A stretch of DNA of 64,000 bases from Candidatus Bathyarchaeota archaeon (GTDB lineage: Archaea > Thermoproteota > Bathyarchaeia > Bathyarchaeales > Bathycorpusculaceae): NCBI GenBank assembly GCA_963782525.1, contig CAWAKC010000003.1:224001-288000 (forward strand), read 5' to 3'. This document shows, piece after piece, positions 1 to 64,000 of this stretch (within the stretch, counting starts at the first letter, position 1; every line of letters begins with the position of its first letter). The position numbers and the translations under genes are program-made. A model generated the notes under the pieces. That model was not told the origin of the DNA and searched no databases. It saw only the letters and a list, made by a program, of their open reading frames with translations.

Positions 1-752
1 AACCCATTATCTTTGACATGACGTTTATGTTTGCGCCGGCACTCGGAGTACGTGCTAATGCATTGTACAATTGCGTTTCATAGTTCTTGATTATTTCATC
101 AAAAGCTTTGTGCTCTTGGTTTGCCGCCAACTTCCCCAAGATCCTAAGCTCCGTCTGATTGTAAGCTGTAAATAAGTACTTGTTATCAGCTTGAAATTTC
201 ACTAGATCTCTAACTTTCCCGGATTTTTTTACTTCTCTAAAACTAGCTAAAGTAAATAGTTTCGTGAGAAAATGCTCCCTTATCCTCGGATTAAGCAGGC
301 GGCGCTCATCTTCAATTGCCAAATTCGGAAATTTCTGGAGAACTGCTCCTCCAAAGAAGCCAGGGGCTTTCTCTATTGATGAGACTTTTTCGATGCTTGG
401 ATACACTTTTACGTTTTTGAAACCACTACTCGGAGACGCACTCTTGAGGATAAAACCATCAACTGCATCCAAAGAATCCAAGAAATAATCTGAGAACTTT
501 GTCATTTTATCGGTGAAGTCAAAACCGGTAGCTGGTTGCAGGAGTTTTTTTTCTCCGTTTACTAATACTATTCTGATAGGGTCGCGGGGGTACGCCAAGT
601 CCTATTTCAACTTCTGGACAAACTGGAACAAAATTTACGTACGGCTTAAGTTTCTCAACGAATTCGCTAGCTATTATTTGCCCGTTCCATCTAACGGGTT
701 CGAAAGTGATGCATTTGGAAACTACAACAACAGGTTTGGGGAATTCCCTCAT
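1..752 (-). CDS. DUF523/DUF1722 (YbbK-YbgA, 2-thiouracil desulfurase-like) protein; frameshifted, runs off the window
   Basis: VSKC..VRWNG..PVCPEVEIGLGVPR. After a one-base shift in the G5 run at ~586-590 the frame continues DPIRIV...DGFILKSASPSSG...EDERRL. Confidence 0.85.
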
Positions 753-938
753 TTAGCGCCCTCGTTTTGCTCCGAGTGATAATTGAAAAAATGAGAGGTT
801 GCGTGTTTCATAAGTCTTCTTATCGCTGGCAGAATAGGCTTTTCAGAAATAAAATTAGTCTTTCCAAACTCTTCTAAGACTTTGCAGTCTTCGATTGCCT
901 TATATATTTAGAGCAAAGAATAAGTTTCGGAGATTCTG

Positions 939-1724
939 ATGACAAATAATAATTCAAGCGTTCTAAGATATGCGAACATACTATTTTTTGCCTTAACAAT
1001 AATAGTTAACAGTTTGGCTGGAAGCTCAACAATTATTGGTGGCAGGAATACTGCTCAAATCTCCGATGCCAACCCGACTCTAATAACTCCTGCTGGCTAC
1101 GTATTCTCCATATGGGGAATCATCTACATTCTGCTTGGAGCTTTTGTAGTTTACCAAGCATTGCCCAAACAACAGGGAAAAGACTACCAGAAAAGAATCG
1201 GTTGGCTCTTTGTTCTAAGCAGCATAATAAATATTGCTTGGATTTTCGTCTGGCAATTTGAATATCTTGCTCTATCGGTTTTGCTTATCTTCGCGTTACT
1301 CTTAACGTTGATTGCCATTTACATTCGCATTGGTGTTGGAAAGTCTAAAGCCCAGTTGAGTGAGAAACTTGCAGTTCACCTTCCTTTCAGCGTCTACTTA
1401 GGCTGGATAACTATTGCTTCAATAGCTGATATTGCCGCAACCTTGGTTTCTTACAATTGGAATGGTTTTGGTTTAAGCCCAGAGACATGGGCTATTGTGG
1501 TTGTTGCAGTGGCTCTGATAATTACAATTCTAATGCTGGCTATTCGAAAAGATGTGGCTTATTCACTTGTAGTCATTTGGGCTTTGGTTGGCATAGGAGT
1601 AAGTCATAGCGTCAATCAATCAGTTGTTACATTAACCGAAATAGGTGCTGCAATTGTTGCTATTGCCATAATTGTAACTATTTCTTTATCTTTGCTAAGA
1701 CATAAGAAAACAACAGCATCTTAA
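939..1724 (+). CDS. TspO/MBR-like tryptophan-rich membrane protein
   Basis: ITPAGYVFSIWGIIY and PFSVYLGWITIA motifs; multiple TM segments. Confidence 0.8.
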   Translation: MTNNNSSVLRYANILFFALTIIVNSLAGSSTIIGGRNTAQISDANPTLITPAGYVFSIWGIIYILLGAFVVYQALPKQQGKDYQKRIGWLFVLSSIINIAWIFVWQFEYLALSVLLIFALLLTLIAIYIRIGVGKSKAQLSEKLAVHLPFSVYLGWITIASIADIAATLVSYNWNGFGLSPETWAIVVVAVALIITILMLAIRKDVAYSLVVIWALVGIGVSHSVNQSVVTLTEIGAAIVAIAIIVTISLSLLRHKKTTAS

Positions 1725-1754
1725 TCAGTTATCTTGGGGTGTTTCAGTAAACTT

Positions 1755-2324
1755 ATGGTACAAACCGTAAATTATGAAATCATAAGAAAAATAGACAACG
1801 TTGAGATTCGACGCTATCCTAGAATCGTAATTGCTAAAGTAGCCAACCATGAATCAGATAGTTTTGGCCTTCTTTTTCGATTCATTTCAGGAAATAACAA
1901 AGAAAAAGAAAAAGTCAAAATGACTACTCCCGTGGTCTCACAGGAACCTTCAAAAGAAATTAAGATGACGTCACCTGTACTTTCAGATTTCTCAAATGAA
2001 GGCTACATGGCTTTTGTTATGCCTTCTGAATTTAGTTTTGATACAACCCCATTTCCCTTAGATAGCAGGGTCAAAATAGAAGAGTTGCCTCCAAGGTCAG
2101 TAGCTGTTTTGCGTTTCTCCGGAAGTTGGTCTGAGACTCACTTTGAAGAAAAAACCAAAGAGCTACTACAAGAGATAGCTAACGCAAAAGTGAAAACGAA
2201 AGGCCATGTCTTTACGATGCTTTATAATCCACCGTTCACTCCAAGTTTTCTGCGAAGAAACGAAGTAGCCGTAGAAGTAGAACTCTCGCCTTCAAAATCA
2301 AGCAGGTCAACAAAGCATATTTAG
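1755..2324 (+). CDS. SOUL heme-binding protein
   Basis: EIRRYP, LFRFISGNN, KMTTPV, AVLRFSG, YNPPFTPSFLRRNEV. Confidence 0.9.
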   Translation: MVQTVNYEIIRKIDNVEIRRYPRIVIAKVANHESDSFGLLFRFISGNNKEKEKVKMTTPVVSQEPSKEIKMTSPVLSDFSNEGYMAFVMPSEFSFDTTPFPLDSRVKIEELPPRSVAVLRFSGSWSETHFEEKTKELLQEIANAKVKTKGHVFTMLYNPPFTPSFLRRNEVAVEVELSPSKSSRSTKHI

Positions 2325-2344
2325 ATTGATTCCTGTCCTTGAAG

Positions 2345-3081
2345 CTACGTCAGTTTTTGTAATAATTCTACTGTAGCGTTTAACGTTTGGCTTTGTTGGG
2401 CTTCTCTTGTTATTGTAGCCGGATTGTCTCCTGATTGATCGCCGTAATATCCGAATTGCGCATGGTTTCCTCCCGCTATTTCAACATAAACTGTTATTGG
2501 GGGAAGCATCTCCCGAGAATTCAGTATTTGGGAAGTACTTACCAATCCATCGTTACTACCGTGAACAGTAGTTACTAACAGATCGTATTTTGACAGGTTA
2601 TTTCCAGATGCAGGATATGCCGCCCAGAGTACAAGTCCTTGTATTTTCGATGGGTTTTGGTAAGCGAACTGGGCAGCCATGGTTCCTCCAAGAGAGTGTC
2701 CGCCAATTGCCCAAGAGGTAATCTCCGGATGAGATGCGATTACATCGTTTGCCGCATTCGCTCCCAGGACTGCTAAATTAAGAGGCATAGGCACGATAAC
2801 TGCCAAGTATCCTTCATTAGCTATTGCATGAGCAAGCGGTGCATATGAACGGTAATCTACCCTTCCACCGGGATAAATAATCAAGCCTGTGGTGTAATTG
2901 GTGGTTGTGGGTTTAAAAGTCAACCATTGACCGCTTATCACTGTGACGTTTGAATCGGATTGTAATGCGTTGATGGCTTGCTTCATTGGCGACGGGGGGT
3001 TTCAGCCCACACAATAAATCCTGTGAAAATCACTAAGGCAACAAGCAGAGCAATTATCAGTATTTTGTAGCGTCTACGCAA
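2345..3081 (-). CDS. Alpha/beta hydrolase with N-terminal TM anchor; frameshift in the G6 run at 2994-2999
   Basis: IYPGGRV, GGHSLGG nucleophile elbow, GGNHAQFG. Upstream TTG-start segment MRRRYKILIIALLVALVIFTGFIVWAETP is one base out of frame. Confidence 0.85.
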
Positions 3082-3280
3082 TTACATCTTCTCCTATTTA
3101 TTAAGCTGCTTTCTAAGTCTAAAAGGCTTCTTTTTGTGACAGACGATGCAATACCTTGATTTGAAGTCTATTTACTTTTTGTAGATAGGTTAGCAGTGCG
3201 AATAATCCTGCCAGTCCATTCGGAATCGATATTCCTAAATAGAAAAAATTGCTAAATAAGAAAACATAGGGTGCAGTGTT

Positions 3281-3787
3281 ATGAGTTCTGAATCAAGAGA
3301 TCAAACATTCGTTAAGAAACAAATGCCAACCAAATTTTTGGAGGAGCGCATTATTGAGTTTCTTAAGAAACAAAACATGTGCGTTCTTGCTACTTGTGGC
3401 GATGGGCTTCCTAGGGCTACTCCGATTGAGTATCACTCCAAAGGAATCACTATTTACTTCGTGGGTGAACCAGGCGAAAAAATAAAGAACATAACGGATA
3501 ATCCCAACGTTAGCATAGGTATTTTTCTCCCGTACACAGGTTGGGATAGCGCCAAGGGTGCCCAAATAACTGGAAGAGCAAAAATTATCTCCAGACAAGA
3601 CCATGATGGCCTCAGAGAAGGCTTAGAAGCATACCAATGGGAAAAAACAGCGAAGCAGTTGAACATAAAAGAGTTTCCCAAAACAGTAGAGCTAGTAAAA
3701 GTTGATCCTGAAAAAATAGAGTACGTTGACATTTCGTTGAAGAAAATGGGCTATAGCCCACGGCAAACTCTCGTATTGCTTAACTAA
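3281..3787 (+). CDS. Pyridoxamine 5'-phosphate oxidase-family FMN-binding protein
   Basis: CVLAT..GLPRATP, KIKNITDNPNVS, GAQITGRA. Confidence 0.8.
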   Translation: MSSESRDQTFVKKQMPTKFLEERIIEFLKKQNMCVLATCGDGLPRATPIEYHSKGITIYFVGEPGEKIKNITDNPNVSIGIFLPYTGWDSAKGAQITGRAKIISRQDHDGLREGLEAYQWEKTAKQLNIKEFPKTVELVKVDPEKIEYVDISLKKMGYSPRQTLVLLN

Positions 3788-3801
3788 CAAAGACCTGTAG
3801 G

Positions 3802-4650
3802 TTAGGCGGAGGGTAAGTTAAGCATGGTAGTCGTTTCATTCCATAATCGCTTTTGGAGTGACTCATCATAAGATGTTAGGCAAGTAGCGCTTTCTTTTTT
3901 CTTAGCAAAGCATTTTCCAGTGACATCCCTTACCTCGTTGGATGAGGCTAAATAGACTGATGTTTCTGCCCCTTTCTTTGCATTAATCTGCATTGGGCGA
4001 ACCATCTTGAACATGATAGAAGACCGTAAGCTTCCGCTGTTTTTTCCAAGATTAGTAGCTACAAAACCCGGCATCAAAACATTTGCTGTAACTCCACTTC
4101 CCACCAACCGCCTAGCCAACTCATAAGTAAACATCATAAGCATCAACTTCGCATTTGAATAAACTTGCATTCCCTTGTAATCTTTCACACTTTGCAGGTC
4201 ATCAAAATTAACTTTACCATTCTTCGCTAACCCAGAGCTTACATTAATTATTCTAGAAGGCGCACTGACCTTTAGTAAGTCTAGCAACTTATTCGTCAAA
4301 AGGAACGGCGCCAAATAATCTACCGCAAATGTACGTTCAAAATCCTCAGGCGTAACCTCACGTTTACTGAATTCTCCGCCAGCATTGTTAACCAATACCT
4401 CCAATCGACTGTATTTTTTCTTAAATTCCCTTGAAAAATCTCTTATCGACGCCATCGATGACATATCACATAACATCAGACTAACAGATTTATTACCGGT
4501 CTTTTCGATTATTTCAGCTAATGCTTTTTCTCCCTTCTCTTGATTACGAACAACCATTACAACCGTGGCGCCCATTTCTGCTAAAGCAAAAGCGGTCTCT
4601 TTGCCTATCCCCGAGTTACTGCCAGTAACAATACAAATCTTACCAGACAT
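3802..4650 (-). CDS. SDR family oxidoreductase (retinol dehydrogenase-like)
   Basis: TGSNSGIG, NNAG, YSNAK (YxxxK), PGFVATNL. Confidence 0.92.
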   Translation of the reverse strand: MSGKICIVTGSNSGIGKETAFALAEMGATVVMVVRNQEKGEKALAEIIEKTGNKSVSLMLCDMSSMASIRDFSREFKKKYSRLEVLVNNAGGEFSKREVTPEDFERTFAVDYLAPFLLTNKLLDLLKVSAPSRIINVSSGLAKNGKVNFDDLQSVKDYKGMQVYSNAKLMLMMFTYELARRLVGSGVTANVLMPGFVATNLGKNSGSLRSSIMFKMVRPMQINAKKGAETSVYLASSNEVRDVTGKCFAKKKESATCLTSYDESLQKRLWNETTTMLNLPSA

Positions 4651-5200
4651 CGCCAAATTGCATCATCACTACTCAATATATACGGAACCAAATAAAAAAC
4701 TGCTCATAGGTAACTCTTTGGCAATTCTATGCCTCGAAGCTCGAGTTGTACCTGCAGAATCGTGTAAATCAAAATTTTTTCTATGTAAGTTTCTCTTGAA
4801 GCTTCACATTCAAAACCATTGAGCATCCAATGCTCCAGATCATCGCCGAATTTCACGTCTTAGACGTCTAAATTTGATAAATATTAACAAGTGGCAAATA
4901 CTCAGAGGCTCAGGTTACAGTGCGAAAACACCCAGTAAGCATAGCCTTTTCCAATCGCGTATTAGAGAAAATAGATAAAGAAGCCTCAAAACAAAAAAGA
5001 TCCAGAAGCGAATATGTAGAACTGCACTTGAGAGTATGTTTTTTAGACTACCAGCGATAGAGAACGAAATAAAAATGAAACCAATGTAAGCGCGCGCTGC
5101 AACGCTTATAGGTTTTTTGCAGAATTCGAGAAATTTGAAGCTTGCAGATGCAAAAACATCTGTTTAATAGACACGGTGTAAGCAAGATTTTAGGGATTTT

Positions 5201-5410
5201 ATGAGCAACAAAGAAAAGAAGAGAAAAGCCGACTCCACAATAAGCAAGGATCCTAAAGAAAAAGACAAGACTGCTATAAGCGAAAGAGAGCGATTCAAAG
5301 GCAAGTTGAACAAGGCAGAAAACAAAGCTCAAGAAACTATTATTAAAGCAAGAAGTAAGAACCAAGGTCACGAAGCCGTTTCCGACCAGAAGTCACACGA
5401 ATACCACTAA
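5201..5410 (+). CDS. Small highly charged (hydrophilin-like) hypothetical protein
   Basis: 69-aa ATG ORF, Lys/Glu rich. Confidence 0.55.
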   Translation: MSNKEKKRKADSTISKDPKEKDKTAISERERFKGKLNKAENKAQETIIKARSKNQGHEAVSDQKSHEYH

Positions 5411-5664
5411 ACGCAAACATTCACTGAACCGTTTATGCTACTTGCCGTTGACAATACTAAGCTCCTAATCAATTTTTATTCTCCTTCAGTTTTCCCCATG
5501 ATTCCGTGACAAAGCTTAGATAGCCCAATGCCAGTATCTTTTCTCCGCAAAATTTTGGGACTTTACCTATTCAGACCTACAATTCGGCTGAGTTATCATA
5601 ATCATACAATTTGATAAAAAAAATCAAAATCGTCAGGTTTGAGCTAAGGGGCTCGTACCCAATT

Positions 5665-6340
5665 CAGACTGTGTAAAAACTTAGATCACGACGTTATTCC
5701 ACTCGAAGCTTATACTCCCAGGCAACGCCTGCTTAATCCTTTTCTGGCCTTTTTCACGACTTCAACAAAGCAATCAGTAATCCCACTCCAAGGATGTTGA
5801 TAGCTCTCCTCATGTTGTAAGCTAACATGGTGAACCCAACTTCTCCTTTAACCTTCCGAAGTCCCTTCAAAAGAAGATAACCCTGATTAAACGCCCTCTT
5901 CATCGTCCCAAACGGATGCTCCACCAACATCCGTCGCAAACGCAAGTTCCTTTTCCCTTCAGAACTCTCCAACCTTGCCCTGAGCCGCTCAACCGAACCC
6001 TCATACTCCGACCTATAAATTATCCTTCCACGCTTGTTCCTCGTGCACCTCTCCCTCAAAGAGCAGGAAAAGCAAGACCTAGTTCTATAGAGCCTACCGC
6101 CTACATCCTTACCTTTAGAGCTGCGCTTCCAAAACCTCATTTCCCATCCAGCAGGACAAGTATAAACATCTCTGACAGAATCGTACGCAAACAAGTCAGT
6201 GTAAAACTCAGGCTCTGGCACACCAAAACGCATATGCGGATTCACAACAGCGGGAATCGGCATAAACACCCTCAAGCCTTCAGCCTCGCAGCAGGCAAAC
6301 CAGTGGAACACTACTGCTTTAACGGTAAAGCCGTCTAAAA
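5665..6340 (-). mobile_element. IS1182-family remnant (3' part of transposase plus one terminal IR)
   Basis: IR cagactgtgtaaaaact at 5665. ORF 5754-6311 has YTCPAG, C..C..RERCT, VEHPFGTMKR, AYNMRR. The left boundary is approximate. Confidence 0.85.
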
Positions 6341-6468
6341 CGAGAGCGACCTGTGAATTTTCTATTTCTTTTTTTAACTTTTTCTGCTAGAAGCAAAAAA
6401 TAGGTGCTTTGCAACAGTAAGGATAATTCTTAATTATTCAATAATGCAATTTACCCGATGGGATTTAC

Positions 6469-6639
6469 ATGGTTAACGAGTTTAGAAAACGTATTGACCT
6501 TTTGGGGCTCGATGAGGAAAATAAGAAGAAAGTCATCGAGTTAATCGAGGAAGCAGGAAGGGAATTTCCATGTTTAGCATGTCCTTCAAAAGATACCTGC
6601 GAAAACTTCAAGTGGTACATAAAATGGCTTAGCAATTAG
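6469..6639 (+). CDS. Small Cys-motif protein (CxxCxxxxxC), 56 aa; below the ORF-track cutoff
   Basis: MVNEFRKRIDLLGLDEENKKKVIELIEEAGREFPCLACPSKDTCENFKWYIKWLSN. Confidence 0.65.
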   Translation: MVNEFRKRIDLLGLDEENKKKVIELIEEAGREFPCLACPSKDTCENFKWYIKWLSN

Positions 6640-6983
6640 CCACAACCTTAGCGGAGGCTTTAGTCGGAAAGTTTTTAGCCGTTCAAATTAAAGAGAAATC
6701 ATCGTAGTTTTCAACTCCTTTGTACGTGCCACCAGGGCAAAAAGCGCGGGGTATCAGGGCACATTAACCATAGATAGAGAGTAAATGTTAATTGGGAATG
6801 ATTTTTACTGGTAAATTGGGGCTAGTACCCCCACTCAGCGCCTAGAGTAAAAAATCAGAAGTTCAAGTGTTAAGAAAAGTTTTGAACCATTTTGGGTATG
6901 GGGACGGGCGCCTTCAAACTTGGTCAAAATTTGCAAAGATTAGTCTTATTCAATGAGTTTGAGTAAGGGACCCATACCGTGTA

Positions 6984-8606
6984 CAGACTGTGTTAAAACT
7001 CACCGCTAAAGCCTGAGATATCTGGCGCCTAATCTCTTGTCTTCGATTACCTGCACTTACTTTCTTTTTCCTTACGCTTTAATCAAACCTATTAGCATTC
7101 CAACTCCAAGAATATTGATAGCCCTTCTCATATTGTAAGCCAACATAGTGAAACCAACCTCTCCTCTCACTTTCCTAAGACCCTTCAAAAGCACATAACC
7201 CTGATTAAAAGCCCGCTTCATCGTCCCAAACGGATGCTCCGCCAACAACCGCCTCAAACGAAGCATCTTTTTGCCCTCCGAACCCTTCAACCGCTCCCTT
7301 AAACGATCAACCGCCCCATCATATTCACCCCTGAACATATACCGTCCACGCTTATTCCTAGTACACCTACCTCTCACCAAACAAGAATCACAACACCTCG
7401 ACCTATACAGCCTACCATCAAAACCTTTGCCGCGGTTACTACGCTTCCAAAAAGGCATCTCATTTCCCACAGGACAAACATACACGTCCTTAGCGGCATC
7501 ATAAACAAATTTGTCAGAGTAAAATTCAGGCTCAGGAATGCCAACGCTCTTGTATGGATTCAAAGCCCCAGGTATAGGCATGAAAAGGGTATATTATTAT
7601 CCTCACAACCTGCAACATCTTTCTCGACGTAGAAACCCTTGTCACTCAAAACAGCTAGCCTATCCACACCTAAGGTTTCCTTCGCTGCTAAAGCGTCCTT
7701 AACCAGCTGATGGTGATCAGTGGAGATATTTATCACGTCATAATCGACAATGAGGTGCTGTTTTGCATCAACGGAAGTTTGAATATTGTAGCCAACTTCA
7801 AGCCGTTGACTATCAACTCGCATTAAACGGCTGTCTGGATCCACAAGTGAAACCTCCCTTTGGCCTGTAGCCTTCATCTGCTCTCGAATTTGCTCATATT
7901 GCTGCCTCTTCTCTTCAAGCTGGCCTATTTTTTCCCTAAGCTCATCAGCAGGTGCATTATCATCGTCCTCTGAATCGTTGGCATCATTAGAATCTAATTC
8001 GTTGAGGTATTGTGCTATCTTTTCCTCTGTCTGCTTAAGCCTCAACGCAACGGTTTTCTCGTTGAGGTTGTTGCTTTTTGAGTTGACAGCCCTAAATTTG
8101 GTTCCATCAATCGCTACAAGTTGCGCACCGTAAAGGTCCAAGCTCCTGCAGAGGTAAACGAATTCTTTGAATACTCCTTTGATGCAGTCTACGTTGTTTT
8201 TTCTGAAGTCTGCGATGGTTTTGAAGTCTGGAGACAGCTTTTTCATGAGCCACATGACTTCGACGTTGCGGTAGCATTCTTTCTCCAGTTTCCTGCTGGA
8301 TCTTACCTGGTTGAGGTAGCCATAAACATAGAGCTTGAGAAGGTCTGAAGGATTGTAAGATGGTCTTCCAGTGTCGGCCAGGCTTGAGTGTTTGAACCCC
8401 AACTTTTCCAAGTTGAGGCTTTCAACGAATGCGTCAATGAACCTGACGGGATTTTCTTTGTCAACATATTTGTCGATGGTGTCTGGAAACAGCACTGTTT
8501 GGTCTCTGTGAGTTCCGTTTACATGTTCGCTCATGGCTTTTCAGTTGTTCTGAAGCTAGCTTTAAGCTTAACGGTAAGTGGACTATAGGACTTTTCACAC
8601 AGTCTG
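6984..8606 (-). mobile_element. Full-length IS1182-family element
   Basis: Terminal IRs cagactgtgttaaaactc (6984) and gacttttcacacagtctg (8589-8606) bracket the transposase. Confidence 0.93.
7072..8534 (-). pseudogene. IS1182 DDE transposase split by a frameshift near 7585
   Basis: GRPSYNP..LLKLYVYGY..SSRKLE, PDFKTIADFR, IDGTK, DPDSRLM, GYNIQ, DKGF, then C-terminal EHPFGTMKR in another frame. Confidence 0.9.
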
Positions 8607-8691
8607 TGTCGGGGGTAAGTCCGGTACGGCCCACCAGCCAACCTTTAAATGCTTATTAGGAGCGGAAGAGAAATATTTTTAGTGAACTTTT

Positions 8692-8976
8692 ATGCATCGT
8701 AAAGCAATATTTGCCTTAGCAGGCGTTTTTCTAATTGTGGCATTAGTTGTTCCTCCAGTCCTTTTAATAATGGAATCTGATCATGACTTAGACAACTACA
8801 TCAATTCCCAGCAGAACCCAAACGGGTTACAAACAAACGGCAACATCACGATTACGGATGAAAGAAACGAAAATTTCCAAACATATTCATATGCAGCAAT
8901 CATCGAAGTTGTTTTTGTTGTCCTATTTGCGATTACACTGTTCTACGGAATAAATCAGCCTCACCCTAAACATTAG
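8692..8976 (+). CDS. Two-TM hypothetical membrane protein
   Basis: 94-aa ORF with two hydrophobic helices. Confidence 0.65.
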   Translation: MHRKAIFALAGVFLIVALVVPPVLLIMESDHDLDNYINSQQNPNGLQTNGNITITDERNENFQTYSYAAIIEVVFVVLFAITLFYGINQPHPKH

Positions 8977-9039
8977 GCGCAATACAGCCATTTCAGCTTG
9001 TTTCCAACCGGTAACCTATTTGTCAAGCATGCGCTAATT

Positions 9040-9063
9040 TGAAGTAGTGCAAACACAGTCACA
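9040..9063. promoter_or_regulatory. Palindrome motif site (right half perfect) abutting TATA tttataaa
   Basis: tgaagtag-tgcaaaca-CAGTCACA-aa-tttataaa, upstream of 9130. Confidence 0.6.
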
Positions 9064-9129
9064 AATTTATAAAAGCAGTTAGCTCGCAGATGCTTATAGT
9101 GCAGAACCTTTAGTTAGGAGGTGCAATTT

Positions 9130-9330
9130 ATGCCTGAAACATCCATTAACATCACTGAGAAGCTCCAGCAGATTGAAAAAACCGCCCAAGACTACAAAGA
9201 CGCCATCGTTAACCAATTCCAAGATCTGGAAGTCGAAGTTAAAGATTGGAACTTCTCAGTTGGAAAAGCCGAAAAAGAATACACTGTTGAAGTAAACCTT
9301 AAGCTTGGCATCCGCTCAAAAAAAGCTTAA
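9130..9330 (+). CDS. Small hypothetical protein, paralog of 51303-51512
   Basis: Shared F.D.EV.V..WNF.VGK motif; GGAGGTG RBS. Confidence 0.8.
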   Translation: MPETSINITEKLQQIEKTAQDYKDAIVNQFQDLEVEVKDWNFSVGKAEKEYTVEVNLKLGIRSKKA

Positions 9331-9376
9331 GCAGCCGTCAGGTTAAACCTGCACCCCTTTTCTTTCAAAATTCTTG

Positions 9377-10621
9377 TTAACTGATTGTTTGGTTCCAATA
9401 GTAAATTTCACTGTAATTTCCAGCAGCAACCAAAAACGCTGGATCATCGTAAACTATGTCCAATTTCAAGCCGTATCTGTTAAGAAGCAGCTGTGTAGCA
9501 TTCCAAATTATTGGCGATTTGTTGTCTGGACCCCAAAAACCCCAAATCCTATCGTTCAAGTTTCGCATTCCCCACCCGTAATCCTTGGGCAACACTAAAG
9601 CTGCCTCAGCGTGGATTGAATTGGGCGATGATTTGATTACGATTTGATTCCAGAAGTTCCGAAGTACCTGGAAATGTGCATCAGTCATTGCTCCTCCATA
9701 CTGGTCAATTTGGGTTCCGTTGGAATAGTTGAAGATAATGATATATTTTGCTCCAGCATTATAAGAGTCCACCATTTGCTGGTAAATGTTATCGGGCGTG
9801 TCAAGGTAAGGTGCTTGATTGTACTTCCATGTAATAATTATGCCCCAAGTTTTATTCTGCAATGTTGCTGCTCCGCGAACAAGCGCAATTTGCTGGTCAA
9901 CACTACTGTTCCAGCCTAACTGAGCCAATATAGTTTTGTACTCTCCAACATAGTCAAACCAATAAAGAGAATAGTCGGTGGTCAAATACGATAAGTTATA
10001 CTGTTTTAGGCTGATGACGCCTAGATTTTGTGTCAACATGAAATTAAACCATGTAGCTTCTAGCGTGTAATTATCTGGAAGAATCCCGCTTATCTTTGAA
10101 TCTTGCAGTTTGTCGTAGATCTTTTTTGTGTAAATCGATGAATTCCAATGCTGATTAACGTTGAAAGTAGTTTCTTGGAAGTATTTCGTCCAATTATAGT
10201 CCATTTCGATTCCGCCTGGTTCGTCATCATAGTAAACGCTCAAAAACTTGTTTCCATAAATGTAACGTGACTCATTGAGAAATTGGGCTTTTGCAGGCCA
10301 AGCGCCGGGAGTCCAAGTTCCCAAATTAATAATCAGGTATAAGCCTGAGTTGACGGCGTAATCGCAGATTTCCCTTGCAGCAGTCAGATTATCGCTTATG
10401 GGATTTATACCGCAGTCTAAAACAAAGACGTTGGTGTAGCTTTTAACACGGTCAATCAATGCATATGCTTGGCTTGTTGTGTTGCCGCAGAAAGCAACTC
10501 CGACGTAAACTTGGTCTTTTCCAGTATTACCGCTGCTTTGCGTATAGGAGAAAAGCAGTGACACAGTTGCCGTTACTATGATCATGATTAGGATAAGCGA
10601 GAGGATATGGATTCTTTTCAA
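9377..10621 (-). CDS. Membrane-anchored/secreted hypothetical protein (possibly glycoside hydrolase-like TIM barrel)
   Basis: N-terminal TM; YYDDEPGG; Trp/Tyr/Asn rich. Confidence 0.7.
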   Translation of the reverse strand: MKRIHILSLILIMIIVTATVSLLFSYTQSSGNTGKDQVYVGVAFCGNTTSQAYALIDRVKSYTNVFVLDCGINPISDNLTAAREICDYAVNSGLYLIINLGTWTPGAWPAKAQFLNESRYIYGNKFLSVYYDDEPGGIEMDYNWTKYFQETTFNVNQHWNSSIYTKKIYDKLQDSKISGILPDNYTLEATWFNFMLTQNLGVISLKQYNLSYLTTDYSLYWFDYVGEYKTILAQLGWNSSVDQQIALVRGAATLQNKTWGIIITWKYNQAPYLDTPDNIYQQMVDSYNAGAKYIIIFNYSNGTQIDQYGGAMTDAHFQVLRNFWNQIVIKSSPNSIHAEAALVLPKDYGWGMRNLNDRIWGFWGPDNKSPIIWNATQLLLNRYGLKLDIVYDDPAFLVAAGNYSEIYYWNQTIS

Positions 10622-10803
10622 TCGCTTATTTCTCCGTAGAGTTAAGCATGTTTAGCGTAACTTTCCTTTCCGTAATTATGCATCTTTATTGAATATAAAA
10701 GTTGTAATAATATGGAATTATATTGCTATACATCTTCAGCACCAAAACAGATAAAAACGTGGCTTTGCATCATCACAGCGAACTAACCAAGAAGGATAAA
10801 ACC

Positions 10804-11007
10804 ATGCCATCTGAAATTACTGATGTTGAAAAATTCGTGGCCATGAGCGCCAAAGCAAAACAATGCCAGGTCAAAAGGCTCAAGGACACCGTAAAATTGA
10901 AGCTTCGAACAGCCAGCCAACTTTACACTTTAAAGATTGAGCCGCTGAGAGCCGACGAAATCATAAAGAGGCTGCAGTGCGAAATTAAAGAAAAAGAAAA
11001 AGAATAA
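10804..11007 (+). CDS. rpl38e: Ribosomal protein eL38 (L38e)
   Basis: MPSEITDVEKF...VKRLKDTVKLKLRTASQLYTLK matches the eL38 pattern MP..I..IK.F...VK.K.R...LYTL. Confidence 0.8.
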   Translation: MPSEITDVEKFVAMSAKAKQCQVKRLKDTVKLKLRTASQLYTLKIEPLRADEIIKRLQCEIKEKEKE

Positions 11008-11074
11008 TCAGTTTTTTACTATTTTGTTCTTTGTTCCTTATTTTAAGCTTACAATATTCTTTTGAGCTTGTTCG

Positions 11075-11788
11075 CTATATCCCTTTGTTTCCGAACTTGT
11101 TGTAATAGGCAAAATCTTCAATGTCGCGACGTACCCTCAGATACTTGGATGCCCCAGTAGGATAACCTAAACGGCAGCAATAGGCAATTTTTAGTTGATC
11201 AGGTATACCTAAAATCTTTTTAAGCTCTTTTTCCACTGGCGGCGCTGCGAAAGCACTCAGAATCTGCAAACTAATGCCCAGTGATTGAGCCATAAGCCAC
11301 ATGTTCTCCATCACACAGCCCAGACTCATGAATCCCAAAACGTCGCCTTCAGAAGCAGGTGCTCTCTTTTGGGGGTCATAAACCAAAATTAAAAGACATG
11401 GGCTACCCCTGATGGATTGAGTCAATGGCATGGGCTCGCTTTTGCGGGCAGCTTCTGACATTTTTGACGGATCTACCCATGCTGGCGGAAACATCGCTCC
11501 CAAAATTCCGGTCTTCTTCTTGAGCAATTCTTCCTTGGAGAACGAAAGCTGCTCATAATTTTCCCTTAGAAACACCTCTGAAATGCGGGATTTTACGTTC
11601 CCAATGATTTCTAAAATCTCTTTGTCTTCTACGACGATTACCTCGAAGTTTTGCATGTTATGCGCTGTTGGTGCCCATCGTCCAGCATCCAAGATTTGCC
11701 GCAAATCCTCTTTGGACACCTTTTGATTTGGGTCAAAGGGAACTCGGGCTGATTGTCTTTCTTGAATTATTCGTCGGACTTCATTCAT
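11075..11788 (-). CDS. Nitroreductase family protein
   Basis: RQSARVPF, AGRWAPTAHNMQ, ENMWLMAQSLG, LGYP. Confidence 0.9.
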   Translation of the reverse strand: MNEVRRIIQERQSARVPFDPNQKVSKEDLRQILDAGRWAPTAHNMQNFEVIVVEDKEILEIIGNVKSRISEVFLRENYEQLSFSKEELLKKKTGILGAMFPPAWVDPSKMSEAARKSEPMPLTQSIRGSPCLLILVYDPQKRAPASEGDVLGFMSLGCVMENMWLMAQSLGISLQILSAFAAPPVEKELKKILGIPDQLKIAYCCRLGYPTGASKYLRVRRDIEDFAYYNKFGNKGI

Positions 11789-12804
11789 TTTGATTCATCT
11801 TCCCTTTTTAATACTGCCCTAAAATGAACCTTCGCCGTCATCATTCGATCAAACGCAACTGCTGCTTGTTCAAGAGGAAAAACCTCTACCATTGGAACAA
11901 CATGTGTAAGAACACTGAAGTTTAGGGTATCAGCGGTGTTTCCTCCCACCCAACCACTAACGGACCGAACCGCACGCATCAGTTGTGTTGGAGAAATCTG
12001 CATAGGCTCATAAACGAAGGTAACAATGATTAGTTGTCCGTTGCGGGCAAGACCTTCAACGAGGTCTGCGATCGCCTTGCTGTTGGGAGCTGTGCAGAAT
12101 ATGGCTTTTGCACCACCAAGCTTCATCAGTTCCTCGCTGGGATTGGACTTTTCTGAGTCGATGTAGTATTTTGCGCCGAGCTTGCGCGCTAATTCTTCTT
12201 TTTCTTTGCCTCGGGAAACAACAGCGGTCTTCATGCCAAGTCTTACCGCGAACTGCAAAGCTAAATGTCCTAAGCCGCCGAGTCCTTGAATAGCCACTAA
12301 GTCTCCACCCTTTGCCGCGCTGCTCTTTATTGCTCCTAAAGTGGTTGCGCCAGCACACAGAAGTGGAGCAGCTTCCACAGAAGATAATTCGTCAGGGATA
12401 GGTGTTAAGACATCCATGCGGGCAACCATGTACTCAGCATATCCATCGTCGGTTGAAATGCCCGTTGCCAAGGGACTCTCGCAAGCCCAATAATCGCCCC
12501 TTAAGCATGACCTGCACTTTTTGCAGTGTCCGCCACGCCAGCCAACGCCGACTCGTTGCCCAACTTTCCAATAATGCGATTCTGAACCCAACTTGGCGAT
12601 CGTGCCAACAACTTCGTGTCCAGGAGTTCTTGGATACTGAAGCCCAGGGAAGCCTCCGTATTTGACGATGGCGTCGCCGTGGCATATTCCGCAGGCTTCT
12701 ACTTTTAACAGAACTTCGTGTTCTTGTGGTTCTGGAACATCATTTTGTACCAGAACAAATTCTCCGCCTGGATGATTAACCTGGATTGCTTTCATTAAAT
12801 TCAT
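11785..12804 (-). CDS. Zinc-dependent alcohol dehydrogenase
   Basis: CGICHGD, PGHEVVG, CxxCxxC structural Zn, PLLCAG, GLGGLGH. Confidence 0.95.
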   Translation of the reverse strand: MNLMKAIQVNHPGGEFVLVQNDVPEPQEHEVLLKVEACGICHGDAIVKYGGFPGLQYPRTPGHEVVGTIAKLGSESHYWKVGQRVGVGWRGGHCKKCRSCLRGDYWACESPLATGISTDDGYAEYMVARMDVLTPIPDELSSVEAAPLLCAGATTLGAIKSSAAKGGDLVAIQGLGGLGHLALQFAVRLGMKTAVVSRGKEKEELARKLGAKYYIDSEKSNPSEELMKLGGAKAIFCTAPNSKAIADLVEGLARNGQLIIVTFVYEPMQISPTQLMRAVRSVSGWVGGNTADTLNFSVLTHVVPMVEVFPLEQAAVAFDRMMTAKVHFRAVLKREDESK

Positions 12805-12872
12805 AAAATTACCTATTCAGCCTAACCGATTCTGAATATTTAAACATGCTTTTTCGTTAAACCATCCATTTT

Positions 12873-12903
12873 GTATACAAAAGCATCGCCCAACACACTT
12901 TTT
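12873..12903 (+). repeat. Asymmetric 26-30-bp repeat, copy 1
   Basis: gtatacaaaagcatcgcccaacacactttt. Confidence 0.9.
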
Positions 12904-13651
12904 GCTCTAACCCTTGCGCTCGCCTCAAAAAACTGCAAAGATAGTTAAAAATTGCGAAAAATTCGAAATCGAGCGAACTATATATAATCATACATTTAAT
13001 TTGGAACATAAATCGGGGAATCTTCGATTTTTCTAAAGCCGCAGGGCGAAATTGGAAAAAAAAGCAGGTGACTCAAGTGAACGATTAAGTTAAGTTTTCT
13101 TAGTTAGACTTCGGGTCGGACCATTAAGGCTCTCAGATGATAAAAACAGCATAAAACAACTCTCAATTATGTTTTTTTGCTAACACGCTTTGAGCCAGCC
13201 GCTGGTTTAGATGCTCCTTTGACACCATAATCTTTCATTCGGCACCTTGACCTGCTCAATTCACAGCGTTCAGACTATCTTTTTAGTCAACAGGTATGCC
13301 GATTAATTAGTTGCTCGTGTCTTCCTGCGCTAAAGTTTTGCTCTTCAGAAGCGTGAGAGCGTTTTGCTTTGCGAAAAACAATCGAATGTACATTTTTTAC
13401 ATTAAAAAGTTAAAAAAGCACTAATGTAATTAAATGAAATTAGTCATAACTGTCTATTTATTCGTCCACACTTCTGTTTTTGCAATAGGATCACCGAAGA
13501 ATAGCGAAATTTTACAAATCAAACAGAAAACTCGAAAAAATGGGGAAGACTATTTCAGAAAGGCCAAACTATAGATTTTAAACCGAAGTCAAAAAAAAAG
13601 GGTGCCGAAAAATGGTTTGGGGAAAGTAACCGAAGCTTGCAAAGGAGTTAC

Positions 13652-13681
13652 AAAATGTGTTTGGGTGATGCTTTTGTATAC
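13652..13681 (-). repeat. Asymmetric repeat, copy 2
   Basis: Reverse complement gtatacaaaagcatcacccaaacacatttt; identical to copy 4 over 30 bp. Confidence 0.93.
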
Positions 13682-13772
13682 CGTTTCCACTCATGCCCCA
13701 CCTCGCTATCAAACCCAATCTTCTATCGACATAATTTTTGCGCTCTTTGCTTCAATTTTTGGAGAACTGCTT

Positions 13773-14474
13773 ATGAGTGTTGAACGGAATCTGTTAATTT
13801 CAATCCTAAAATTAACCAAAGAAGGACCAGTTTTAATTGAAAATGTCAATAAAGAGGCAAGGATACCATCCACTGTTTCATTGGAGTTGCTGGAAAAACT
13901 GCAAAACGAAGACCTCCTTTATCTAAACAACGGCATTATAGAAGCAGAAAGTAGCAGCAGAATCAAATTAGCAGTTAAAGCAGTATCTCAAGGAGCAGTC
14001 ATCGAACATATCAGTAACCTACTTTGCTGGCAAGAGTTTGAAGAAATCGCCGCCATAGCGCTCAAAAACAACGGGTACATTGTGAAAAATAATGTAAGGT
14101 TCAAACATGGAACCAAACGATGGGAAATAGATGTGGTGGGCTGCAAAAAACCCCTGGTTGTCTGCATTGATTGTAAGCATTGGCAGCATGCAATTTCATC
14201 GTCGGCTTTGAAGCGAATAGTTGATTTGCAATCGCAGAGAACTCACGCCCTAGCGGATTCATTACCCAATCTTAAATTAAAATTTGAATGTGATAAGTGG
14301 GAAAAAGCCAAGTTTATCCCAACCGTGCTGTCGCTTGTCCCCAGCGCTTACAAATTCTACGACAACCTGCCGGTGGTCCCCGTTCTCCAGCTTCAAGATT
14401 TTATATGTCAACTGCCAGCCTATATAGGGGAATTAAAAATTTTTTCCAAAACCTTCAAAACGCTTAAGACATAA
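13773..14474 (+). CDS. Winged-helix + Mrr-like PD-(D/E)XK restriction endonuclease-fold protein
   Basis: WQEFEEIAA..L..NGY, RWEIDVVG, CIDCKHW; N-terminal HTH-like segment. Confidence 0.8.
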   Translation: MSVERNLLISILKLTKEGPVLIENVNKEARIPSTVSLELLEKLQNEDLLYLNNGIIEAESSSRIKLAVKAVSQGAVIEHISNLLCWQEFEEIAAIALKNNGYIVKNNVRFKHGTKRWEIDVVGCKKPLVVCIDCKHWQHAISSSALKRIVDLQSQRTHALADSLPNLKLKFECDKWEKAKFIPTVLSLVPSAYKFYDNLPVVPVLQLQDFICQLPAYIGELKIFSKTFKTLKT

Positions 14475-15332
14475 CTTTTAGGATTGAAGTTTTAGCAAGC
14501 TTAAATGCTGGATAAAGGATTAAGATGAACATTATAATTAAGGCTGCAAGTAACCACAAGGCTATTTCCGCAATAGTAAGGCTAGTAACAAGAGGATTAG
14601 TCATTAAAATCATCAAAGTTGTAATCATGCCGAACGAAATGCCCACGGCAAAACTGGAAAAAAGCACAATTGCCGCTTGAATCGCTGAAATATTGATTAT
14701 TATTCTTGGTTTGGCGCCTACAGCTCGCAAAATGACGAATTCTTGGCGTTGCTCGTCCATCGCAAGAATCATAAAACCCACAACACACAATGCCAGCTGA
14801 AGCTAAGATAAAAAGTGGTAGAAGCATTATTGATTGCCAAGTTGAACCCAGAAAAGCCAAGTTTTGAGTCACTACTCCGCTAAGATCAAAGCCGTCTAAG
14901 TCTGTATTAGTCGCTTTAACCATGTTTCTTATTTCGCTGATTAACGTTTCTCGGTTAACTGAATTGTTTAGCTTAATTAACAGCAGGTTAGGGAAGGCGA
15001 CGTTTTCTGCGACCGTCAAAGTAGAAACCAAGTTGTAGCCTTGAAAAACAAAACCTACTAGATTACAGCGAAAATCAGCCAGGAAATCCTCATCTTTCTC
15101 TGTTAAATCTTGCTCGGCAACGATTATTTTTCCTTTCGTAGGCCTGTCAACTCCACTTATAATGTTGAGGAGGGCGGTTTTTCCTGATCATGAAAACCCA
15201 CATATAACGGACGAATTTTGCCCGTGGAATCTCTAGATTTATGTCTTTTAGAACAGTAACTTTGATGTTGCCCAATTCGTAAGTCTTTTCCAAGGCCTGT
15301 GTAGAAACCATTAGTCCATTATCTTGGCTCAT
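14464..15332 (-). pseudogene. Collapsed ABC transporter locus: LolD/MacB ATPase N-terminus fused to permease C-terminus
   Basis: Degenerate Walker A (SGKTALLNII), GFVFQGYNL..LTVAENV, joined directly to the FtsX-type tail EQRQEF..LRAVGA; several frameshifts. Confidence 0.8.
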
Positions 15333-15406
15333 TAAAGCTTACCTGCTTTCGCTGATTAATCGTCAGTTGTCTTAAGGTAATAAGTTTGTGGTACGTTTAC
15401 TTGGCT

Positions 15407-15844
15407 CTACTGCTGATAGCTTGTGTCGATGTTGAGGTTTCCTCTATCCCGCTTAAGAATCCTTACCTTGTCTGGGAGCTTGGTTTTTTCCCAGTCCGTC
15501 CAGCTGATTTCTTTGAACAGCCACCGTTTGCCCAGATGCGCTGCGACTACAGCGTGTTTGTTTTCGTTGCCTGCTGGTATGAATTGGTCGAGGAAACGGA
15601 AAAGTTTGTCGATCTGCATTCTTGGGAAATATGCGTAGTAGGTGGCGTTTTTTACTTCGAATGCGTACATATGTTTGCCTTTGCGGGCCATGACGTCTGG
15701 TAAGGGGTTGAGGCTTGGGTTGCTTACGGGGATGCGGACAGCGTTGTAGCCTTTTTTCTGCAGGAGTTTGACTAGGACGGTTTCGCTGTAAAATCCTCTT
15801 TTGCGCCAACGCCTAAGTTTGATGCGGTCAATTTCAGTGGTCAA
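15407..15844 (-). CDS. Hjc/Hje-like Holliday junction resolvase
   Basis: RKRGFYSE..LVKLLQKKGYNAVRIPVS..LPDVMA..AFEVKN (E-PD-ExK). Confidence 0.82.
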   Translation of the reverse strand: MTTEIDRIKLRRWRKRGFYSETVLVKLLQKKGYNAVRIPVSNPSLNPLPDVMARKGKHMYAFEVKNATYYAYFPRMQIDKLFRFLDQFIPAGNENKHAVVAAHLGKRWLFKEISWTDWEKTKLPDKVRILKRDRGNLNIDTSYQQ

Positions 15845-15914
15845 CGATTGTCCCTTTCTTGCATGTATCTATTGGAGCTCTTGAGATAAAAAATTGTTCC
15901 CTTAGAGCATTGAA

Positions 15915-15943
15915 AAAATGTGTTTGGGGATGCTTTTGTATCC
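15915..15943 (-). repeat. Asymmetric repeat, copy 3
   Basis: Reverse complement ggatacaaaagcatccccaaacacatttt. Confidence 0.88.
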
Positions 15944-17579
15944 AACACGTTTAGAAGGTGAGATTGGAGACTGCTGGTGAACATAAATATCTTATGTATT
16001 ACTAATACAACCATAATCACCAATAATGTATTTGGCAACATTCACCGGTTAAAAATAATGGGTATTTAGACTACAGTAAGCACCTGAAAAGCCATCGTTG
16101 ACTTGAAAGAGAGCTCGATACAATGTTTATCTTAGAACCCAAAAACATGAACAAACCGCCGTCAACCCAAAAAATAAGAACAAAAACGTCCTATGAAAAA
16201 CAGAAACGCCGCAGAAGTAGCAAAAATCAGCCGAAGAAAAAAAACCAAAAAATGGCTCAGCCCCCTACTGGAAAACAGCCTGAAAAAAAGATTTCCTTAA
16301 AAGTTGCTTACAAACCCAAAAAGATGACAAAAAAAATTGGTAGCCACAGAATTTCAGAATAAATTTTTATGCAAAAAATTAGCAAAGTTTTCATTACTAG
16401 CAAAAAAAGGCGTTTTTCTTCGAAGGATAGCCGAAAAAATAGGCTTTGGCTTCGCATGGAGATTTTCGAAGGTACTTATATGAGGCTCCGGTAATGTCCA
16501 TGCCAGTTGTTTTGGACCTAAGTGATTAAGCCTTAATTGAAGGTATTTCATTATTTTAGGCTTAAATTGAGCGTTTAGATTATGTTTTCCATAGAAAAAA
16601 ATCACGGTTTTTTGTATTAACCGCATTTCGGAGCAAAACAACCACTATGACATAGGTTTAATCCAAAAAAATCCCAAATAGGAGTTATTTAGAGAAAAAA
16701 AGCTTAACGGCAGCCCGTAAATTTTGTGGCAAAAAATTTTTCCGCTTTTGTCAGAATTGATTTTTTTTAATCTTAATTTTCCAAAACTCACAAGTGTTTA
16801 TGCAACTTAGACTTTTTGTCTTGCAAAATGAAAAAAGTAATCGAACAAACAAAGGTCAATTGCTTAATGCTGTTTTACAAACCTAATGCGATCTAATGGA
16901 AAAAAATCTTTGGCGCTGTGGTTGTTTTTTCTAAGACCACATCCAGAATTTTCAGATTTGCTTCGTGACATACTCAGTCGCATTGAAATTACTGAAAAGA
17001 AAAATAACCTCACCAACTCTCACTTGAAACTTACAAATGGGTTTTCTAGCCACTTTTCTTTTAAGAACTGAAAAATGATTTGCTGGTGCAGAGTTTGGGT
17101 TTTCTAGTGGTTGCCTAAGTTAACGGAATTTCTCTTTGACAAAAAAATCGTTGCAATAGTAAGCGACAGTTGAGCAAGCAAGTGTTGATGTTTTCGTTTT
17201 AATGAAAATGAGTGTTTGACGGTTCTGTGGCTGCATGATTTTTTAACTTCTGTTCAAGCAAGACTGCAATACTGCAGGTGTTAGACAAGTCCCTATCTGC
17301 CCAATGTTGTAGGGGTTGCTTGATTGAAAAACAACTTTCAGTGTTATCGGTGAAAATTGTATTGCTCGCAAAAACATCCATCACTAAGCACAACCGACCT
17401 CACGTGTAACATTCAGCCTGCAGATCAACCAAACTATCCCCTATGGGAAAAGATTTAATTCATTTGAGAGTCTCTTAAGAAGATCTAAGAAATTTGGAAA
17501 TCGTCGATAGCAAAAATCGCTAGTTGAAGTAAATGTTTTGATTTCGCGAACAAAACACACTTGGGAACTCAAAGTTTCT

Positions 17580-17609
17580 GTATACAAAAGCATCACCCAA
17601 ACACATTTT
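17580..17609 (+). repeat. Asymmetric repeat, copy 4
   Basis: gtatacaaaagcatcacccaaacacatttt. Confidence 0.93.
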
Positions 17610-17672
17610 TTACTTTAAGTTCTAGAAAACTTTTTCAGAAATAAACCGATACAAACCATGAGGATAGTTGCA

Positions 17673-18089
17673 ATGTCAAATTTCAAAGTAGTAACAAAAG
17701 CAACCAAGTTCACCACACAAGGAGAAATAGACTTTATAGATTTATCAGACCAGGTCCAAAAAGAAGTCTTTGATTCAGGAATCAGAAACGGAATCGTTCA
17801 TGTTTTTTCTCCACACGCAACCGGAATTTTGGTTCTGACAGAAAATGACGATGCCCTCCTCGAAGACATCAAAGTTTTCCTTGAAGAATTGGCGCCAAGA
17901 CGTGGTCGGTATAAGCATCCGTCTAATGCCCACTCGCATTTGCGATCGATGCTTCTTCCCCCTGACAAGACGCTGCCTATAGTTGATGGGAAGGTTGAGT
18001 TTGGGACTTGGCAGTCTCTGCTCTTTGTTGAAACCGATGTGTACCCCCGGGAACGAAAAGTTATTATCCAAGTCTTGGGCGAGGGATAA
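17673..18089 (+). CDS. yjbQ: YjbQ/UPF0047 secondary thiamine-phosphate synthase
   Basis: PHATG..ENDD, HPSNAHSHLRS, FGTWQSLLFVE.D..R.R. Confidence 0.9.
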   Translation: MSNFKVVTKATKFTTQGEIDFIDLSDQVQKEVFDSGIRNGIVHVFSPHATGILVLTENDDALLEDIKVFLEELAPRRGRYKHPSNAHSHLRSMLLPPDKTLPIVDGKVEFGTWQSLLFVETDVYPRERKVIIQVLGEG

Positions 18090-18607
18090 AATTTAGTTTG
18101 CCCCCCGATTTCAAATCCACAATTGTTAAGAATTTTAGATTTCGTTCTTCGTAAAAGCAAAATATCTAATGAAATATGAAAGTTTAACAATTTAAAGCTA
18201 AATACCCAAGGTTGAATAGGCTATTTTTACTATTTATTGTAAAAAGCGCTTAATCGAACTGAATTCGCAGACTGAAAACAGAAACAAAATAGAAACAAAG
18301 TGCTAACAGCAGCCCTGACGCCTAAAAACCAAAAATAAAGCTACGTAAAATCAGTCAAAGAAAATGAAAAGGCTAAACTTATAGCCAAAAAGTAGCTTTT
18401 GCAAATAATTCTCCGCTAAATTCAACCATAAATGCCAAATGCGCACGCTAATGTCCATTTGCTTTACGTTAATTCAATTCAGATTTTGACAAGAATTCAT
18501 TTTTGCAAAGCAAAAAAGTGTAGGAAGAGATTGGATACTCCCTTTTCAGGTTTCCTTCAGCTTCACAACTGCATGATTATATAAGCTTCGGAGAAATTCG
18601 GAAAAAC

Positions 18608-19348
18608 TTAGCCTTTCCGCTCCGTCCGAATCCGCTTTGATGATCCTTTAGGCCGCATGCGCGCTTTCTTCTTAACTTCAGCTCTCTGCGAAGGCTTTTC
18701 TTCCAAAGCATCAGGCTGCATTTCTTCTATGGGTAAAACGTCGACAGCCTCGGAAAAATCTTCAATAGTTGCCTGTTGTGCCCCATTTTGTTGCATCGTT
18801 TCTATGGCTCTATCCACATCGCCTGGTTCAGCATTAATGCCTAAGGTTGCGTCCATGAGGACGACCACTTCAAAACCAAGCTTGCAAGCGTCAACAACTG
18901 TGTTCACGACGCAGTAATCCGTTGCTAATCCACCGACAAAAAGCCGTTTGACGCACAGGGTTTGAAGGTCGTGTTCAAGGCTTGTGCTGTCAAAAGATGA
19001 GTAAGCTTCCCGTTCAGGGTTTGTACCTTTGGAAATAACAATTGTGTGGGGGGACAGTTTGAGATCAGGACTAAATTTTGCTCCAGCCGTTTCTTGCACA
19101 CAATGTGGTGGCCATGGACCACCCTGCGCCTCAAAAGAAACATGGTTTTGGGGGTGCCAGTCTCTCGAAGCTAAAACATGCCCGTTCGCTTCTACAAAAC
19201 GTCGTATGTAATCGTTCAGGACGGGGATAATTTTGTCACCGTCGTCGATGGGTATGGCTCCGCCGGGCAAAAAATCTTTCTGGATGTCGGTGATTAAAAG
19301 GGCATCAGAGTTTTTTATAACATAGTTTTTACTCAAACAAGTCACCAT
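18608..19348 (-). CDS. pncA: Nicotinamidase/pyrazinamidase
   Basis: DIQKDFLPGG, RDWHP..H, WPPHCVQ, KG....EAYSSF, GLATDYCV. Confidence 0.92.
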   Translation of the reverse strand: MVTCLSKNYVIKNSDALLITDIQKDFLPGGAIPIDDGDKIIPVLNDYIRRFVEANGHVLASRDWHPQNHVSFEAQGGPWPPHCVQETAGAKFSPDLKLSPHTIVISKGTNPEREAYSSFDSTSLEHDLQTLCVKRLFVGGLATDYCVVNTVVDACKLGFEVVVLMDATLGINAEPGDVDRAIETMQQNGAQQATIEDFSEAVDVLPIEEMQPDALEEKPSQRAEVKKKARMRPKGSSKRIRTERKG

Positions 19349-19479
19349 TTTTAAAATCGTTTTGTTATGCTAAAACTAACTTAATTAACGTGAAGATATG
19401 GATAAACTTTTTTACCATTTGTTTTTGCCGGCATGGAAAGGTAATTAAGGCTTCATGAGACTATTTTGTGGTGAAAAAG

Positions 19480-19750
19480 TTGGCAATTTTAGCGTATGTT
19501 CTTTTCAAAGTGGCTTCAGGAACCGAAAGAGCGGTTGCCCAAAAAACTTACCGAATTCAAAGAAGTTAAGGAGGCAGACATTGTTTTCGGTGAATATGAT
19601 GTAATTGCAAGCTTGACGATTGATAGCTTGGAAAAGCTGGAAGAGTTCGTTTCAGAAAGCATCAGGAACGTTCCAAACGTGCTCGTTACTTCGACGATGA
19701 TTATTTCAAGAGAGTATAAGGGCAAGAATACTAAACCAAAAGTCAAGTAG
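19480..19750 (+). CDS. Lrp/AsnC ligand-binding (RAM) domain protein; frameshift in the A6 run at 19541-19546
   Basis: MAILAYVLFKVASGTERAVAQK / LTEFKEVKEADIVFGEYDVIA..TSTMI; GGTGA RBS. Confidence 0.85.
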
Positions 19751-20386
19751 TTTATATTTGAATTTTAATGTTCAGTTCTTCAGGACCAAATTTTAGCGTA
19801 GCTTTTTTCGACTAGAGACAGCGCCCTTCGTTAGTCAGGTGGCTTCACTATAAACTCCTCTATGGTAAATTATGAATATTTCAGCTATTTTGATCATATA
19901 ATCATGGATGGTTTTAACTCTTTAGTGTAAAAAATTAACGTTCGATAGTTTTTCGCTTAACAACGAAGGTCCACTCAGCCTAAACGCGTAAACTTAGCAA
20001 CCCAGTTGAGCTAACGACTTAACCCAAAAAAACAAAACGCGCTTCTTAAGAAGAAATAAAGTTCTAAAAAAAAATTTATGAGCCCGAGAAAACGGGAAAT
20101 CGCAGTGATAACAGATTTTACCTGACTTTGCTGTCTGCTTTAATCGCTTGAAATGGATATTGCGACCAGTCTCTCAGAAAAACCATGTTCAACCGGGAGC
20201 CAAAACGGAGATTTTTTGTGTTTACCGATTATTTTGGACCTGAAATCAAAAATTAACAACTTGCTCTTGCCATAACTGTGAGATTCCTTATTTTAGCTTA
20301 GGCAACAAACAATGAATATATAAGGTTCGTTGAACTTCGATTATTTTGCATTTTTTAGACTGCCAGAATGCGGTTTGAACTTTTTC

Positions 20387-20412
20387 TATGTTTGGGCGAT
20401 GCTTTTGTATAC
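20387..20412 (-). repeat. Asymmetric repeat, copy 5
   Basis: Reverse complement gtatacaaaagcatcgcccaaacata. Confidence 0.9.
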
Positions 20413-20466
20413 AGCCAAGGATATGCTTATCTTTCAACCAAGCCATAACAGTAATCAGGCGTCTGT

Positions 20467-22008
20467 ATGCAAGCAAAAAACAAAACCCCCAGCATTACAA
20501 GCCGCGAAATGCGTGCCTTAGAAGTAAACGCACAATACTTTGGCGTCAGTCTGCTTCAGCTTATGGAGAACGCTGGACGCAACGTAGCCCAGGAAACCAT
20601 CACACGTTTCCAAAAAAACAAGAAAGCAGCGGTGTTTTGTGGTTTAGGTGGAAATGGCGGCGATGGATTCGTTGCAGCTAGGCATCTTTTGGCTGAGGAT
20701 TTTGAGGTTACTGTTGTTTTAGTCGGAAGAAGTCGAGAAATTAGCCATAAAGCTGCGCTTAGCAACTGGGTTATTCTTGAGTCTCTTAAGGATAAAGTCA
20801 CTTTGATAGAAGTTTCTGATAGTTCACTTATTCCCAAGGTGAATGCAGGCATAATTATCGACGCTTTGCTTGGAACAGGAACAAAAGGAAAGCTGAAACC
20901 GCCAATCGCCCAAGTAGTCGACTACACAAACTCGTTGAATGGCTTCAAGATTGCAGTTGACGTCCCTACAGGTATTGATTCAGACACCGGCGAAGTGTTA
21001 GGCACTGCCGTAAAAGCCGATTTAACCATAACCTTCCACAAGGCAAAGCCGGGGCTGGATAAAGCCAAAAAATACATTGGCGAACTCGAAGTGGTCGACA
21101 TTGGTTTACCAATTGAGTTGGAGCGGTTTGCTGGTCCAGGCGACGTTTCCCTTGTCACTAAACCGCGCAATCCATCAGCTCACAAGGGCGACTTTGGACG
21201 TTTACTCGTTATTGGTGGAAGCGAAGTTTACTCTGGAGCGCCTACATTGGTTTCCTTAGCTGCCATGCGTACAGGAGTTGATATTGTTTATCTTGCGGCT
21301 CCAGCCAAAACGGCTACCACAATTTCCTCCATGTCCCCCGATTTGATCACGATAAAGCTTGAAGGAGAAAACCTCAACCCAGCAAACATTGAAGCAATCA
21401 AACCTTACTTAGGCATGGTTGACGCTGTTGCAATGGGACCGGGGCTGGGCTTGAACCCTGAAACCGTAAAGTTTGTCAAAGCATGTGTGGAAGAGGTTGA
21501 AAAAGCAAAGAAACCGCTGCTTTTGGATGCCGACGGATTGAAAGCGTTTGCAAAATTCAAGCGATTACTAAAGGTTCCGCTGGTGTTGACGCCACACGCA
21601 GGAGAATACGAAATACTTACGGGAGAAACATTGCCTGACAATCAGGAGGAACGCGTCTTGACTATACAGAAAACCGCCAAGAAACTCAACGCCACCATCC
21701 TTGTTAAGGGCAAAGTTGACATCATATGCGATGCCAACCGTTCAAAATTGAATTTCACGGGTAATCCAGGAATGACAGTTGGAGGAACGGGCGACGTCCT
21801 CAGCGGCATTGCCGGCGGCTTGATGGCAATGAACGTAGACCCCTTTGAGGCGGCCGTTGCCGGTGCCTTTGTGAACGGTGCTGCAGGCGACTTTGTTGCA
21901 AATGAAATTGGCTTTCACATGGTGGCAACTGATATAATCGATTGGATACCCCACATGTTTGAAGATCCGATGAGTCATTTGAAGGTGCGCAAGCCAAATG
22001 GAAGCTGA
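20467..22008 (+). CDS. nnr: Bifunctional NAD(P)H-hydrate epimerase/dehydratase
   Basis: LMENAG, GGNGGDG, DALLGTG, VDVPTG, HKGDFG, GPGLG, LTPHAGE, GGTGDVL. Confidence 0.95.
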   Translation: MQAKNKTPSITSREMRALEVNAQYFGVSLLQLMENAGRNVAQETITRFQKNKKAAVFCGLGGNGGDGFVAARHLLAEDFEVTVVLVGRSREISHKAALSNWVILESLKDKVTLIEVSDSSLIPKVNAGIIIDALLGTGTKGKLKPPIAQVVDYTNSLNGFKIAVDVPTGIDSDTGEVLGTAVKADLTITFHKAKPGLDKAKKYIGELEVVDIGLPIELERFAGPGDVSLVTKPRNPSAHKGDFGRLLVIGGSEVYSGAPTLVSLAAMRTGVDIVYLAAPAKTATTISSMSPDLITIKLEGENLNPANIEAIKPYLGMVDAVAMGPGLGLNPETVKFVKACVEEVEKAKKPLLLDADGLKAFAKFKRLLKVPLVLTPHAGEYEILTGETLPDNQEERVLTIQKTAKKLNATILVKGKVDIICDANRSKLNFTGNPGMTVGGTGDVLSGIAGGLMAMNVDPFEAAVAGAFVNGAAGDFVANEIGFHMVATDIIDWIPHMFEDPMSHLKVRKPNGS

Positions 22009-22576
22009 CTCAGAACAACCAAAGTCAGACTTACCTGTTAGAATAACCATTTACCACGCTGCCCAAGATGACCCAAAAAAAAACACTGCATTACGGCTTA
22101 AACGTCGAGGACTTGCCCGTATCGTTACAAGTGCAAGATTCTTGCCTAAGCGAGCCATCGTTCTAAACCCCTTTGGCGAAATCGCGTTTTCTCCAGCGGA
22201 CAAGGAGAGGCTTGAGCAGTTTGGAGTAGCGGCTTTAGATTGCAGTTGGGAACATGCCCAGAAAGTTATGGAAAAACAAGTTAAAGGAACTAGCCGCTGC
22301 TTGCCAATTTTAATTGCAGGTAACCCAGTGAATTATGGCAAGCTTACCAAGTTGACAACTGTCGAAGCCATCGCGGCTGCCTTGTACATTGCGGGTTTCA
22401 AGAAAGAGGCTGAGGATATTTTATTAATTTTTCCTTGGGGACATACATTTTTCGAGTTAAACCAAACGTTCCTTGACAATTATGTAACTGCTAAGGATAG
22501 CGCTGACATTGTAGAAATGCAAACGAGGCTTTTGAAACCCCAAAAACGCGAGCCAAGCAAGAATGTCTTTGAGTGA
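21998..22576 (+). CDS. tsr3: 16S rRNA aminocarboxypropyltransferase
   Basis: DDPKKNTALRL, LDCSW, R.LP.LIAGNPVNYGK..KLTTVEA, F.WG..F.ELN. Confidence 0.93.
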   Translation: MEADSEQPKSDLPVRITIYHAAQDDPKKNTALRLKRRGLARIVTSARFLPKRAIVLNPFGEIAFSPADKERLEQFGVAALDCSWEHAQKVMEKQVKGTSRCLPILIAGNPVNYGKLTKLTTVEAIAAALYIAGFKKEAEDILLIFPWGHTFFELNQTFLDNYVTAKDSADIVEMQTRLLKPQKREPSKNVFE

Positions 22577-22742
22577 TACGTTGGGCAGAGTAGTTTTAAG
22601 ACATATTTGCTTCTATAGAGGACAGGAAAAAATCCAAGGAGGGTAAATCATTATTGGGGTTTTTTCGTTTAAACCGTCATAAAATATGTGAAGCCTTATT
22701 GCCGACAATGCGAACTTGAAAAAAGCATGGGAGACCTGAAGC

Positions 22743-23375
22743 TTGGAGTTTATCACTGACTTCTTTGTGTTCTTAGCTTCAGTCCTGTTAATTTCACTTT
22801 CAGGAGTCCTTATGCCTGGACCTCTCTTTGCAATCACGATAAAGAAGGCATCAAAAAGTAAAACAGCAGGCGCCTTGATAGCGGTCGGCCATGGGATCGT
22901 TGAGTTTCCCTTGATGTTTCTTATTTTCTTTGTATTAAACCAATTTAACATTCCCAGCTTTGTGCAAGTTGCGGTGGGTTTGGTTGGAGGTTTCTTCATG
23001 GTTTTCATGGGAGTCCAAGCATTTCGAAACAGGTACAGACAGCAAGAAGCAACAGTAGATTTAAAACGAGATTCTGTGCTTGCTGGGATATGGACGACAG
23101 CGGCTAATGCGGGCTTTATCTTATGGTGGTTAACCATTGGTACCACCCTTATTTTGAACGCTAAACTATTTGGACTCGTAGGCTTCTCTGTCTTTGCGGG
23201 GGTTCATTGGCTCACTGATTTCGTTTGGTACACCGTGGTTGCAGTTTTGATTTTTAAGTCGCAGCGGTTCTGGACCGCCCGCGTGCACAACGGCATTGCT
23301 CTTTTCTGTGTAGCTGTATTCATCGGTTTCGGAGCTTACTTTATGGGTTCAGCACTATGGTCTTTGCTTTCATAG
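22743..23375 (+). CDS. LysE-family translocator
   Basis: SLSGVLMPGPL, GHGIVE, N..FILWW. Confidence 0.88.
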   Translation: MEFITDFFVFLASVLLISLSGVLMPGPLFAITIKKASKSKTAGALIAVGHGIVEFPLMFLIFFVLNQFNIPSFVQVAVGLVGGFFMVFMGVQAFRNRYRQQEATVDLKRDSVLAGIWTTAANAGFILWWLTIGTTLILNAKLFGLVGFSVFAGVHWLTDFVWYTVVAVLIFKSQRFWTARVHNGIALFCVAVFIGFGAYFMGSALWSLLS

Positions 23376-23405
23376 TTAAATAACCAGCCGAAGTAAATTG
23401 TATTC

Positions 23406-23957
23406 ATGGAATTTAAAGTTGGAAGCGCCACACTTGAACTAATCAAAGGCGACATAACAAACGTGGAAGCTGATGCAATAGTGAACGCAGCTAACTCGAC
23501 GCTGCTTGGAGGCGGCGGAGTAGATGGAGCCATTCACCGTAAAGGTGGACCAAAAATCCTTGAAGAATGCAAACTAATACGGGCAACGGAGTGGCCCGAT
23601 GGATTGCCCACGGGCAAAGCAGTGATGACATCAGGCGGAAAATTGAAAGCTAAACATGTCATACACACGGTTGGGCCGGTTTGGATGGGCGGCTTTCACG
23701 TTGAAGCGGAACTTCTAAAGCAGGCATACCGCAATACGTTAAAACTTGCAGTTTCTAAGGGACTTCGAACCATTGCGTTTCCGTCAATTAGCACGGGCGC
23801 TTATGGTTACCCGATTGAAGAAGCAAGCCGCGTTGCCTTAGGGACGGTTAAAGCGTTTTTAGAGAATGAGGATAAGCTTGAAAAAGTAACTTTTGTTTTG
23901 TTTTCTGAGGGGGCTTTTGAGGTTTACAAAAAAACGGCTGAGTCCATGTTTCTGTAG
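23406..23957 (+). CDS. Macro domain protein (O-acetyl-ADP-ribose deacetylase)
   Basis: GDIT..ADAIVNAANSTLLGGGGVDGAIH, VIHTVGP, AFPSISTGAYGYP. Confidence 0.95.
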   Translation: MEFKVGSATLELIKGDITNVEADAIVNAANSTLLGGGGVDGAIHRKGGPKILEECKLIRATEWPDGLPTGKAVMTSGGKLKAKHVIHTVGPVWMGGFHVEAELLKQAYRNTLKLAVSKGLRTIAFPSISTGAYGYPIEEASRVALGTVKAFLENEDKLEKVTFVLFSEGAFEVYKKTAESMFL

Positions 23958-23996
23958 TTGCGTGACTTAGAAAAAGAGAAAAATTTGGGTTACAGC

Positions 23997-24260
23997 TTAT
24001 GGTATGACAGAGACTTTTTCGGCTTCAGTAATGGATGCGACAGGAATGTCAAGTTGCTCTTGTACCACAAGCAGAATAGCTTCTTCGCTTGGTCCATCAA
24101 ATATGAAGGACACTCTGTTCTCCGTTACACAGCAGTAGCAAGCCGTCAATTCGACGCCTTTGATTTTTCCTTTAGAGAACATTTTAACTGCTCCTTCTGC
24201 ACATGCTTTGGGTTCTTTTCCAGATTTTAATATGGCTGAATTCACTAAATAGCTTGGCAA
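23997..24260 (-). CDS. Small hypothetical protein (dimeric alpha-beta barrel-like)
   Basis: 87-aa ORF with GGAAGTGA RBS; FIFDGPSEEAI. Confidence 0.65.
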   Translation of the reverse strand: MPSYLVNSAILKSGKEPKACAEGAVKMFSKGKIKGVELTACYCCVTENRVSFIFDGPSEEAILLVVQEQLDIPVASITEAEKVSVIP

Positions 24261-24343
24261 AAATTCACTTCCTTACTACTTATTTAATAGAAGGATTTTA
24301 TAAGCATTCTGACTTGGATCCTATTAGAAAAAACAATCAAATA

Positions 24344-24367
24344 TGTTGTTGGTGGATTGCAGTCACA
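24344..24367. promoter_or_regulatory. Palindrome TGTKRYTG-N8-CARYMACA (16/16)
   Basis: TGTTGTTG-gtggattg-CAGTCACA followed by aattcatataac. Confidence 0.8.
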
Positions 24368-24413
24368 AATTCATATAACATGTTAGATACGAGAGTATTG
24401 TTAGGTGGCCGTT

Positions 24414-24575
24414 TTGGTTAAAGCTTTGTTTAGTTGCCCTTTCTGTGAAACGCCAGCTTGGCGTACGCGTTACATGCTTTGGCTTCACATGAGGGAATGT
24501 ATCAAGAAAAACCTGGAAGATAAAACGGCGAACAATGTTGTTGACTCTGCTGTTGTCAAATTAACTGACCAATAG
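24414..24575 (+). CDS. Small C2HC zinc-finger protein, 53 aa; missed by the ORF track
   Basis: MVKALFSCPFCETPAWRTRYMLWLHMRECIKKN...; AGGTGG RBS, TTG start. Confidence 0.65.
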   Translation: MVKALFSCPFCETPAWRTRYMLWLHMRECIKKNLEDKTANNVVDSAVVKLTDQ

Positions 24576-24603
24576 GTCGGGGTTAAAATCTAAGAAAGTT
24601 GTT

Positions 24604-24906
24604 TCAGATGAGGGTTAACGTCAAGGTTGATTTGACGCTACTTAAGTTGCCAATCTGCTTGAGAATCACTTCACGCACATGATCATAGGATTCTCCAACT
24701 ACCTTCGCCACAACATCGTAGGCGCCATGCGCCAAATAAACTTCTTTTACTTCGGTGATCTTCCGTAAATCTTCAAGCGCCAAAGCACTAGCATTAGATT
24801 CGATGGTTGTGATAAAAACGAAGGCACTTCGATTTGGCTTATCCGAAACTTGTTTTGTGGGGTGGCTGCTGATTGCTGCACTAATGTCCTCAAAAACATT
24901 CTCCAA
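24604..24906 (-). CDS. Lrp/AsnC ligand-binding domain protein
   Basis: AFVFIT..EVKEVYLAHGAYDVVAKV..STLTL; GAGGTG RBS. Confidence 0.85.
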   Translation of the reverse strand: MENVFEDISAAISSHPTKQVSDKPNRSAFVFITTIESNASALALEDLRKITEVKEVYLAHGAYDVVAKVVGESYDHVREVILKQIGNLSSVKSTLTLTLI

Positions 24907-24964
24907 AATACTGCACCTCAAAAACCGTTTGTATTAACTATCTCAAGAATAAGTATTAAAGATG

Positions 24965-24988
24965 TGTTGCTGTCACGCAACTACAACA
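24965..24988. promoter_or_regulatory. Palindrome site upstream of the Lrp/AsnC gene
   Basis: TGTTGCTG-tcacgcaa-CTACAACA; minus-strand TATA ctttaata follows. Confidence 0.75.
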
Positions 24989-25028
24989 AAAAATAAAGAA
25001 AAATTTGGCGTCCCAGAGAAAAAGTGGT

Positions 25029-25574
25029 TTATCCGTTTTTGGTTTTGAGGTTTATCTGCGAGTAGATTTCGTATTTGTCGCCGAGAACTTTTCTACCGTC
25101 TAAGTAGCCAAGTTCTATGAGGAAACCCAACCCGACAACTTTGCCGCCTAGTTTCTCCACTAGCTCCACGTTGGCTTTTACAGTTCCGCCCGTCGCCAAC
25201 AAATCGTCGATGATTAGAACATTCTGCCCCTTCACAATGGCGTCCTCATGCATCTCGATGGTGTCACCCTCGTACTCTTTCTTATAGGTCAAATCAACGC
25301 ACTTGTGGGGAAGCTTTCCTTTTTTGCGAACGGGAACAAAACCGACGCCGAGCTCGTAAGCAAGGGGAGCGCCTATGATGAATCCGCGGGCTTCGTTGGA
25401 GACGATTACGTCGATTTTTTTTCCTCGATAATGGTCTGCAAGTTGTTTTATGCATTCGCGGAAGCAGGTTTTGTCTTTAAGCAGGGGCGTGATGTCCCAG
25501 AATACGACGCCCTTGAACTCTGGGATTCGGCGGATTTTGCCTTTTAAATCGATGGTTTTATCTGTTTTTGTCAT
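25029..25574 (-). CDS. apt: Adenine phosphoribosyltransferase
   Basis: F.DITPLL, EARGF, RKKGKLP, IIDDLLATGGT. Confidence 0.96.
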   Translation of the reverse strand: MTKTDKTIDLKGKIRRIPEFKGVVFWDITPLLKDKTCFRECIKQLADHYRGKKIDVIVSNEARGFIIGAPLAYELGVGFVPVRKKGKLPHKCVDLTYKKEYEGDTIEMHEDAIVKGQNVLIIDDLLATGGTVKANVELVEKLGGKVVGLGFLIELGYLDGRKVLGDKYEIYSQINLKTKNG

Positions 25575-25585
25575 TTTTTTCTCCT

Positions 25586-26377
25586 TTAAACGAATGCGCC
25601 CTTCAACGCTTCAGGACACTTGCAGGTGAATTCCGTAGGGGTTTTCCCGATGGTTTGTGCAATTATTTGTTTAACGTTTTCGGTGCCGGTGCGCATGATG
25701 TTTATTATGTCATCAACACATACAGCATGGTCTTTCCAGCAGTCATAGTCCGTGACGGTGCTGATGTTTGTGTAGCAGATTTCAGCTTCCCGCGACAACA
25801 CCACTTCAGGAACCATCGTCATGCCAATGATGTCGGCGCCCCACTTCTGATACATCCGCGACTCAGCTTTAGTTGAGAAACGTGGACCTTCAATACAGAC
25901 GTATGTGCCTGTTTCATGCATCTTGATTTTGAGGCTCTTAGCAACATCAACAACGGTTTTGTGGAGTTGGGGACACATGGGTTCTGCAACGGATATGTGG
26001 CAGACGCGTGCTTCGGCGAGGGCGTAGAAGGATTGTTCACGTCTTGTTGTGCGGTCGATGAATTGATCAGCGAAAACGATGTCGCCAGGCGCATAATCCT
26101 CACGGAGGGAACCAACCGTGGAAGCCGCCAAAATACGTTTGACGCCTAACCGCTTGAGGGCAAAAATGTTGGCCCGTACATTAATGTCTGTGGGGCGAAT
26201 CGTATGCAGTTTTCCATGACGAGGCAAAAATGCCACAGATTTGCCGCCGAGTTCACCAACAGTTATAGCGTCCGAGGGTTTACCATAAGGCGTTTCAACC
26301 GTGACTTCCTGAACATTCTTGAGAAGTTTAGGGTCATAAAGACCAGTTCCACCGATAACTCCAAATTCAGCTTGCAT
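25586..26377 (-). CDS. mtnP: S-methyl-5'-thioadenosine phosphorylase
   Basis: GVIGGTG, FLPRHG, DQFIDRT, EGPRFSTKAES, GMT..PE, VTDYDCW. Confidence 0.95.
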   Translation of the reverse strand: MQAEFGVIGGTGLYDPKLLKNVQEVTVETPYGKPSDAITVGELGGKSVAFLPRHGKLHTIRPTDINVRANIFALKRLGVKRILAASTVGSLREDYAPGDIVFADQFIDRTTRREQSFYALAEARVCHISVAEPMCPQLHKTVVDVAKSLKIKMHETGTYVCIEGPRFSTKAESRMYQKWGADIIGMTMVPEVVLSREAEICYTNISTVTDYDCWKDHAVCVDDIINIMRTGTENVKQIIAQTIGKTPTEFTCKCPEALKGAFV

Positions 26378-26552
26378 AAAAACCTAATTCAAACGCTGAG
26401 CTTATAAGAATAGCGACACAATCTGTGCTTACCTTTTTTTTATAGCCCTTCATATATAGGCAAAAAAATTGGAGCCGAATACGATAGTGAGCTTAGGAAA
26501 AACAAATGATGAAAATGCAAGCACAATGCACTTTTCAATATACATTCACAAT

Positions 26553-27775
26553 TTAGGCTTTTCCTATAGTGACTTGGACGGTTTGTTGTTGTCCGTTTCT
26601 AATGACGGTGAAGTCTATGGTTTGTCCGAGTAGGGTGTGTTCTTCTAGGTAGCTGAGGAGGTCGTCAGTGTTGGCTATGCGTTGGTTGTTTATGGCGGTT
26701 ATGATGTCGCCGCCGAGGACGACGGTTGAGCCGAGTATACTTTTTTGGGTATTGCCGCCTTGGAGGCCGTTTTGTATTGAGACGCTTTCGACGAGGAAGC
26801 CGTAGGTGACGGGTGCGCCCATGGCTTGGGCGATTGGGTAGTTCATGTCTGTTCCCACGACGTTTATGGAGGGGTGCTGGTCGTATGAACCTGAGGTTAC
26901 CAGTGAACTGATTTCACGTATTATGGTGTCCGAGGGAATTGCGAATCCCAGGCTCTGTGAGTTGCTGATACCTGCAGTAGTTATGCCAACGACGTCACCG
27001 CCATATGTGATGAGGGGTCCTCCAGAGTTGCCGGGGTTGATGGCGGTGCTGGTTTGGATGATGTCTGCGATAGTTTGGCCGTTTTGGCTTGATGAAGAGT
27101 CTTCGGTAATGGTTCTGCCCAAGGCGCTGATAACTCCTGTGGTTAATGTGCCTGACAGCCCGTATGGTGTGCCGACGGCAACGACGGGGTCGCCGACTTG
27201 CAGGGTGTCTGAGTCTGCGAGGGTTAGGGGTGTTAAACCGCTTGGCATCGACGATATGGAGAGGACAGCGAGGTCAGCTTGTGGGTCAGAACCTAATACT
27301 TTTGCAGGGTAAGAGTCGCCGTTTGAGAAGGTTACGGTTTCATTTATGGCATTCGCAATTACGTGGTCGTTGGTGACTATGACGTTTTGGTTGTTAACGT
27401 GGGTTATAAATCCTGAACCCTGCTGTTGACTGTAACCTATAAGATTTCCAAAGAAATTATACGAGGGTACAAGGTCTTGGATAACCACAACGGATGATTT
27501 TACTTGTTGATAGAGGTTGGAGAGCGAAATGCTGCCATTGATGAGGTAGGTTTGTTGTGTACCGTTGCTGCTGGAGCCTTGGTAGAGGCCAATTTGGGAT
27601 TGCAGGTTTGAGAGTTTTGTGTTGAAGTCTTGGTAGGTTACGGTGTAAGAGATTATTCCTCCTGCAACCAACCCCACGAGTAAAAAAGCAACGATGATCA
27701 CTGCCATGAAGCGCCGGTTTTTTTTGGTGGAGGCGGAAGGGAGGGAGAAGAAGAAGGTAAAGATGTTGATTCCAT
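26553..27775 (-). CDS. HtrA/DegP-like S1C serine protease with PDZ domain; probable true ATG at 27775 with a frameshift in the T8 run at 27718-27725
   Basis: GSGF, TNDHV, DLAVL, INPGNSGGPL, PDZ GDIITAIN; N-terminal TM. Confidence 0.92.
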
Positions 27776-27816
27776 GGGGGAAATCCTCAAGTTGAATGAT
27801 ATTTATCTTTTTGAGT

Positions 27817-28626
27817 TTACGATGAGAACGGTTCATCTGTTATGGTCAGAGATTTTTGGCAAATTGGGCATACGTTGTCGCTTGGTTTTATGTCGGCTCC
27901 GCAGTTGGGGCACTTATTGTTCTTCTTTGCAAGGTGGAGTCCTTCTTTTTCCTTGATTATTTTGCCGTCTTTAAGGAGCAGCATCCGCTCGGTGTGGTTG
28001 GCGGCTTGGCTGTCGTGGGTAACCATGATGATGGTGGTGCCCTGTGTAAGGTTGAGGTTGGCGAGGAGCTTTATGATTTCCTGTTTGTTTTGACTGTCGA
28101 GGTTTCCTGTGGGTTCATCTGCGAGGATGAATGCGGGGTTGTTTGCGAGGGCTCGTGCGATTGCGACACGTTGCTGCTCACCAGCGCTTAATCGTTGGGG
28201 TCGGTGATTTTCTCTTCCCGACAGCCCAACCATCGCCAAAAGTTCACTTGCTCGTTTTTTGCGTTCAGATTTGGATTTGATTTTGCCTTCCATGGGCAAC
28301 TCGACGTTTTCGCGGGCGTTTAGGTAGGGGAGTAGGTTGAATGTTTGGAATACGAAGCCCATTTTGTCTCGGCGGATTTTATAGAGTTGGTTTTCAGGCA
28401 TTTTGCTAACGTCGATGCCGTCTAAGAGGACTTGGCCGTCGGTGGCTTTGTCGATGCAGCCGATGACGTTGAGCAATGTGGTTTTGCCGGAGCCTGAAGG
28501 TCCCATGATCGCTATGAATTCGCCCTGATTGACTTGCAGGTTCAGGTTTGTGAGGGCTTGAACGGGGCGTTTGCCTAGCATGTAGGTTTTGTTTAGGTTT
28601 GATATTTGCAGTACTGGCTTACTCAT
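27817..28626 (-). CDS. ABC transporter ATP-binding protein (LolD/MacB-like) with C-terminal zinc ribbon
   Basis: [25 protein letters not shown]; CPNCG..CPIC. Confidence 0.93.
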
Positions 28627-30112
28627 ATTTCATCGCCTCTGCGGGTCGAATTTTTGCAGCTCTCCATGCGGGATATAAACTGCCTAAAGCGCCAAGTAGA
28701 ACTGATGCACCGAACAATATCAGTATAAGTTCAGGATTCAAAGTCGCAACTGATAATCCGCCGATTCTTGATGTGCCTGAAACGACTACAGCCCCTGCAC
28801 CGGCTCCGCCGCCTAGACCAACGCTTGGAAGCAAAAGGGATGAGATCGTGGGCGCTGCTATGCTGCCTATTGCGATGCCAACTATACCAGCAATTATGCT
28901 TAATAAGATACCCTCAAGCATAAACTGGCTCATCACAACAGAGTTGCTAAAACCAATCGCTTTAAGCGTGCCAATCTCTTTGGTTCTCTCCTTGACCGTG
29001 TATAGCATAACAAATAGTACTATCAAGCTTGTTGCTACAACCACTATGGCAATTTCTTCCACGGCAGTTGAATACGTTTGGCTATTAGATGCTTGGGCAG
29101 TTGCCAGTTCACTATTATAGGTCGTTTGTAAGTTTTGAAGTTGATTTAGCCGGGTTTGGTCAGTAGTAACTGTAAGTTCAGGGTGCAATGTACTTATGGC
29201 GCTAGCTACCTGTGTAACAGCCTCGCTGCTTGTAGCAAACACTTTGAAACTAGTTATGTATCCTGTGTTGTTAGTTATTGTTTGAGCGTCAGATAGATTC
29301 ATGTATAATGTTTGTGTTTGCGAAACGGAAGCTGGGCTATAGATGCCTACGACAGTAAAGGGTTGGTTTAAAACGGTAATTGTGTCGCCTACTCCAGCAT
29401 TGAAGTATGCTGAGTTGTTTTCACTAAGCAACACTTCTCCACTAGCGCCAGCCTGTAAGTTGCTTCCTTCAGTTATGTTTGTCGGCAACACAGGATAGAT
29501 ATTTACCAAATCAGAAGTTAACGGAATACCTTCAATTGTGTACTCGACTTCAAGAGTTGTGATGGTTCGTGAGTATCCATTAAATGATAGGTCTCGCGTT
29601 ACATTTTGTCCTTCAGAAGCTTGCAGTATAGGCTCAACAGTTGCTATGCCAGAAATTGTATCGTTGATATCAGTGTATAAGCTCTCGTTCATAGGATTTG
29701 ATTGACCACCACTAAATGCGCCACCACCAAATTGGCCACCTACAGTTCCGCCACCGAATTGACCAGGCGTAAAACCGCCACCGCCAGGTCTACCACCACT
29801 ACCACTAGGAGGAAAACCTGAACCAGAACCGCTACCGCCAGAGTTGGCGCCAAAACCGCTGAAACCGAAACCCGAAAAACTCGGCGCAAGGTTACAGTCT
29901 ATTTGAGTTGAGGTTTGATTAATTGCGGCGCTGGTTTGAGTAATGATGTTGCTTAAATTTGTGGCTGCCGTACTAGCTGTCTGCTGATTAGCCAAAACGC
30001 CTGCAGGAATTGAAACCAAAATTGCCATTGAAAAACCCAACGCGATAATTACTAGTAGCGCTCGGATTTTTCTTCTTGAAATGTTTCTTATTGCTCTATT
30101 AATTATTCCCAT
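28619..30112 (-). CDS. MacB/FtsX-family ABC permease with Gly-rich extracellular insert
   Basis: RNISRRKIR, ERTKEIGTLKAIGF, YPAWRAAKIRP.EA. Confidence 0.92.
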   Translation of the reverse strand: MGIINRAIRNISRRKIRALLVIIALGFSMAILVSIPAGVLANQQTASTAATNLSNIITQTSAAINQTSTQIDCNLAPSFSGFGFSGFGANSGGSGSGSGFPPSGSGGRPGGGGFTPGQFGGGTVGGQFGGGAFSGGQSNPMNESLYTDINDTISGIATVEPILQASEGQNVTRDLSFNGYSRTITTLEVEYTIEGIPLTSDLVNIYPVLPTNITEGSNLQAGASGEVLLSENNSAYFNAGVGDTITVLNQPFTVVGIYSPASVSQTQTLYMNLSDAQTITNNTGYITSFKVFATSSEAVTQVASAISTLHPELTVTTDQTRLNQLQNLQTTYNSELATAQASNSQTYSTAVEEIAIVVVATSLIVLFVMLYTVKERTKEIGTLKAIGFSNSVVMSQFMLEGILLSIIAGIVGIAIGSIAAPTISSLLLPSVGLGGGAGAGAVVVSGTSRIGGLSVATLNPELILILFGASVLLGALGSLYPAWRAAKIRPAEAMKYE

Positions 30113-30356
30113 GAAAGGTTCTTTCCTCATTAGTGTCGAAGGCAACCAAGAAGAGACTTGAAGGGGTATTCGATTGGGCAGTTATAGGCCTATGGCCTTG
30201 ATTGATTTCAAATCCCTTCTTGGCTGCTTATTCCCACTGTAACCCCGAAGTGTTATTAAATAATTTTTCAAAATCTTACCCAAATCTCTCCCCAATCACA
30301 AACGCTAACGCGCTAAAACACAAAAAAAGAGAGAAAATTTTTAAAAAAAATTTGGC

Positions 30357-30911
30357 TTACTTGTCGATTTCTGTCACCGTTAACGTCAAGATCTTTGTTA
30401 CTTTTTCTTGGGAGAGGTCAACGACCACGAAAGATCTACTACCGTTGTTGCCAACTAAGAGTAAGTTTGCAGTTGAGGCTTGAGTTACTATGTTGCCGTT
30501 GCCGTCAATTGATCTGGTGATTACTGGGCGAATTGATGTTATGTTGAAGCCTTGGTTAAGCAGGTTTTGTACATCACTGTCGCTCTTAGCTATGTTTGTT
30601 ACGTTTGCAGTGAAATCAGCGCTTACCTGTATTGCTTGGGCACCGAATCCGCTATCCATGCCTCGGGGACCACCCATCCCAAATCGGGATTCCATACCCA
30701 TTGCCATGGGTCCGTTGCCGACTCCGCCAAAATTGAGGGGGCCATTGTCAGTGACGTTTACATTAGAGGAGGGAGTTGTTTCAACATCGGTTGCCACGGA
30801 GGCAGTGGGGTCAGCTTTAGCGAGTGATTGGGTTAAAGAAATTAATGATCCAGCTACTAAGGCGACAGCGATGACGGAAAGTAAGAGTAAGGCTTTAGTT
30901 TTTGTGTTCAT
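30357..30911 (-). CDS. Secreted hypothetical protein, first gene of the ABC operon
   Basis: Signal peptide; Gly/Met-rich linker; GGAGGTGA RBS. Confidence 0.75.
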   Translation of the reverse strand: MNTKTKALLLLSVIAVALVAGSLISLTQSLAKADPTASVATDVETTPSSNVNVTDNGPLNFGGVGNGPMAMGMESRFGMGGPRGMDSGFGAQAIQVSADFTANVTNIAKSDSDVQNLLNQGFNITSIRPVITRSIDGNGNIVTQASTANLLLVGNNGSRSFVVVDLSQEKVTKILTLTVTEIDK

Positions 30912-31096
30912 ATACTATTTTTCACCTCCTGATTTTCAAACAAATGAGGGAGTTTTCGTATTAAGGGATTTTTCAGGATTTCACCCAAATTAACTCCCAA
31001 TCTCAATATCTTCGGGAGTTTGAAAGCACACATTTATTACCCAAGTCGGATTAAATCTGAAGAAGAATCCACCTACTGCACGGAGAACCCAAAAAA

Positions 31097-31399
31097 ATGT
31101 CGGCAAATGCACGTTCCTTGAAATACCTGCTAGGATGGCTGATTGCAGGGACACGAGGCGGACCGACGCGTGCAAAAATAATCTTGGCTCTAAAAGAGTC
31201 TCCGCAGAATGCAAACCAGTTAGCAACCATGCTAAAGATGGACTATAAGACCATGCGGCATCATCTTGAAGTTTTAGAGAAGAACAAAATCATAACTTCT
31301 GTTGGAGACAGGTATGGAGCAACATACTTTCTTTCTCAAATGATGGAAGACAACTATATCCTGTTTGAGGAGATTGTGAAGAAAATCGGGAAAAAGTAG
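31097..31399 (+). CDS. ArsR-family winged-helix regulator
   Basis: WLIAGTRGGPTRAKII..PQNANQLA..DYKTMRHHLEVL. Confidence 0.9.
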   Translation: MSANARSLKYLLGWLIAGTRGGPTRAKIILALKESPQNANQLATMLKMDYKTMRHHLEVLEKNKIITSVGDRYGATYFLSQMMEDNYILFEEIVKKIGKK

Positions 31400-31417
31400 A
31401 AAAAGGAGAACAACACG

Positions 31418-31864
31418 TTGGAGAAACAAATGAGCAATAGATTCAAAATCGGATTAATTCTCGCCGTTTTAATAGCGGTTGCAGTTGTAGCGGCTCTTTG
31501 GGCGTTAGTAGCTTTGCATGAGCCGCCTCTTCAATTGAGACGACCTCCGCCGCCAGGCTCCGTTATTCCAGGTGACTTTGAATACTTCTATGTGGCGTTC
31601 ACTATTGTTTCAACAATAAACATTACTTTGCTTGTCATTGTACTTGTATCATACATAAACATCTACAATAAAACCCGCTCTCCCTTTACGATTGGATTGA
31701 TAATTTTTGCGTTAGCATTCCTGCTGAAAGACGTTGCTTCTCACCCGTTCGTAGTGGGACTGTTCAGTTATAGAGCGTATGGACTTGGACCTTTCGCGTT
31801 TCTCCCTGGACTCTTTGAACTTGCTGCTTTGTCTGTGTTGCTTTACCTAAGCGTAAGGTACTAA
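31418..31864 (+). CDS. Membrane protein associated with the ArsR gene
   Basis: Four hydrophobic helices; SPFTIGLIIFA. Confidence 0.75.
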   Translation: MEKQMSNRFKIGLILAVLIAVAVVAALWALVALHEPPLQLRRPPPPGSVIPGDFEYFYVAFTIVSTINITLLVIVLVSYINIYNKTRSPFTIGLIIFALAFLLKDVASHPFVVGLFSYRAYGLGPFAFLPGLFELAALSVLLYLSVRY

Positions 31865-31977
31865 ACACACAGCAGCTCAAGTCTGCTTTTGTCCATTGTC
31901 GAGAGGGATTGGGTTAAATCTGGAAAAAATCTTTTATACACAAGACAGCTAAGGGGTTAGAAAACAGATGATAGCAC

Positions 31978-32616
31978 ATGAGTCAAGAAAACACAGTTCA
32001 AAAGAAAGGTAACTCGAAAGTCTTAGTCTTTGCATTAATTTCGATATGTGTAATTCTTGCAGGCAGTTTAGTGGGAGTCATTGCGATTTATCAACCACTC
32101 GATTCACAGATGATTACGAAAGATAACACCATTAACGGTTTGCATGCAACGATTTCTCAGCTAGAAAGTCAATTAAATAACTCAACAAGTAACACTGAAA
32201 CCACTCAAGCATACGTGAGTCAAATAGCTCAACTAAATCAGGAATTGTCAGACCTAAATTATTCCTATGTAGCAGCTAATAGTATTGCTCAGCTTCAAGA
32301 GTCAGGAATCCTCTACGATTCAAGTTCAAGTGGTGCAAGTACCATCACCCAAGCAGCAAACAGCACTACAAACCTCTGGAACGACCAGTTAGATTACGCT
32401 GGCTACGTTGTTGTTCAAGCATCAGCCACCGCAGACACAACCTATGCTGAAGCAATCTACAGTTTTTCAGGAGTCAACTTTGACCTCAATCAAACGACAG
32501 GAACATCAGGAATCGCAATATTTCCAGTCTTGCCAGGACCAGTTCAAATCAACATTGGCAACATAAACCAGAACGATACAAATACAATAACCGTAACAGC
32601 CACATACTATTACTAA
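31978..32616 (+). CDS. Membrane-anchored coiled-coil hypothetical protein
   Basis: N-terminal TM, heptad repeat, beta-rich C-terminus. Confidence 0.75.
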   Translation: MSQENTVQKKGNSKVLVFALISICVILAGSLVGVIAIYQPLDSQMITKDNTINGLHATISQLESQLNNSTSNTETTQAYVSQIAQLNQELSDLNYSYVAANSIAQLQESGILYDSSSSGASTITQAANSTTNLWNDQLDYAGYVVVQASATADTTYAEAIYSFSGVNFDLNQTTGTSGIAIFPVLPGPVQINIGNINQNDTNTITVTATYYY

Positions 32617-32684
32617 ACATTTTTTCTTTTTTGTTAACAGCTAAATGCTTCTAAGCGTATTGTAGAGTAGGAGACTGTTTTTCA

Positions 32685-34766
32685 ATGGAAAACGCTTCTG
32701 AAACACGGAGAAAACCGAACCGGCTAATTAAAGAAAAAAGTCCCTACCTGCTTCAGCACGCCTACAACCATGTCGATTGGTACCCATGGAGCCAGGAGGC
32801 ATTTGAGAAGGCTAAAGCTGAGGATAAACCAGTCTTTGTTTCAATCGGTTACTCTACGTGCCACTGGTGCCACGTTATGGAGAAAGAATGCTTCGATGAT
32901 TACCAAGTAGCTCTACTCATGAACCAAACCTTCGTCTCCATCAAAGTTGACCGCGAAGAACGCCCCGACCTCGACGCAGCTTACATGGCGGTTTGTCAAT
33001 CGATGGGGCGAAACTGCGGCTGGCCCCTAAACGTGATAATGACCCCCGACAAAAATCCGTTTTATGTCGCCAGCTACATACCAAAATACGATCGGTACGG
33101 CGTGGTTGGCATGTTAAGTCTTGTGCCCCAGATTGGTGCTATATGGCGAACCAGAAAAACAGAAATGGAAACGATTGGTAAGGAGCTCAAAGAGCAGATC
33201 TCCGTGTTAGTTCAAGCTGAACCAGAAAGTCAACTCGACAGGAGCACACTTGATGACGCTTATGAGCAGTTGTTCTTGCGTTTTGACCGGGAAAACGGTG
33301 GATTCGGAAGGGCACCCAAATTTCCTTCCCCGCACAATCTGTTGTTTTTGTTAAGGTATGCGAACCGATCAAAAGAAAAGACCGCATCTACGATGGTTGA
33401 GAAAACCCTGCGCGCCATGAGGTTAGGCGGCATCTTTGACCAAGTAGGATTGGGCTTCCATCGTTACTCCACGGATGCGCAGTGGCTGGTTCCGCATTTT
33501 GAGAAGATGCTCTACGATCAAGCGCTATTAACGCTAGCTTACCTTGAAGCTTACCAAGCTTTGGGTGCTCCAAAATTTATGGCAAGCGCTAAAGAAACAA
33601 TCGAATATGTTTTAAGAGATTTGGCTTCACCGGAAGGCGGGTTCTACTCGGCTGAAGATGCCGACAGTGAAGGGGAAGAAGGCAAATTTTACCTCTGGAC
33701 TCTTGAAGAGGTCAAGCAAACCACAGGGGAAGATTCGGATTTGGCGATCAAGCTTTTAGGTGTGAAGACTGAAGGCAACTATTTTGAGCCGCCCAATGGA
33801 AAAACCGGAAAAAATATTCTTCATCTTGCTTTGCCGCTGGAACAAGTTGCTGAAGAATCAAACCTAACAATGGATCAACTGATAGGTAAACTTGCAAAAA
33901 TAACAAACAAACTTTTCCAAACTCGCGAAAAAAGAGTGCACCCAGCAAAAGATGACAAGATACTGGTTGATTGGAACGGATTAATGATTGCAGCCCTAGC
34001 TCGGGCAAACCAGGTTTTAGGCAACTCCAAGTATCTGCAGGAAGCAACTAAAACTGCAGACTTTATCCTCAAAGAAATGAAAGAATCCGACGGCAAACTC
34101 TACCATCGATATGCAAAAGGCGAGAAAGCAGTCATAGGGTTCTTGGATGACTATGCTTACCTTGTGTTTGGTCTCTTGGAACTCTATGAGGCAAACTTCG
34201 ACAATAAATACTTGCTCGACGCCGCAGAATTAACTAAAACTATGGTTGAGCAGTTTTGGGATGAGAAAAACAGCGGTTTCTTTTTCACAAACAAGAATGG
34301 GGATGATTCCGTGCCTAGACTCAAGCAGACTTACGATGGAGCTGTGCCCTCGGGAAACGCAGTTGCTCTTCTAAACTTGTTGCGTTTAGCGCGTTTAAAC
34401 GGGGAACCAAGCTTTGAGAAATATGCAAACAAGTTGCTTAAGACATTCTCAGAAGAAATCAAGATGCAACCGCTTGGACACACGTTTATGCTTGTAGGAA
34501 TGGAGTTTGCTTTTGGACCAACCTTCAACGTTGTTTTGGTAGGCGACCCATCTGAAAAAGGCACAGTTGAGTTGCTTACGGCTTTAAGAAAAAATTACTT
34601 ACCCAACTTAACAGTGACTTTATGGTCGCCTCAAAAAACCTCACCTGTTCCAGGCGTTGTTTACGAGAAAATCGATGGCAAACCCACAGCTTATGTTTGT
34701 CGAGATCAGACCTGCATGCCACCAACAAATGTTGCTGAAAAAATGTTAGAATTACTTAAAACCTGA
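32685..34766 (+). CDS. Thioredoxin domain-containing protein (YyaL/SSP411, DUF255)
   Basis: [42 protein letters not shown]. Confidence 0.95.
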
Positions 34767-35677
34767 AAAAAAAGCTGAATACTATGACTGACTCAATTAT
34801 CAATTTACCATTTCAAAGAAACAAACAAAACATGACAACCTAAAGACCCCTAAGGCGAATTTACATAATTGGAGCAGCGACAAGAATAGCAACTCGCAGT
34901 ACGATGCGTCCGAGATTTAGCGGCAACGCTTTTCTCCAGTCGCTTGTTTTCCCAAATAAGAAATGGTAAAAAGACAAGTATAGTAAGATTACCCAAACCA
35001 ACCGTAAACATCGCCTATTGAGAGACCCAAATCAAATGCTTGAAGGAATTCATACCCATAGATCAGAGATTTTAGCGCTCGGCTCTAAAACAAAAAAGTA
35101 TAGCAGCAAAAATGGCTCACTTGCATCGGTCGCTATAGCGATGGAATTTTTCAACTGTAACTTTTGATTGACAATCGTATGGCTGATGTAACATTAGAGA
35201 GCTGCCAAAGCTAGCGAGAGGTTTAAAGGCACATTAGCAACATAAATGAGAAAACCACTTCCATAGTTGGTTCTATGGAAGATTTCTTGAGTTACATGTT
35301 CAAGTAGCAGACCCCATACAAGAGCAGGTGGAAAGAAAATGGTTGTTGCGTAACTCCCTTTTTTCTCACTGAGAAACCTATCACGAGAGCTAATATAAAA
35401 AACCAGATAAACTCATTTAACAAAAAATCGTTTGCACCAATGGTGATCACCCAAATTCTTAGTCCAAAACGATTGGGTTTCCAAGTGCCCTTTTTGTGAT
35501 GCATATTTGATGTTGAGGCGGAAAAGTGTGCGGCATTCATTAAATAATCTCAGGTTAGACTTCTTTTAAACGTTAAGAAGAATCTTTTTCTTCGCTATAT
35601 GTGCACTCAAAAGGATGAGGGATTAATTCCTGGTTAGCAGAGCTTATTCGTTAAAAAAAAGAAAAAAGGTATGTAAA

Positions 35678-36571
35678 TTACTTTTTGGCTTTGCCGCGAT
35701 ACATTACAGCCAGTGCAAGCCCAATTATAGCAATTATGACTAAAACAGCAATTATTGCATAGAAATACAGGTTTGGTATGCTTCCATTAGACGTGCTAGT
35801 CCCCGCAGGTGCAAACATTGCCTGATATGAGTAAGTGTAGCCAAATCCACAGTCTATATTGGTTGGATTATCGCTGATTGTCGTTGGGTGTCCATCTGTT
35901 CCTACTGCAACCCAATACTGGAAACTGTATCCTGAGTTAGCTGTAGCTTGAAGGTGAATATTCGTGCCGTTTGCATAGTGATAAGTTCCTGACATTGGGT
36001 TTGTTGTTCCGCCGATGGAGTCAAGGACCGTTACGATGGCGTCGCTTGTTGGAGCTGCATTAGTTGTTGGGATAAAAACAGGTTGATACACGTATGTGTA
36101 GCCGTACCCACAAATAATTTGCAACGGGTTAGTTGAGGTTATTAGGCTATTTTCAGCTATGGTTGCAGGGGATGGAAAAGAGGGCGCAAAGTTTGGGTCA
36201 GCAGCTGCGTTATCAGGGTAGAGTATTGGAGGTTGGTTGTGACCTGGAGTATACGCTCCACTTATTGTCCAGTACACGAATTTGTAGCCTGTGCTTGCTG
36301 TAGCTTGTAGTTTGATGGTAGCACCGTAATTGTAAACGTACGATCCAGGTGTAGGGTTAGTTGTTCCACCCGCAGAGGCAGCTACCACCACGTTGGCGAC
36401 TTCAGCGGTTGCCGGTGGACTAGGAGTAGTATACGGATTTGGGACCGGGGGGTACTGCTCAGGGGGGATCGTCTCTACAGGTTGGTCTTGGGCTGCGACA
36501 AGTGTAAAAGAAAACATTGCCAAAACCAGAAGCATCAAAAGAACGATAGTTGAATAGTTTATTTTTTTCAT
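35678..36571 (-). CDS. Cell-surface protein with two InlB B-repeat-like domains
   Basis: Signal peptide; duplicated GGTTNP..G.Y.Y..G..I.LQATA..GY.F.YW; C-terminal TM. Confidence 0.8.
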   Translation of the reverse strand: MKKINYSTIVLLMLLVLAMFSFTLVAAQDQPVETIPPEQYPPVPNPYTTPSPPATAEVANVVVAASAGGTTNPTPGSYVYNYGATIKLQATASTGYKFVYWTISGAYTPGHNQPPILYPDNAAADPNFAPSFPSPATIAENSLITSTNPLQIICGYGYTYVYQPVFIPTTNAAPTSDAIVTVLDSIGGTTNPMSGTYHYANGTNIHLQATANSGYSFQYWVAVGTDGHPTTISDNPTNIDCGFGYTYSYQAMFAPAGTSTSNGSIPNLYFYAIIAVLVIIAIIGLALAVMYRGKAKK

Positions 36572-36729
36572 ATTTAATCTCCATAAAATCTGAGACGAAT
36601 TTGTCTCATTAATCATATTTAGCCCTAAGTGTATTTAAGACTATCCACAAATTGTAACAGCGTTATAAAATGTTAAGGGAAATTGGTACGGCAAACAGAG
36701 TTTGAACCACGTTGATTTTAATATTTTCG

Positions 36730-36775
36730 CGCCTAATATGGGATTCGAACCCATGCGGACTCGAGAGTCCACGGG
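36730..36775 (-). pseudogene. Degenerate 3' half of a tRNA-Ser (att-like relic)
   Basis: atgggattcgaacccatgcgga is identical to the tRNA-Ser at 38967; variable-arm hairpin ggactctcgagtcc; acceptor stem decayed. Confidence 0.75.
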
Positions 36776-37354
36776 GGCTCAGTGCAAAAACCTATCGTTT
36801 GGATAGAAATTAGAGTGATTTTACAACTTACCTCTAATCCAAGGTATAGCAAGGTTGCATTGGCGAGATCATTCGCGACCTCGACAAATATTTAAGCATA
36901 ATAACTTTTCTAACTGATATTATGCGCTCCTTCGCTAAAATGGAGAAAGGTCAAAGACATCTTTGGCTATGCTTTAGAATAGTCTTCAACTTATGGAAGC
37001 AGTTAGATTTGCCGTTGAACCTATAGCAATATACCGTAAAGCATTGCCTATTTTTACTTGCGAAATCGACTTAAAAGTTCCTGAAGAACATGAAATAGCC
37101 AAAAAGGTAACCACTCTCAGAAATGCTCGACGTAAATATCTTCGTTTTATAATCTGATAATCGATTCTGGCGTGCAGATAATCAATTTTGCATAGAATAT
37201 CCCGATTAAATCGAAGAGCACATTTCATTTGTTATGTTTGCTAAGAGCTTCTCACAACTTCATTTAGCATCTTAAATTAACAAGAATCAGTTAAGCTGCT
37301 GGCGTCATACCAACTATTATAGTTCTAGCATATTTAGTATTAACACGAGAAACA

Positions 37355-38719
37355 TTGAATCTTTTCAAGAAAGCTTTTACTTGTCTGGTTATCATTATTT
37401 TAGTTTGTACTATCTTCTCATCAAGTATCAAAGCTGAGTCTTCAAGTAGATATCCGATTTATTGGGGTGCATGGGTCGGAAACAGCCATATTGGTAACTA
37501 CAATTTACTTACAACTTTTGAAGGGCAAGTCGGTAAAGATGTGTCAATCTGGAACTGGATACAACTGTGGAACAGACCGGAAGACAGCGAAAATATCCCC
37601 AATTTTGACAATGCTTTAATGGATCAATGCAGAAACCATGGAGCAATACCTATGGTTAGCTGGTCACCTGAAGCAGGAAATGGAGGTATGTTTTCAAGTC
37701 TCCAAGATATAATTGATGGTAAATGTGATGCTTACTTAACTGCATGGGGTCAAGCTTCGTCACAATGGGGTCATCCATACTTTGTTCGTTTAATGTGGGA
37801 ATTCACTGGAAGCTGGACGGACTACACAACTAATAATGGTTATGGAATTTATCCATGGGATAGCGGAATAGGCAATACGCCTGCTAAGTTTGTTCAAGCA
37901 TGGCAACATATAATAAATGTTGTCAGGCATGCAGGTGGAAATCAAATAAGCTGGGTTTGGTGCCCAGGTGATGTTGGAGATTCAGTTAACACATTGCAAT
38001 CTGTCTATCCAGGCGACAACTACGTAGACTGGGTTGGCACAGACATCTATGGCGACCTGGTCCATTCAGGTGACGTTGAACTTGCAAATATTCATGCAAT
38101 GACAAATAAGCCTGTAATGATTCCAGAAATAGGCTGGTCTGGCGCAGATAAAGGACACTATTGGAACACGTTACTAACTAATACGCTGCCAAATCAGTAC
38201 CCTTACATTAAAGCCGTTGTTATATGGGAGATGCCTTCTAATGGTTTAACAGTAGTAAACTCTGCAACTCTATCGTCTTTTAAAGACTGCATCGGAACAA
38301 ATTATTACCTCTCAAACAACTATTCCTCTCTGAACGCTTCTCCTCTTAACGCATTAAGTCTAACAAACCCTATCCCGGATTCACCGTTACAAACCCCAAC
38401 AATAACGGCTGCACCATCAAATGGCATTAATTTACCAATTATCGCAACAATCACCGTTTCAATAACAGTTGCAGGAGTTGCACTACTGGCATTAGCGAAG
38501 GCGCAGATAAAAAGTCAAAAAAAAAATCAAAAACTTCCTAAATTGGTTCAATCAATTTTCGTCCAAGATGGTACTTTGGAGCAAGTTGAAGATTTTTTGG
38601 TTATTGAGGAGCTTAGGTTCAAGCTTCAGATTAGCATAATGTCAGTAAAATCCCATCTTCCCCTACATATATTCGGTGAATTTAGGTTTACTTACTTTAG
38701 TAGATTATTTTCGGGCTAA
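37355..38719 (+). CDS. GH26 glycoside hydrolase (beta-mannanase-like), secreted with C-terminal TM
   Basis: IPMVSW.P, YFVRLMWEFTGSW, WVWCP, YPGDNYVDWVGTDIY, KPVMIPEIG. Confidence 0.88.
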   Translation: MNLFKKAFTCLVIIILVCTIFSSSIKAESSSRYPIYWGAWVGNSHIGNYNLLTTFEGQVGKDVSIWNWIQLWNRPEDSENIPNFDNALMDQCRNHGAIPMVSWSPEAGNGGMFSSLQDIIDGKCDAYLTAWGQASSQWGHPYFVRLMWEFTGSWTDYTTNNGYGIYPWDSGIGNTPAKFVQAWQHIINVVRHAGGNQISWVWCPGDVGDSVNTLQSVYPGDNYVDWVGTDIYGDLVHSGDVELANIHAMTNKPVMIPEIGWSGADKGHYWNTLLTNTLPNQYPYIKAVVIWEMPSNGLTVVNSATLSSFKDCIGTNYYLSNNYSSLNASPLNALSLTNPIPDSPLQTPTITAAPSNGINLPIIATITVSITVAGVALLALAKAQIKSQKKNQKLPKLVQSIFVQDGTLEQVEDFLVIEELRFKLQISIMSVKSHLPLHIFGEFRFTYFSRLFSG

Positions 38720-38966
38720 TAGAGGTCAAAGGATAAATTAACCGGAAATATTTTTTTAGAAAACATGAAATTTTGTTCAAACTACAGATGAGTTATATGC
38801 ATGAATGAAACGAAAAGCTGAAAGTTTTCCTAGCTTAAATCGAACATTTTAAGGTTTGAATATCAAAAGGTAGCGAATTGCGCGTTTCAGAAGACTGTAA
38901 CATACTACGAAACGCTAAAGCTAAATATAACAAGGTATCGCAAGTCAGGCTTAATAATAAATTGAG

Positions 38967-39051
38967 CGCCGAGGATGGGATTCGAACCCATGCGGAACGG
39001 ATGTTCCACGGGCTCTCAAGGCCCGCGCGTTAACCACTCTGCCACCTCGGC
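38967..39051 (-). tRNA. tRNA-Ser(TGA)
   Basis: GCCGAGG acceptor; CGGGC-CTTGAGA-GCCCG anticodon arm; long variable arm; TTCGAAT loop; G discriminator. Confidence 0.95.
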
Positions 39052-39160
39052 ACTATGAGTCAACAATTCTAGTTCACTGTTTCTTAAATGTTTGTCGAAA
39101 CTCAGACAAACGGTTCATGGGGAAAAAGTACTTAACCCACAAAACATAACCCTTGATTGC

Positions 39161-39580
39161 ATGACAGCAGACCTAACCGTACATATCCCAAGCAACATTT
39201 TAGACGCCGTCTACGCAGGCGCCAAAGAACTCTATCCGCGCGAAAGCTTTCTGCTGTTACGAGGTAAAAAAAAGAAAGGCGTCATAAGCATCACCGACTT
39301 GGTTTTAGCGCCGTTTGCTGCTCACGAAGAAGACGCTGTCCACTTTAACCCCTACATGTTTGCAGGAGACTACTCCTTAGTCGGGACAATTCACTCTCAT
39401 CCCTCAGGCAACATTTCGCCAAGCCATGTCGACTTAAACTATTTCTTTGGTCGTGTCTTGATTATTGTTGGTCCTCCCTTTGAGGGGAAAGGTTGTATTG
39501 CAGCGTACGATTCAAACGGGGATAGAGTATCAATTGAAATAACAGATCCAATAGAATGCAAGGATGAAGATTTTTACTAA
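39161..39580 (+). CDS. JAB1/MPN (Mov34) metalloprotease
   Basis: YPRE, GTIHSHPSG...S..D JAMM motif. Confidence 0.9.
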   Translation: MTADLTVHIPSNILDAVYAGAKELYPRESFLLLRGKKKKGVISITDLVLAPFAAHEEDAVHFNPYMFAGDYSLVGTIHSHPSGNISPSHVDLNYFFGRVLIIVGPPFEGKGCIAAYDSNGDRVSIEITDPIECKDEDFY

Positions 39581-39942
39581 AAAGAACCCTGAGATTTTAT
39601 TACGAATAATTGATATTCAGATATGAAGTCTAAGGCGAATTTATCAGCACCTCCCTCAGTGCCCTTATGCATCCTATCCACAGACTTGCTTCGTAAGTGG
39701 TGATAGAATTCGTGGAGAATGACAAAGGGGTTAAGCAGCACATCGCTGTTTAACACTGAGATAGTCTGGTTTTTGGATGTGTAACAGCCAAACGCCGTTA
39801 TCTTGTGTCCTTTTGGTAAACCTACTTTGAGGGCAGGAACCTTAACTTTATAGTTTTTCGCTAGCAACTCAAGAGCTTCTTCAGGTTTCCCACTTAGAAT
39901 AAGCCAAACCATAAGGGGTTTAAAGTTATCCTGCACCATCAC
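39577..39942 (-). CDS. Small zincin-like HExxH protein
   Basis: ILHEFYHHL..E..AD.FA. Confidence 0.75.
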   Translation of the reverse strand: MMVQDNFKPLMVWLILSGKPEEALELLAKNYKVKVPALKVGLPKGHKITAFGCYTSKNQTISVLNSDVLLNPFVILHEFYHHLRSKSVDRMHKGTEGGADKFALDFISEYQLFVIKSQGSF

Positions 39943-39980
39943 AAATCACGTCTACTTTGTTTGCTGCCTAATTAATTGGT

Positions 39981-41231
39981 TTATTGGCCATAGGTTCCCC
40001 TTCTAATCTTCTCCGCCAGTAAATGAACAAATTCAATCGGCCAAACATCATCACAAACATCATCCGTCAAAATTTTGCGCTCATGATACATAGAAATCAA
40101 ATCGTTCTTAAGCAAAAGAATCAGAATAAATTTGTGTCCATAAGTGCGCTTGAACAACGCATATTTTCGCGCCTGCTTCTTAGTCATCTCAAAATGCGGT
40201 TCAAGAATGATTTTTCTGCCCTGAACCGTCTTCTCCAAAATAAAATCAGGTGTATACACTTCGTTTGGCAAAGGAAAACTAATGGTTTCATACCCATATG
40301 GAATGTGTAGCCGCAGAAGCGTGAGGGCAGTTTTCTTTTCCCATCCGCTCTTGTAGCGGCTCATCTTTTGATAATAAGCTTGAGATTGCCCAGTGATTTT
40401 TTGCATGCGATCCAGAAAGTCGAGGGCAGTTTTGAGTGTGTACCGATTAAGTGTTTTTTGTTTAAGCCACCGACCCAACAAGAAAAACGGGTAATCCACC
40501 TTCGCAGGGTCTTGTGGAAAAAGTCGTTTGGCAAAATCAGTTAATTTCTGCCGTGCTTCTGCAGCGGTTTGTTCATCTCGCCAAAGTGAGGGCGAAGCCG
40601 AAGTTATAACTCCTAAACTTGCGGCAACATTAGCGTTCTCCTTTGTTAGGGGCACATAGAGGTCTTCGGGGAGAAGGTGGTCATAGATTTGCAGGTCAGG
40701 TTGAGGGCGCACCATCCACCGCATATAAATCCAAGCTCGGTCCTTGTGCGGTCCGCTGAGAGCAGTCAAGTTTTTTGCCATGTCTTCGATGAAGTCTTTG
40801 GGTTTAGTGAATTTTTGTGCATATTTCAGCATGTTCCTTTCTGCTTTTTCCCTCACGAATAGGTTGATTTGGGCTAGAATTTCTGATGCCGCTTTCTTGT
40901 TTGGGCCAAGGTCGTGGTAGAAGTCGGCTTTTACGATTTCTTCTTCGAAAAGATGAGCTTTTTTGATTTCGAAGAAATTGCTCCCAAAAGCTTCATGCAA
41001 GTACACCATAAGCATCCGTGCGTTTTCAGGGTAACCAACAACAGTGTCATCAAGAATTGAGGCAGCGAGCAAAAAATAATGGGCTACAATTTTTCTATCT
41101 TCATATTTTTCTGAGTATGGGTTGAAGAGTAAGCGTGGGCTCATGCGGCGGTCCCATTGAACGTCAACGACGTTGGAGTTTTTGTTTATGAATTCGACTA
41201 GTAAAGAGAGCACTTCGTCGTTGTTAGCCAT
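39981..41231 (-). CDS. HhH-glycosylase-like/DUF2400-like domain fused to a PD-(D/E)XK nuclease
   Basis: YMRWMVRP, LYVPL, PQDPAKVDYPFFLLG; C-terminal YKSGWE..YE...YTPDF..ILE. Confidence 0.72.
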   Translation of the reverse strand: MANNDEVLSLLVEFINKNSNVVDVQWDRRMSPRLLFNPYSEKYEDRKIVAHYFLLAASILDDTVVGYPENARMLMVYLHEAFGSNFFEIKKAHLFEEEIVKADFYHDLGPNKKAASEILAQINLFVREKAERNMLKYAQKFTKPKDFIEDMAKNLTALSGPHKDRAWIYMRWMVRPQPDLQIYDHLLPEDLYVPLTKENANVAASLGVITSASPSLWRDEQTAAEARQKLTDFAKRLFPQDPAKVDYPFFLLGRWLKQKTLNRYTLKTALDFLDRMQKITGQSQAYYQKMSRYKSGWEKKTALTLLRLHIPYGYETISFPLPNEVYTPDFILEKTVQGRKIILEPHFEMTKKQARKYALFKRTYGHKFILILLLKNDLISMYHERKILTDDVCDDVWPIEFVHLLAEKIRRGTYGQ

Positions 41232-41398
41232 AGCCTCTTACCCAATCAGACATAATATGTGTGTGGTGCCTTAAAACTGCTATCCTAGCAAACAGCCTTT
41301 GAGAAATAGTTTAATATAAGCTGGAAAATCAAGTATTGCAAGCATCCAAGGCGAAGCGCCTATATAGGAAGGCCGCATAGGAAAAGATGCAAACGTGT

Positions 41399-41476
41399 GG
41401 ACCGGTCGTCTAGCCTGGTTAGGACATCTGCTTGACGTGCAGAAGGTCGCCGGTCCGAATCCGGCCCGGTCCACCA
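41399..41476 (+). tRNA. tRNA-Val(GAC), CCA encoded
   Basis: GGACCGG acceptor; TCTGC-TTGACGT-GCAGA; T-arm GCCGG-TCCGAAT-CCGGC. Confidence 0.95.
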
Positions 41477-41742
41477 CAACTTCCATTTTCTAATGTTACA
41501 CCATTCTGTGTAGATTGGTTGATTATTAACTGAAAAATCAAGTGCTTTAAGTGATTTTCGAATGTTCTACTATGTTGAAGCCTAACTCTTTGGATTTATC
41601 GACCAATCCCTTGTCTAAGTACAACACGACATTGCCCTTGTTCGCCATTGAATTCGCATCCAAGAGCATATCTAAGATGAAAACTTTAAAACGCGGGACA
41701 AAACTTTGAAACTATGTAATTTGCAATGCCCCGTTTTCAAAA

Positions 41743-41994
41743 TTAATGTACTTGTTGAGCAAATTTTCGATTTTGCGTGAGAGGACCAAAATTGTTTGAG
41801 GAAACTATTTTTTGTCCATATTGTATTCCTTTCTTTAACAAATTCAAAGCTTCAACGTCAGTAATTCCAAAAGGAAGAAAATCTTTGTGAAAGCGATCAA
41901 AGTGTAATCTTACCTTGACTATGGCAGCTTTTTCGTCATCGAAAGTACCAAAAGTATAACCGCAAGGGCATTGTCCACTTAATTTCTTTTTCAA
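41743..41994 (-). CDS. Small metal-binding protein (DUF1059-like CxC..H...H)
   Basis: CPCGYTF...VRLHFDRFH. Confidence 0.7.
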   Translation of the reverse strand: MKKKLSGQCPCGYTFGTFDDEKAAIVKVRLHFDRFHKDFLPFGITDVEALNLLKKGIQYGQKIVSSNNFGPLTQNRKFAQQVH

Positions 41995-42053
41995 ACAGGT
42001 TCACTTTACCAAGATTGTTAAATCTATTATCGTTAAATTAACATATTAACTTC

Positions 42054-42077
42054 AGTGACTGGAACCACACAGTCACA
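42054..42077. promoter_or_regulatory. Palindrome site
   Basis: AGTGACTG-gaaccaca-CAGTCACA; minus-strand TATA ttaatat leads to 41994. Confidence 0.8.
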
Positions 42078-42207
42078 ACTTGCAGTTTTTAATGGGTTAT
42101 ATAGAGATTTTATTTATTTTACAAATCTTCTTTCAACCTTCCCACAATTAAAATAAATGGAGAACTCTGATCACCTGATAAAACGCGTTGTTCTTTTTTC
42201 ATAAAAA

Positions 42208-42231
42208 TGGTGTTGAGCAGACGCAACAAAC
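42208..42231. promoter_or_regulatory. Degenerate palindrome site upstream of the GT4 operon
   Basis: TGGTGTTG-agcagacg-CAACAAAC then attaagg. Confidence 0.5.
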
Positions 42232-42418
42232 ATTAAGGTCGGAAGGGTAAATATTCAAAGAGGCAAGCAGCAAGTTAGAGCCTCAACCAGAAACTACCTC
42301 AATTCAGTTCGTCGCTGAAACTTCCAGTCGCTTTAATCTTGAGAAATCTTGCTCTCCTGAATTGCAAAAGAGGGAATTTTTGGGTTATTTAACATTAGAA
42401 AAAGTGAGCTTATTTAAA

Positions 42419-43585
42419 ATGATTCAAAAACTCGTTTTGGATAGTAGCGCAAAGCGCATCGGGTATTTTAGCACTTATCCTCCAAGAGAATGCGGTATTG
42501 CAAACTTCACAAAAGACCTTATCGATGCTATAGGCGACTTAGGTGGCCTTAAGTCGTCTATAATTGCTATAAACGAAAAAGGCGCTCTTTACGATTATGA
42601 TAGGCGAGTCAAATGGAATATTGATCGAGATGATGCCGAAGACTACGTGAAGGCAGCTGAATACGTTAACGCTTCAAATATCCAGCTTTTAGTTGTTCAA
42701 CATGAGTTCGGCCTCTACGGAGGCGACTATGGAGAATACATTAAACTCTTCTTAGATAACGTCAAAATACCAGTCATCACAACCCTTCACACGGTGCAAC
42801 CTAATTTTGACAAAAAAGCGATTGAAGTCCTAAAATACATAGTTGAAAGAAGCGAATCAATTATTGTGATCGCACACGCCGCAATTGATATGCTAAAACG
42901 CCAAGGAATACCTTACAAGAAATGCGCTGTCATTCCACACGGTTGCCCAAGTATTGACTGCACAAACAACAAATCAATCAAAGAATCACTTGGTCTAGAG
43001 GATCGTCTGGTTGCATCCACTTTCGGCCTTATAAGCAGCGGAAAAGGAATTGAATATGCTATTCGCGCTCTCCCCGAGGTTATTAAAAAAGAACCGCGAA
43101 TAATTTATCTCATCATCGGAGAAACTCACCCAGAAGTTAGAAAGCACGAGGGTGAAAAATACCGAAATGAATTAACGAGGCTTGTTAGTGAACTCGGATT
43201 GGAAGAACACGTCAGATTCACAAACAGATTCATTACCAAACGTGAACTAATCAAGTTTCTTCAAGCAACCGACATTTACATAACTCCTTATATTTCACCC
43301 AACCAAATTAGCAGTGGCACCCTTATCTATGCTCTTGGTGCTGGAAAAGCAGTTGTGTCTACTCCATATTATCACGCTATAGAGGTCTTGTCCAACGATA
43401 GAGGGATACTGTGCAAATTTGAGGATTCAGCTTCGATTGCTGAAGGCATAAACAGACTTTTAGACGAAAACTTCCGTAACGAAGTCCAAAGAAGAGCATA
43501 CAAATATAGTCGACGCTTCCTCTGGAAAAACGTAGCGAAAAAATACCTAAATCTCATTAATACAATAACTGAGAAGAACGAGTGA
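42419..43585 (+). CDS. GT4 glycosyltransferase
   Basis: STYPPRECGIA.F, QHEFGLYGG, GETHP, YITPY..Q.SSGTL.YA. Confidence 0.93.
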   Translation: MIQKLVLDSSAKRIGYFSTYPPRECGIANFTKDLIDAIGDLGGLKSSIIAINEKGALYDYDRRVKWNIDRDDAEDYVKAAEYVNASNIQLLVVQHEFGLYGGDYGEYIKLFLDNVKIPVITTLHTVQPNFDKKAIEVLKYIVERSESIIVIAHAAIDMLKRQGIPYKKCAVIPHGCPSIDCTNNKSIKESLGLEDRLVASTFGLISSGKGIEYAIRALPEVIKKEPRIIYLIIGETHPEVRKHEGEKYRNELTRLVSELGLEEHVRFTNRFITKRELIKFLQATDIYITPYISPNQISSGTLIYALGAGKAVVSTPYYHAIEVLSNDRGILCKFEDSASIAEGINRLLDENFRNEVQRRAYKYSRRFLWKNVAKKYLNLINTITEKNE

Positions 43586-43592
43586 GCTCAAG

Positions 43593-44648
43593 TTGCCAAC
43601 TTTTCCAATAAACCTAGATTTTGTAAGAACAATGACTGACGATGTAGGAATGCTCCAGCATTCGAAATATGCAACACCTAACAAAAAAGAAGGATACGCA
43701 ACAGATGACAACGCAAGAGCTCTTATTGCAGCTACAAATTACTTCATGTTGTTTAACGATCTAAGTGTTAAGAAACTGATTGATACTTATCTGAGCTTAT
43801 TGCTCTACATGCAGAGATCTGACGGCAAAATGCACAACTTCCTCAGTTATGATCGTCAGCTTTTAGATGAAATAGGATCTGAGGATTGTATGGGCCGAAC
43901 ACTCTGGGCATGTGGATACTGCTTGAACTCAAAATTGCCTGAAGAAACAAAACATCTCTCCAAAGAGGTTTTTGACAAACTTTTTTGCTGGACTTCCAGC
44001 TTCACATCACCAAGAGCAAAAGCATATTCAATTATGGGATTGTTTCATTACCAGAAAGCCCATCCAGAGGACCAAAATATCAAACTAAATATCATATCAC
44101 TCGCTGATCAATTAAACGGGCAATTTAGACGGGGATCTTCACAGGGATGGGATTGGTTTGAATCCATTCTTACTTACTCCAATCCGCGATTACCACATTC
44201 GCTTTTTTTAGCCTACGAAGCCACAGGAGAAGATAGGTTCTTACAAGTAGCCTCAAAATCCATGAAATTTCTAATAAATACCCAAACAATAAACAAAGTG
44301 TTCGTTCCCATAGGAAATCGCGGTTGGTATAAAAAAGGTTCTGAGCGAGCAATCTACGACCAACAATCTGTTGAAGCAGCATGCACAACAGAAGCAGCAA
44401 TTGCAGCTTTTAGAAACACCAACGAAGAAAGCTATCTCCAAGCAGCCTACAAAGCTTTTGAATGGTTCTTCGGCGGGAACTTAAAAGGTATAACGCTATA
44501 CTGCCCAGAAAACGGGAGCTGCTGCGATGGCATAACACCTGAAGGATTAAATCAAAACAAAGGCGCAGAAGCAACCATATCTTACCTCCAAGCTCGACTA
44601 AACCTCGAAGAATTAAAACAACAGGAGAATCTATTAAGAGCAACATAA
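43593..44648 (+). CDS. (alpha/alpha)6-barrel glycosidase-like partner of GT4
   Basis: TDD.GMLQHS, GYATDDNARAL, SEDC.GR..WA, DQQ..E, NKGAE.T. Confidence 0.85.
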   Translation: MPTFPINLDFVRTMTDDVGMLQHSKYATPNKKEGYATDDNARALIAATNYFMLFNDLSVKKLIDTYLSLLLYMQRSDGKMHNFLSYDRQLLDEIGSEDCMGRTLWACGYCLNSKLPEETKHLSKEVFDKLFCWTSSFTSPRAKAYSIMGLFHYQKAHPEDQNIKLNIISLADQLNGQFRRGSSQGWDWFESILTYSNPRLPHSLFLAYEATGEDRFLQVASKSMKFLINTQTINKVFVPIGNRGWYKKGSERAIYDQQSVEAACTTEAAIAAFRNTNEESYLQAAYKAFEWFFGGNLKGITLYCPENGSCCDGITPEGLNQNKGAEATISYLQARLNLEELKQQENLLRAT

Positions 44649-44748
44649 TAGATCCAAAAGTTTGGTTGACAATTCTTCAAGACAACAACATAATTCTTAT
44701 TTCATTTATTAGCTCGGAAACCTTTCTTAAAGAAGGAGAACAAACTAA

Positions 44749-45123
44749 ATGATGACCCGCGATTTAATGTTAAAAGATGTAGTTACTGCAAATGGAAACG
44801 TTCCTGCTAAAGATGCAATTGAGCTCCTTTTCAAAAGGCACGTTGGGTCAGTAGTGATTATCAATGATGCGGATCAATGTATAGGTATTTTCACTGAACG
44901 AGACGCTATTAGGGTCGTGGCGCAAAATGTTCCTTTGGATGCACCGGTAGAAAAAATCATGACTAAAAACCCTTTTACTGTTAACGAAGATACCATCTTT
45001 CAAGAAGCAAAGAGCATCATCAAATCCGCTAAAATTCGGCATCTTCCAGTGATAGACACAAATGGAAAACTAGTTGGGCTGATATCCGTTAGACATATAT
45101 TAGATGAGATGAGTGGACTCTAA
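44749..45123 (+). CDS. CBS-pair domain protein
   Basis: GIFTERD, IRHLPVID..GKLVGLIS. Confidence 0.9.
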   Translation: MMTRDLMLKDVVTANGNVPAKDAIELLFKRHVGSVVIINDADQCIGIFTERDAIRVVAQNVPLDAPVEKIMTKNPFTVNEDTIFQEAKSIIKSAKIRHLPVIDTNGKLVGLISVRHILDEMSGL

Positions 45124-45159
45124 CTTCAAAACAACGGCACACCCGGAGAAGACACACAA

Positions 45160-46053
45160 ATGAAACGGTACTCGCACAATCCTATACTTGAGCCTATAGG
45201 CGCACATGCTTGGGAATCAAACTTAGTTTTCAATGCTGCAGTCTTTGCCGCAAACAACCGCGTCCACATTCTCTACAGAGCAATGGGCACTGATAATATT
45301 TCACGCATAGGCTTAGCATCTTCTTCTGATGGCTATAACATAGATGAACGGTTACCCCTTCCTGTTTTCAGTCCAGCCAATGACATAGAAAATCAAGGTT
45401 GCGAGGACCCAAGGCTAAGTCTATTTGGCAATTCCCTAATTATGGCATACACCGCATTTGGAAGCCATTTTCAACATCAAGTCTACCAAATTGCCTTAAC
45501 ATCAATAAACACCGAAGATTTTCTAGCAAGAAGGTGGCAATGGGGCGAAAGAATTTTGGCATTCCCAGGAATCCACAATAAAGATGCTGTGCTTTTCCCC
45601 CAGAAGTTCGATGGTGATTATGTAATGTTTCACAGATTGGAACCTGACCTTTGTATCGCGCGCTCTAACGACTTGCGTCGTTGGTATGGGTTAAAATACA
45701 TCTTGGGTCCACGTGAGAAAGGTTGGGATTCTTGGAAAGTGGGAGCTGCAGGACCGCCCATGTTAGTAAATGAGGGTTGGCTTCTAATCTATCATGGAGT
45801 GAGTGTGGACCGAGTTTACTCCCTAGGAGTTGCATTATTGGATAAGAATGACCCCGAGCAAGTTCTCTATCGATCCGAAGAGCCAATACTGACGCCGACT
45901 GAAGATTATGAACGCTATGGAAAAGTTCCTAACGTAGTTTTCAGCTGTGGGCAGGTTATGATGGACGGCCAGCTTCTAATTTACTATGGTGGCGCTGACA
46001 GTGCATTATGCGTAGCTACTGTTGAGCTTTCTGAACTTTTGCCAAAAAAGTAG
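45160..46053 (+). CDS. GH130 glycosidase/mannoside phosphorylase
   Basis: VFNAA, LYRA, GCEDPR, NKDAVLFP, WLLIYHGV, VPNVVFSCG, YYGGAD. Confidence 0.92.
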   Translation: MKRYSHNPILEPIGAHAWESNLVFNAAVFAANNRVHILYRAMGTDNISRIGLASSSDGYNIDERLPLPVFSPANDIENQGCEDPRLSLFGNSLIMAYTAFGSHFQHQVYQIALTSINTEDFLARRWQWGERILAFPGIHNKDAVLFPQKFDGDYVMFHRLEPDLCIARSNDLRRWYGLKYILGPREKGWDSWKVGAAGPPMLVNEGWLLIYHGVSVDRVYSLGVALLDKNDPEQVLYRSEEPILTPTEDYERYGKVPNVVFSCGQVMMDGQLLIYYGGADSALCVATVELSELLPKK

Positions 46054-46492
46054 TGGGTAGCGATCTGTGATTTCACAAATTAGAGTGATAAAATATGATT
46101 CTATTAATGAAATGATAACGTAATTAGAATGGTTCGCCTTATAAGTATACATTCTCGAGGGCGTAATTTTCTGGGCGCTACAATCGGTCGCTAATATAAC
46201 AAACTACGACATCAATAATCCAACTGTTATCATCACTCATCAGCAGTGGAATTAACAATTCACCAAATGATCAATTCATAAAGTAATTATTTAGCGCCCA
46301 ATAATCTTACTGTGCTTTAGGTAAATCGAGTAACCCTCTTTGAGAGCCCTCCTCGCAAGCAAGCTTTTTCTTGTAATATTTTACTCCAAATGGTAAATAA
46401 ATCGTGAATTAAGCTTGTCCGCCCACGCAAAAGGGAATAAAAAAGATAAGACATATATTTAGAACAAATCAACATAAATATAAGTGAATTAT

Positions 46493-46777
46493 ATGATAAA
46501 TTTTGAAGAAATTGTGGGTTTACAGGTAGTAACTTCAGGGGCACACATTATTGGAGAAGTAAAAGGAGTAAAAATTGACACCGCGACTTGGGAAGTAAAG
46601 TATTTGAACGTGAAACTTACTGGTGATGCTGCTGAGAGTCTCGGAATGAAGAAGAGGTTCAGAAGTTCCAGTATATGCCTTCCAATTAGCATGGTTCAAG
46701 CAGTTGCACATGTGGTAACGATATCTAGATCTTTAGAAGAGTTGGAAACCTCTCAAGAGATTACAGAGTGCAAATAG
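46493..46777 (+). CDS. PRC-barrel domain protein
   Basis: GLQVVTSGAHIIGEVKGVKID..W.V. Confidence 0.85.
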   Translation: MINFEEIVGLQVVTSGAHIIGEVKGVKIDTATWEVKYLNVKLTGDAAESLGMKKRFRSSSICLPISMVQAVAHVVTISRSLEELETSQEITECK

Positions 46778-46880
46778 CAGAAAATTACTAAGCTCACAGG
46801 CAGGTTAGCCCCGTATCCTTCGGACGAAGGGAATTTTCTCTTCCCAAGGGAATCTAACATTTCTTCCCTAATCAGAATAA

Positions 46881-47652
46881 GAAACTCGTCTTTGCCAGTA
46901 TCAAGCGGTTCTCGATGAAAAAAATGCATCGACATTGCCACACAATGTATCATCGCAAAAATTAAAGGGCAAAACACAGTTCTCAAAAAGTACAAATTTG
47001 ACACCTCTCGAAACTTGGAAAGTCTTCTTCAAATTGAAAATTTAAAATTTGAAAACTTGAAGCTAACAAGGATAAACTGATGGCTATTGAATCCCATAAT
47101 GCCAAAGACTAGTTCTCCCAAATTTTCAAGTTATTTCCTGAAAAAATCAGACCAGAAACCAGAGAGACATACAACGCCTATGATGGGCTAAACAATGTTT
47201 TCAATTTTGCATATTACATCTTAGAATGTAGAGTACACAAGGCATTATTGAAGGCTAAATTAGAACCCTATCTCGGCTTTCTACATTCGGTTCAACATGG
47301 TAAACCCAGTTTAGTATGTGATTTTCAAGAGCTATCCCGCTATTTGATTGATGATTTCTTGATTGAGCGATGCCAAAAGCTACGCAAGAAAGACTTTGTG
47401 TTTGTGACTGATTTCATGATGCGCTTAAAAATGGGCAAAAAGATTCACCTAAAAGAATATGAGACTGACAGTTTAGCTGAAGATTTGAACGCTTTCTTTG
47501 ATCGTATAGTTGATGTTGAAAGAATAAGGTTGGAAAAAGACAAACTATTGATACGTTGATTAGTGAAGAAGCTCTACTGTTTGTAAAGTACTTGAGACAC
47601 GAAAAAAGACTGGATTCCAAGAATTAGAAAAGACTTTGAGGAATTAAAATGA
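46881..47652 (+). pseudogene. cas1: Decayed solo Cas1 (casposase-like)
   Basis: Across frames: TRLCQYQA..KIKGQNTVLKKY, LMAIE, AYDGLNNVFNFAY, LEPYLGFLH..KPSLVCDFQEL, QTIDTLISEEALLF.KYLR..WIPRI. Stop codon, frameshifts, and no N-terminus. Confidence 0.85.
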
Positions 47653-47831
47653 TAGAACCCAGACCTTTTCTTAAATGGGCTGGCGGTAAAAGGCAATTAT
47701 TAAGTGACCTCAAACGGTCTTCTCCACCAAAGCTTAATGAATATTATGAGCCTTTCTTGGGAAGCGGAGCCCTGTTCTTCAAACTTTCCGCACTTGCCAA
47801 AATAAAATGTACCCGCCTAAAACAATTGTAA
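47649..47831 (+). pseudogene. N-terminal fragment of a Dam-like (D12 class) adenine methyltransferase
   Basis: [25 protein letters not shown]; truncated before DPPY. Confidence 0.85.
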
Positions 47832-48043
47832 CAAATTATTAATAGATACCCAAAAGACTGTAAAGGAAAAACAGCCCATTTGTTCCACTCACCGGTAATC
47901 AGTGCAACCTTATAACCATGAGTTGGAATCTATCTGAAAAACTTCTATTTTAGTCATAAGTCTGACTGCGCTACTCGCGTCGCTCGTCGTGCTTCGCATC
48001 TCCAAAGTCGTAAAACAGAGAATTTATAAAAGAAGATATTAAT

Positions 48044-49219
48044 TCAAACCTTTTTTGGTAACGGAGCACTCTTTCTTTTTGTCGTATATACTTTCTTCAG
48101 TATTGGCATCGCTATGAAGGTAGTCAAAATAACGGCCATTACAGCTACAGAATAGGTTCCCGTCGAAATTAATCCACTTGTTAATCCAAGGCTTGCAATT
48201 ATTAGACCCATTTCACCTCTAGGCGTCATGCTGATACCTATTTTGAGGGATTCTTTAGTCGAGAACTTTGTCATGCGCGCAGCCACAAAACTACCCAAGA
48301 TCTTGCCTATGAAAGCCATAGCCGTGATAACTAACCCTAAGAATGCGGCTTCGCCAAAAACGCTAAGGTTTATCAGAGTTCCTATGGAAATAAAGAATAT
48401 TGGTACGAAGAACATATAGAGACTTTTTGTTTTTTCAAGAACCATCTGAACCTTTACCTGTCTTGTTGATAACGGTAAACCTGCAGCAAACGCCCCAACA
48501 ATTGGCGATAATCCAACTGTTGCAGAGATGTAGGCTGCGAAGAAACCGTATGCTAACACCAAGAGAATCAAATATTCGTCATCAAGTCTGACCTTGTCGA
48601 TGGCTCGAACTATAACCTTTGAGCCTATTAGAACTATCACAGCCCAAAAAATAACCGCTTTAACTATGACAAGCCCTATTTCAAAGGAATTAACTTGACC
48701 AGATAAAATACTTAAAACCACGGAAAGGAGAACAACAGCCACAACATCATCAACAATACCTGCCCCCAGAATCGTCAACCCAGTTGGATTATTTAGTTTA
48801 CCCATGTCTTTTAGCAGTCGAATGGTTATGCCAATGCTCGTTGCTGTAAAAACAACGCCTATGAAAAGTGCTTCATTGTTTGAAATTCCAAAATACAGTG
48901 CAGTATAGTAGCATAGAGCTAAAGGCATTATTGCACCAAGAATCCCTATAGAAAGTGATGGTAAGAGTTGTTTTTTTAGGTCACGCATCTCTGTTTCTAG
49001 ACCAATATAGAACAACAAAATAATGGCACCTAACTCGGCAAAAACGCTTACAATAGCTTGGTTAGAAATTAAATTAAAAATCGACGGTCCAAGGAGAATT
49101 CCAACTAAGAGTTCACCTAAAGCGACAGGATACCCGATCCTCTTTATCAGTAAGCCACCGACTATTGCGGCTACCAATAGTATAGACAACTCAAGCACAA
49201 ACGAGTTTGGATCAGTCAT
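48044..49219 (-). CDS. CPA2 cation:proton antiporter (NapA/Kef-like)
   Basis: GELLVGILLGP, ATSIGIT, GAGIVDD, PIFFISIG, PRGEMGL. Confidence 0.92.
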   Translation of the reverse strand: MTDPNSFVLELSILLVAAIVGGLLIKRIGYPVALGELLVGILLGPSIFNLISNQAIVSVFAELGAIILLFYIGLETEMRDLKKQLLPSLSIGILGAIMPLALCYYTALYFGISNNEALFIGVVFTATSIGITIRLLKDMGKLNNPTGLTILGAGIVDDVVAVVLLSVVLSILSGQVNSFEIGLVIVKAVIFWAVIVLIGSKVIVRAIDKVRLDDEYLILLVLAYGFFAAYISATVGLSPIVGAFAAGLPLSTRQVKVQMVLEKTKSLYMFFVPIFFISIGTLINLSVFGEAAFLGLVITAMAFIGKILGSFVAARMTKFSTKESLKIGISMTPRGEMGLIIASLGLTSGLISTGTYSVAVMAVILTTFIAMPILKKVYTTKRKSAPLPKKV

Positions 49220-49412
49220 TATTACAATATCAAAATTTTGATTATTTAAATCTGAAGTATCGCTGTTACAAATTTATCATAAATAAAACAGCAAGAGAAC
49301 GTTTTGTCTTCTTTTCATTTTACATCATTCAACTTTACTGTAGAGTTGTTGAGCAATTGCTAAAATGGGTTTTTTATACTATAATGTTATAAGTACAGAT
49401 TACTAAAAGTAA

Positions 49413-49598
49413 TTGGGAATGTCTTTGGAGACTTGGGTCTTCGTCGCTATCTTGGTACTGTCTGGTGCCTTATTAATAACCTGCGGCTTGAAAGAAGCAG
49501 AACTCAGTCTTGTGTTTATAGCAGCTGGAACATTTACTGCAAGTATTAGCTCCTTAGCATTTTTCAAGAAATTCAGAAAAGTGATAGAGCTCCTTTAA
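49413..49598 (+). CDS. Small two-TM protein
   Basis: Two hydrophobic helices, basic tail. Confidence 0.5.
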   Translation: MGMSLETWVFVAILVLSGALLITCGLKEAELSLVFIAAGTFTASISSLAFFKKFRKVIELL

Positions 49599-49817
49599 AA
49601 AAGTGTTTTGTTGCGTTGAGTATAATCGATTTGGTCGTAAATGTAACTAACTAGGTTTCTTATCGGTAACTCCTTTGCCCGAAAGTTTACATGGAAAAGA
49701 GATAACCGAAGAACTGACAGAAGAGAAAATTTTAAGTCAACTACATCTCATAATATCTGAAGGTAGAGACTTTTCGTTTAAAAAGCAAGTAGTTCAAGAA
49801 AAAGAAAGATGGAAAAG

Positions 49818-50027
49818 TTATTTGTGTTTTCTTCTACCTTTAATAATAGTTATTACTCCTACGATGAAAAAAAATAGTGATGCCAGAAAAATCGTTTCAT
49901 CAATTTCGGTTTCAAGGACAGTTTGTGGATGAAATGCTACGATTCCTAAAATAAATAAGATAATGCTAATGATTAACAATCTTATGCCCAGAGTTTCAGT
50001 ATTTTTTGACAAGCTGTTATCCACCAT
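49818..50027 (-). CDS. Small two-TM protein
   Basis: Two hydrophobic helices, basic tail. Confidence 0.5.
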   Translation of the reverse strand: MVDNSLSKNTETLGIRLLIISIILFILGIVAFHPQTVLETEIDETIFLASLFFFIVGVITIIKGRRKHK

Positions 50028-50477
50028 ATTTATGTTTTCAAGTGTTCTAAATATTGTTATCTTATCAATAGCAAACATGAAAACCATTTTATTTTTACTC
50101 TGGGCTTGAAAAAGATGTTAATATTGAGCTTCTATGGTTTTTTGGCTTTTGGTTTTAGATATTGGTTGGTGACTACAGACGTTAGGCACGCACGCGGGTG
50201 CGTGGGAGTGTGAGAGTAGTCGTATGCGTTCAAGAGAGAGAAAGATTAAATTTTAATCTTGATTCTCAACTTTGAAGTACTTATCAAAAAAAAGTTCAGA
50301 AGTAACTGAAGTCTGAATATCTGAAAAGCCAAATACTACTATGCATAATCGTGTACACTTGAATGTGAAAAAAAGAAAAGAGCAACCTTTATGCTTCATG
50401 AATGCTAAAGCTTTTTCGTTTTCTTGAAAAATTTGTTTGCGGCTGATTTTAGAGGCGTTGAAAAATTGAAGGCTTTG

Positions 50478-50642
50478 TTAGAGTTTTCTTTTGGCCTTGC
50501 CGACGTCTTCTTGGATTTTTCCTTTAACTTTTTCAGCTTCGCCTTTAATTATTTGACCAGTGTTACCCGTTACTTTGCCAGCTGCTACGCGGGTCTTTCC
50601 TTCTTCTTTTTTGAGTTTACCTTTAACTTCATCTTTACTCAT
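50478..50642 (-). CDS. CsbD-family general stress protein, 54 aa; missed by the ORF track
   Basis: MSKDEVKGKLKKEEGKTRVAAGKVTGNTGQIIKGEAEKVKGKIQEDVGKAKRKL. Confidence 0.88.
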   Translation of the reverse strand: MSKDEVKGKLKKEEGKTRVAAGKVTGNTGQIIKGEAEKVKGKIQEDVGKAKRKL

Positions 50643-50687
50643 AAAATCTCACTAAAGACTGGTGCCTCCGCCATTCTATTAAACATA

Positions 50688-50711
50688 TGTGACTGCTATC
50701 TGGCTCTAACA
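50688..50711. promoter_or_regulatory. Palindrome site upstream of the CsbD gene
   Basis: TGTGACTG-ctatctgg-CTCTAACA; minus-strand TATA tttaatag. Confidence 0.75.
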
Positions 50712-50937
50712 AACAACAAGCCATATACTCTAAGGAAACCTATTTTTTTGTGGGCTGTTCTAAGGTCAATAATTTAATGGAACTACCAAACGAGAAACCC
50801 TGGCGGATAACGTGCACTGATAAATAATTATCTCAAAAGCAGTGGATTACCTAAAAGCTACTTACACAAACGTGATGTCTTTGTTTACAAAAAAATTGGT
50901 AAGCAGCTTATGGCGCTGCTAATACGTCTTTGGTTGA

Positions 50938-51096
50938 TTATATTCTGCGTCCTGAAAGCAGTCGGACAAGTATTATGATTACAGCAATGACAAGCAGTAC
51001 CCATATGATTGTACCAAGGTTGAAGAATACAAAGCCCAAAAGCCAAAGGACAATAAGAATCACAGCAACAACGAAAAGAAAATCAAGCGCTCCCAT
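50938..51096 (-). CDS. lmo0937-family small membrane protein, 52 aa; missed by the ORF track
   Basis: MGALDFLFVVAVILIVLWLLGFVFFNLGTIIWVLLVIAVIIILVRLLSGRRI. Confidence 0.8.
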   Translation of the reverse strand: MGALDFLFVVAVILIVLWLLGFVFFNLGTIIWVLLVIAVIIILVRLLSGRRI

Positions 51097-51143
51097 TTTC
51101 AAAAAACCTTACTTGCCTTAACTCGCCGGACTATTTTAAGATG

Positions 51144-51167
51144 TGTGACTGCCAATAACTAGCAACA
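51144..51167. promoter_or_regulatory. Palindrome site upstream of the lmo0937-like gene
   Basis: TGTGACTG-ccaataac-TAGCAACA; minus-strand TATA cttaaaat. Confidence 0.78.
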
Positions 51168-51199
51168 GCTACCTCAACTTTTTATTTCAATTATACGCT

Positions 51200-51223
51200 T
51201 GTAACGACAGCTTTACAGTCACA
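51200..51223. promoter_or_regulatory. Palindrome site upstream of 51303
   Basis: TGTAACGA-cagcttta-CAGTCACA then cacacttaaat. Confidence 0.65.
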
Positions 51224-51302
51224 CACACTTAAATCAACCAATGACTAGCTGTAAACTTAGTCTTGTGCAATTTTTTAGGTTTTTTAGGAGGTGCAACAAA
51301 TT

Positions 51303-51512
51303 ATGCCAGAACAAAAAATAGACGTCAAAGAACAGATACAGAAGATGGGCGAGAAATGGAGTGAATTCCAGGAGACTTGGGTTTCGCACTTCAAAGACAT
51401 GGAAGTGGATGTATTAGAATGGAACTTTGGTGTGGGGAAAACAGGCGAAGACACCATCTTTGAAATGAAAGCTAAGGTCGCTGTAAGACAAAAAAAAAGT
51501 AGAACTCCTTAA
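51303..51512 (+). CDS. Small hypothetical protein, paralog of 9130-9330
   Basis: FKDMEVDVLEWNFGVGK; GGAGGTG RBS. Confidence 0.8.
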   Translation: MPEQKIDVKEQIQKMGEKWSEFQETWVSHFKDMEVDVLEWNFGVGKTGEDTIFEMKAKVAVRQKKSRTP

Positions 51513-51644
51513 TGCGTTTTGGGGTAAACAAACACCCTATTTCATTAAGACAAGGATTCATTTTTTTGATGTCGTTGGCTTAACCCCTCTTTTATCGGGT
51601 CATTTTAGTAATCTCAATAGCTAAAATCTCTGTTTGGGTACACA

Positions 51645-52148
51645 TTGGTAACTAAAGATATGAAATTAAAAAAAACAAATGATGAAATAGACAAAATAGC
51701 ACAGAGGATTTTGCTAGAGCTTGAATCCGCAAGTTCCACAGATTTATCCGACGCCCGTTATGCAAAAATGATGCTACGTATATCAGACGCCCACTACGCA
51801 AAAGGGGTGCTCCAAAAAATGACCGATTATAAATCTGGAGCTGAAAATGAGTTAGAGAAAAGGGCAATGATCAAGGTTCTGTTGTTTTCTACGTGGTTGC
51901 AACGACTTTATTTTATAATAAGGTCTTTTCTCATGGGGCTCATAAGTGCTGCGGTAACTTATCTTATCATATGGTATCTTGGTTCAATAAATGTTATTGG
52001 AAGCATAGTAATCGGCACTTTTGTGTTTGTATTTTCCTTGGCTGTAACCAGATTATTTGATACTCAAATAACGCAAGCTACAAAAAAGATAGTGGAACTC
52101 ATGACTAGTCATAGAGGCATTAGGGATTTTATAATGAAACACTTCTAA
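51645..52148 (+). CDS. Hypothetical two-TM membrane protein
   Basis: 167-aa ORF. Confidence 0.7.
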   Translation: MVTKDMKLKKTNDEIDKIAQRILLELESASSTDLSDARYAKMMLRISDAHYAKGVLQKMTDYKSGAENELEKRAMIKVLLFSTWLQRLYFIIRSFLMGLISAAVTYLIIWYLGSINVIGSIVIGTFVFVFSLAVTRLFDTQITQATKKIVELMTSHRGIRDFIMKHF

Positions 52149-52186
52149 TACAAAAGTTTGATAGCCAAATCATGTTATCGCCATCT

Positions 52187-52210
52187 TGTTGTTGCATGTT
52201 AACAGTCACA
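52187..52210. promoter_or_regulatory. Palindrome site (16/16)
   Basis: TGTTGTTG-catgttaa-CAGTCACA then catgtttaat; upstream of a possible 39-aa ORF (52280-52399) and the GT2 gene. Confidence 0.8.
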
Positions 52211-52406
52211 CATGTTTAATTCCCCTACTAACCATAATTAAAGTTAAGTTGCTTGATAAGCTTGAAGAGAGGATACGTTGTGAACACTATATGGGCCATT
52301 ATTTCGCGCTGGAAGGAAAGTTTGGAAATAATCACAATTCCCTTCTTTGTTGTTTTATCAAATCAAAAGAAAGTTAGATTAGAAAATGTATTGAGATGAA
52401 AGTAAG

Positions 52407-53180
52407 ATGACAGTTTTAAAAAGTTTCGAATCATCAGTAGACTTTGTAGACAGGAGTAAGGATTTGAAGTTTCAATATCCGATTAACGAAAAACACAATC
52501 CGATGTTTAGCTCAACTCATGTAATCGTTGCAGCTTTAAATGAAGAAGCCGGAATTGGACTTACAATAGCAGAGCTTAAAGATAATCTTGATTCGCCTCA
52601 CATTTTAGTTGTTGATGGCCATAGCAGCGACAGGACCGTGGAGATTGCGAAAAATCTTGGTGCGGATATTGCCTTCCAAGACGGAGTTGGCAAAGGAGAT
52701 GCTATCGTGAAAGCGCTGAAACTTACAGACGCCGATGCAGATTATGTTGTGCTAACGGATGCTGATTTCACTTACCCTGCTAAGCATGTTCCTGAGATGA
52801 TTAAAATTCTTGAGGAGAATCCAGAGGTGGGTATGGTTTGTGGTAACCGATTTAACTCTCAATTAGACAACAAAGCGTTGATCAACCGATTCTATTTGGG
52901 AAACAAGCTCCTTGCGTTCAGCCATAATATTCTAAACGGCGTAACCCTTCATGATCCATTAACGGGTTTGCGTGTCATTCGAGCAGAAATACTTAGGAAC
53001 TTGAAGTTGAAATCGAATGGCTTTGACATCGAAGTAGAACTAAATAGTATAGTTCAGAAGAGAGGCTACAAAACAATTGAAGTCCCTATACAGTACCGCC
53101 AGAGGCTAGGTGAGAAAAAACTTAAAATGAAGCATGGAGCAACGATATTAAAAAGAATAATGACTGAGATGGAATTCTAA
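52407..53180 (+). CDS. GT2 glycosyltransferase (dolichol-phosphate mannosyltransferase-like)
   Basis: ALNEE, VVDGHSSDRT, GKGDA, DADFTYP, D..TGLR, GFDIEVEL. Confidence 0.92.
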   Translation: MTVLKSFESSVDFVDRSKDLKFQYPINEKHNPMFSSTHVIVAALNEEAGIGLTIAELKDNLDSPHILVVDGHSSDRTVEIAKNLGADIAFQDGVGKGDAIVKALKLTDADADYVVLTDADFTYPAKHVPEMIKILEENPEVGMVCGNRFNSQLDNKALINRFYLGNKLLAFSHNILNGVTLHDPLTGLRVIRAEILRNLKLKSNGFDIEVELNSIVQKRGYKTIEVPIQYRQRLGEKKLKMKHGATILKRIMTEMEF

Positions 53181-53474
53181 TTTCAAAAATCTGTATAGCA
53201 GTTTGCTGAATTAATTTTTAGTCATATTTTTACTTGTATCTTGTTTTGTTTTTCTTAAAGTGAAGAATCTATTTTGAGCTAGAGCATAAATGGGTATTTG
53301 AACGAGTATTTCGCTGGTTGATTGTAGTTACAAGAGTGGCTTGTTTTTTGCTTTTTCTCTTTTTTGTAGAACTACATTTTTTGTTTGGTTTCCGCAGATA
53401 ATACACACACGATATAATCTCAAACCTCCTTTATGCCGATTATCAGTAGCTTTCCTACAGAGAAGAATGTTTGC

Positions 53475-53801
53475 TTACGATAATACGAAGCCTATGACAA
53501 AACCAACGATTAGTCCTAAACCAAGTGGTAGTATACCCATGAGAAGTACTCCATATTGAACTGCAATAGGACCATACGTATCAGCAACACCTTTCAAGGC
53601 ACCAAGACTTAAACCGAAAAACCCAAAGTAAGCAACTATGACCAGTATAATGGCCGCTATAATAGCGATCTTTAACATTTTGTGAACTAGATAGCCCACG
53701 ACTAGTCCGATGACAAATGGAATAATCATCAAAACTAATGGTGGAATACCGCCGATGCTTCCAGAGGTGATAAAATTAATAACTTGATCTAACGCACCCA
53801 A
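53475..53801 (-). CDS. FUN14-like Gly-rich membrane protein
   Basis: FVIGLVVGYLVHKMLKIAII..AYFGF..LP..LG...GF.IG. Confidence 0.65.
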   Translation of the reverse strand: MGALDQVINFITSGSIGGIPPLVLMIIPFVIGLVVGYLVHKMLKIAIIAAIILVIVAYFGFFGLSLGALKGVADTYGPIAVQYGVLLMGILPLGLGLIVGFVIGFVLS

Positions 53802-53853
53802 AAATCAGCAACTCCAAACAAGTAAGGGATGACTACAGCGACTATTAAACACA

Positions 53854-53877
53854 CGTTGTTGCAATCACACAGTCACA
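53854..53877. promoter_or_regulatory. Palindrome site shared by divergent promoters
   Basis: CGTTGTTG-caatcaca-CAGTCACA with TATA-like boxes on both sides (tttaatag on minus; cttaaaat on plus). Confidence 0.82.
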
Positions 53878-54006
53878 ATCTTAAAATAGCTACTAAGCTA
53901 AACTAAATATAAGAATCTTGAAACACTTTTACTCAGCCAGCATGTGTGAATAACATGATTTTTAAGGTTCGGTAAATCTGTTTTCTGGAAGAGGCGTAAT
54001 TATTAG

Positions 54007-54366
54007 ATGTCAGAAAAAATTTCAGTGAGGGAAATAATTGGAGCAATTCTAAGTGAGATAAAAGCCATCCTCAAAGAATACATGAATGAAACAGAGGCTG
54101 CTGTAAAGAAACGCCTCAAAAAACTTATAATCATAAGCATAATTAGCAGTGTTTTGATGGCGCTGGGAATTTCATTTATTGGTTCAGCTTCCTTGTTCAT
54201 ACTTATCGGTTCGTTCAAGTACCTCAGCACTTCTATGCCGGCGTGGGAGGCATTGTACATCATGGGCATCACTTCAGGCATCATAGCAGGTGTGCTCTTT
54301 TTTGGACTTTTCATCATCATACGAAATCAATTGAGATCTCCCGAAAAACCTGATAAGCAAAATTAA
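54007..54366 (+). CDS. YqjE/DUF1469 holin-superfamily-like membrane protein
   Basis: Charged N-terminal helix then two TMs with PAW.A. Confidence 0.6.
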   Translation: MSEKISVREIIGAILSEIKAILKEYMNETEAAVKKRLKKLIIISIISSVLMALGISFIGSASLFILIGSFKYLSTSMPAWEALYIMGITSGIIAGVLFFGLFIIIRNQLRSPEKPDKQN

Positions 54367-54524
54367 TCCTTGAGCTTTTTCATACAAATGGTTGCATGAA
54401 ATCTCACATTTAAAACTGGGTTCAAATCCAAGTTGAATGTACGAAAAATTATGTGTTAACTCGAAATGCCCACTGCATGTACGCACCAATGTCTTTTGAA
54501 CCCACCAAGGCATAGCTTGCAGTT

Positions 54525-55445
54525 CTATACGATAAGTGGCTCTTTCTTGCTGTCTACAGAAAAACCTCTTGTAGAAAATCTCAGAACCCCCAACGAGACC
54601 AAAACAACAACGACTATTCCAACAGCAATGTATGGCAATATGCTTAGTGTATTGGATACAGCAGTTGGATTCATTATCCCCCCAAGAACTATTGCAAAAA
54701 TAATAATTCCAATTGACAAGACAAAAGAAAACTTGTAGGGTCTATCTGTCTTAGTCTTAACAAGTTTTTTCCTGTCAAGTTCGCCGACAAAAAAATTCAA
54801 GAAAATTCCTATTGACGCTATCAGCAATGGAAGGATAAGTGAAAGAGTTATGTTTTGTAAGCGTAAATCGATGAACTGCCGCAAGCCAAGAACGGAAAAA
54901 AGAAGCAGTAGGAAAAAAAGAGCTATAGATCCGAAAAATATGCTTCTGTCAAGAAACTTTCCTGAGAGAGCGGGACCGTAAGTTCGTCTATTGGGCACTG
55001 GAGTTTCTCCTGGTTTAATATCTTTTGTAGTTCTTCGTGTTAGTCCGGGCAGGTCATTTGAAAGAAAATAGATTTTATGTTTTGGGTCAAGAGGTAATTT
55101 ATTTCCGTTCGAATCATATACTGCTTTGGTCACCATTCTTGAAAAGGGGTATAGCCACTCGACGCCTCGGTCCCTTGTTGTTGTGAATGAATCTAGAAAT
55201 GAATGTAGAAAGACTCCGATGCCAAAAAACGGGTTTATCAAATACACTATTCCGATAAACAAGAAATTGTGAAATAATGCGCGATGTATTTGTCGGCGTC
55301 GAAAGGACTCTTTGCTAAAAAAACCGTATTCTCGATCAAGATCATTAATTGCAGAGCCGATTCCAACCATTAGCGCTATTTCTGGTCTTCCAAACAACAA
55401 AGCTCCAACAATTATGCCAAACACTATGTGAGTAGAAAGATTCAT
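54525..55445 (-). CDS. Membrane metal-dependent hydrolase (YdjM/DUF457-like)
   Basis: STHIVFG, NDLD, HRALFHN, HSFLDSFT..GVEWLYPF. Confidence 0.85.
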   Translation of the reverse strand: MNLSTHIVFGIIVGALLFGRPEIALMVGIGSAINDLDREYGFFSKESFRRRQIHRALFHNFLFIGIVYLINPFFGIGVFLHSFLDSFTTTRDRGVEWLYPFSRMVTKAVYDSNGNKLPLDPKHKIYFLSNDLPGLTRRTTKDIKPGETPVPNRRTYGPALSGKFLDRSIFFGSIALFFLLLLFSVLGLRQFIDLRLQNITLSLILPLLIASIGIFLNFFVGELDRKKLVKTKTDRPYKFSFVLSIGIIIFAIVLGGIMNPTAVSNTLSILPYIAVGIVVVVLVSLGVLRFSTRGFSVDSKKEPLIV

Positions 55446-55593
55446 GAGAACAACCGTCGAATTCTGACTGACCAATTAATACTGGGTAATTTTAAGAATA
55501 TAAAGGTAATTAGCCTCGGAACCTCACTTTTTCTTAGCCAATTCTAGCCCAGAATCCTATAACGGTTACAGTAGGCTTGACAGGAGGATTTAC

Positions 55594-55761
55594 TTAATTT
55601 TGAACTATTCCAATAATGATTATTATGATTCCAAATGTTGTCCTTATCGCTCTAATTAGTTGTTCAGGAAAACTCTGCTTTGAATATTTAATTATGCTCA
55701 AAACTCCATCTATGATTAGCCAAAGACCTAAACCAACCAGAACCGTAGAGAGAGCATTCAA
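55594..55761 (-). CDS. Small two-TM protein, 55 aa; missed by the ORF track
   Basis: MNALSTVLVGLGLWLIIDGVLSIIKYSKQSFPEQLIRAIR...; AAGGTGA RBS. Confidence 0.55.
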   Translation of the reverse strand: MNALSTVLVGLGLWLIIDGVLSIIKYSKQSFPEQLIRAIRTTFGIIIIIIGIVQN

Positions 55762-56117
55762 TAACCTTCACCTTCTCAACTTATTCTTTTAAGGCAACAT
55801 TCTCTCAATAAGATAATTCTCAATTAAGTTAATCCTTTCGGATTCTCCAAAGATTAAAAGGAACATCAGTTCGGACATTGGCGATTAAAGATTTAGCTGC
55901 TAAACCTGGTTTCTAATTTAACTTAGGGCTAACCTTTTTATTCGCGGTCACCTAAAAGGTATTATAGAATTTTTGTTTGCAGCATAAACTAAGTCCTAAT
56001 GAAAAACAGAATTCCGTTCTGGTCAAAAATGACTGAAAACTACGATATACAGGCATTATGTTGCCTTCAAACAGTTCTAAATCCCTTATTTATTGGATAA
56101 GGGAGGTGAATTCATAT

Positions 56118-56438
56118 ATGGCAGACTCGTCAATTTCTCGAATAGCATACATTTTAGCCCTTATAGGTGGAATACTGCTAGTAATCTTTGGATTATTGGA
56201 TCTGATTGGTTTCACCGGATTGGCAATAGTCCATTTTAGTTTCTATGCTTTTACTTATGCGGGGATTGTTTCTCTAATTTGCGGAGTTATTGCAATCATC
56301 GGTGCCAGAAGCGCAAGTACTCTCGTCTGGGCAATCGTACTCATAATAGTAGGAATCATTGGCGGAGGACTAGGCGGACTATTAGTTGTTTTGGGAGGAT
56401 TACTTGGACTAATCGTAGTGATAACCAAAAGGACATAG
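56118..56438 (+). CDS. Gly-rich membrane protein
   Basis: GGAGGTGA RBS; multiple TM helices. Confidence 0.75.
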   Translation: MADSSISRIAYILALIGGILLVIFGLLDLIGFTGLAIVHFSFYAFTYAGIVSLICGVIAIIGARSASTLVWAIVLIIVGIIGGGLGGLLVVLGGLLGLIVVITKRT

Positions 56439-56565
56439 GTATGCTCTAATACATCATGAATTTTTTATAATCCCTTTTTAGTTTGTGTGAGTCAAGTTAG
56501 CGAAATCGAGTTTTGACAAAAAAACAAGCCAATCCGTTGAGTCTTGTTAGAAATCAGGGGAAAAA

Positions 56566-57537
56566 ATGAACGAAATAATAAACCAGCCTTCTATAAAAGA
56601 AGAGGACCTAACGGTAAATAATGAAAAAAAGCAAATGCGATCAGAAGGCGAAATTAGGAAGGCGATAAAAGATTCCAAGGTTCTTTATCTTAGTTTGAGT
56701 GGTGGCTGGGGACAGACAAGACATTGGATAAAACAATGGGAGAAAAATAACGGCAAAAAGATAGATGAAGCCGCTGATTGGCACGACTCCGGATACATAT
56801 GTCCTTATTGCGCAGAAATAATTGCGGAATTTGATTTGCCTCCGCCGATTTCGACTACAATTTACAAATGTTGCAACAATCATAGATTTTCTCACAAAAT
56901 GATGACCGTAAAAGAAAAACAAATGCTGAAGGATGAAGAAAAACAAGATATATTATATGAAGCCCGCGCTGCAAAAAAAGCTGAGCAAGAACAGGTAGGC
57001 AAAAAGTTTGTTGAAAATGTCAAGTACGCTTTCCGCATGGTTAGAAGGACACCCTACATAGACGCTACGATCATAAAACGTGAATATCAGGAGCATCGAG
57101 AGTTCTATCACCAAAAAATGAACAGCGCATTCAAAAGTAGAACAAACAACATTTCGATTGGAGCTTTCGATAGCCTATTTAGTGCAGTTGACTTCAGCGA
57201 TACATCAACTCTTTGGGAAAGAAAAGCAGGACTTGCCAAGAGTATAAATGACAATAAGATTGATGTTATGGGAGCATTAATTGGGGCAATGTCAGCGTAT
57301 ATCGGTTCTCTTGGGGTACTTTTTCCAATTATACTCTTAGTTATTACTGAAGGAATTGCAGCTTTTGGCAATTATCTTGTGTATGGGTTCTTTGCAATCA
57401 TGTTCTTCGGATTCTACGAAGGCTACTTTAACCAAAACAGACTCAAAAGATTGGTAAAGGAACATAAAGACTACACAAGTGAATTTGATGAAATCACAGA
57501 CTTGATTGAAAGGAAAAAGGATTTACGAATCCGATAA
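56566..57537 (+). CDS. Hypothetical protein with zinc ribbon and C-terminal TM hairpin
   Basis: CPYC..YKCCNNHRF; two TMs near the C-terminus. Confidence 0.7.
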   Translation: MNEIINQPSIKEEDLTVNNEKKQMRSEGEIRKAIKDSKVLYLSLSGGWGQTRHWIKQWEKNNGKKIDEAADWHDSGYICPYCAEIIAEFDLPPPISTTIYKCCNNHRFSHKMMTVKEKQMLKDEEKQDILYEARAAKKAEQEQVGKKFVENVKYAFRMVRRTPYIDATIIKREYQEHREFYHQKMNSAFKSRTNNISIGAFDSLFSAVDFSDTSTLWERKAGLAKSINDNKIDVMGALIGAMSAYIGSLGVLFPIILLVITEGIAAFGNYLVYGFFAIMFFGFYEGYFNQNRLKRLVKEHKDYTSEFDEITDLIERKKDLRIR

Positions 57538-57655
57538 TTTTCCTGATTTTCAAAATTTAGTCCCTCATCTAATGAGTTTATTCTGTTCACTTGAGGTTAA
57601 AAACCAACAAACCCAGCCCCAGCATTTCACTTAGCATCATTTTACGAGGGAGGTT

Positions 57656-60187
57656 TTAGAATTTCACCCGCTTGTAGAAAATTTCTTTCACCACTTCGCC
57701 CAAGATTATGTAGAATACAACAATTATTGCCATCAAAACAAGAACCAAGAGCGACGGTTGGGCAAAACCAAATAGTTTTCCAAGTGGAGTGAAGGGGAAA
57801 ATAAGAGTGGCCACAACAATCGTTATGGTGGTTAAAAGCAAATACTTCCCAGGATAACTTTTGAAGAATGGTCTTCTGCTCCGAATAACGAGTACAATTA
57901 GACTTGCGGAAAGGACCGATTCTATGAACCATCCGGTCCTAAATAGCTCCTTAGGACTTTGCAGAATAAAAATCAGCACGCCAAATGCAATATAATCAAA
58001 AACTGAACTTAGGACGCCGAAAACTATCATGAAATTGCGGATGAATTTGACGTTCCAGCGCCGGGGTTGTTCAACCATTTCACTGTCTACGTTGTCTGTG
58101 CCTATGGTTGTCTCTGGGAAATCTGTCATTAGATTGGTAAGTAAAATCTGCCTAGGCAAAAGAGGCAGAAATGACAAAAAGAGCGATGCGCCTGCCATGC
58201 TGAACATGTTTCCGAAATTTGCGCTTGTTGCCATAAACACGTACTTTAATGTGTTGGCAAATGTTTTTCTTCCTTCCTTTACTCCATTAGCCAGAACAGC
58301 TAAGTCTTTTTCAAGCAAAACAATATCGGCGGCTTCTTTGGCAACATCCACTGCGCTGTCAACCGATAGACCAACATCAGCGGCGTGAAGGGCAGAAGCA
58401 TCGTTGATTCCATCACCCATGTAGCCAACCACGTTTCCTGCTTTCTTGAGTGCAAGAATGATGCGTTCCTTCTGGTTTGGCTCGACCTCTGCGAAAACAT
58501 TTACTTCATTTACTTGACGAAGCAGCGCCTCATCACTTAAGATGCGGAGATCTGGACCTGCAAGAATTTTTGGCGTTGGAAACCCTACTTGTTGACTGAT
58601 GCTGGCTGCAACCAATCGGTTGTCTCCAGTTACAATTTTTAGGGAAATTCCTAACTGTTTTAACTCTTTGACAGTTTCGGCGATTTTTGGCTTGGCAGGA
58701 TCAAATAGAACAAGGAACCCTCAGAAAGTCATGCCTGCTTCACTGTCTTTGGCGATAACTTTGTCGGAGCCGATGTCTTTGTAGGCTATCCCCAGAACGC
58801 GAAAACCTTTACTACTTAGTTCTCCAAAACGTTGTTCAATCTGGTTTTGAACCCCAGCTATCGGGACAATCGTCGCTTCGGAAGTTTTAACCAAGGTGCA
58901 TACGTCAAGCACATTTTGAAGAGCACCTTTGGTGACCATCAAATTCTTGTTGTCTTTTGTCACTAAAATGCTTAGACGCTTTCGAATAAAATCGTACGGC
59001 ACCTCATCCAGCTTCATATACCCAGAAGCATCGACCTGAGCACCACAAATAGCATCATCAATCGGATTTGTAAAACCTGTCTGATTAGAAGCATTAAGAA
59101 ACGCGTAAAGTTGCGCTTTTGGGCTTGGGTTCCCGTTAAAGTCAACTATAGACTGTATTTTTATGATGCCTTCTGTGAGGGTTCCTGTTTTGTCGGAGCA
59201 GAGTACGTTCATGCTGCCGAAGTTCTCGATGGATGCAAGCCGTTTAACAATCACCTTCTGGGTTGCCATGATCTTGGCGCCGTGAGCTAAGTTAATGCTG
59301 ATAATTGCTGGCAATAGTTGAGGGGTTAGTCCAACGGCGAGCGCTAAGGAAAAGAGAAGAGAATCTAGCACAGAACGGGCAAAATACACATTTATAGCTA
59401 AAGTAACGACCACAAGCACCAACGTTACTTCCATGAGGAGATAGCCGAAATGCCGGACTCCAAGTTCAAACTCTGTTTCAGGCGGTCTGAGTTTTAGTCG
59501 TGCAGAGACTTTGCCGAACTCTGTTTGTAACCCAGTTCCTACAATAACTGCTTGGGCGTCACCACTAACCACGTTGGTTCCCATGAAAAGACTGTTTGTC
59601 CGCTGACTAAGACCCGTTGCTTGAGGCAGAACGCCAGCAGTTTTTTCAGCAGGAAAAGTTTCGCCAGTTAAGGATGATTCGTTAACGAAGAGATCCTTTG
59701 ATTCAAGAATTATTGAATCTCCAGGAATCAAATCCCCAGCATTGAGGTGAATGACATCGCCCGGCACAATTTCCTCAACAGGTATTTCCTTTTGGTTTCC
59801 ATCGCGAAATACACTTGCTTTGGTCTGAACGATGGCCAGCAGTTTATCGACAGCGTTTGCAGCACCCCTCTCCTGCCAAAATCCGAGAAGACTGCTTATG
59901 AGGATAATCGTCAGGATAATGGCAGAATTCACGGAATCGCCTAGGAAGAATGACAGAGCGCCTGCAAAGATGAGGATGAGTATAAGTGGACTTTTAAATT
60001 GAGTTAACAAGAGTGTTAGCGTGTCTGATCTTTTCTTGGGCTTAAGAAGGTTGGAACCGTATTTTGTGAGCCTTTTTTGAGCTTCATCTTGAGTCAAGCC
60101 TTTTGAGGTCGTCTGCAGTTGCTGAAGAAGCTCAGAAGTAGGAACACTCCAAAATGAAGATTGATTCTGGCTATCTTGATTACTCAG
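57656..60187 (-). pseudogene. mtgA-like mgtA: Mg2+-importing P-type ATPase with an in-frame TGA at 58721-58723
   Basis: LTGE, VGLTPQLLP, CSDKTGTLTE, PYDFIRKR, TGDN, GDGIND, SANFGNMFS, TGWFIES. Both halves are in the same frame. Confidence 0.9.
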
Positions 60188-60525
60188 AGAAAACGCCTGG
60201 CAGTTAACTGCTATGCCTGAAACGATTAATTGAAAGCTAGTCTATAAACCGTTTTATTGAAGGTTCAGCGTTGGGCATCTACCAGTGGTTATAACTTATT
60301 TTCAAACATAATTTTCGCTTTACGAAATTAACACGAAAGGATCCAATGAAAACTAAAATGCTCCATCGGAATTTTCCGCAACAGATATATTATTAAAAAC
60401 CCGAGTTAAATTAGGTGTTTTTCAAAATATATTGAAATTACTATTGTTGGGGACATTTGATCATGATAATTCATTAGTTCATTCAATATCTTTTGATAAA
60501 CCCATATTATTAGGGCTGTGATGCT

Positions 60526-61041
60526 TTGGAAAAACGTGTTTTAGATATCGTGGATTCGTTAAGATTAAGAATTATGCGGTTGACTAGGCATAGAGCACGA
60601 GAAATTAACATCGATGTGTTTGCTAATCCCGAGAAGTACTTGCTACGGTTGCCAATAGAAAAAATCGTCGCCGATTCAAAAGTTGATCCGGAAGCCATAG
60701 AGATGTACAAGAAGAAGATCAAAAACGGAGAGAAAATTGCACCCTTAATCGTTGTTAAGCATCCAAAATTTGATGTATACGCAGTTTTAGATGGTCATCA
60801 CCGGTATTACGCTCTTTTAGAATCGGGAAAGAAAGAAGTTGATTGCGCCCTGGCCGGAGATTTCTCTAGCCTAATGTTTTACATGACTGAACAAGGTTAT
60901 TTTCAACCAAAACCGCAAACCAAAGAAGAAAACCAAAAAAAGATTATCCATTTACACGAAAATGTCCAAGATTTTCTTCAGAATTTTCTGAAAGACCCAA
61001 ACAAATTACAAAAACCCAAGAGAGAAAACCAACCAATCTAA
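60526..61041 (+). CDS. ParB/Sulfiredoxin N-terminal domain protein
   Basis: PLIVVK..YAVLDGHHRYYAL. Confidence 0.8.
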   Translation: MEKRVLDIVDSLRLRIMRLTRHRAREINIDVFANPEKYLLRLPIEKIVADSKVDPEAIEMYKKKIKNGEKIAPLIVVKHPKFDVYAVLDGHHRYYALLESGKKEVDCALAGDFSSLMFYMTEQGYFQPKPQTKEENQKKIIHLHENVQDFLQNFLKDPNKLQKPKRENQPI

Positions 61042-61179
61042 TGGTTAGTTCAGAATTTTGAACCCCTAAAAAAAGTTGACTTTGGGAGCAAGCGGAAAAA
61101 AATTGTAATGACGACTATAAGAGTGCTGAGGAAAGAATCATATGAGGGTAAAGCAAAAAGAACTATGGAGAAATGACTT

Positions 61180-61938
61180 TTGGTTGAGCAAGGTATAGAG
61201 AAAGTCGAGAACATGGTTCCGACAAAAAATGCGCCGACTAAAGTCAAAAATGAAAGGCATTCACGCCCCACTCTTCTATCCAATTTTATTCTTGGAAGTC
61301 AGGATGGTCTGGTAAATGTTTTGGGTATTCTTCTGGGCTTGACGGCGGCAACCACTGATGTCCGAATTTTCTTCGTAGCCGCTCTCGCCGCTCTGGGAGC
61401 TGAATCTATATCGATGGGAGCTGTTGCTTACACGTCGACTTCGGCGAGGCGGAGAGTCTATCTAAAAGAAGCCAATAGAGAAACTCAAGAGATGAAAGAT
61501 GTTCCAGAAATTGAAAGAGAAGAAGTACGAGGGATCTTTAGACGTTGGGGTTATGAGGGGAACGATCTTGAAGATTTGACAGAGCATATTGTCAAAAATT
61601 CGAAGGCCATGCTTGATTTGATGATGTCTTACGAACTCGATCTTGCACCGGTTGAAAAGTCTGAAGCTCGTCGAAGCGCCTTTGTTGTCGGTTCTTCCAC
61701 AATATTTGGTTCTTTCATCCCTTTATTGCCATATCTTTTCGTTGGAAAAAATATTCTTCTAGGAACCGAAGCTTCAGTGATTTTCAGCGGTGTTGCTCTT
61801 TTCTGCATCGGGATCTACGAAGCGAAGACTACAGTTGGCTCTCTCTGGAAGAGTGGTTTGCAAATGGCAACAATCGGGTTGACTGCCGGTCTTGCAGGAT
61901 TCTTGATCGGTCACTTCATAGGTGCTTTACCCCTGTAA
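61180..61938 (+). CDS. VIT1/CCC1 iron/manganese transporter
   Basis: ILG.QDGLV, A.SISMGA..Y, E.EEVR, IPLLPY. Confidence 0.9.
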   Translation: MVEQGIEKVENMVPTKNAPTKVKNERHSRPTLLSNFILGSQDGLVNVLGILLGLTAATTDVRIFFVAALAALGAESISMGAVAYTSTSARRRVYLKEANRETQEMKDVPEIEREEVRGIFRRWGYEGNDLEDLTEHIVKNSKAMLDLMMSYELDLAPVEKSEARRSAFVVGSSTIFGSFIPLLPYLFVGKNILLGTEASVIFSGVALFCIGIYEAKTTVGSLWKSGLQMATIGLTAGLAGFLIGHFIGALPL

Positions 61939-62109
61939 ATCCAGAGACTTTGTGGATTTAGTTTTTCAGATTTTTTCGCAGGATTTGTTTGGGCGATGCC
62001 ACCTTCTCCTTCAACAACGACTTTGATTCGTATTCGATACCCTGGCCACGACCGTTTTAAAGTATCTAAAGTCAATGAAATTTTGATCTATTCTTGATTC
62101 ATTATAATT

Positions 62110-62133
62110 TGTGATTGACACACCACAATAACA
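62110..62133. promoter_or_regulatory. Palindrome site (16/16)
   Basis: TGTGATTG-acacacca-CAATAACA; TATA-like attata on both sides. Confidence 0.8.
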
Positions 62134-62205
62134 AGAGATTATATCGACGCTAACTTACTCATGGTAATATAAGACCAATATGACCTGTAACCGGAGATTA
62201 TCTAA

Positions 62206-62610
62206 GTGGCAAAATCAAAATCAGTCATTGCTGTAGCGGCAATCGTAGTTATCATAGTCGCAGCTTTTGCGGTCTACGCAGGTGAAACATACCCCCGAAC
62301 TATAGTGAACACGCAGTTTTCTTTCACAATAGGCGCTGACACAAAGACAACAACGTTTAACCAACCATTCCTAGACGACAAAGTGCAAGTTATAGTGACT
62401 GTCCAAAATGGAGCGGCATTATGGCGAGCCCAAATCCGAAGCGGCGACCAAGTTATCTGGGAACATGCGGCAGCACAAGGAGAGCAGCAAAGCTACAACA
62501 GCGGCGGAATCCAATTGCCCAGCGGGAACTATAATTTCACCTTCGGAACAATCGGCTTCGGTTCACTAGATGCAACTGCGACAGTCACATCTAAAGGCGG
62601 CTTCTGGTAA
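62206..62610 (+). CDS. Membrane-anchored beta-sandwich hypothetical protein
   Basis: N-terminal TM; LPSGNYNFTF. Confidence 0.7.
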   Translation: MAKSKSVIAVAAIVVIIVAAFAVYAGETYPRTIVNTQFSFTIGADTKTTTFNQPFLDDKVQVIVTVQNGAALWRAQIRSGDQVIWEHAAAQGEQQSYNSGGIQLPSGNYNFTFGTIGFGSLDATATVTSKGGFW

Positions 62611-63074
62611 AAAATGAGGTTTTTTGAAAGAAGTCTATTTTTCTTATAATTTCTCTTTCCATAGTTGTGCCAAGGAGTTTTCCATTATCACTCAAATTGC
62701 ACGAAGGGCGTGCAGGTTTGTCAAAAGACTTTTGTAAAATTCAAGACTAACTAATTTCTACTAACAGTTGCAATGGTAATCTCTATAGAAAATTTCTGGA
62801 GGTTTTCTGAATTGGAGCTTCATGCACCCACACAATCAAATTTTCGGGAATCACAGTACACGTACCAATCCTCTTGATTTCGTGCTTTTCTTCAAAGGCG
62901 TAGTTTTTCTGGCAACTCCAGTGTTATTTTTTTTTCATTTGTTCGGGGCGTCAAAATATGAGGAAGAGAGAAAAACCGAGAGTCCTTCGGAGCTATTGTT
63001 AACTCAGATTCGCCAAATTAGAATTTCTTTCTGCGCCTTCTTTGTTTCTCCTTACGGTTTAGTTTGAATAAAAG

Positions 63075-63098
63075 TGTGACTGGCACCATGCAATAACA
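63075..63098. promoter_or_regulatory. Palindrome site (16/16)
   Basis: TGTGACTG-gcaccatg-CAATAACA then aaagtttat. Confidence 0.8.
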
Positions 63099-63145
63099 AA
63101 AGTTTATGGGTTTTGATGGGAGTGGTAGGAAGGCGAAAAAATGTA

Positions 63146-63496
63146 ATGAGTCAAATTACAAAAACAGTTGATACCTCAATGGTTCTGCGTACAGTGCCCT
63201 TTGAAAACAGCTTTCAGTTTTGCACCAATGTTGGAGTTTACACAAACGTGGCGGCTACAAGCTTGGTGGATTTTGCTGCAAAATTAGATGTCGTTGATGT
63301 TGTTTCAGTTGAGTTTCATTATCCACGAGGTGACTTCCAGTTTTGGATAACAAAAACTCTTGGAGATGAAGAACTCGGCAACAGAATGTGCCTGATAAAG
63401 AAAGGTTTGCATTGGGAACAACTTAGAGAGGAACTATTAAGGCTTGTTAATGAACGAATAAGCGAACTTACCGGTTCAATTGAGAATGAGAAATAG
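63146..63496 (+). CDS. DUF5752-like protein
   Basis: F.F....G.YT...ATSL..F...L..V...S.EFH..RGDF..WI...LGD.EL. Confidence 0.8.
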   Translation: MSQITKTVDTSMVLRTVPFENSFQFCTNVGVYTNVAATSLVDFAAKLDVVDVVSVEFHYPRGDFQFWITKTLGDEELGNRMCLIKKGLHWEQLREELLRLVNERISELTGSIENEK

Positions 63497-63739
63497 AGTG
63501 CCTTGTTTTTAAAATTAATGTGACGTTGCATGATAGGGCTTTTTTTCCAGAATAAGTAAACTTTTGTTTGCAGGTCTGCAACTCGGCGACCGCATGATAA
63601 CCGCACCATAATTCAGGTTCAAATCTCGATGATGTTATTTCCTAGTTGAAAAATTCCCTACTGAATGAAAATTAGAAATAATATATAATGGGCGTGCAGT
63701 TATTTTGGGCAAGTTCGGTGGAGACTTAAACTGTTCAAA

Positions 63740-64000
63740 TGAATGACCGCAACCTTACGGTTGCGGTATCTCAAAAAAACTATTGATGCTTAGACTGTTC
63801 TATATAGCGTTTGATTGTTTCAGCGTTAACTTGGCCAATTGAACGATAGAATTTACCCCTAGACCAAAGATGCCCCTTCCAAAGCTTACTCTTAAGCTCA
63901 GGATGCTCCAAAAACAACCTCCTTGCACTGTTACACTTTAAGAGGCAAATCATTTCAGACACCGAACAATCCGGATGCAACCCGACGAAGATATGCACGT
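63740..64000 (-). mobile_element. tnpA: IS200/IS605-family element: tnpA (HUH Y1) 3' part 63780-64000 and right-end hairpin; no tnpB
   Basis: VHIFV, LK..SAR, LW.RG.F..S.G, I.RYI..Q; perfect hairpin accgcaacc-ttac-ggttgcggt at 63746-63767, ending in TTCA on the minus strand. Confidence 0.9.

Follow-up and report, generated by a model that had tools for sequence, protein, structure and literature searches.

The window, a 64,000-bp stretch of the genome of Candidatus Bathyarchaeota archaeon (hereafter G000), carries nine core copies of a 24-base element that fit TGTKRYTG-N8-CARYMACA with 0–2 mismatches, all of them in intergenic DNA according to a crude gene model. These copies and their placement had been reported in a preliminary description of this DNA and were recovered as such (9 sites against 0.82 ± 0.91 expected; none of 100 shuffles gave nine). 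We scored both the core and the weaker sites with a 28-bp position weight matrix (PWM). The exact site at 24344..24367 (PWM 25.6) has an ATATAA-type box on its plus side, where a small CxxC ORF of 56 aa (24405..24575, plus strand), whose coding score is weak, is a possible target, 37 nt from the arm. The one-mismatch site at 24965..24988 (PWM 22.3) lies 43 nt from a minus-strand target gene (24604..24921) encoding a stand-alone Lrp/AsnC ligand-binding (RAM) domain without HTH (PF01037, E = 3.4e-10). At the one-mismatch site 42054..42077 (PWM 21.2), which has a TATA box on the minus side only, the target, 59 nt from the arm, encodes an 83-aa protein with a CPCG...HxxxH spacing (41743..41994, minus strand), possibly a zinc binder.

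Two neighbouring sites with TATA boxes on their minus sides, 50688..50711 (two mismatches, PWM 18.4) and 51144..51167 (one mismatch, PWM 18.7), serve minus-strand genes for 54-aa proteins: a CsbD-like protein (50478..50642, 45 nt from the arm; PF05532, 40.1 bits for a cut-off of 40) and a membrane protein of the lmo0937 family/DUF5670 (50938..51102, 41 nt from the arm; NF033488, 40.2 bits for a cut-off of 30, and also PF18919). The exact site at 52187..52210 (PWM 26.4), with a TATA box on the plus side, stands 196 nt from a probable target encoding a GT2 glycosyltransferase similar to AglJ/dolichyl-phosphate hexose transferases (52407..53180, plus strand; PF00535, and TIGR04182 with 154 bits, under its cut-off); GT2 genes also follow sites of the genome G016, at 46 and 128 nt. 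Divergent promoters, already proposed for some sites, are found at the one-mismatch site 53854..53877 (PWM 21.5), which has TATA boxes on both sides. Its minus-strand target encodes a 108-aa membrane protein (53475..53801, 52 nt from the arm), a look-alike of which, read by eye, stands behind a G016 site (L181), and its plus-strand target a 119-aa membrane protein (54007..54366, 129 nt). For the latter, the name 'holin-like' finds a holin-X-like match (PF07332), albeit a weak one (E = 5.6e-4) under the curated cut-off. The last two core sites, both exact, precede plus-strand targets: 62110..62133 (PWM 23.0) a 134-aa protein that is hydrophobic over a stretch near its N-terminus (62206..62610, 72 nt from the arm), and 63075..63098 (PWM 22.9) a DUF5752 protein (63113..63496; PF19027, E = 9.6e-11), whose true start is probably an ATG ~47 nt past the arm and whose paralogue (L029:1678-2034, 48% identity) is likewise motif-driven. 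Family searches in Pfam and NCBIfam gave none for the 83-, 108- and 134-aa proteins. Most names given to the genes in the preliminary description (CsbD, lmo0937 family, DUF5752, GT4, GT2, RAM-only Lrp, CBS and GH130-like) are backed by family matches, while 'FUN14-like' and the two small zinc proteins found none.

The four weaker sites listed earlier fared unequally. Those at 9040..9063 (PWM 15.8; good TATA-proximal half CAGTCACA) and 51200..51223 (PWM 13.3; also with a good proximal half) are plausible, with TATA boxes on their plus sides. Their plus-strand targets encode a 69-aa protein (9121..9330, start 57 nt past the arm), with no family in Pfam or NCBIfam, and a 73-aa protein (51291..51512, 67 nt from the site), which are indeed paralogous (35% identity, E = 2.5e-16). 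The sites at 42208 and 44667 score 0.7 and 4.2, that is, at background level, and were rejected. Since both fail, the GT4-glycosidase-CBS-GH130 block, also claimed as a target, is not shown to belong to the regulon; the GT4 start lies 284 nt from site 42054, on the side devoid of a TATA box at the standard offset. An additional low-scoring candidate at 3063..3086 (PWM 13.3), absent from the earlier list, has a TATA box facing an alpha/beta hydrolase gene (2345-2986, minus strand; Pfam). It is uncertain because, at PWM ≥12, the control yields 21 matches as compared with 101 in G000.

The element is a genuine genome-wide cis-element of fixed geometry to the core promoter and no local oddity. With a spacer of 8, the whole G000 genome contains 19 exact and 28 one-mismatch copies, 43 of these 47 being intergenic (by a crude gene model in which ~20% of the genome is non-coding). 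Each other spacer from 0 to 16 yields 0–2 exact and 0–10 one-mismatch copies (0–11 at ≤1 mismatch), so that the spacer described as invariant is the only one enriched. The PWM scan that had been proposed gave 64 matches at PWM ≥16 versus 3 in the reversed genome, and about 64–79 sites score beyond control. We count ~60–80 sites in G000, with a proposed regulon spanning roughly as many promoters.

These sites are tightly tied to TATA boxes. A TT..TA A/T-rich hexamer starts at +4 to +8 from the arm end, on at least one side, in 52 of the 64 sites with PWM ≥16 (modal offset +6), as compared with 14.3 ± 3.4 random intergenic positions (maximum 23 in 200 draws); most of the other 12 have ATATAA-type boxes at the same offset when read by eye. 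The arm-to-TATA gap is ~3–5 nt, typically 5 nt, close to the 2–4 nt estimated previously, and the distance is fixed within about ±1 nt. The motif is placed at about −59 to −36, and ORF starts mostly lie 30–130 nt past the arm. Generic G000 promoters have AA at −5/−4 from the TATA start, which corresponds to the A-rich positions +1/+2 past the motif arm; the palindrome therefore abuts the BRE-like AA and does not replace it. The preliminary description, which placed the motif at the BRE position, was thus imprecise on this point. Nor is the element a plain palindrome, as had been thought, but directional: at sites with a TATA box on one side only, the proximal half is of the TGTG class in 35 of 38 cases but the distal half in 14 (Fisher test, 6e-7), with the same proximal bias in 9/9 one-sided sites of G056 and, read by eye, 16/18 of G016. 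The resulting consensus is distal TGT[T/G][G/A]YTG(Y)-N6-(R)CA[G/A]TCACA proximal, then 5 nt (mostly AA-n-n-Y), then the TATA box. Its spacing is unlike that of a CRP site, in agreement with the earlier assessment.

Several readings of such an element can be weighed against this geometry. Adjoining the TATA box at a fixed distance, it might be a longer or variant form of the BRE that a dedicated TFB paralogue recognises, an option raised previously; G000 has 8 TFIIB-repeat matches, which correspond to ~4 TFB genes. We regard this as very improbable. A BRE is short and one-sided, whereas here both arms are equally conserved (0.46 and 0.50 mismatches), the far arm lies ~25 bp from the TATA box, and certain sites serve both directions. 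Moreover, the motif-rich genomes G005, G007, G008, G015, G017 and G019 have just 4 TFIIB-repeat matches each, a number also seen in G018, which is free of the motif, and in several genomes from other families. Even more remote is an element that is no protein operator at all but the end of a mobile element, a site of recombination, or an RNA hairpin or cruciform. The inverted arms around an 8-nt centre could suggest this, but spacer and flanks are unconserved apart from the TATA box, and orthologous genes retain the element across genera. Its position ahead of the TATA box should keep it out of the transcript, and an Rfam scan of the window gave two tRNAs and no other match.

We therefore favour, with a probability of about 0.55 for the explanation as a whole, that the site serves as operator for a sequence-specific transcription factor that acts as a dimer and runs a stress-type regulon. 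In this model, the factor would dock on the 24-base operator just upstream of the BRE-like AA and, as an activator, would contact TFB/TBP from directly upstream of the BRE. Promoter geometry makes such an activating role probable. With the same site and regulon, the factor might instead be a repressor that, bound immediately ahead of the BRE-like element and overlapping part of it, keeps TFB off and frees the promoters under stress; its own gene would then be under negative autoregulation. The core promoters next to the motif look canonical (AA at −5/−4, TTAAAT/TTTATA-type boxes) and may fire unaided, the last bases of an arm ending 5 nt from the TATA box may reach into a 6–7 nt BRE at its upstream end, and negative autoregulation is the commonest arrangement among small winged-helix factors. 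Nevertheless, simple occlusion requires neither the fixed TATA distance (±1 nt in at least 52/64 sites) nor the strict orientation, and by eye none of the 64 sites lies over the TATA box or between it and the gene start. The archaeal factors known to bind upstream of the BRE are activators, among them Ptr2, TFB-RF1 and, at upstream sites, TrmBL1 and SurR. The same applies to ArnR/ArnR1, which bind upstream of the BRE at −43 to −84, according to an excerpt of PMC6396743. A repressor thus appears unlikely.

The preliminary description had recommended searching other Bathyarchaeia for the motif. Exact copies are common within a single family of this class, across 9 of its genera, whereas in the remaining Bathyarchaeia they are no more numerous than chance predicts. 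Exact sites occur in 22 of 24 same-genus genomes (1–25 each, 5–25 in 20 of them; 0–1 for the reversed-pattern control). At least five sites are present in 19 of 121 family genomes (control: 0 in all 121), and outside the family a single match was found in 3 of 123 genomes of the class. The motif is kept at orthologous genes across genera, with target sets that overlap partly between species and genera: G016 and G000 have in common TatA, GT2, fasciclin+zf-C2H2, Flg_new_2, KGG, DUF559 and NTP_transferase targets, and G056, from another genus, shares HSP20 and GYD targets with G000.

As previously noted, the regulator is not evident in the window. Looking for an autoregulated HTH gene, an approach also suggested before, led to a 74–122 aa winged-helix protein of the Sso10a fold (PF14947, HTH_45; 44.7 bits for a cut-off of 25.5), with two subfamilies, A and B, encoded in G000 at C9:119522-119755 and C1:335123-335344, both beyond the window. 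Its AlphaFold2 model (pLDDT 89.9) best matches Sso10a in the PDB (1r7j, TMq 0.84, rmsd 1.7 Å), and the profile match to Sso10a has E = 7e-13. A site in their own promoter is present in 33 of 36 A/B genes: 18/18 orthologues of 17 same-genus genomes, all oriented, and 15/18 genes of 12 genomes from 7 genera. By comparison, none of 13 lower-scoring HTH_45 paralogues checked has one. In the family sample, the 15 genomes with an A/B gene all have at least five sites, and the gene occurs in 0 of 102 genomes with three sites or fewer. This pattern is absent from control genes that are simply neighbours or targets of the motif: a CxCG family (6/121 genomes), a TrmB-PAS protein (7/121) and the TrmB target of G056 (78/121, irrespective of the motif). 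However, a lineage-specific target gene would co-occur with the motif too.

On balance, the autoregulated Sso10a-fold protein has a slightly better than even chance of being the factor. It is likely but not proven because seven motif-bearing genomes, 89–100% complete, lack an A/B gene. At ≥70 bits or E ≤1e-17, none was found in five motif-rich genomes, G016 (25 exact sites, 94% complete), G020 (15, 95%), G022 (11, 95%), G143 (22, 89%; top match 62 bits) and G146 (5 exact sites, 15 at ≤1 mismatch, 96%), and the motif-poor G053 and G102 (5–6 sites each) lack it too. In G016, G020 and G022, none of 7 HTH_45 paralogues checked has a promoter site, and the 19 targets of G016 include no DNA-binding family. 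These genomes leave a sizeable, though lesser, probability that the operator belongs to another, non-autoregulated factor and that the A/B proteins are conserved members of the regulon, such as a second-tier factor or a chromatin protein produced under stress. In favour of this reading, an architectural and not a sequence-specific role has been argued for Sso10a proteins (excerpt of PMC4941522). Furthermore, HTH_45 genes of another type, C, cluster near sites although their own promoters lack one: 6 of 8 lie ≤1.2 kb from a site (0.54 expected; 0 of 5000 permutations give 6). The A and B subfamilies share ~30% identity and differ in the putative recognition helix, save N33 and Q36. Against another factor, the targets examined across species (65 + 24 in G000, 19 in G016 and 11 in G056) include no further DNA-binding gene, with two exceptions: in G000, a type-C HTH_45 gene of 90 aa that lies on the TATA-less side of a site, at a distance of 147 nt, and in G056 one TrmB, from a family whose distribution does not track the motif. 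Nor does any TrmB-family gene in G000 have a site within 1.5 kb upstream. In addition, the motif-free same-genus genomes G006 and G018 have no HTH_45 gene whatsoever.

If the A/B protein is the regulator, it would bind as a predicted antiparallel coiled-coil dimer, with its two winged helices placed so as to reach half-sites 16 bp apart, and it would autoregulate through the site in its own promoter. Sso10a itself is such a dimer, with a winged helix at either end (excerpt of PMC4941522). The gene set would be triggered by a general stress or dormancy cue, as its content suggests. The targets, mostly small proteins and many of them without known family, are mainly of the small-protein kinds found in bacterial general-stress regulons. 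They include CsbD, the lmo0937 family, KGG-repeat proteins, HSP20, MsrA, MscL and RAM-only Lrp domains, which agrees with the general-stress flavour initially perceived. Metabolic genes are targets too: urease gamma and a urea transporter, OTCase, an AIR synthase-like protein and an NTP transferase. Not all targets encode proteins: the motif drives a structured small RNA as well, in at least three copies.

The 24-bp near-palindrome TGTKRYTG-N8-CARYMACA has the sequence and positional properties expected of an archaeal operator: it is over-represented, specific in its spacing, located at a fixed TATA/BRE position before genes and conserved upstream of orthologues. Searching the window with up to two mismatches recovered exactly the nine core sites named in the preliminary description; the expectation was 0.82 ± 0.91, and nine was not reached in any of 100 dinucleotide-preserving shuffles. 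In the source genome (G000; 2.87 Mb in 12 contigs), of which the window covers C3:224001–288000, there were 19 exact copies, 28 with one mismatch and 54 with two, and eight of its 47 best copies (at most one mismatch) are in the window. The 8-nt spacer, described earlier as invariant, is indeed specific, because the same arms with any other spacer between 0 and 16 nt yielded only 0–2 exact and 0–10 one-mismatch copies, so that no other arm spacing was enriched. The intergenic placement also held, with 43 of the 47 best sites in non-coding DNA according to a crude codon-usage gene model in which 80% of the genome is coding. From these 47 sites we derived a symmetrised 28-bp PWM, which retrieved 64 matches in G000 versus 3 in the reversed, not complemented, genome at scores of at least 16, 79 versus 7 at 14 or more and 101 versus 21 at 12 or more; since the training sites are found again, only the excess over 47 is informative. 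These match numbers against the reversed genome indicate roughly 60–80 true sites. Four weaker sites had also been listed in the window, of which the PWM left two plausible (9040, score 15.8; 51200, score 13.3) and two failed (42208, score 0.7; 44667, score 4.2).

The position of these sites relative to the core promoter was highly constrained. The first spacer base on either side also belongs to the motif (Y after TG, R before CA), and beyond the arm positions +1/+2 are A-rich and positions +6 to +11 A/T-rich. In 52 of the 64 G000 sites with PWM scores of at least 16, one or both sides had a TT..TA hexamer that started at +4 to +8 (mode +6), compared with 14.3 ± 3.4 random intergenic positions (maximum 23 in 200 draws), in agreement with the fixed TATA distance proposed previously; most of the remaining 12 sites had, by eye, an ATATAA-type box at the same place. 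Probable start codons mostly occurred 23–130 nt past the arm. When generic G000 promoters were aligned on their TATA hexamer, they exhibited an AA at −5/−4, which equals +1/+2 beyond the arm and means that the element abuts this BRE-like AA. Thus, the palindrome, initially placed at the BRE position, adjoins the BRE-like AA but does not replace it. Assuming that TATA starts near −30, the element would span about −59 to −36. The element is, moreover, directional relative to TATA. Among the 38 G000 sites with TATA on one side only, the proximal (TATA-side) half belonged to the TGTG(A/G)YTG class in 35 and the distal half in 14, the latter often being TGTTGYTG (Fisher 6e-7), with a similar mismatch load in both arms (0.46 vs 0.50). 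All 9 one-sided sites of G056, a genome from another genus of the same family, showed the same proximal bias, as did 16 of 18 sites of G016, from the same genus as G000 (by eye).

A fixed and directional site just upstream of the BRE-like element fits a stereospecific contact with TFB/TBP and hence activation. No sites were seen over or behind TATA, which, together with the positive-feedback wiring of the candidate regulator discussed below, is in line with activation. The opposite possibility, a repressor that blocks TFB, retains some probability because the core promoters of motif genes look canonical. Operators abutting archaeal promoters are of a known kind: Ptr2, TFB-RF1 and GvpE have upstream activating sites just before BRE/TATA and, like Ptr2 and TFB-RF1, the upstream-bound TrmBL1 and SurR are activators bound upstream of the BRE. 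So are ArnR and ArnR1 of Sulfolobus acidocaldarius, whose boxes are also inverted repeats recognized by winged-helix factors directly upstream of the core promoter (the ArnR boxes at −43 to −84) and are tied to a starvation or stress programme (PMC6396743). However, ArnR requires two boxes of sequence TCGAC-N5-GTCGA (PMC6396743), whereas here a single 24-bp unit has half-site centres 16 bp apart, and identity with the ArnR box can be rejected on this difference in sequence. In addition, our element serves ~60–80 promoters and not one or few, it has a strict direction relative to TATA, and the candidate protein is soluble and small (74–122 aa), whereas ArnR is membrane-bound. CRP/FNR-type sites read TGTGA-N6-TCACA and the commonest half-site here starts with TGTGA, its mirror ending in TCACA; however, the pentamers are 14 nt apart rather than 6, so that, as anticipated from the spacing, this is not a CRP site, and the candidate does not have the CRP fold. 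The Thermococcales glycolytic motif is a TrmB-family operator joined to TATA, and operators of this family likewise are long palindromes beside TATA with an effect set by position. Nevertheless, none of the TrmB-family genes of G000 carries it, and neither of the two TrmB-type families followed across 121 family genomes co-occurs with the motif, which speaks against a TrmB-controlled regulon.

Pfam and NCBIfam scans of 65 + 24 candidate first genes behind G000 sites left about half of the targets without any family. The annotated ones included a set of stress-type proteins (CsbD, lmo0937 family/DUF5670, KGG-repeat protein, HSP20, MsrA, MscL, BrkB/YihY, TatA, SUI1, glyoxalase, cupin and YCII), proteins with regulatory or small domains (five stand-alone RAM or GYD-like proteins, two of DUF5752, a zf-AN1/M50 protease and a CDGSH protein) and envelope or metabolic proteins (two fasciclin+C2H2 proteins, a cupredoxin, GT2 and GT4 glycosyltransferases, OTCase and others). 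CsbD, the lmo0937 family, KGG-repeat (GsiB/YciG-like) and small heat-shock proteins, MsrA and MscL also belong to the gene content of the SigB (Firmicutes) and RpoS (enterobacteria) general-stress regulons, used here for comparison. Those regulons depend on a sigma factor, whereas here an upstream operator acts on TBP/TFB promoters and stress induction is presumed from gene content. The stand-alone RAM (Lrp/AsnC ligand-binding) or GYD-like targets devoid of a DNA-binding domain, four of which are encoded at 24604–24921 in the window and, in other loci, at L002:1669–1947, L007:1277–1552 and L156:1376–1609, may be modulators of full-length Lrp-type factors or small-molecule binders. Paralogous target sets comprised the window genes starting at 9121 and 51291, the DUF5752 pair and a four-member CxCG..HxxxHK set. 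One site (C4:181922) separates the gene of a urease gamma subunit from that of a urea transporter, which runs divergently, so nitrogen scavenging may be under the same control.

In the window, the firm regulon members are the genes at 9121–9330, 24604–24921, 41743–41994, 50478–50642, 50938–51102, 51291–51512, 53475–53801, 54007–54366, 62206–62610 and 63113–63496, and the GT2 gene at 52407–53180 is a probable one. The GT4-CBS-GH130 block, previously counted among the targets, is not supported as a member: the GT4 start is 284 nt from the site at 42054, which has a TATA box only on its opposite side, and both weak sites inside the block fail the PWM. In this block, a GT4 gene, a gene for a 351-aa protein without family and one for a CBS-pair protein precede the GH130 gene (45160–46053), the product of which is closest to beta-1,2-mannobiose phosphorylase (292 bits, under the cut-off of 450). 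The block as a whole may be a cluster for sugars or compatible solutes.

Some sites precede an RNA element instead of an ORF. This was the case for three sites in G000, outside the window (C1:314688, minus strand; C1:381257, plus strand; C11:121846, minus strand), and for one site each in two genomes of the same genus (locus L173 of G016 and L190 of G020). The proximal flank TCATTATTTAT is followed at these sites by a conserved element of ~75 nt, composed of a 22-bp stem and a conserved CU-rich loop (CCCTCTCTCTTCCTGA), with compensatory changes in 7 of the 22 stem pairs among only five sequences. G000 has exactly three copies of this element, each 80–90 nt from a high-scoring site. It had no match in Rfam, and we consider it a candidate small RNA that the motif would drive, its loop resembling an anti-Shine-Dalgarno sequence. 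The sole Rfam matches in the window were two tRNA genes (38967–39051, minus strand; 41399–41473, plus strand).

The motif showed a restricted taxonomic range. A thaumarchaeal origin of G000, suspected because of its urease and cupredoxin targets, was discarded: no amoA match was detected, although the control genomes gave none either, and sources assign close relatives of two of its proteins to Candidatus Bathyarchaeota/Bathyarchaeia. Of 24 further genomes from the genus, 22 had exact sites, 1–25 each (5–25 in 20 of them), against 0–1 for the reversed-pattern control. In the family, sampled with 121 genomes of at least 85% completeness from 55 genera, 19 genomes from 9 genera had at least five exact sites (maximum 37), the control giving none in all 121. 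In other families of the order, one of 16 genomes had a single exact match, and in a sample of the class (151 genomes, at least 90% complete) three of the 123 genomes outside the family had one match each. The expected conservation upstream of orthologues was found for part of the targets. In G016, for which we analysed 20 of the 25 exact sites and one more, the targets shared with G000 were TatA, two GT2, fasciclin+C2H2, Flg_new_2, two KGG proteins, DUF559 and an NTP transferase, and several without family resembled G000 targets (by eye, unaligned). In the more distant G056, where the scan covered 11 proteins behind 14 sites, the recurring targets were HSP20 and a GYD protein. Two further genomes, G053 (four sites within 4 kb on contig C39) and G102 (contigs C126 and C178), contain 5–6 clustered exact sites each, all of one narrow variant of the TGTTACTGTTG...CAACAGTCACA type. 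Both are devoid of the candidate regulator gene described next, and their sites may be remnants or form a local sub-regulon.

The preliminary description had proposed a search for an autoregulated HTH gene, and one such candidate, a 78-aa PF14947 (HTH_45) protein, was present among the G000 targets. Its ATG is 42 nt past a site whose TATA box starts at +6, and the gene of a 74-aa paralogue is arranged likewise (the two genes are outside the window, at C9:119522–119755 and C1:335123–335344). The protein encoded at L027:1325–1558 (minus strand) matched PF14947 with 44.7 bits (gathering cut-off 25.5), a family present in all but two of the 120 relatives listed. The proteins of interest form two subfamilies, A (74–81 aa) and B (111–122 aa, with an N-terminal extension), which are ~30% identical. 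An oriented site was found in the own promoter of all 18 A/B genes from 17 genomes of the genus sample and of 15 of 18 from 12 genomes of 7 genera, each of these 12 having at least one such copy, and in none of 13 lower-scoring HTH_45 paralogues checked. The A/B gene also followed the motif across genomes: in the family sample, the 15 genomes encoding it (E ≤ 1e-17) all had at least five sites, that is, 15 of the 19 genomes with at least five sites and none of the 102 with three or fewer. In the genus sample it was present in 17 of 23 motif-bearing genomes and in neither of the two motif-free ones, which have no HTH_45 altogether.

An AF2 model of the candidate (pLDDT 89.9; H10-16, H23-30, H34-46, E50-53, E56-59, H61-77) displays a winged helix plus a 17-residue C-terminal helix, the alpha1-beta1-alpha2-alpha3-beta2-beta3-alpha4 fold of the Sso10a family. 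Its best PDB match by Foldseek was Sso10a (1r7j; TMq 0.84, rmsd 1.7 Å; profile E 7e-13); against the curated Sso10a family NF053610 the candidate scored 46.2 bits, below the cut-off of 60. Sso10a and Sso10a-2 of Sulfolobus (1r7j, 4hw0) share the Pfam family and the overall architecture but have a longer C-terminal helix. The Sso10a dimer is an antiparallel coiled coil with a winged helix at each end (PMC4941522); by analogy, such a geometry could account for half-site centres 16 bp apart. For Sso10a, regarded as a chromatin protein, no specific site is known (PMC4941522), whereas the candidates studied here are tied to a defined operator.

A recognisable A/B gene was not found in five motif-rich genomes (G016, G020, G022, G143 and G146) nor in G053 and G102, with few sites, and a genome incompleteness of 0–11% can explain only some of these seven cases. 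No substitute regulator was found among the G016 targets, and a synteny search in G016, G020, G022, G006 and G018 revealed no B-type gene near its RNase H-like neighbour. Because of these seven genomes and the failure to find a substitute, we give about even odds to the A/B protein being the cognate factor of the operator. The main alternative is that another factor reads the operator and A/B is a conserved target. The other candidates examined lack a pattern of co-occurrence with the motif like that of the A/B gene. Type-C HTH_45 paralogues are order-wide, including motif-free families, and are missing (E ≤ 1e-10) from the motif-bearing G017. Small Zn-type CxCG...HxxxHK proteins are found in only 6 of the 121 family genomes, and a 599-aa TrmB-PAS protein adjoining the site at C10:122309 in 7 of 121, mostly as partial domain matches. 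A TrmB gene is under a site in G056, but its family occurs in 78 of 121 genomes irrespective of the motif. The option of an alternative TFB as reader, raised initially, was not supported either, the number of TFB paralogues being unrelated to the motif.

With the A/B protein as reader, a possible circuit for the Bathyarchaeia of soils and sediments would be a general-stress programme free of sigma factors, with Sso10a-fold proteins as its sequence-specific master activators; we consider this reading tentative (probability of about 0.3). A coiled-coil dimer would recognize the directional 24-bp site, the stronger TGTG half having to face the BRE; were it a heterodimer of paralogues, this would explain the two half-site classes. 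The dimer would recruit TFB/TBP and switch on its own gene and those of 60–80 small protective proteins, as well as the CU-loop small RNA family, which would possibly silence ribosome-binding sites.

Bathyarchaeia are among the most abundant uncultured archaea of soils, peat and sediments and, to our knowledge, almost nothing is known about their gene regulation. Our analysis provides a concrete, testable candidate circuit, with a defined operator, ~60–80 promoters, a conserved stress-type core and a small candidate regulator of 74–122 residues. A search of literature listings retrieved no description of the motif or of a Bathyarchaeia stress regulon, and no specific DNA site for a Sso10a-type protein; the novelty resides in the motif with its directionality, a regulon of stress type and a candidate with the Sso10a fold. 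If true, the circuit would be an archaeal counterpart of the bacterial general-stress regulon built without sigma factors and would offer the first specific DNA site for the Sso10a/HTH_45 family. Given their strict directional BRE/TATA geometry, these promoters are well suited to the study of contacts between activators and TFB/TBP, and the operator can be used as a marker to annotate numerous small proteins that lack a name, as well as a new small RNA, as linked to stress.

Two gene arrangements accompany the HTH_45 genes. In other species, the B-type gene forms a divergent pair with an RNase H-like (RVT_3) gene, the latter sometimes glyoxalase-fused. In G000, the RVT_3 gene, the site and a B-like promoter (tcggtttaag) persist at C5:13498 without a B ORF, which suggests that the B gene was lost in this lineage, which has two A genes. 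The small CxCG..KILVVPD..HxxxHK proteins have 11 matches in G000, yet are found in only 6 of 121 family genomes. On contigs C2 and C9, their genes, several of them motif-driven, adjoin Sso10a-like type-C HTH_45 genes (e.g., C2:33484–34299, C2:64549–65507 and C9:86755–87522), in what looks like an expanding two-gene cassette; six of the eight type-C genes are within 1.2 kb of a site, versus 0.54 expected.

Follow-up and report, generated by a model that had tools for sequence, protein, structure and literature searches.

A conserved 27-bp polar element at promoter-proximal positions around an archaeal hjc gene: a candidate regulatory site

Five copies of one asymmetric sequence cluster around an hjc gene in a gene-poor part of a Candidatus Bathyarchaeota archaeon chromosome (GCA_963782525.1 CAWAKC010000003.1:224001-288000; these 64,000 nucleotides are the window), raising the question of what the copies are for. 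The initial annotation set aside an ordinary operator and proposed polar sites for a chromosome-level protein or the recombination sites of invertible segments. We posit, with moderate confidence, that the element is a promoter-proximal binding site for a putative regulatory protein that would control a small regulon. The genome that holds the window is called G000, and C1, C3, C7 and C10 are its contigs; the window lies on C3.

Five copies among long non-coding spacers

A pattern search allowing up to three mismatches recovered three gap-free copies in the window and none in 100 shuffles; copies 1 and 3, each one base short of the consensus first proposed, were recovered by reading the sequence and with a gapped regular expression. 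All five score 25-32 bits with a hidden Markov model (HMM) built from 84 sites of relatives and are real, and reading the sequence bore out the 30-bp identity of copies 2 and 4.

12873..12897, + strand: motif copy 1, GTATACAAAAGCATCGCCCAACACA, one base short; 28.0 bits
13656..13681, - strand: motif copy 2, from the pattern search; 31.2 bits
15919..15943, - strand: motif copy 3, starts GGATAC, one base short; 25.4 bits
17580..17605, + strand: motif copy 4, from the pattern search; 32.3 bits
20387..20412, - strand: motif copy 5, from the pattern search; 30.0 bits

Copies 3/4, 1/2, 4/5 and 1/5 form inverted pairs; the motif itself is not an inverted repeat. The genes of the locus include the two nucleases reported earlier, one an Hjc and the other of NERD/Mrr type with an N-terminal winged helix (model pLDDT 89.9), in which D120, D133 and K135 are conserved without exception across 24 orthologues. 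The hjc gene is the only one in G000; the alcohol dehydrogenase-nitroreductase pair (11075..12804) is variably present in congeners, and in relatives the ABC transporter operon is intact and ~1.8 kb longer.

11075-11788, - strand: nitroreductase (Pfam)
11785-12804, - strand: Zn-dependent alcohol dehydrogenase, adh (Pfam)
13773..14474, + strand: wHTH + NERD/Mrr-type PD-(D/E)XK nuclease, 233 aa
14464..15332, - strand: ABC transporter remnants (FtsX-like permease fragment)
15407..15844, - strand: hjc (Pfam, E=1.2e-13)
17658..18089, + strand: yjbQ (UPF0047; Pfam)
18608-19348, - strand: isochorismatase-family gene (Pfam)
19496-19750, + strand: stand-alone AsnC/Lrp ligand-binding (RAM) domain gene (Pfam)
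20467..22008, + strand: nnr, bifunctional NAD(P)H-hydrate repair enzyme (Pfam)

The spacers A, B and C are as long as had been described, measuring 968, 1813 and 716 bp from one bordering start or stop codon to the next, and the cluster looks gene-poor because they hold conserved promoter-like and other non-coding blocks, not ORFs.

12947..13012, + strand: block X-A, BRE/TATA-like, GCGAAC-TATATATA, paralogue of block X-C
13371..13415, + strand: element 2-A, conserved 45-bp block, 86.7% identical to element 2-C over 45 bp
15957..16028, no strand assigned: AT-rich stretch framed by GGTGA / TCACC(A) boxes, on the inner side of copy 3
16420..16510, no strand assigned: ultra-conserved non-coding block of spacer B, GCTTCGCATGGAGATTTTCG..GTACTTATATGAGGCTCCG..CCATGCCA
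19912..19956, - strand: element 2-C, inverted paralogue of element 2-A
20300..20365, - strand: block X-C, BRE/TATA-like, inverted paralogue of block X-A

Spacers A and C are paralogous over ~500 bp and mutually inverted, and element 2-C is the only other copy of element 2-A in the genome. Block X-A, behind which no ORF lies, may function as a promoter when the organism's TATA consensus is taken as the yardstick. The spacer B block, found in 14/14 genomes of the genus, has dyad symmetry about a TATA-like centre and is equally conserved in all six frames, and the GGTGA / TCACC(A) arrangement recurs inside an inverted pair of family f7.

Promoter context and conservation

Beyond the five copies, contig C3 has no site above 8 bits, which upholds the absence of further copies there; the element is not confined to the cluster, and a regex/HMM search of G000 brought the genome-wide count to eight.

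C7:299284: dispersed copy
C7:350850-region (C7:354850): dispersed copy
C1:526999: dispersed copy, weaker

These three lie 72-93 bp upstream of genes for glutamate dehydrogenase (gdh), a MazG-like pyrophosphohydrolase (mazG; this copy is ~10 kb from orc1-1) and endonuclease III (nth). The HMM counts seven strong sites and one moderate site per genome, with none in coding sequence, and its scores are bimodal (25-32 bits, then at most 14), without graded weak sites. The genus consensus is polar and 27 bp long, G[GT]ATACAAAAGCATC-N1-2-CCAAACACA, and even positions outside the search pattern are near-invariant (G1 86/86, T2 83/86, A3 86/86), in contrast to nnr DNA, which drops to 68-73% identity within the genus.

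All eight sites fall between genes, in either orientation, with a start codon 55-99 bp away. Copies 3 and 4 are forward, 99 bp upstream of hjc and 78 bp upstream of yjbQ; copy 2 is reversed relative to the wHTH-NERD nuclease gene and precedes the true start of that gene by 92 bp; and copies 1 and 5 turn their reverse sides to the start codons of adh (69 bp off) and nnr (55 bp off; 55-59 bp in most congeners) and their forward sides to blocks X-A and X-C, respectively. When the upstream regions of orthologues are aligned, conserved TATA-like boxes stand 12-45 bp from the motif on its gene side (nnr, GCTTATCTTT; gdh, TCTTATCTA; hjc, TTTTTATCTC; adh, TTTAAATATT); they are placed where the genome's TATA-like hexamers peak, -60 to -40 from ATG.

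The element is present in 23/24 congeners, its first 15 bp in 153/201 genomes of this order of uncultured archaea; the locus is syntenic in 13/13 relatives fetched, and site positions are conserved across species. Within the genus, orthologous promoters keep the site before nnr (15/15), the NERD nuclease gene (15/15), hjc (16/16, some variant) and yjbQ (13/17); the corresponding rows for gdh (13), mazG (6) and nth (4) are biased, having been fetched because they bear the motif. The link to yjbQ is kept in families f1, f6 and f7, in forward orientation at ~70-120 bp.

Sites thus stand before several genes and are conserved at orthologous promoters, as would be expected of the operators of a regulon. 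The varied orientation and unrelated neighbouring genes that had been held against an ordinary operator lose their force, since every copy is promoter-proximal, and the three further copies elsewhere do sit before genes, the very pattern the initial annotation had named as the mark of a transcription factor operator. A putative sequence-specific DNA-binding protein would occupy the 27-bp polar site just upstream of core promoters, which could serve as (i) an operator or (ii) an upstream activating site. It would mark five promoter regions in the locus (adh-nitroreductase, the wHTH-NERD nuclease, hjc, yjbQ and nnr) and three dispersed ones (gdh, the MazG-like gene, and nth with peroxiredoxin), while copies 1 and 5 would additionally face orphan promoter-like blocks in the spacers. 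We infer the protein binding, the promoter role of the TATA-like boxes and the co-regulation of these genes from sequence; the proposed targets (hjc, the wHTH-NERD nuclease, yjbQ, nnr, adh/nitroreductase, gdh, mazG and nth) read as a small damage-control and housekeeping regulon.

Archaea have promoter-upstream operators and activating sites of small regulons, such as the Thermococcales TGM/TrmBL1 and Ptr2 sites. Like these, the element closely precedes BRE/TATA at a number of unlinked promoters, is conserved among related species and would be usable in either orientation; unlike them, it is 27 bp long, asymmetric and almost invariant across an order, lacks graded weak sites, has only a putative factor, and packs five of its eight sites into 7.5 kb. 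Against an operator stand its length and invariance, both far above those of usual operators, and the many copies of family f7 that are not promoter-proximal: the two copies of a short-spacer pair each border the 3' end of a convergent gene, and the dispersed copies, none of them adjoining gdh, mazG or nth, are separated by 137-392 bp from ORFs of 60 aa or more.

Recombination site or transcription signal

The near-invariance of the 27 bp also resembles that of recombination sites, and the motif could be the inverted (or terminal) repeat at which a small tyrosine integrase cassette is recognised, whether that cassette is an invertible switch of the fimS kind or an IS-like element since domesticated; the locus would then be a set of invertible segments whose copies in G000 are still recombination-competent or are relics. 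We consider this unlikely. fimS is an invertible DNA switch served by the ~200-aa FimB/FimE recombinases, and in the sister families f7 and f11 inverted repeats likewise flank a 250-300-bp segment beside a 191-217-aa integrase-family gene, which abuts or lies inside all 19 of the 19 '-,+' pairs examined (PHROG integrase, E=6e-9 and 5.5e-10; Pfam only 0.0078 and 0.057). The segment occurs in both orientations between two genomes: an alignment of G170 with G146 shows the f7 core, the 250 bp enclosed by the repeats, in the opposite orientation to both flanks (71.7% over 254 bp, E=1.7e-24). A preprint (10.1101/2023.03.11.532203) counts 12 putative archaeal invertons from 42 archaeal long-read datasets. 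In the genus itself, 2/14 genomes, G014 and G015, carry the whole segment from copy 1 to copy 5 in inverted orientation with respect to L38e and nnr, probably through one event, because these genomes are each other's nearest neighbours.

The earlier proposal of invertible segments therefore gains two copy-bounded inversions and an integrase at the pairs of other families, but not in G000, where tblastn finds no homologue of either integrase type and the six-frame translation gives a best E of 0.9 against integrase HMMs. The integrase is also absent from 13 congener loci and from both of two f6 pairs. Unlike an invertible switch, spacer B, bounded by the core pair, keeps its orientation relative to hjc in 14/14 genomes of the genus, and all seven long-type loci of f7 share a single internal orientation. 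The copy 1-5 inversion is explicable by homologous recombination between the inverted ~500-bp paralogous spacers A and C, and the solo copies at orthologous housekeeping promoters, which have no counterpart in fimS, would be hazardous if they were active crossover sites. Contigs from four DNA runs weigh weakly in the same direction, with no strand-changing joint among the matches listed.

It is likewise improbable that the motif acts as a transcription signal in its own right, either an outward-facing promoter or a fixed 5'-leader element, driving hjc, yjbQ, gdh, mazG and nth as well as non-coding or antisense RNAs into spacers A and C. Its conserved polarity would fit, as would the gene that follows forward at ~70-150 bp at 5/8 sites in G000 and at the long-type loci of f7 (an ABC operon, a DRG-like GTPase gene and yjbQ), and copies 1, 2 and 5 point into ORF-less spacers bearing conserved blocks. 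Neither GTATAC nor TATACA, however, is enriched at promoter positions in the G000 genome, and the lack of enrichment of GTATAC argues against the motif being just a TATA box. Conserved BRE-like bases are lacking upstream of G1, separate conserved TATA-like boxes intervene between motif and genes, nnr, the NERD nuclease gene and adh face its reverse side at constant distance, and Rfam gives no match at E<=1 in 9-24 kb.

Chromosome-level roles and remaining candidates

We regard it as very unlikely that the copies are polar sites for a chromosome-level protein acting in replication termination, at a dif-like or SMC-boundary locus, in segregation or at a non-Orc origin. The cumulative GC-skew minimum of the 464-kb contig C3 does coincide with the cluster; as a negative-to-positive skew switch it ranks first at W=150 kb (C3:242000) and, at W=100 kb, second among 486 positions. 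In G003, G014 and G040 the distance from orc1-1 to the locus is 50.8-51.7% of the chromosome, and integrase genes are dense around the locus. The links to GC skew and terminus did not generalise: G003 (51% sampled) has no skew switch at the locus or at its orc1 genes, and in other single-contig genomes the locus is ~4-41% of the chromosome from orc1-1 (as fractions, G136 0.24, G170 0.31, G104 ~0.05 and G120 ~0.33 and, with NERD as proxy, G089 ~0.12, G092 ~0.41 and G080 ~0.40). In the comparison with skew extrema suggested at the outset, the signal is found in G000 and not in G003, and a terminus or centromere is not established. Single copies in the gdh, mazG and nth promoters also speak against such a role. 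Pfam results on 16 ORFs of 9.4-22.6 kb include no partition ATPase or centromere-binding protein gene.

Long, length-conserved spacers recall the 1.9-kb dif-containing intergenic boundary locus of Thermococcus kodakarensis (PMC11840125), and archaeal Xer/dif offers a further comparison (PMC2958812). Shared features are non-coding DNA of unusual length, conservation of the sequence on its flanks, a recombinase association in some lineages and a near-antipodal position in three genomes, whereas our site is multi-copy, no dif-type 11-6-11 inverted repeat was found, and the terminus link is not reproduced in other single-contig genomes. By the definition in the Methods of PMC11840125 (TAA-N6-8-TTA within 11-bp inverted arms, at least 8/11 matching), the 64-kb window has five matches; the one in 12.8-20.5 kb lies at 14889 in the ABC remnant, and the spacers have none. 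With eight copies in G000 and an antipodal position in three single-contig genomes only, a Xer/dif site is not supported, nor is a Ter/Tus-like fork trap, since the orientations + - - + - within 7.5 kb form no two opposed blocks and further copies stand at distant promoters.

An Orc-type origin is excluded. ORBs, the sites of Orc1/Cdc6 origins, resemble the element in being long, polar, widely conserved and arranged in inverted pairs around AT-rich DNA, but their sequence is unrelated and no initiator gene adjoins the cluster: the only canonical, G-string-bearing ORBs (TTCTCCAGTAGAAAC-N3-GGGGTG) are those upstream of orc1-1, at C7:364576 and C7:365018, and the orc1 genes of G000 are at C7:365249 and C10:98933. 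The observation that the site is not a canonical ORB and that no cdc6 accompanies it was therefore correct, and the origin reading fails. Two further readings, that the similarity is accidental or that the copies are terminal repeats of a common multicopy MITE or IS, as the inward-facing pairs 1/2 and 4/5 might suggest, are effectively refuted by the shuffles, by the mere eight copies per genome at positions conserved across species, by the lack of a transposase and by the lack, by eye, of a target-site duplication at the 12873/13681 pair.

If a regulatory protein does occupy the promoter-proximal element, the wHTH-NERD nuclease is a poor candidate for it, not being co-distributed with the motif: genera g24 and g20 have the motif without the nuclease (0/4 and 0/2), and families f5 and f10 the nuclease (3/4 and 2/3) without the motif. 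An RHH protein gene (divergent from nth, 114 bp from the site), an ArsR-like protein gene (at mazG) and PadR-like genes (at f7/f11 copies) are mere neighbours of copies.

A 27-bp site in probable promoter-proximal positions

The initial annotation had described five copies of an asymmetric site, here m1 to m5, around an Hjc-like gene, and all five lie where it placed them: a mismatch-tolerant pattern search recovers three gap-free copies in the window and none in 100 shuffles, and direct reading of the sequence together with a gapped search adds two copies, each one base short. Copy 2 matches copy 4 exactly over 30 bp. A genome-wide count shows that the motif is not confined to this cluster; in the 2.87-Mb, 12-contig assembly (G000), of which the window covers C3:224001-288000, a gapped regex and an HMM trained on relatives' sites only find three more copies, before gdh, mazG and nth. 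HMM scores in G000 are bimodal, with seven sites at 25-32 bits, one at 14 bits and noise at 11 bits or less.

Motif copies in G000 (window positions for copies 1-5; contig and position for the others)
12873-12897, +: copy 1
13656-13681, -: copy 2
15919-15943, -: copy 3
17580-17605, +: copy 4
20387-20412, -: copy 5
C7:299284, +: 93 bp upstream of the glutamate dehydrogenase gene (gdh)
C7:354850, +: 92 bp upstream of a gene for a 95-aa MazG-domain protein (mazG; Pfam E=3.8e-10)
C1:526999, +: weaker copy (14 bits), 72 bp upstream of an endonuclease-III-like gene (nth), then peroxiredoxin; a divergent ribbon-helix-helix gene lies 114 bp away

According to the ORF map and Pfam, the cluster's neighbor genes encode a Zn-dependent alcohol dehydrogenase (adh) and a nitroreductase, a NERD/Mrr-type nuclease, Hjc, YjbQ/UPF0047, an isochorismatase-family protein, a stand-alone AsnC ligand-binding domain and Nnr, which bears out the two nuclease genes reported earlier, as gaps of 968, 1813 and 716 bp bear out the long non-coding spacers. 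All eight motif sites of G000 have a start codon 55-99 bp away, in forward orientation at hjc (99 bp), yjbQ (78), gdh (93), mazG (92) and nth (72) and in reverse orientation at nnr (55-57), the NERD nuclease gene (92-94; true start 13773, protein beginning MSVE) and adh (69-71). Alignments of orthologous upstream regions reveal conserved TATA-like boxes 12-45 bp past the motif, which we infer to be promoters. In a genome-wide count, the TATA-like hexamers TTAAAT, TAAATA, TTATAT and TTTATA peak 60-40 bp before the ATG, whereas GTATAC and TATACA show no peak there; the motif is therefore placed upstream of core promoters rather than serving as one, and GTATAC, which lacks enrichment at promoter distance in G000, is unsupported as a TATA box.

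Our leading reading, with belief and doubt evenly balanced, is that in G000 the motif is the promoter-proximal site of a putative binding protein and defines a small regulon. An outward transcription signal is an alternative identity that we consider unlikely. The predicted regulon would tie together Holliday-junction resolution, base-excision repair, nucleotide sanitation and NAD(P)H-hydrate repair, and the near-invariant 27-bp site provides a concrete handle, as an oligonucleotide usable to fish out the binding protein. The ribbon-helix-helix protein encoded at C1:526315-526887, an 82-aa ArsR-like protein encoded at C7:355226-355474 and PadR-like genes adjacent to three motif copies in sister families are candidate binders, as leads only. 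The wHTH-NERD nuclease, in contrast, was rejected as the binder: its distribution does not track that of the motif, so it would be a target at best. Its confident model (pLDDT 89.9) combines a winged helix with a restriction-endonuclease-like domain; D120, D133 and K135 are invariant, and its nearest structures are VC1899, the Can2/Card1 nuclease domains, AF1548, FokI and wHTH regulators.

Conservation of the site and its locus

A strict motif pattern matches in 23 of the 24 other genomes of the genus and in none of 16 genomes of other families, with one match overall for the reversed-pattern control. Among 86 distinct sites of relatives, the bases beyond the search pattern are G at position 1 and A at position 3 in every site and T at position 2 in 83, in contrast to the DNA of nnr, in which identity falls to 68-73% within the genus. 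When the pattern is relaxed to its first 15 bp and one mismatch is allowed, 153 of the 201 genomes from the order contain it (51/53, 42/54, 38/47 and 13/25 in families f1, f7, f11 and f6), the reversed control giving 0-2 matches per genome; families f4, f5, f10 and f12 gave no match. The full f7 site, GGATACAAAAGCATCAAC(A)AAACTCCC, keeps the 27-mer apart from changes at about four positions. Conservation among relatives, which the initial annotation had left to be checked, also covers gene order, in 13 of the 13 congener loci examined.

Order of the locus (A, B and C, long non-coding spacers)
First half: L38e-(adh-nitroreductase)-m1-spacer A-m2-NERD-(ABC transporter)-hjc-m3
Second half: m3-spacer B-m4-yjbQ-isochorismatase-(AsnC)-spacer C-m5-nnr

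Some congeners are without the adh pair, yet retain m1. The ABC transporter (an ATPase and an FtsX-type permease of about 620 aa) is complete in relatives and in fragments in G000 (14464-15332), where about 1.8 kb is absent relative to locus L038. Beyond the closest relatives, conserved islands in the spacers align and the remainder does not.

Elements of the spacers
12947-13012: block X, spacer A
13371-13415: element 2, spacer A
13434-13571: 46-aa ORF
16354-16641: 95-aa ORF
16420-16510: spacer-B block, about 90 bp
19912-19956: element 2, spacer C
20300-20365: block X, spacer C

Block X and the 45-bp element 2 each occur once in spacer A and once, inverted, in spacer C and nowhere else in G000, and they have a GCGAAAAA-N2-3-(A)TCGAA sub-motif in common. 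Setting the motif aside, the spacer-B block, kept in 14 of 14 genomes within the genus, is the best-conserved non-coding DNA at the locus; its dyad arms, CATGGAGA...TCTCCATG and CGGAG...CTCCG, are centered on a TATA-like GTACTTATATGAGG. It is conserved equally in all six frames and hence is taken to be non-coding, and the 95-aa ORF, although conserved in 13 of 13 relatives, is for the same reason probably not a gene.

Both block X and the block in spacer B look like the BRE/TATA consensus of G000, without an ORF behind them. No conserved ORF follows block X or element 2; the 46-aa ORF, which starts about 20 nt past the spacer-A copy of element 2, is conserved in the two closest relatives only. 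A search of Rfam (E<=1) across 9-24 kb of the window gave no match, no tRNA lies near the cluster, and no RNA run was listed as carrying the 7.7-kb stretch.

Inversions and integrases

Bathyarchaeia are abundant, uncultured archaea of sediment and peat, and to our knowledge next to nothing is known of their gene regulation or programmed DNA rearrangement; a full-text literature search for promoter and transcription-factor motifs in Bathyarchaeia gave nothing related. The initial annotation had also entertained recombination sites of invertible segments, and comparison lends that proposal some support: two inversions are bounded by motif copies. In congeners G014 and G015 the whole m1-m5 segment has the reverse orientation with respect to L38e and nnr, probably through one event because the two genomes are nearest neighbors; this flip would be accounted for by recombination across spacers A and C, which are paralogous and inverted to each other. 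In f7, a 250-bp core between an inverted pair has opposite orientation to both flanks in G170 versus G146. A small integrase-family gene accompanies 19 of 19 '-,+' motif pairs examined in f7 and f11, with a 191-217-aa type adjoining the pair at short-spacer loci and a 231-238-aa type, or a related gene, inside the pair at the others (PHROG integrase E=6e-9 and 5.5e-10; Pfam below cut-off). In these sister families the segment framed by the motif looks like an integrase-driven, invertible one. No such gene was found in either of two f6 pairs, in 13 congener loci or anywhere in G000, whose other integrases are located elsewhere, and spacer B has a single orientation across the genus (14 of 14 genomes). 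Long-type f7 loci likewise share one orientation (7/7). Among the joints listed for contigs of four public DNA runs none changes strand, as read from contigs, which cannot exclude rare inversions; joints that go back and loose ends stem from other motif copies only. On balance, a recombination or inversion site is an unlikely identity for the motif.

Chromosomal invertons in archaea are described in a preprint (10.1101/2023.03.11.532203) as little studied. A broader account, in our view improbable, would make the motif the recognition site of a putative order-wide, site-specific DNA system. Such a system would have begun in Bathyarchaeia as a fimS-like switch, an invertible cassette tied to an integrase; the 27-bp element would have multiplied and been co-opted in this genus, such that one protein-site pair could wire a damage-control regulon (hjc, the nuclease, nth, mazG and nnr) and also let the hjc-yjbQ segment invert in a programmed or recurrent way.

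No dispersed f7 or f11 copy neighbors gdh, mazG or nth, and regulon membership beyond yjbQ would therefore be lineage-specific. Three of the dispersed f7/f11 copies lie 137-201 bp upstream of divergent genes that by eye look PadR-like (L160:2702-3133, L161:1894-2286 and L166:1042-1410), whose products are possible cognate regulators of the motif. In three single-contig genomes, integrase-family matches concentrate within about 20-70 kb of the motif locus (G003:C1:896560-942808, G014:C1:1865946-1949860 and G040:C1:1206823-1223632), which suggests a zone rich in mobile elements. At locus L134 of G030, a 273-aa ORF (6411-7232, -) adjoins one motif copy; it carries, by eye, the primase-polymerase-like motifs DIDN and SGNGLHIH and has no Pfam or PHROG match. 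Beside the other copy the small integrase gene recurs as a partial, inverted duplicate, as at L145 and L146.

Chromosomal position, the likely origin and a dispersed repeat

A chromosome-level site is a highly unlikely identity in our estimation, and the data demonstrate no general tie of the locus to an origin, a terminus or dif. Cumulative GC skew of the 464-kb contig C3 has its global minimum on the cluster (C3 230-250 kb), where the assembly has one of its two strongest switches from negative to positive; G003, a single-contig congener sampled at 51% and heavily scrambled in synteny relative to G000, shows no such switch, neither at the locus nor beside its orc1 genes. The skew is striking in G000 and is not reproduced in G003, and it was rejected as evidence. 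The distance from orc1-1 to the locus is 51.1, 51.7 and 50.8% of the chromosome in G003, G014 and G040, and an antipodal position is limited to these three: other single-contig genomes give 24% (G136), 31% (G170) and, with rounded genome sizes, about 5% (G104) and 33% (G120) or, with NERD as proxy, about 12% (G089), 41% (G092) and 40% (G080). The spacers contain no dif-type inverted repeat by a criterion from the Methods of PMC11840125.

An Orc-type origin at the cluster is contradicted by the placement of its components, and the initial annotation's remark that the motif differs from a canonical origin recognition box (ORB) holds. G-string ORBs sit beside orc1-1 only, and none lies near the cluster.

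Origin-related features of G000
C7:365249: orc1-1
C10:98933: second orc1/cdc6 gene
C7:364576 (L128:3576-3599): ORB directly upstream of orc1-1
C7:365018 (L128:4018-4041): ORB directly upstream of orc1-1

The second orc1 gene has no such pair in the repeat scan. The two canonical ORBs, TT(T/C)TCCAGTAGAA(G/A)C...GGGGTG, are 442 bp apart, and this region of about 440 bp is likely the oriC of G000. A loose regex also picked up a repeat of at least 50 bp, starting TTATAAGAAAACAAAAGCAACCC, in six identical copies outside the window (C1:377017, C3:307967, C9:120562, C10:83278, C11:10575 and C11:112169), probably an IS or other multicopy element without relation to the motif.
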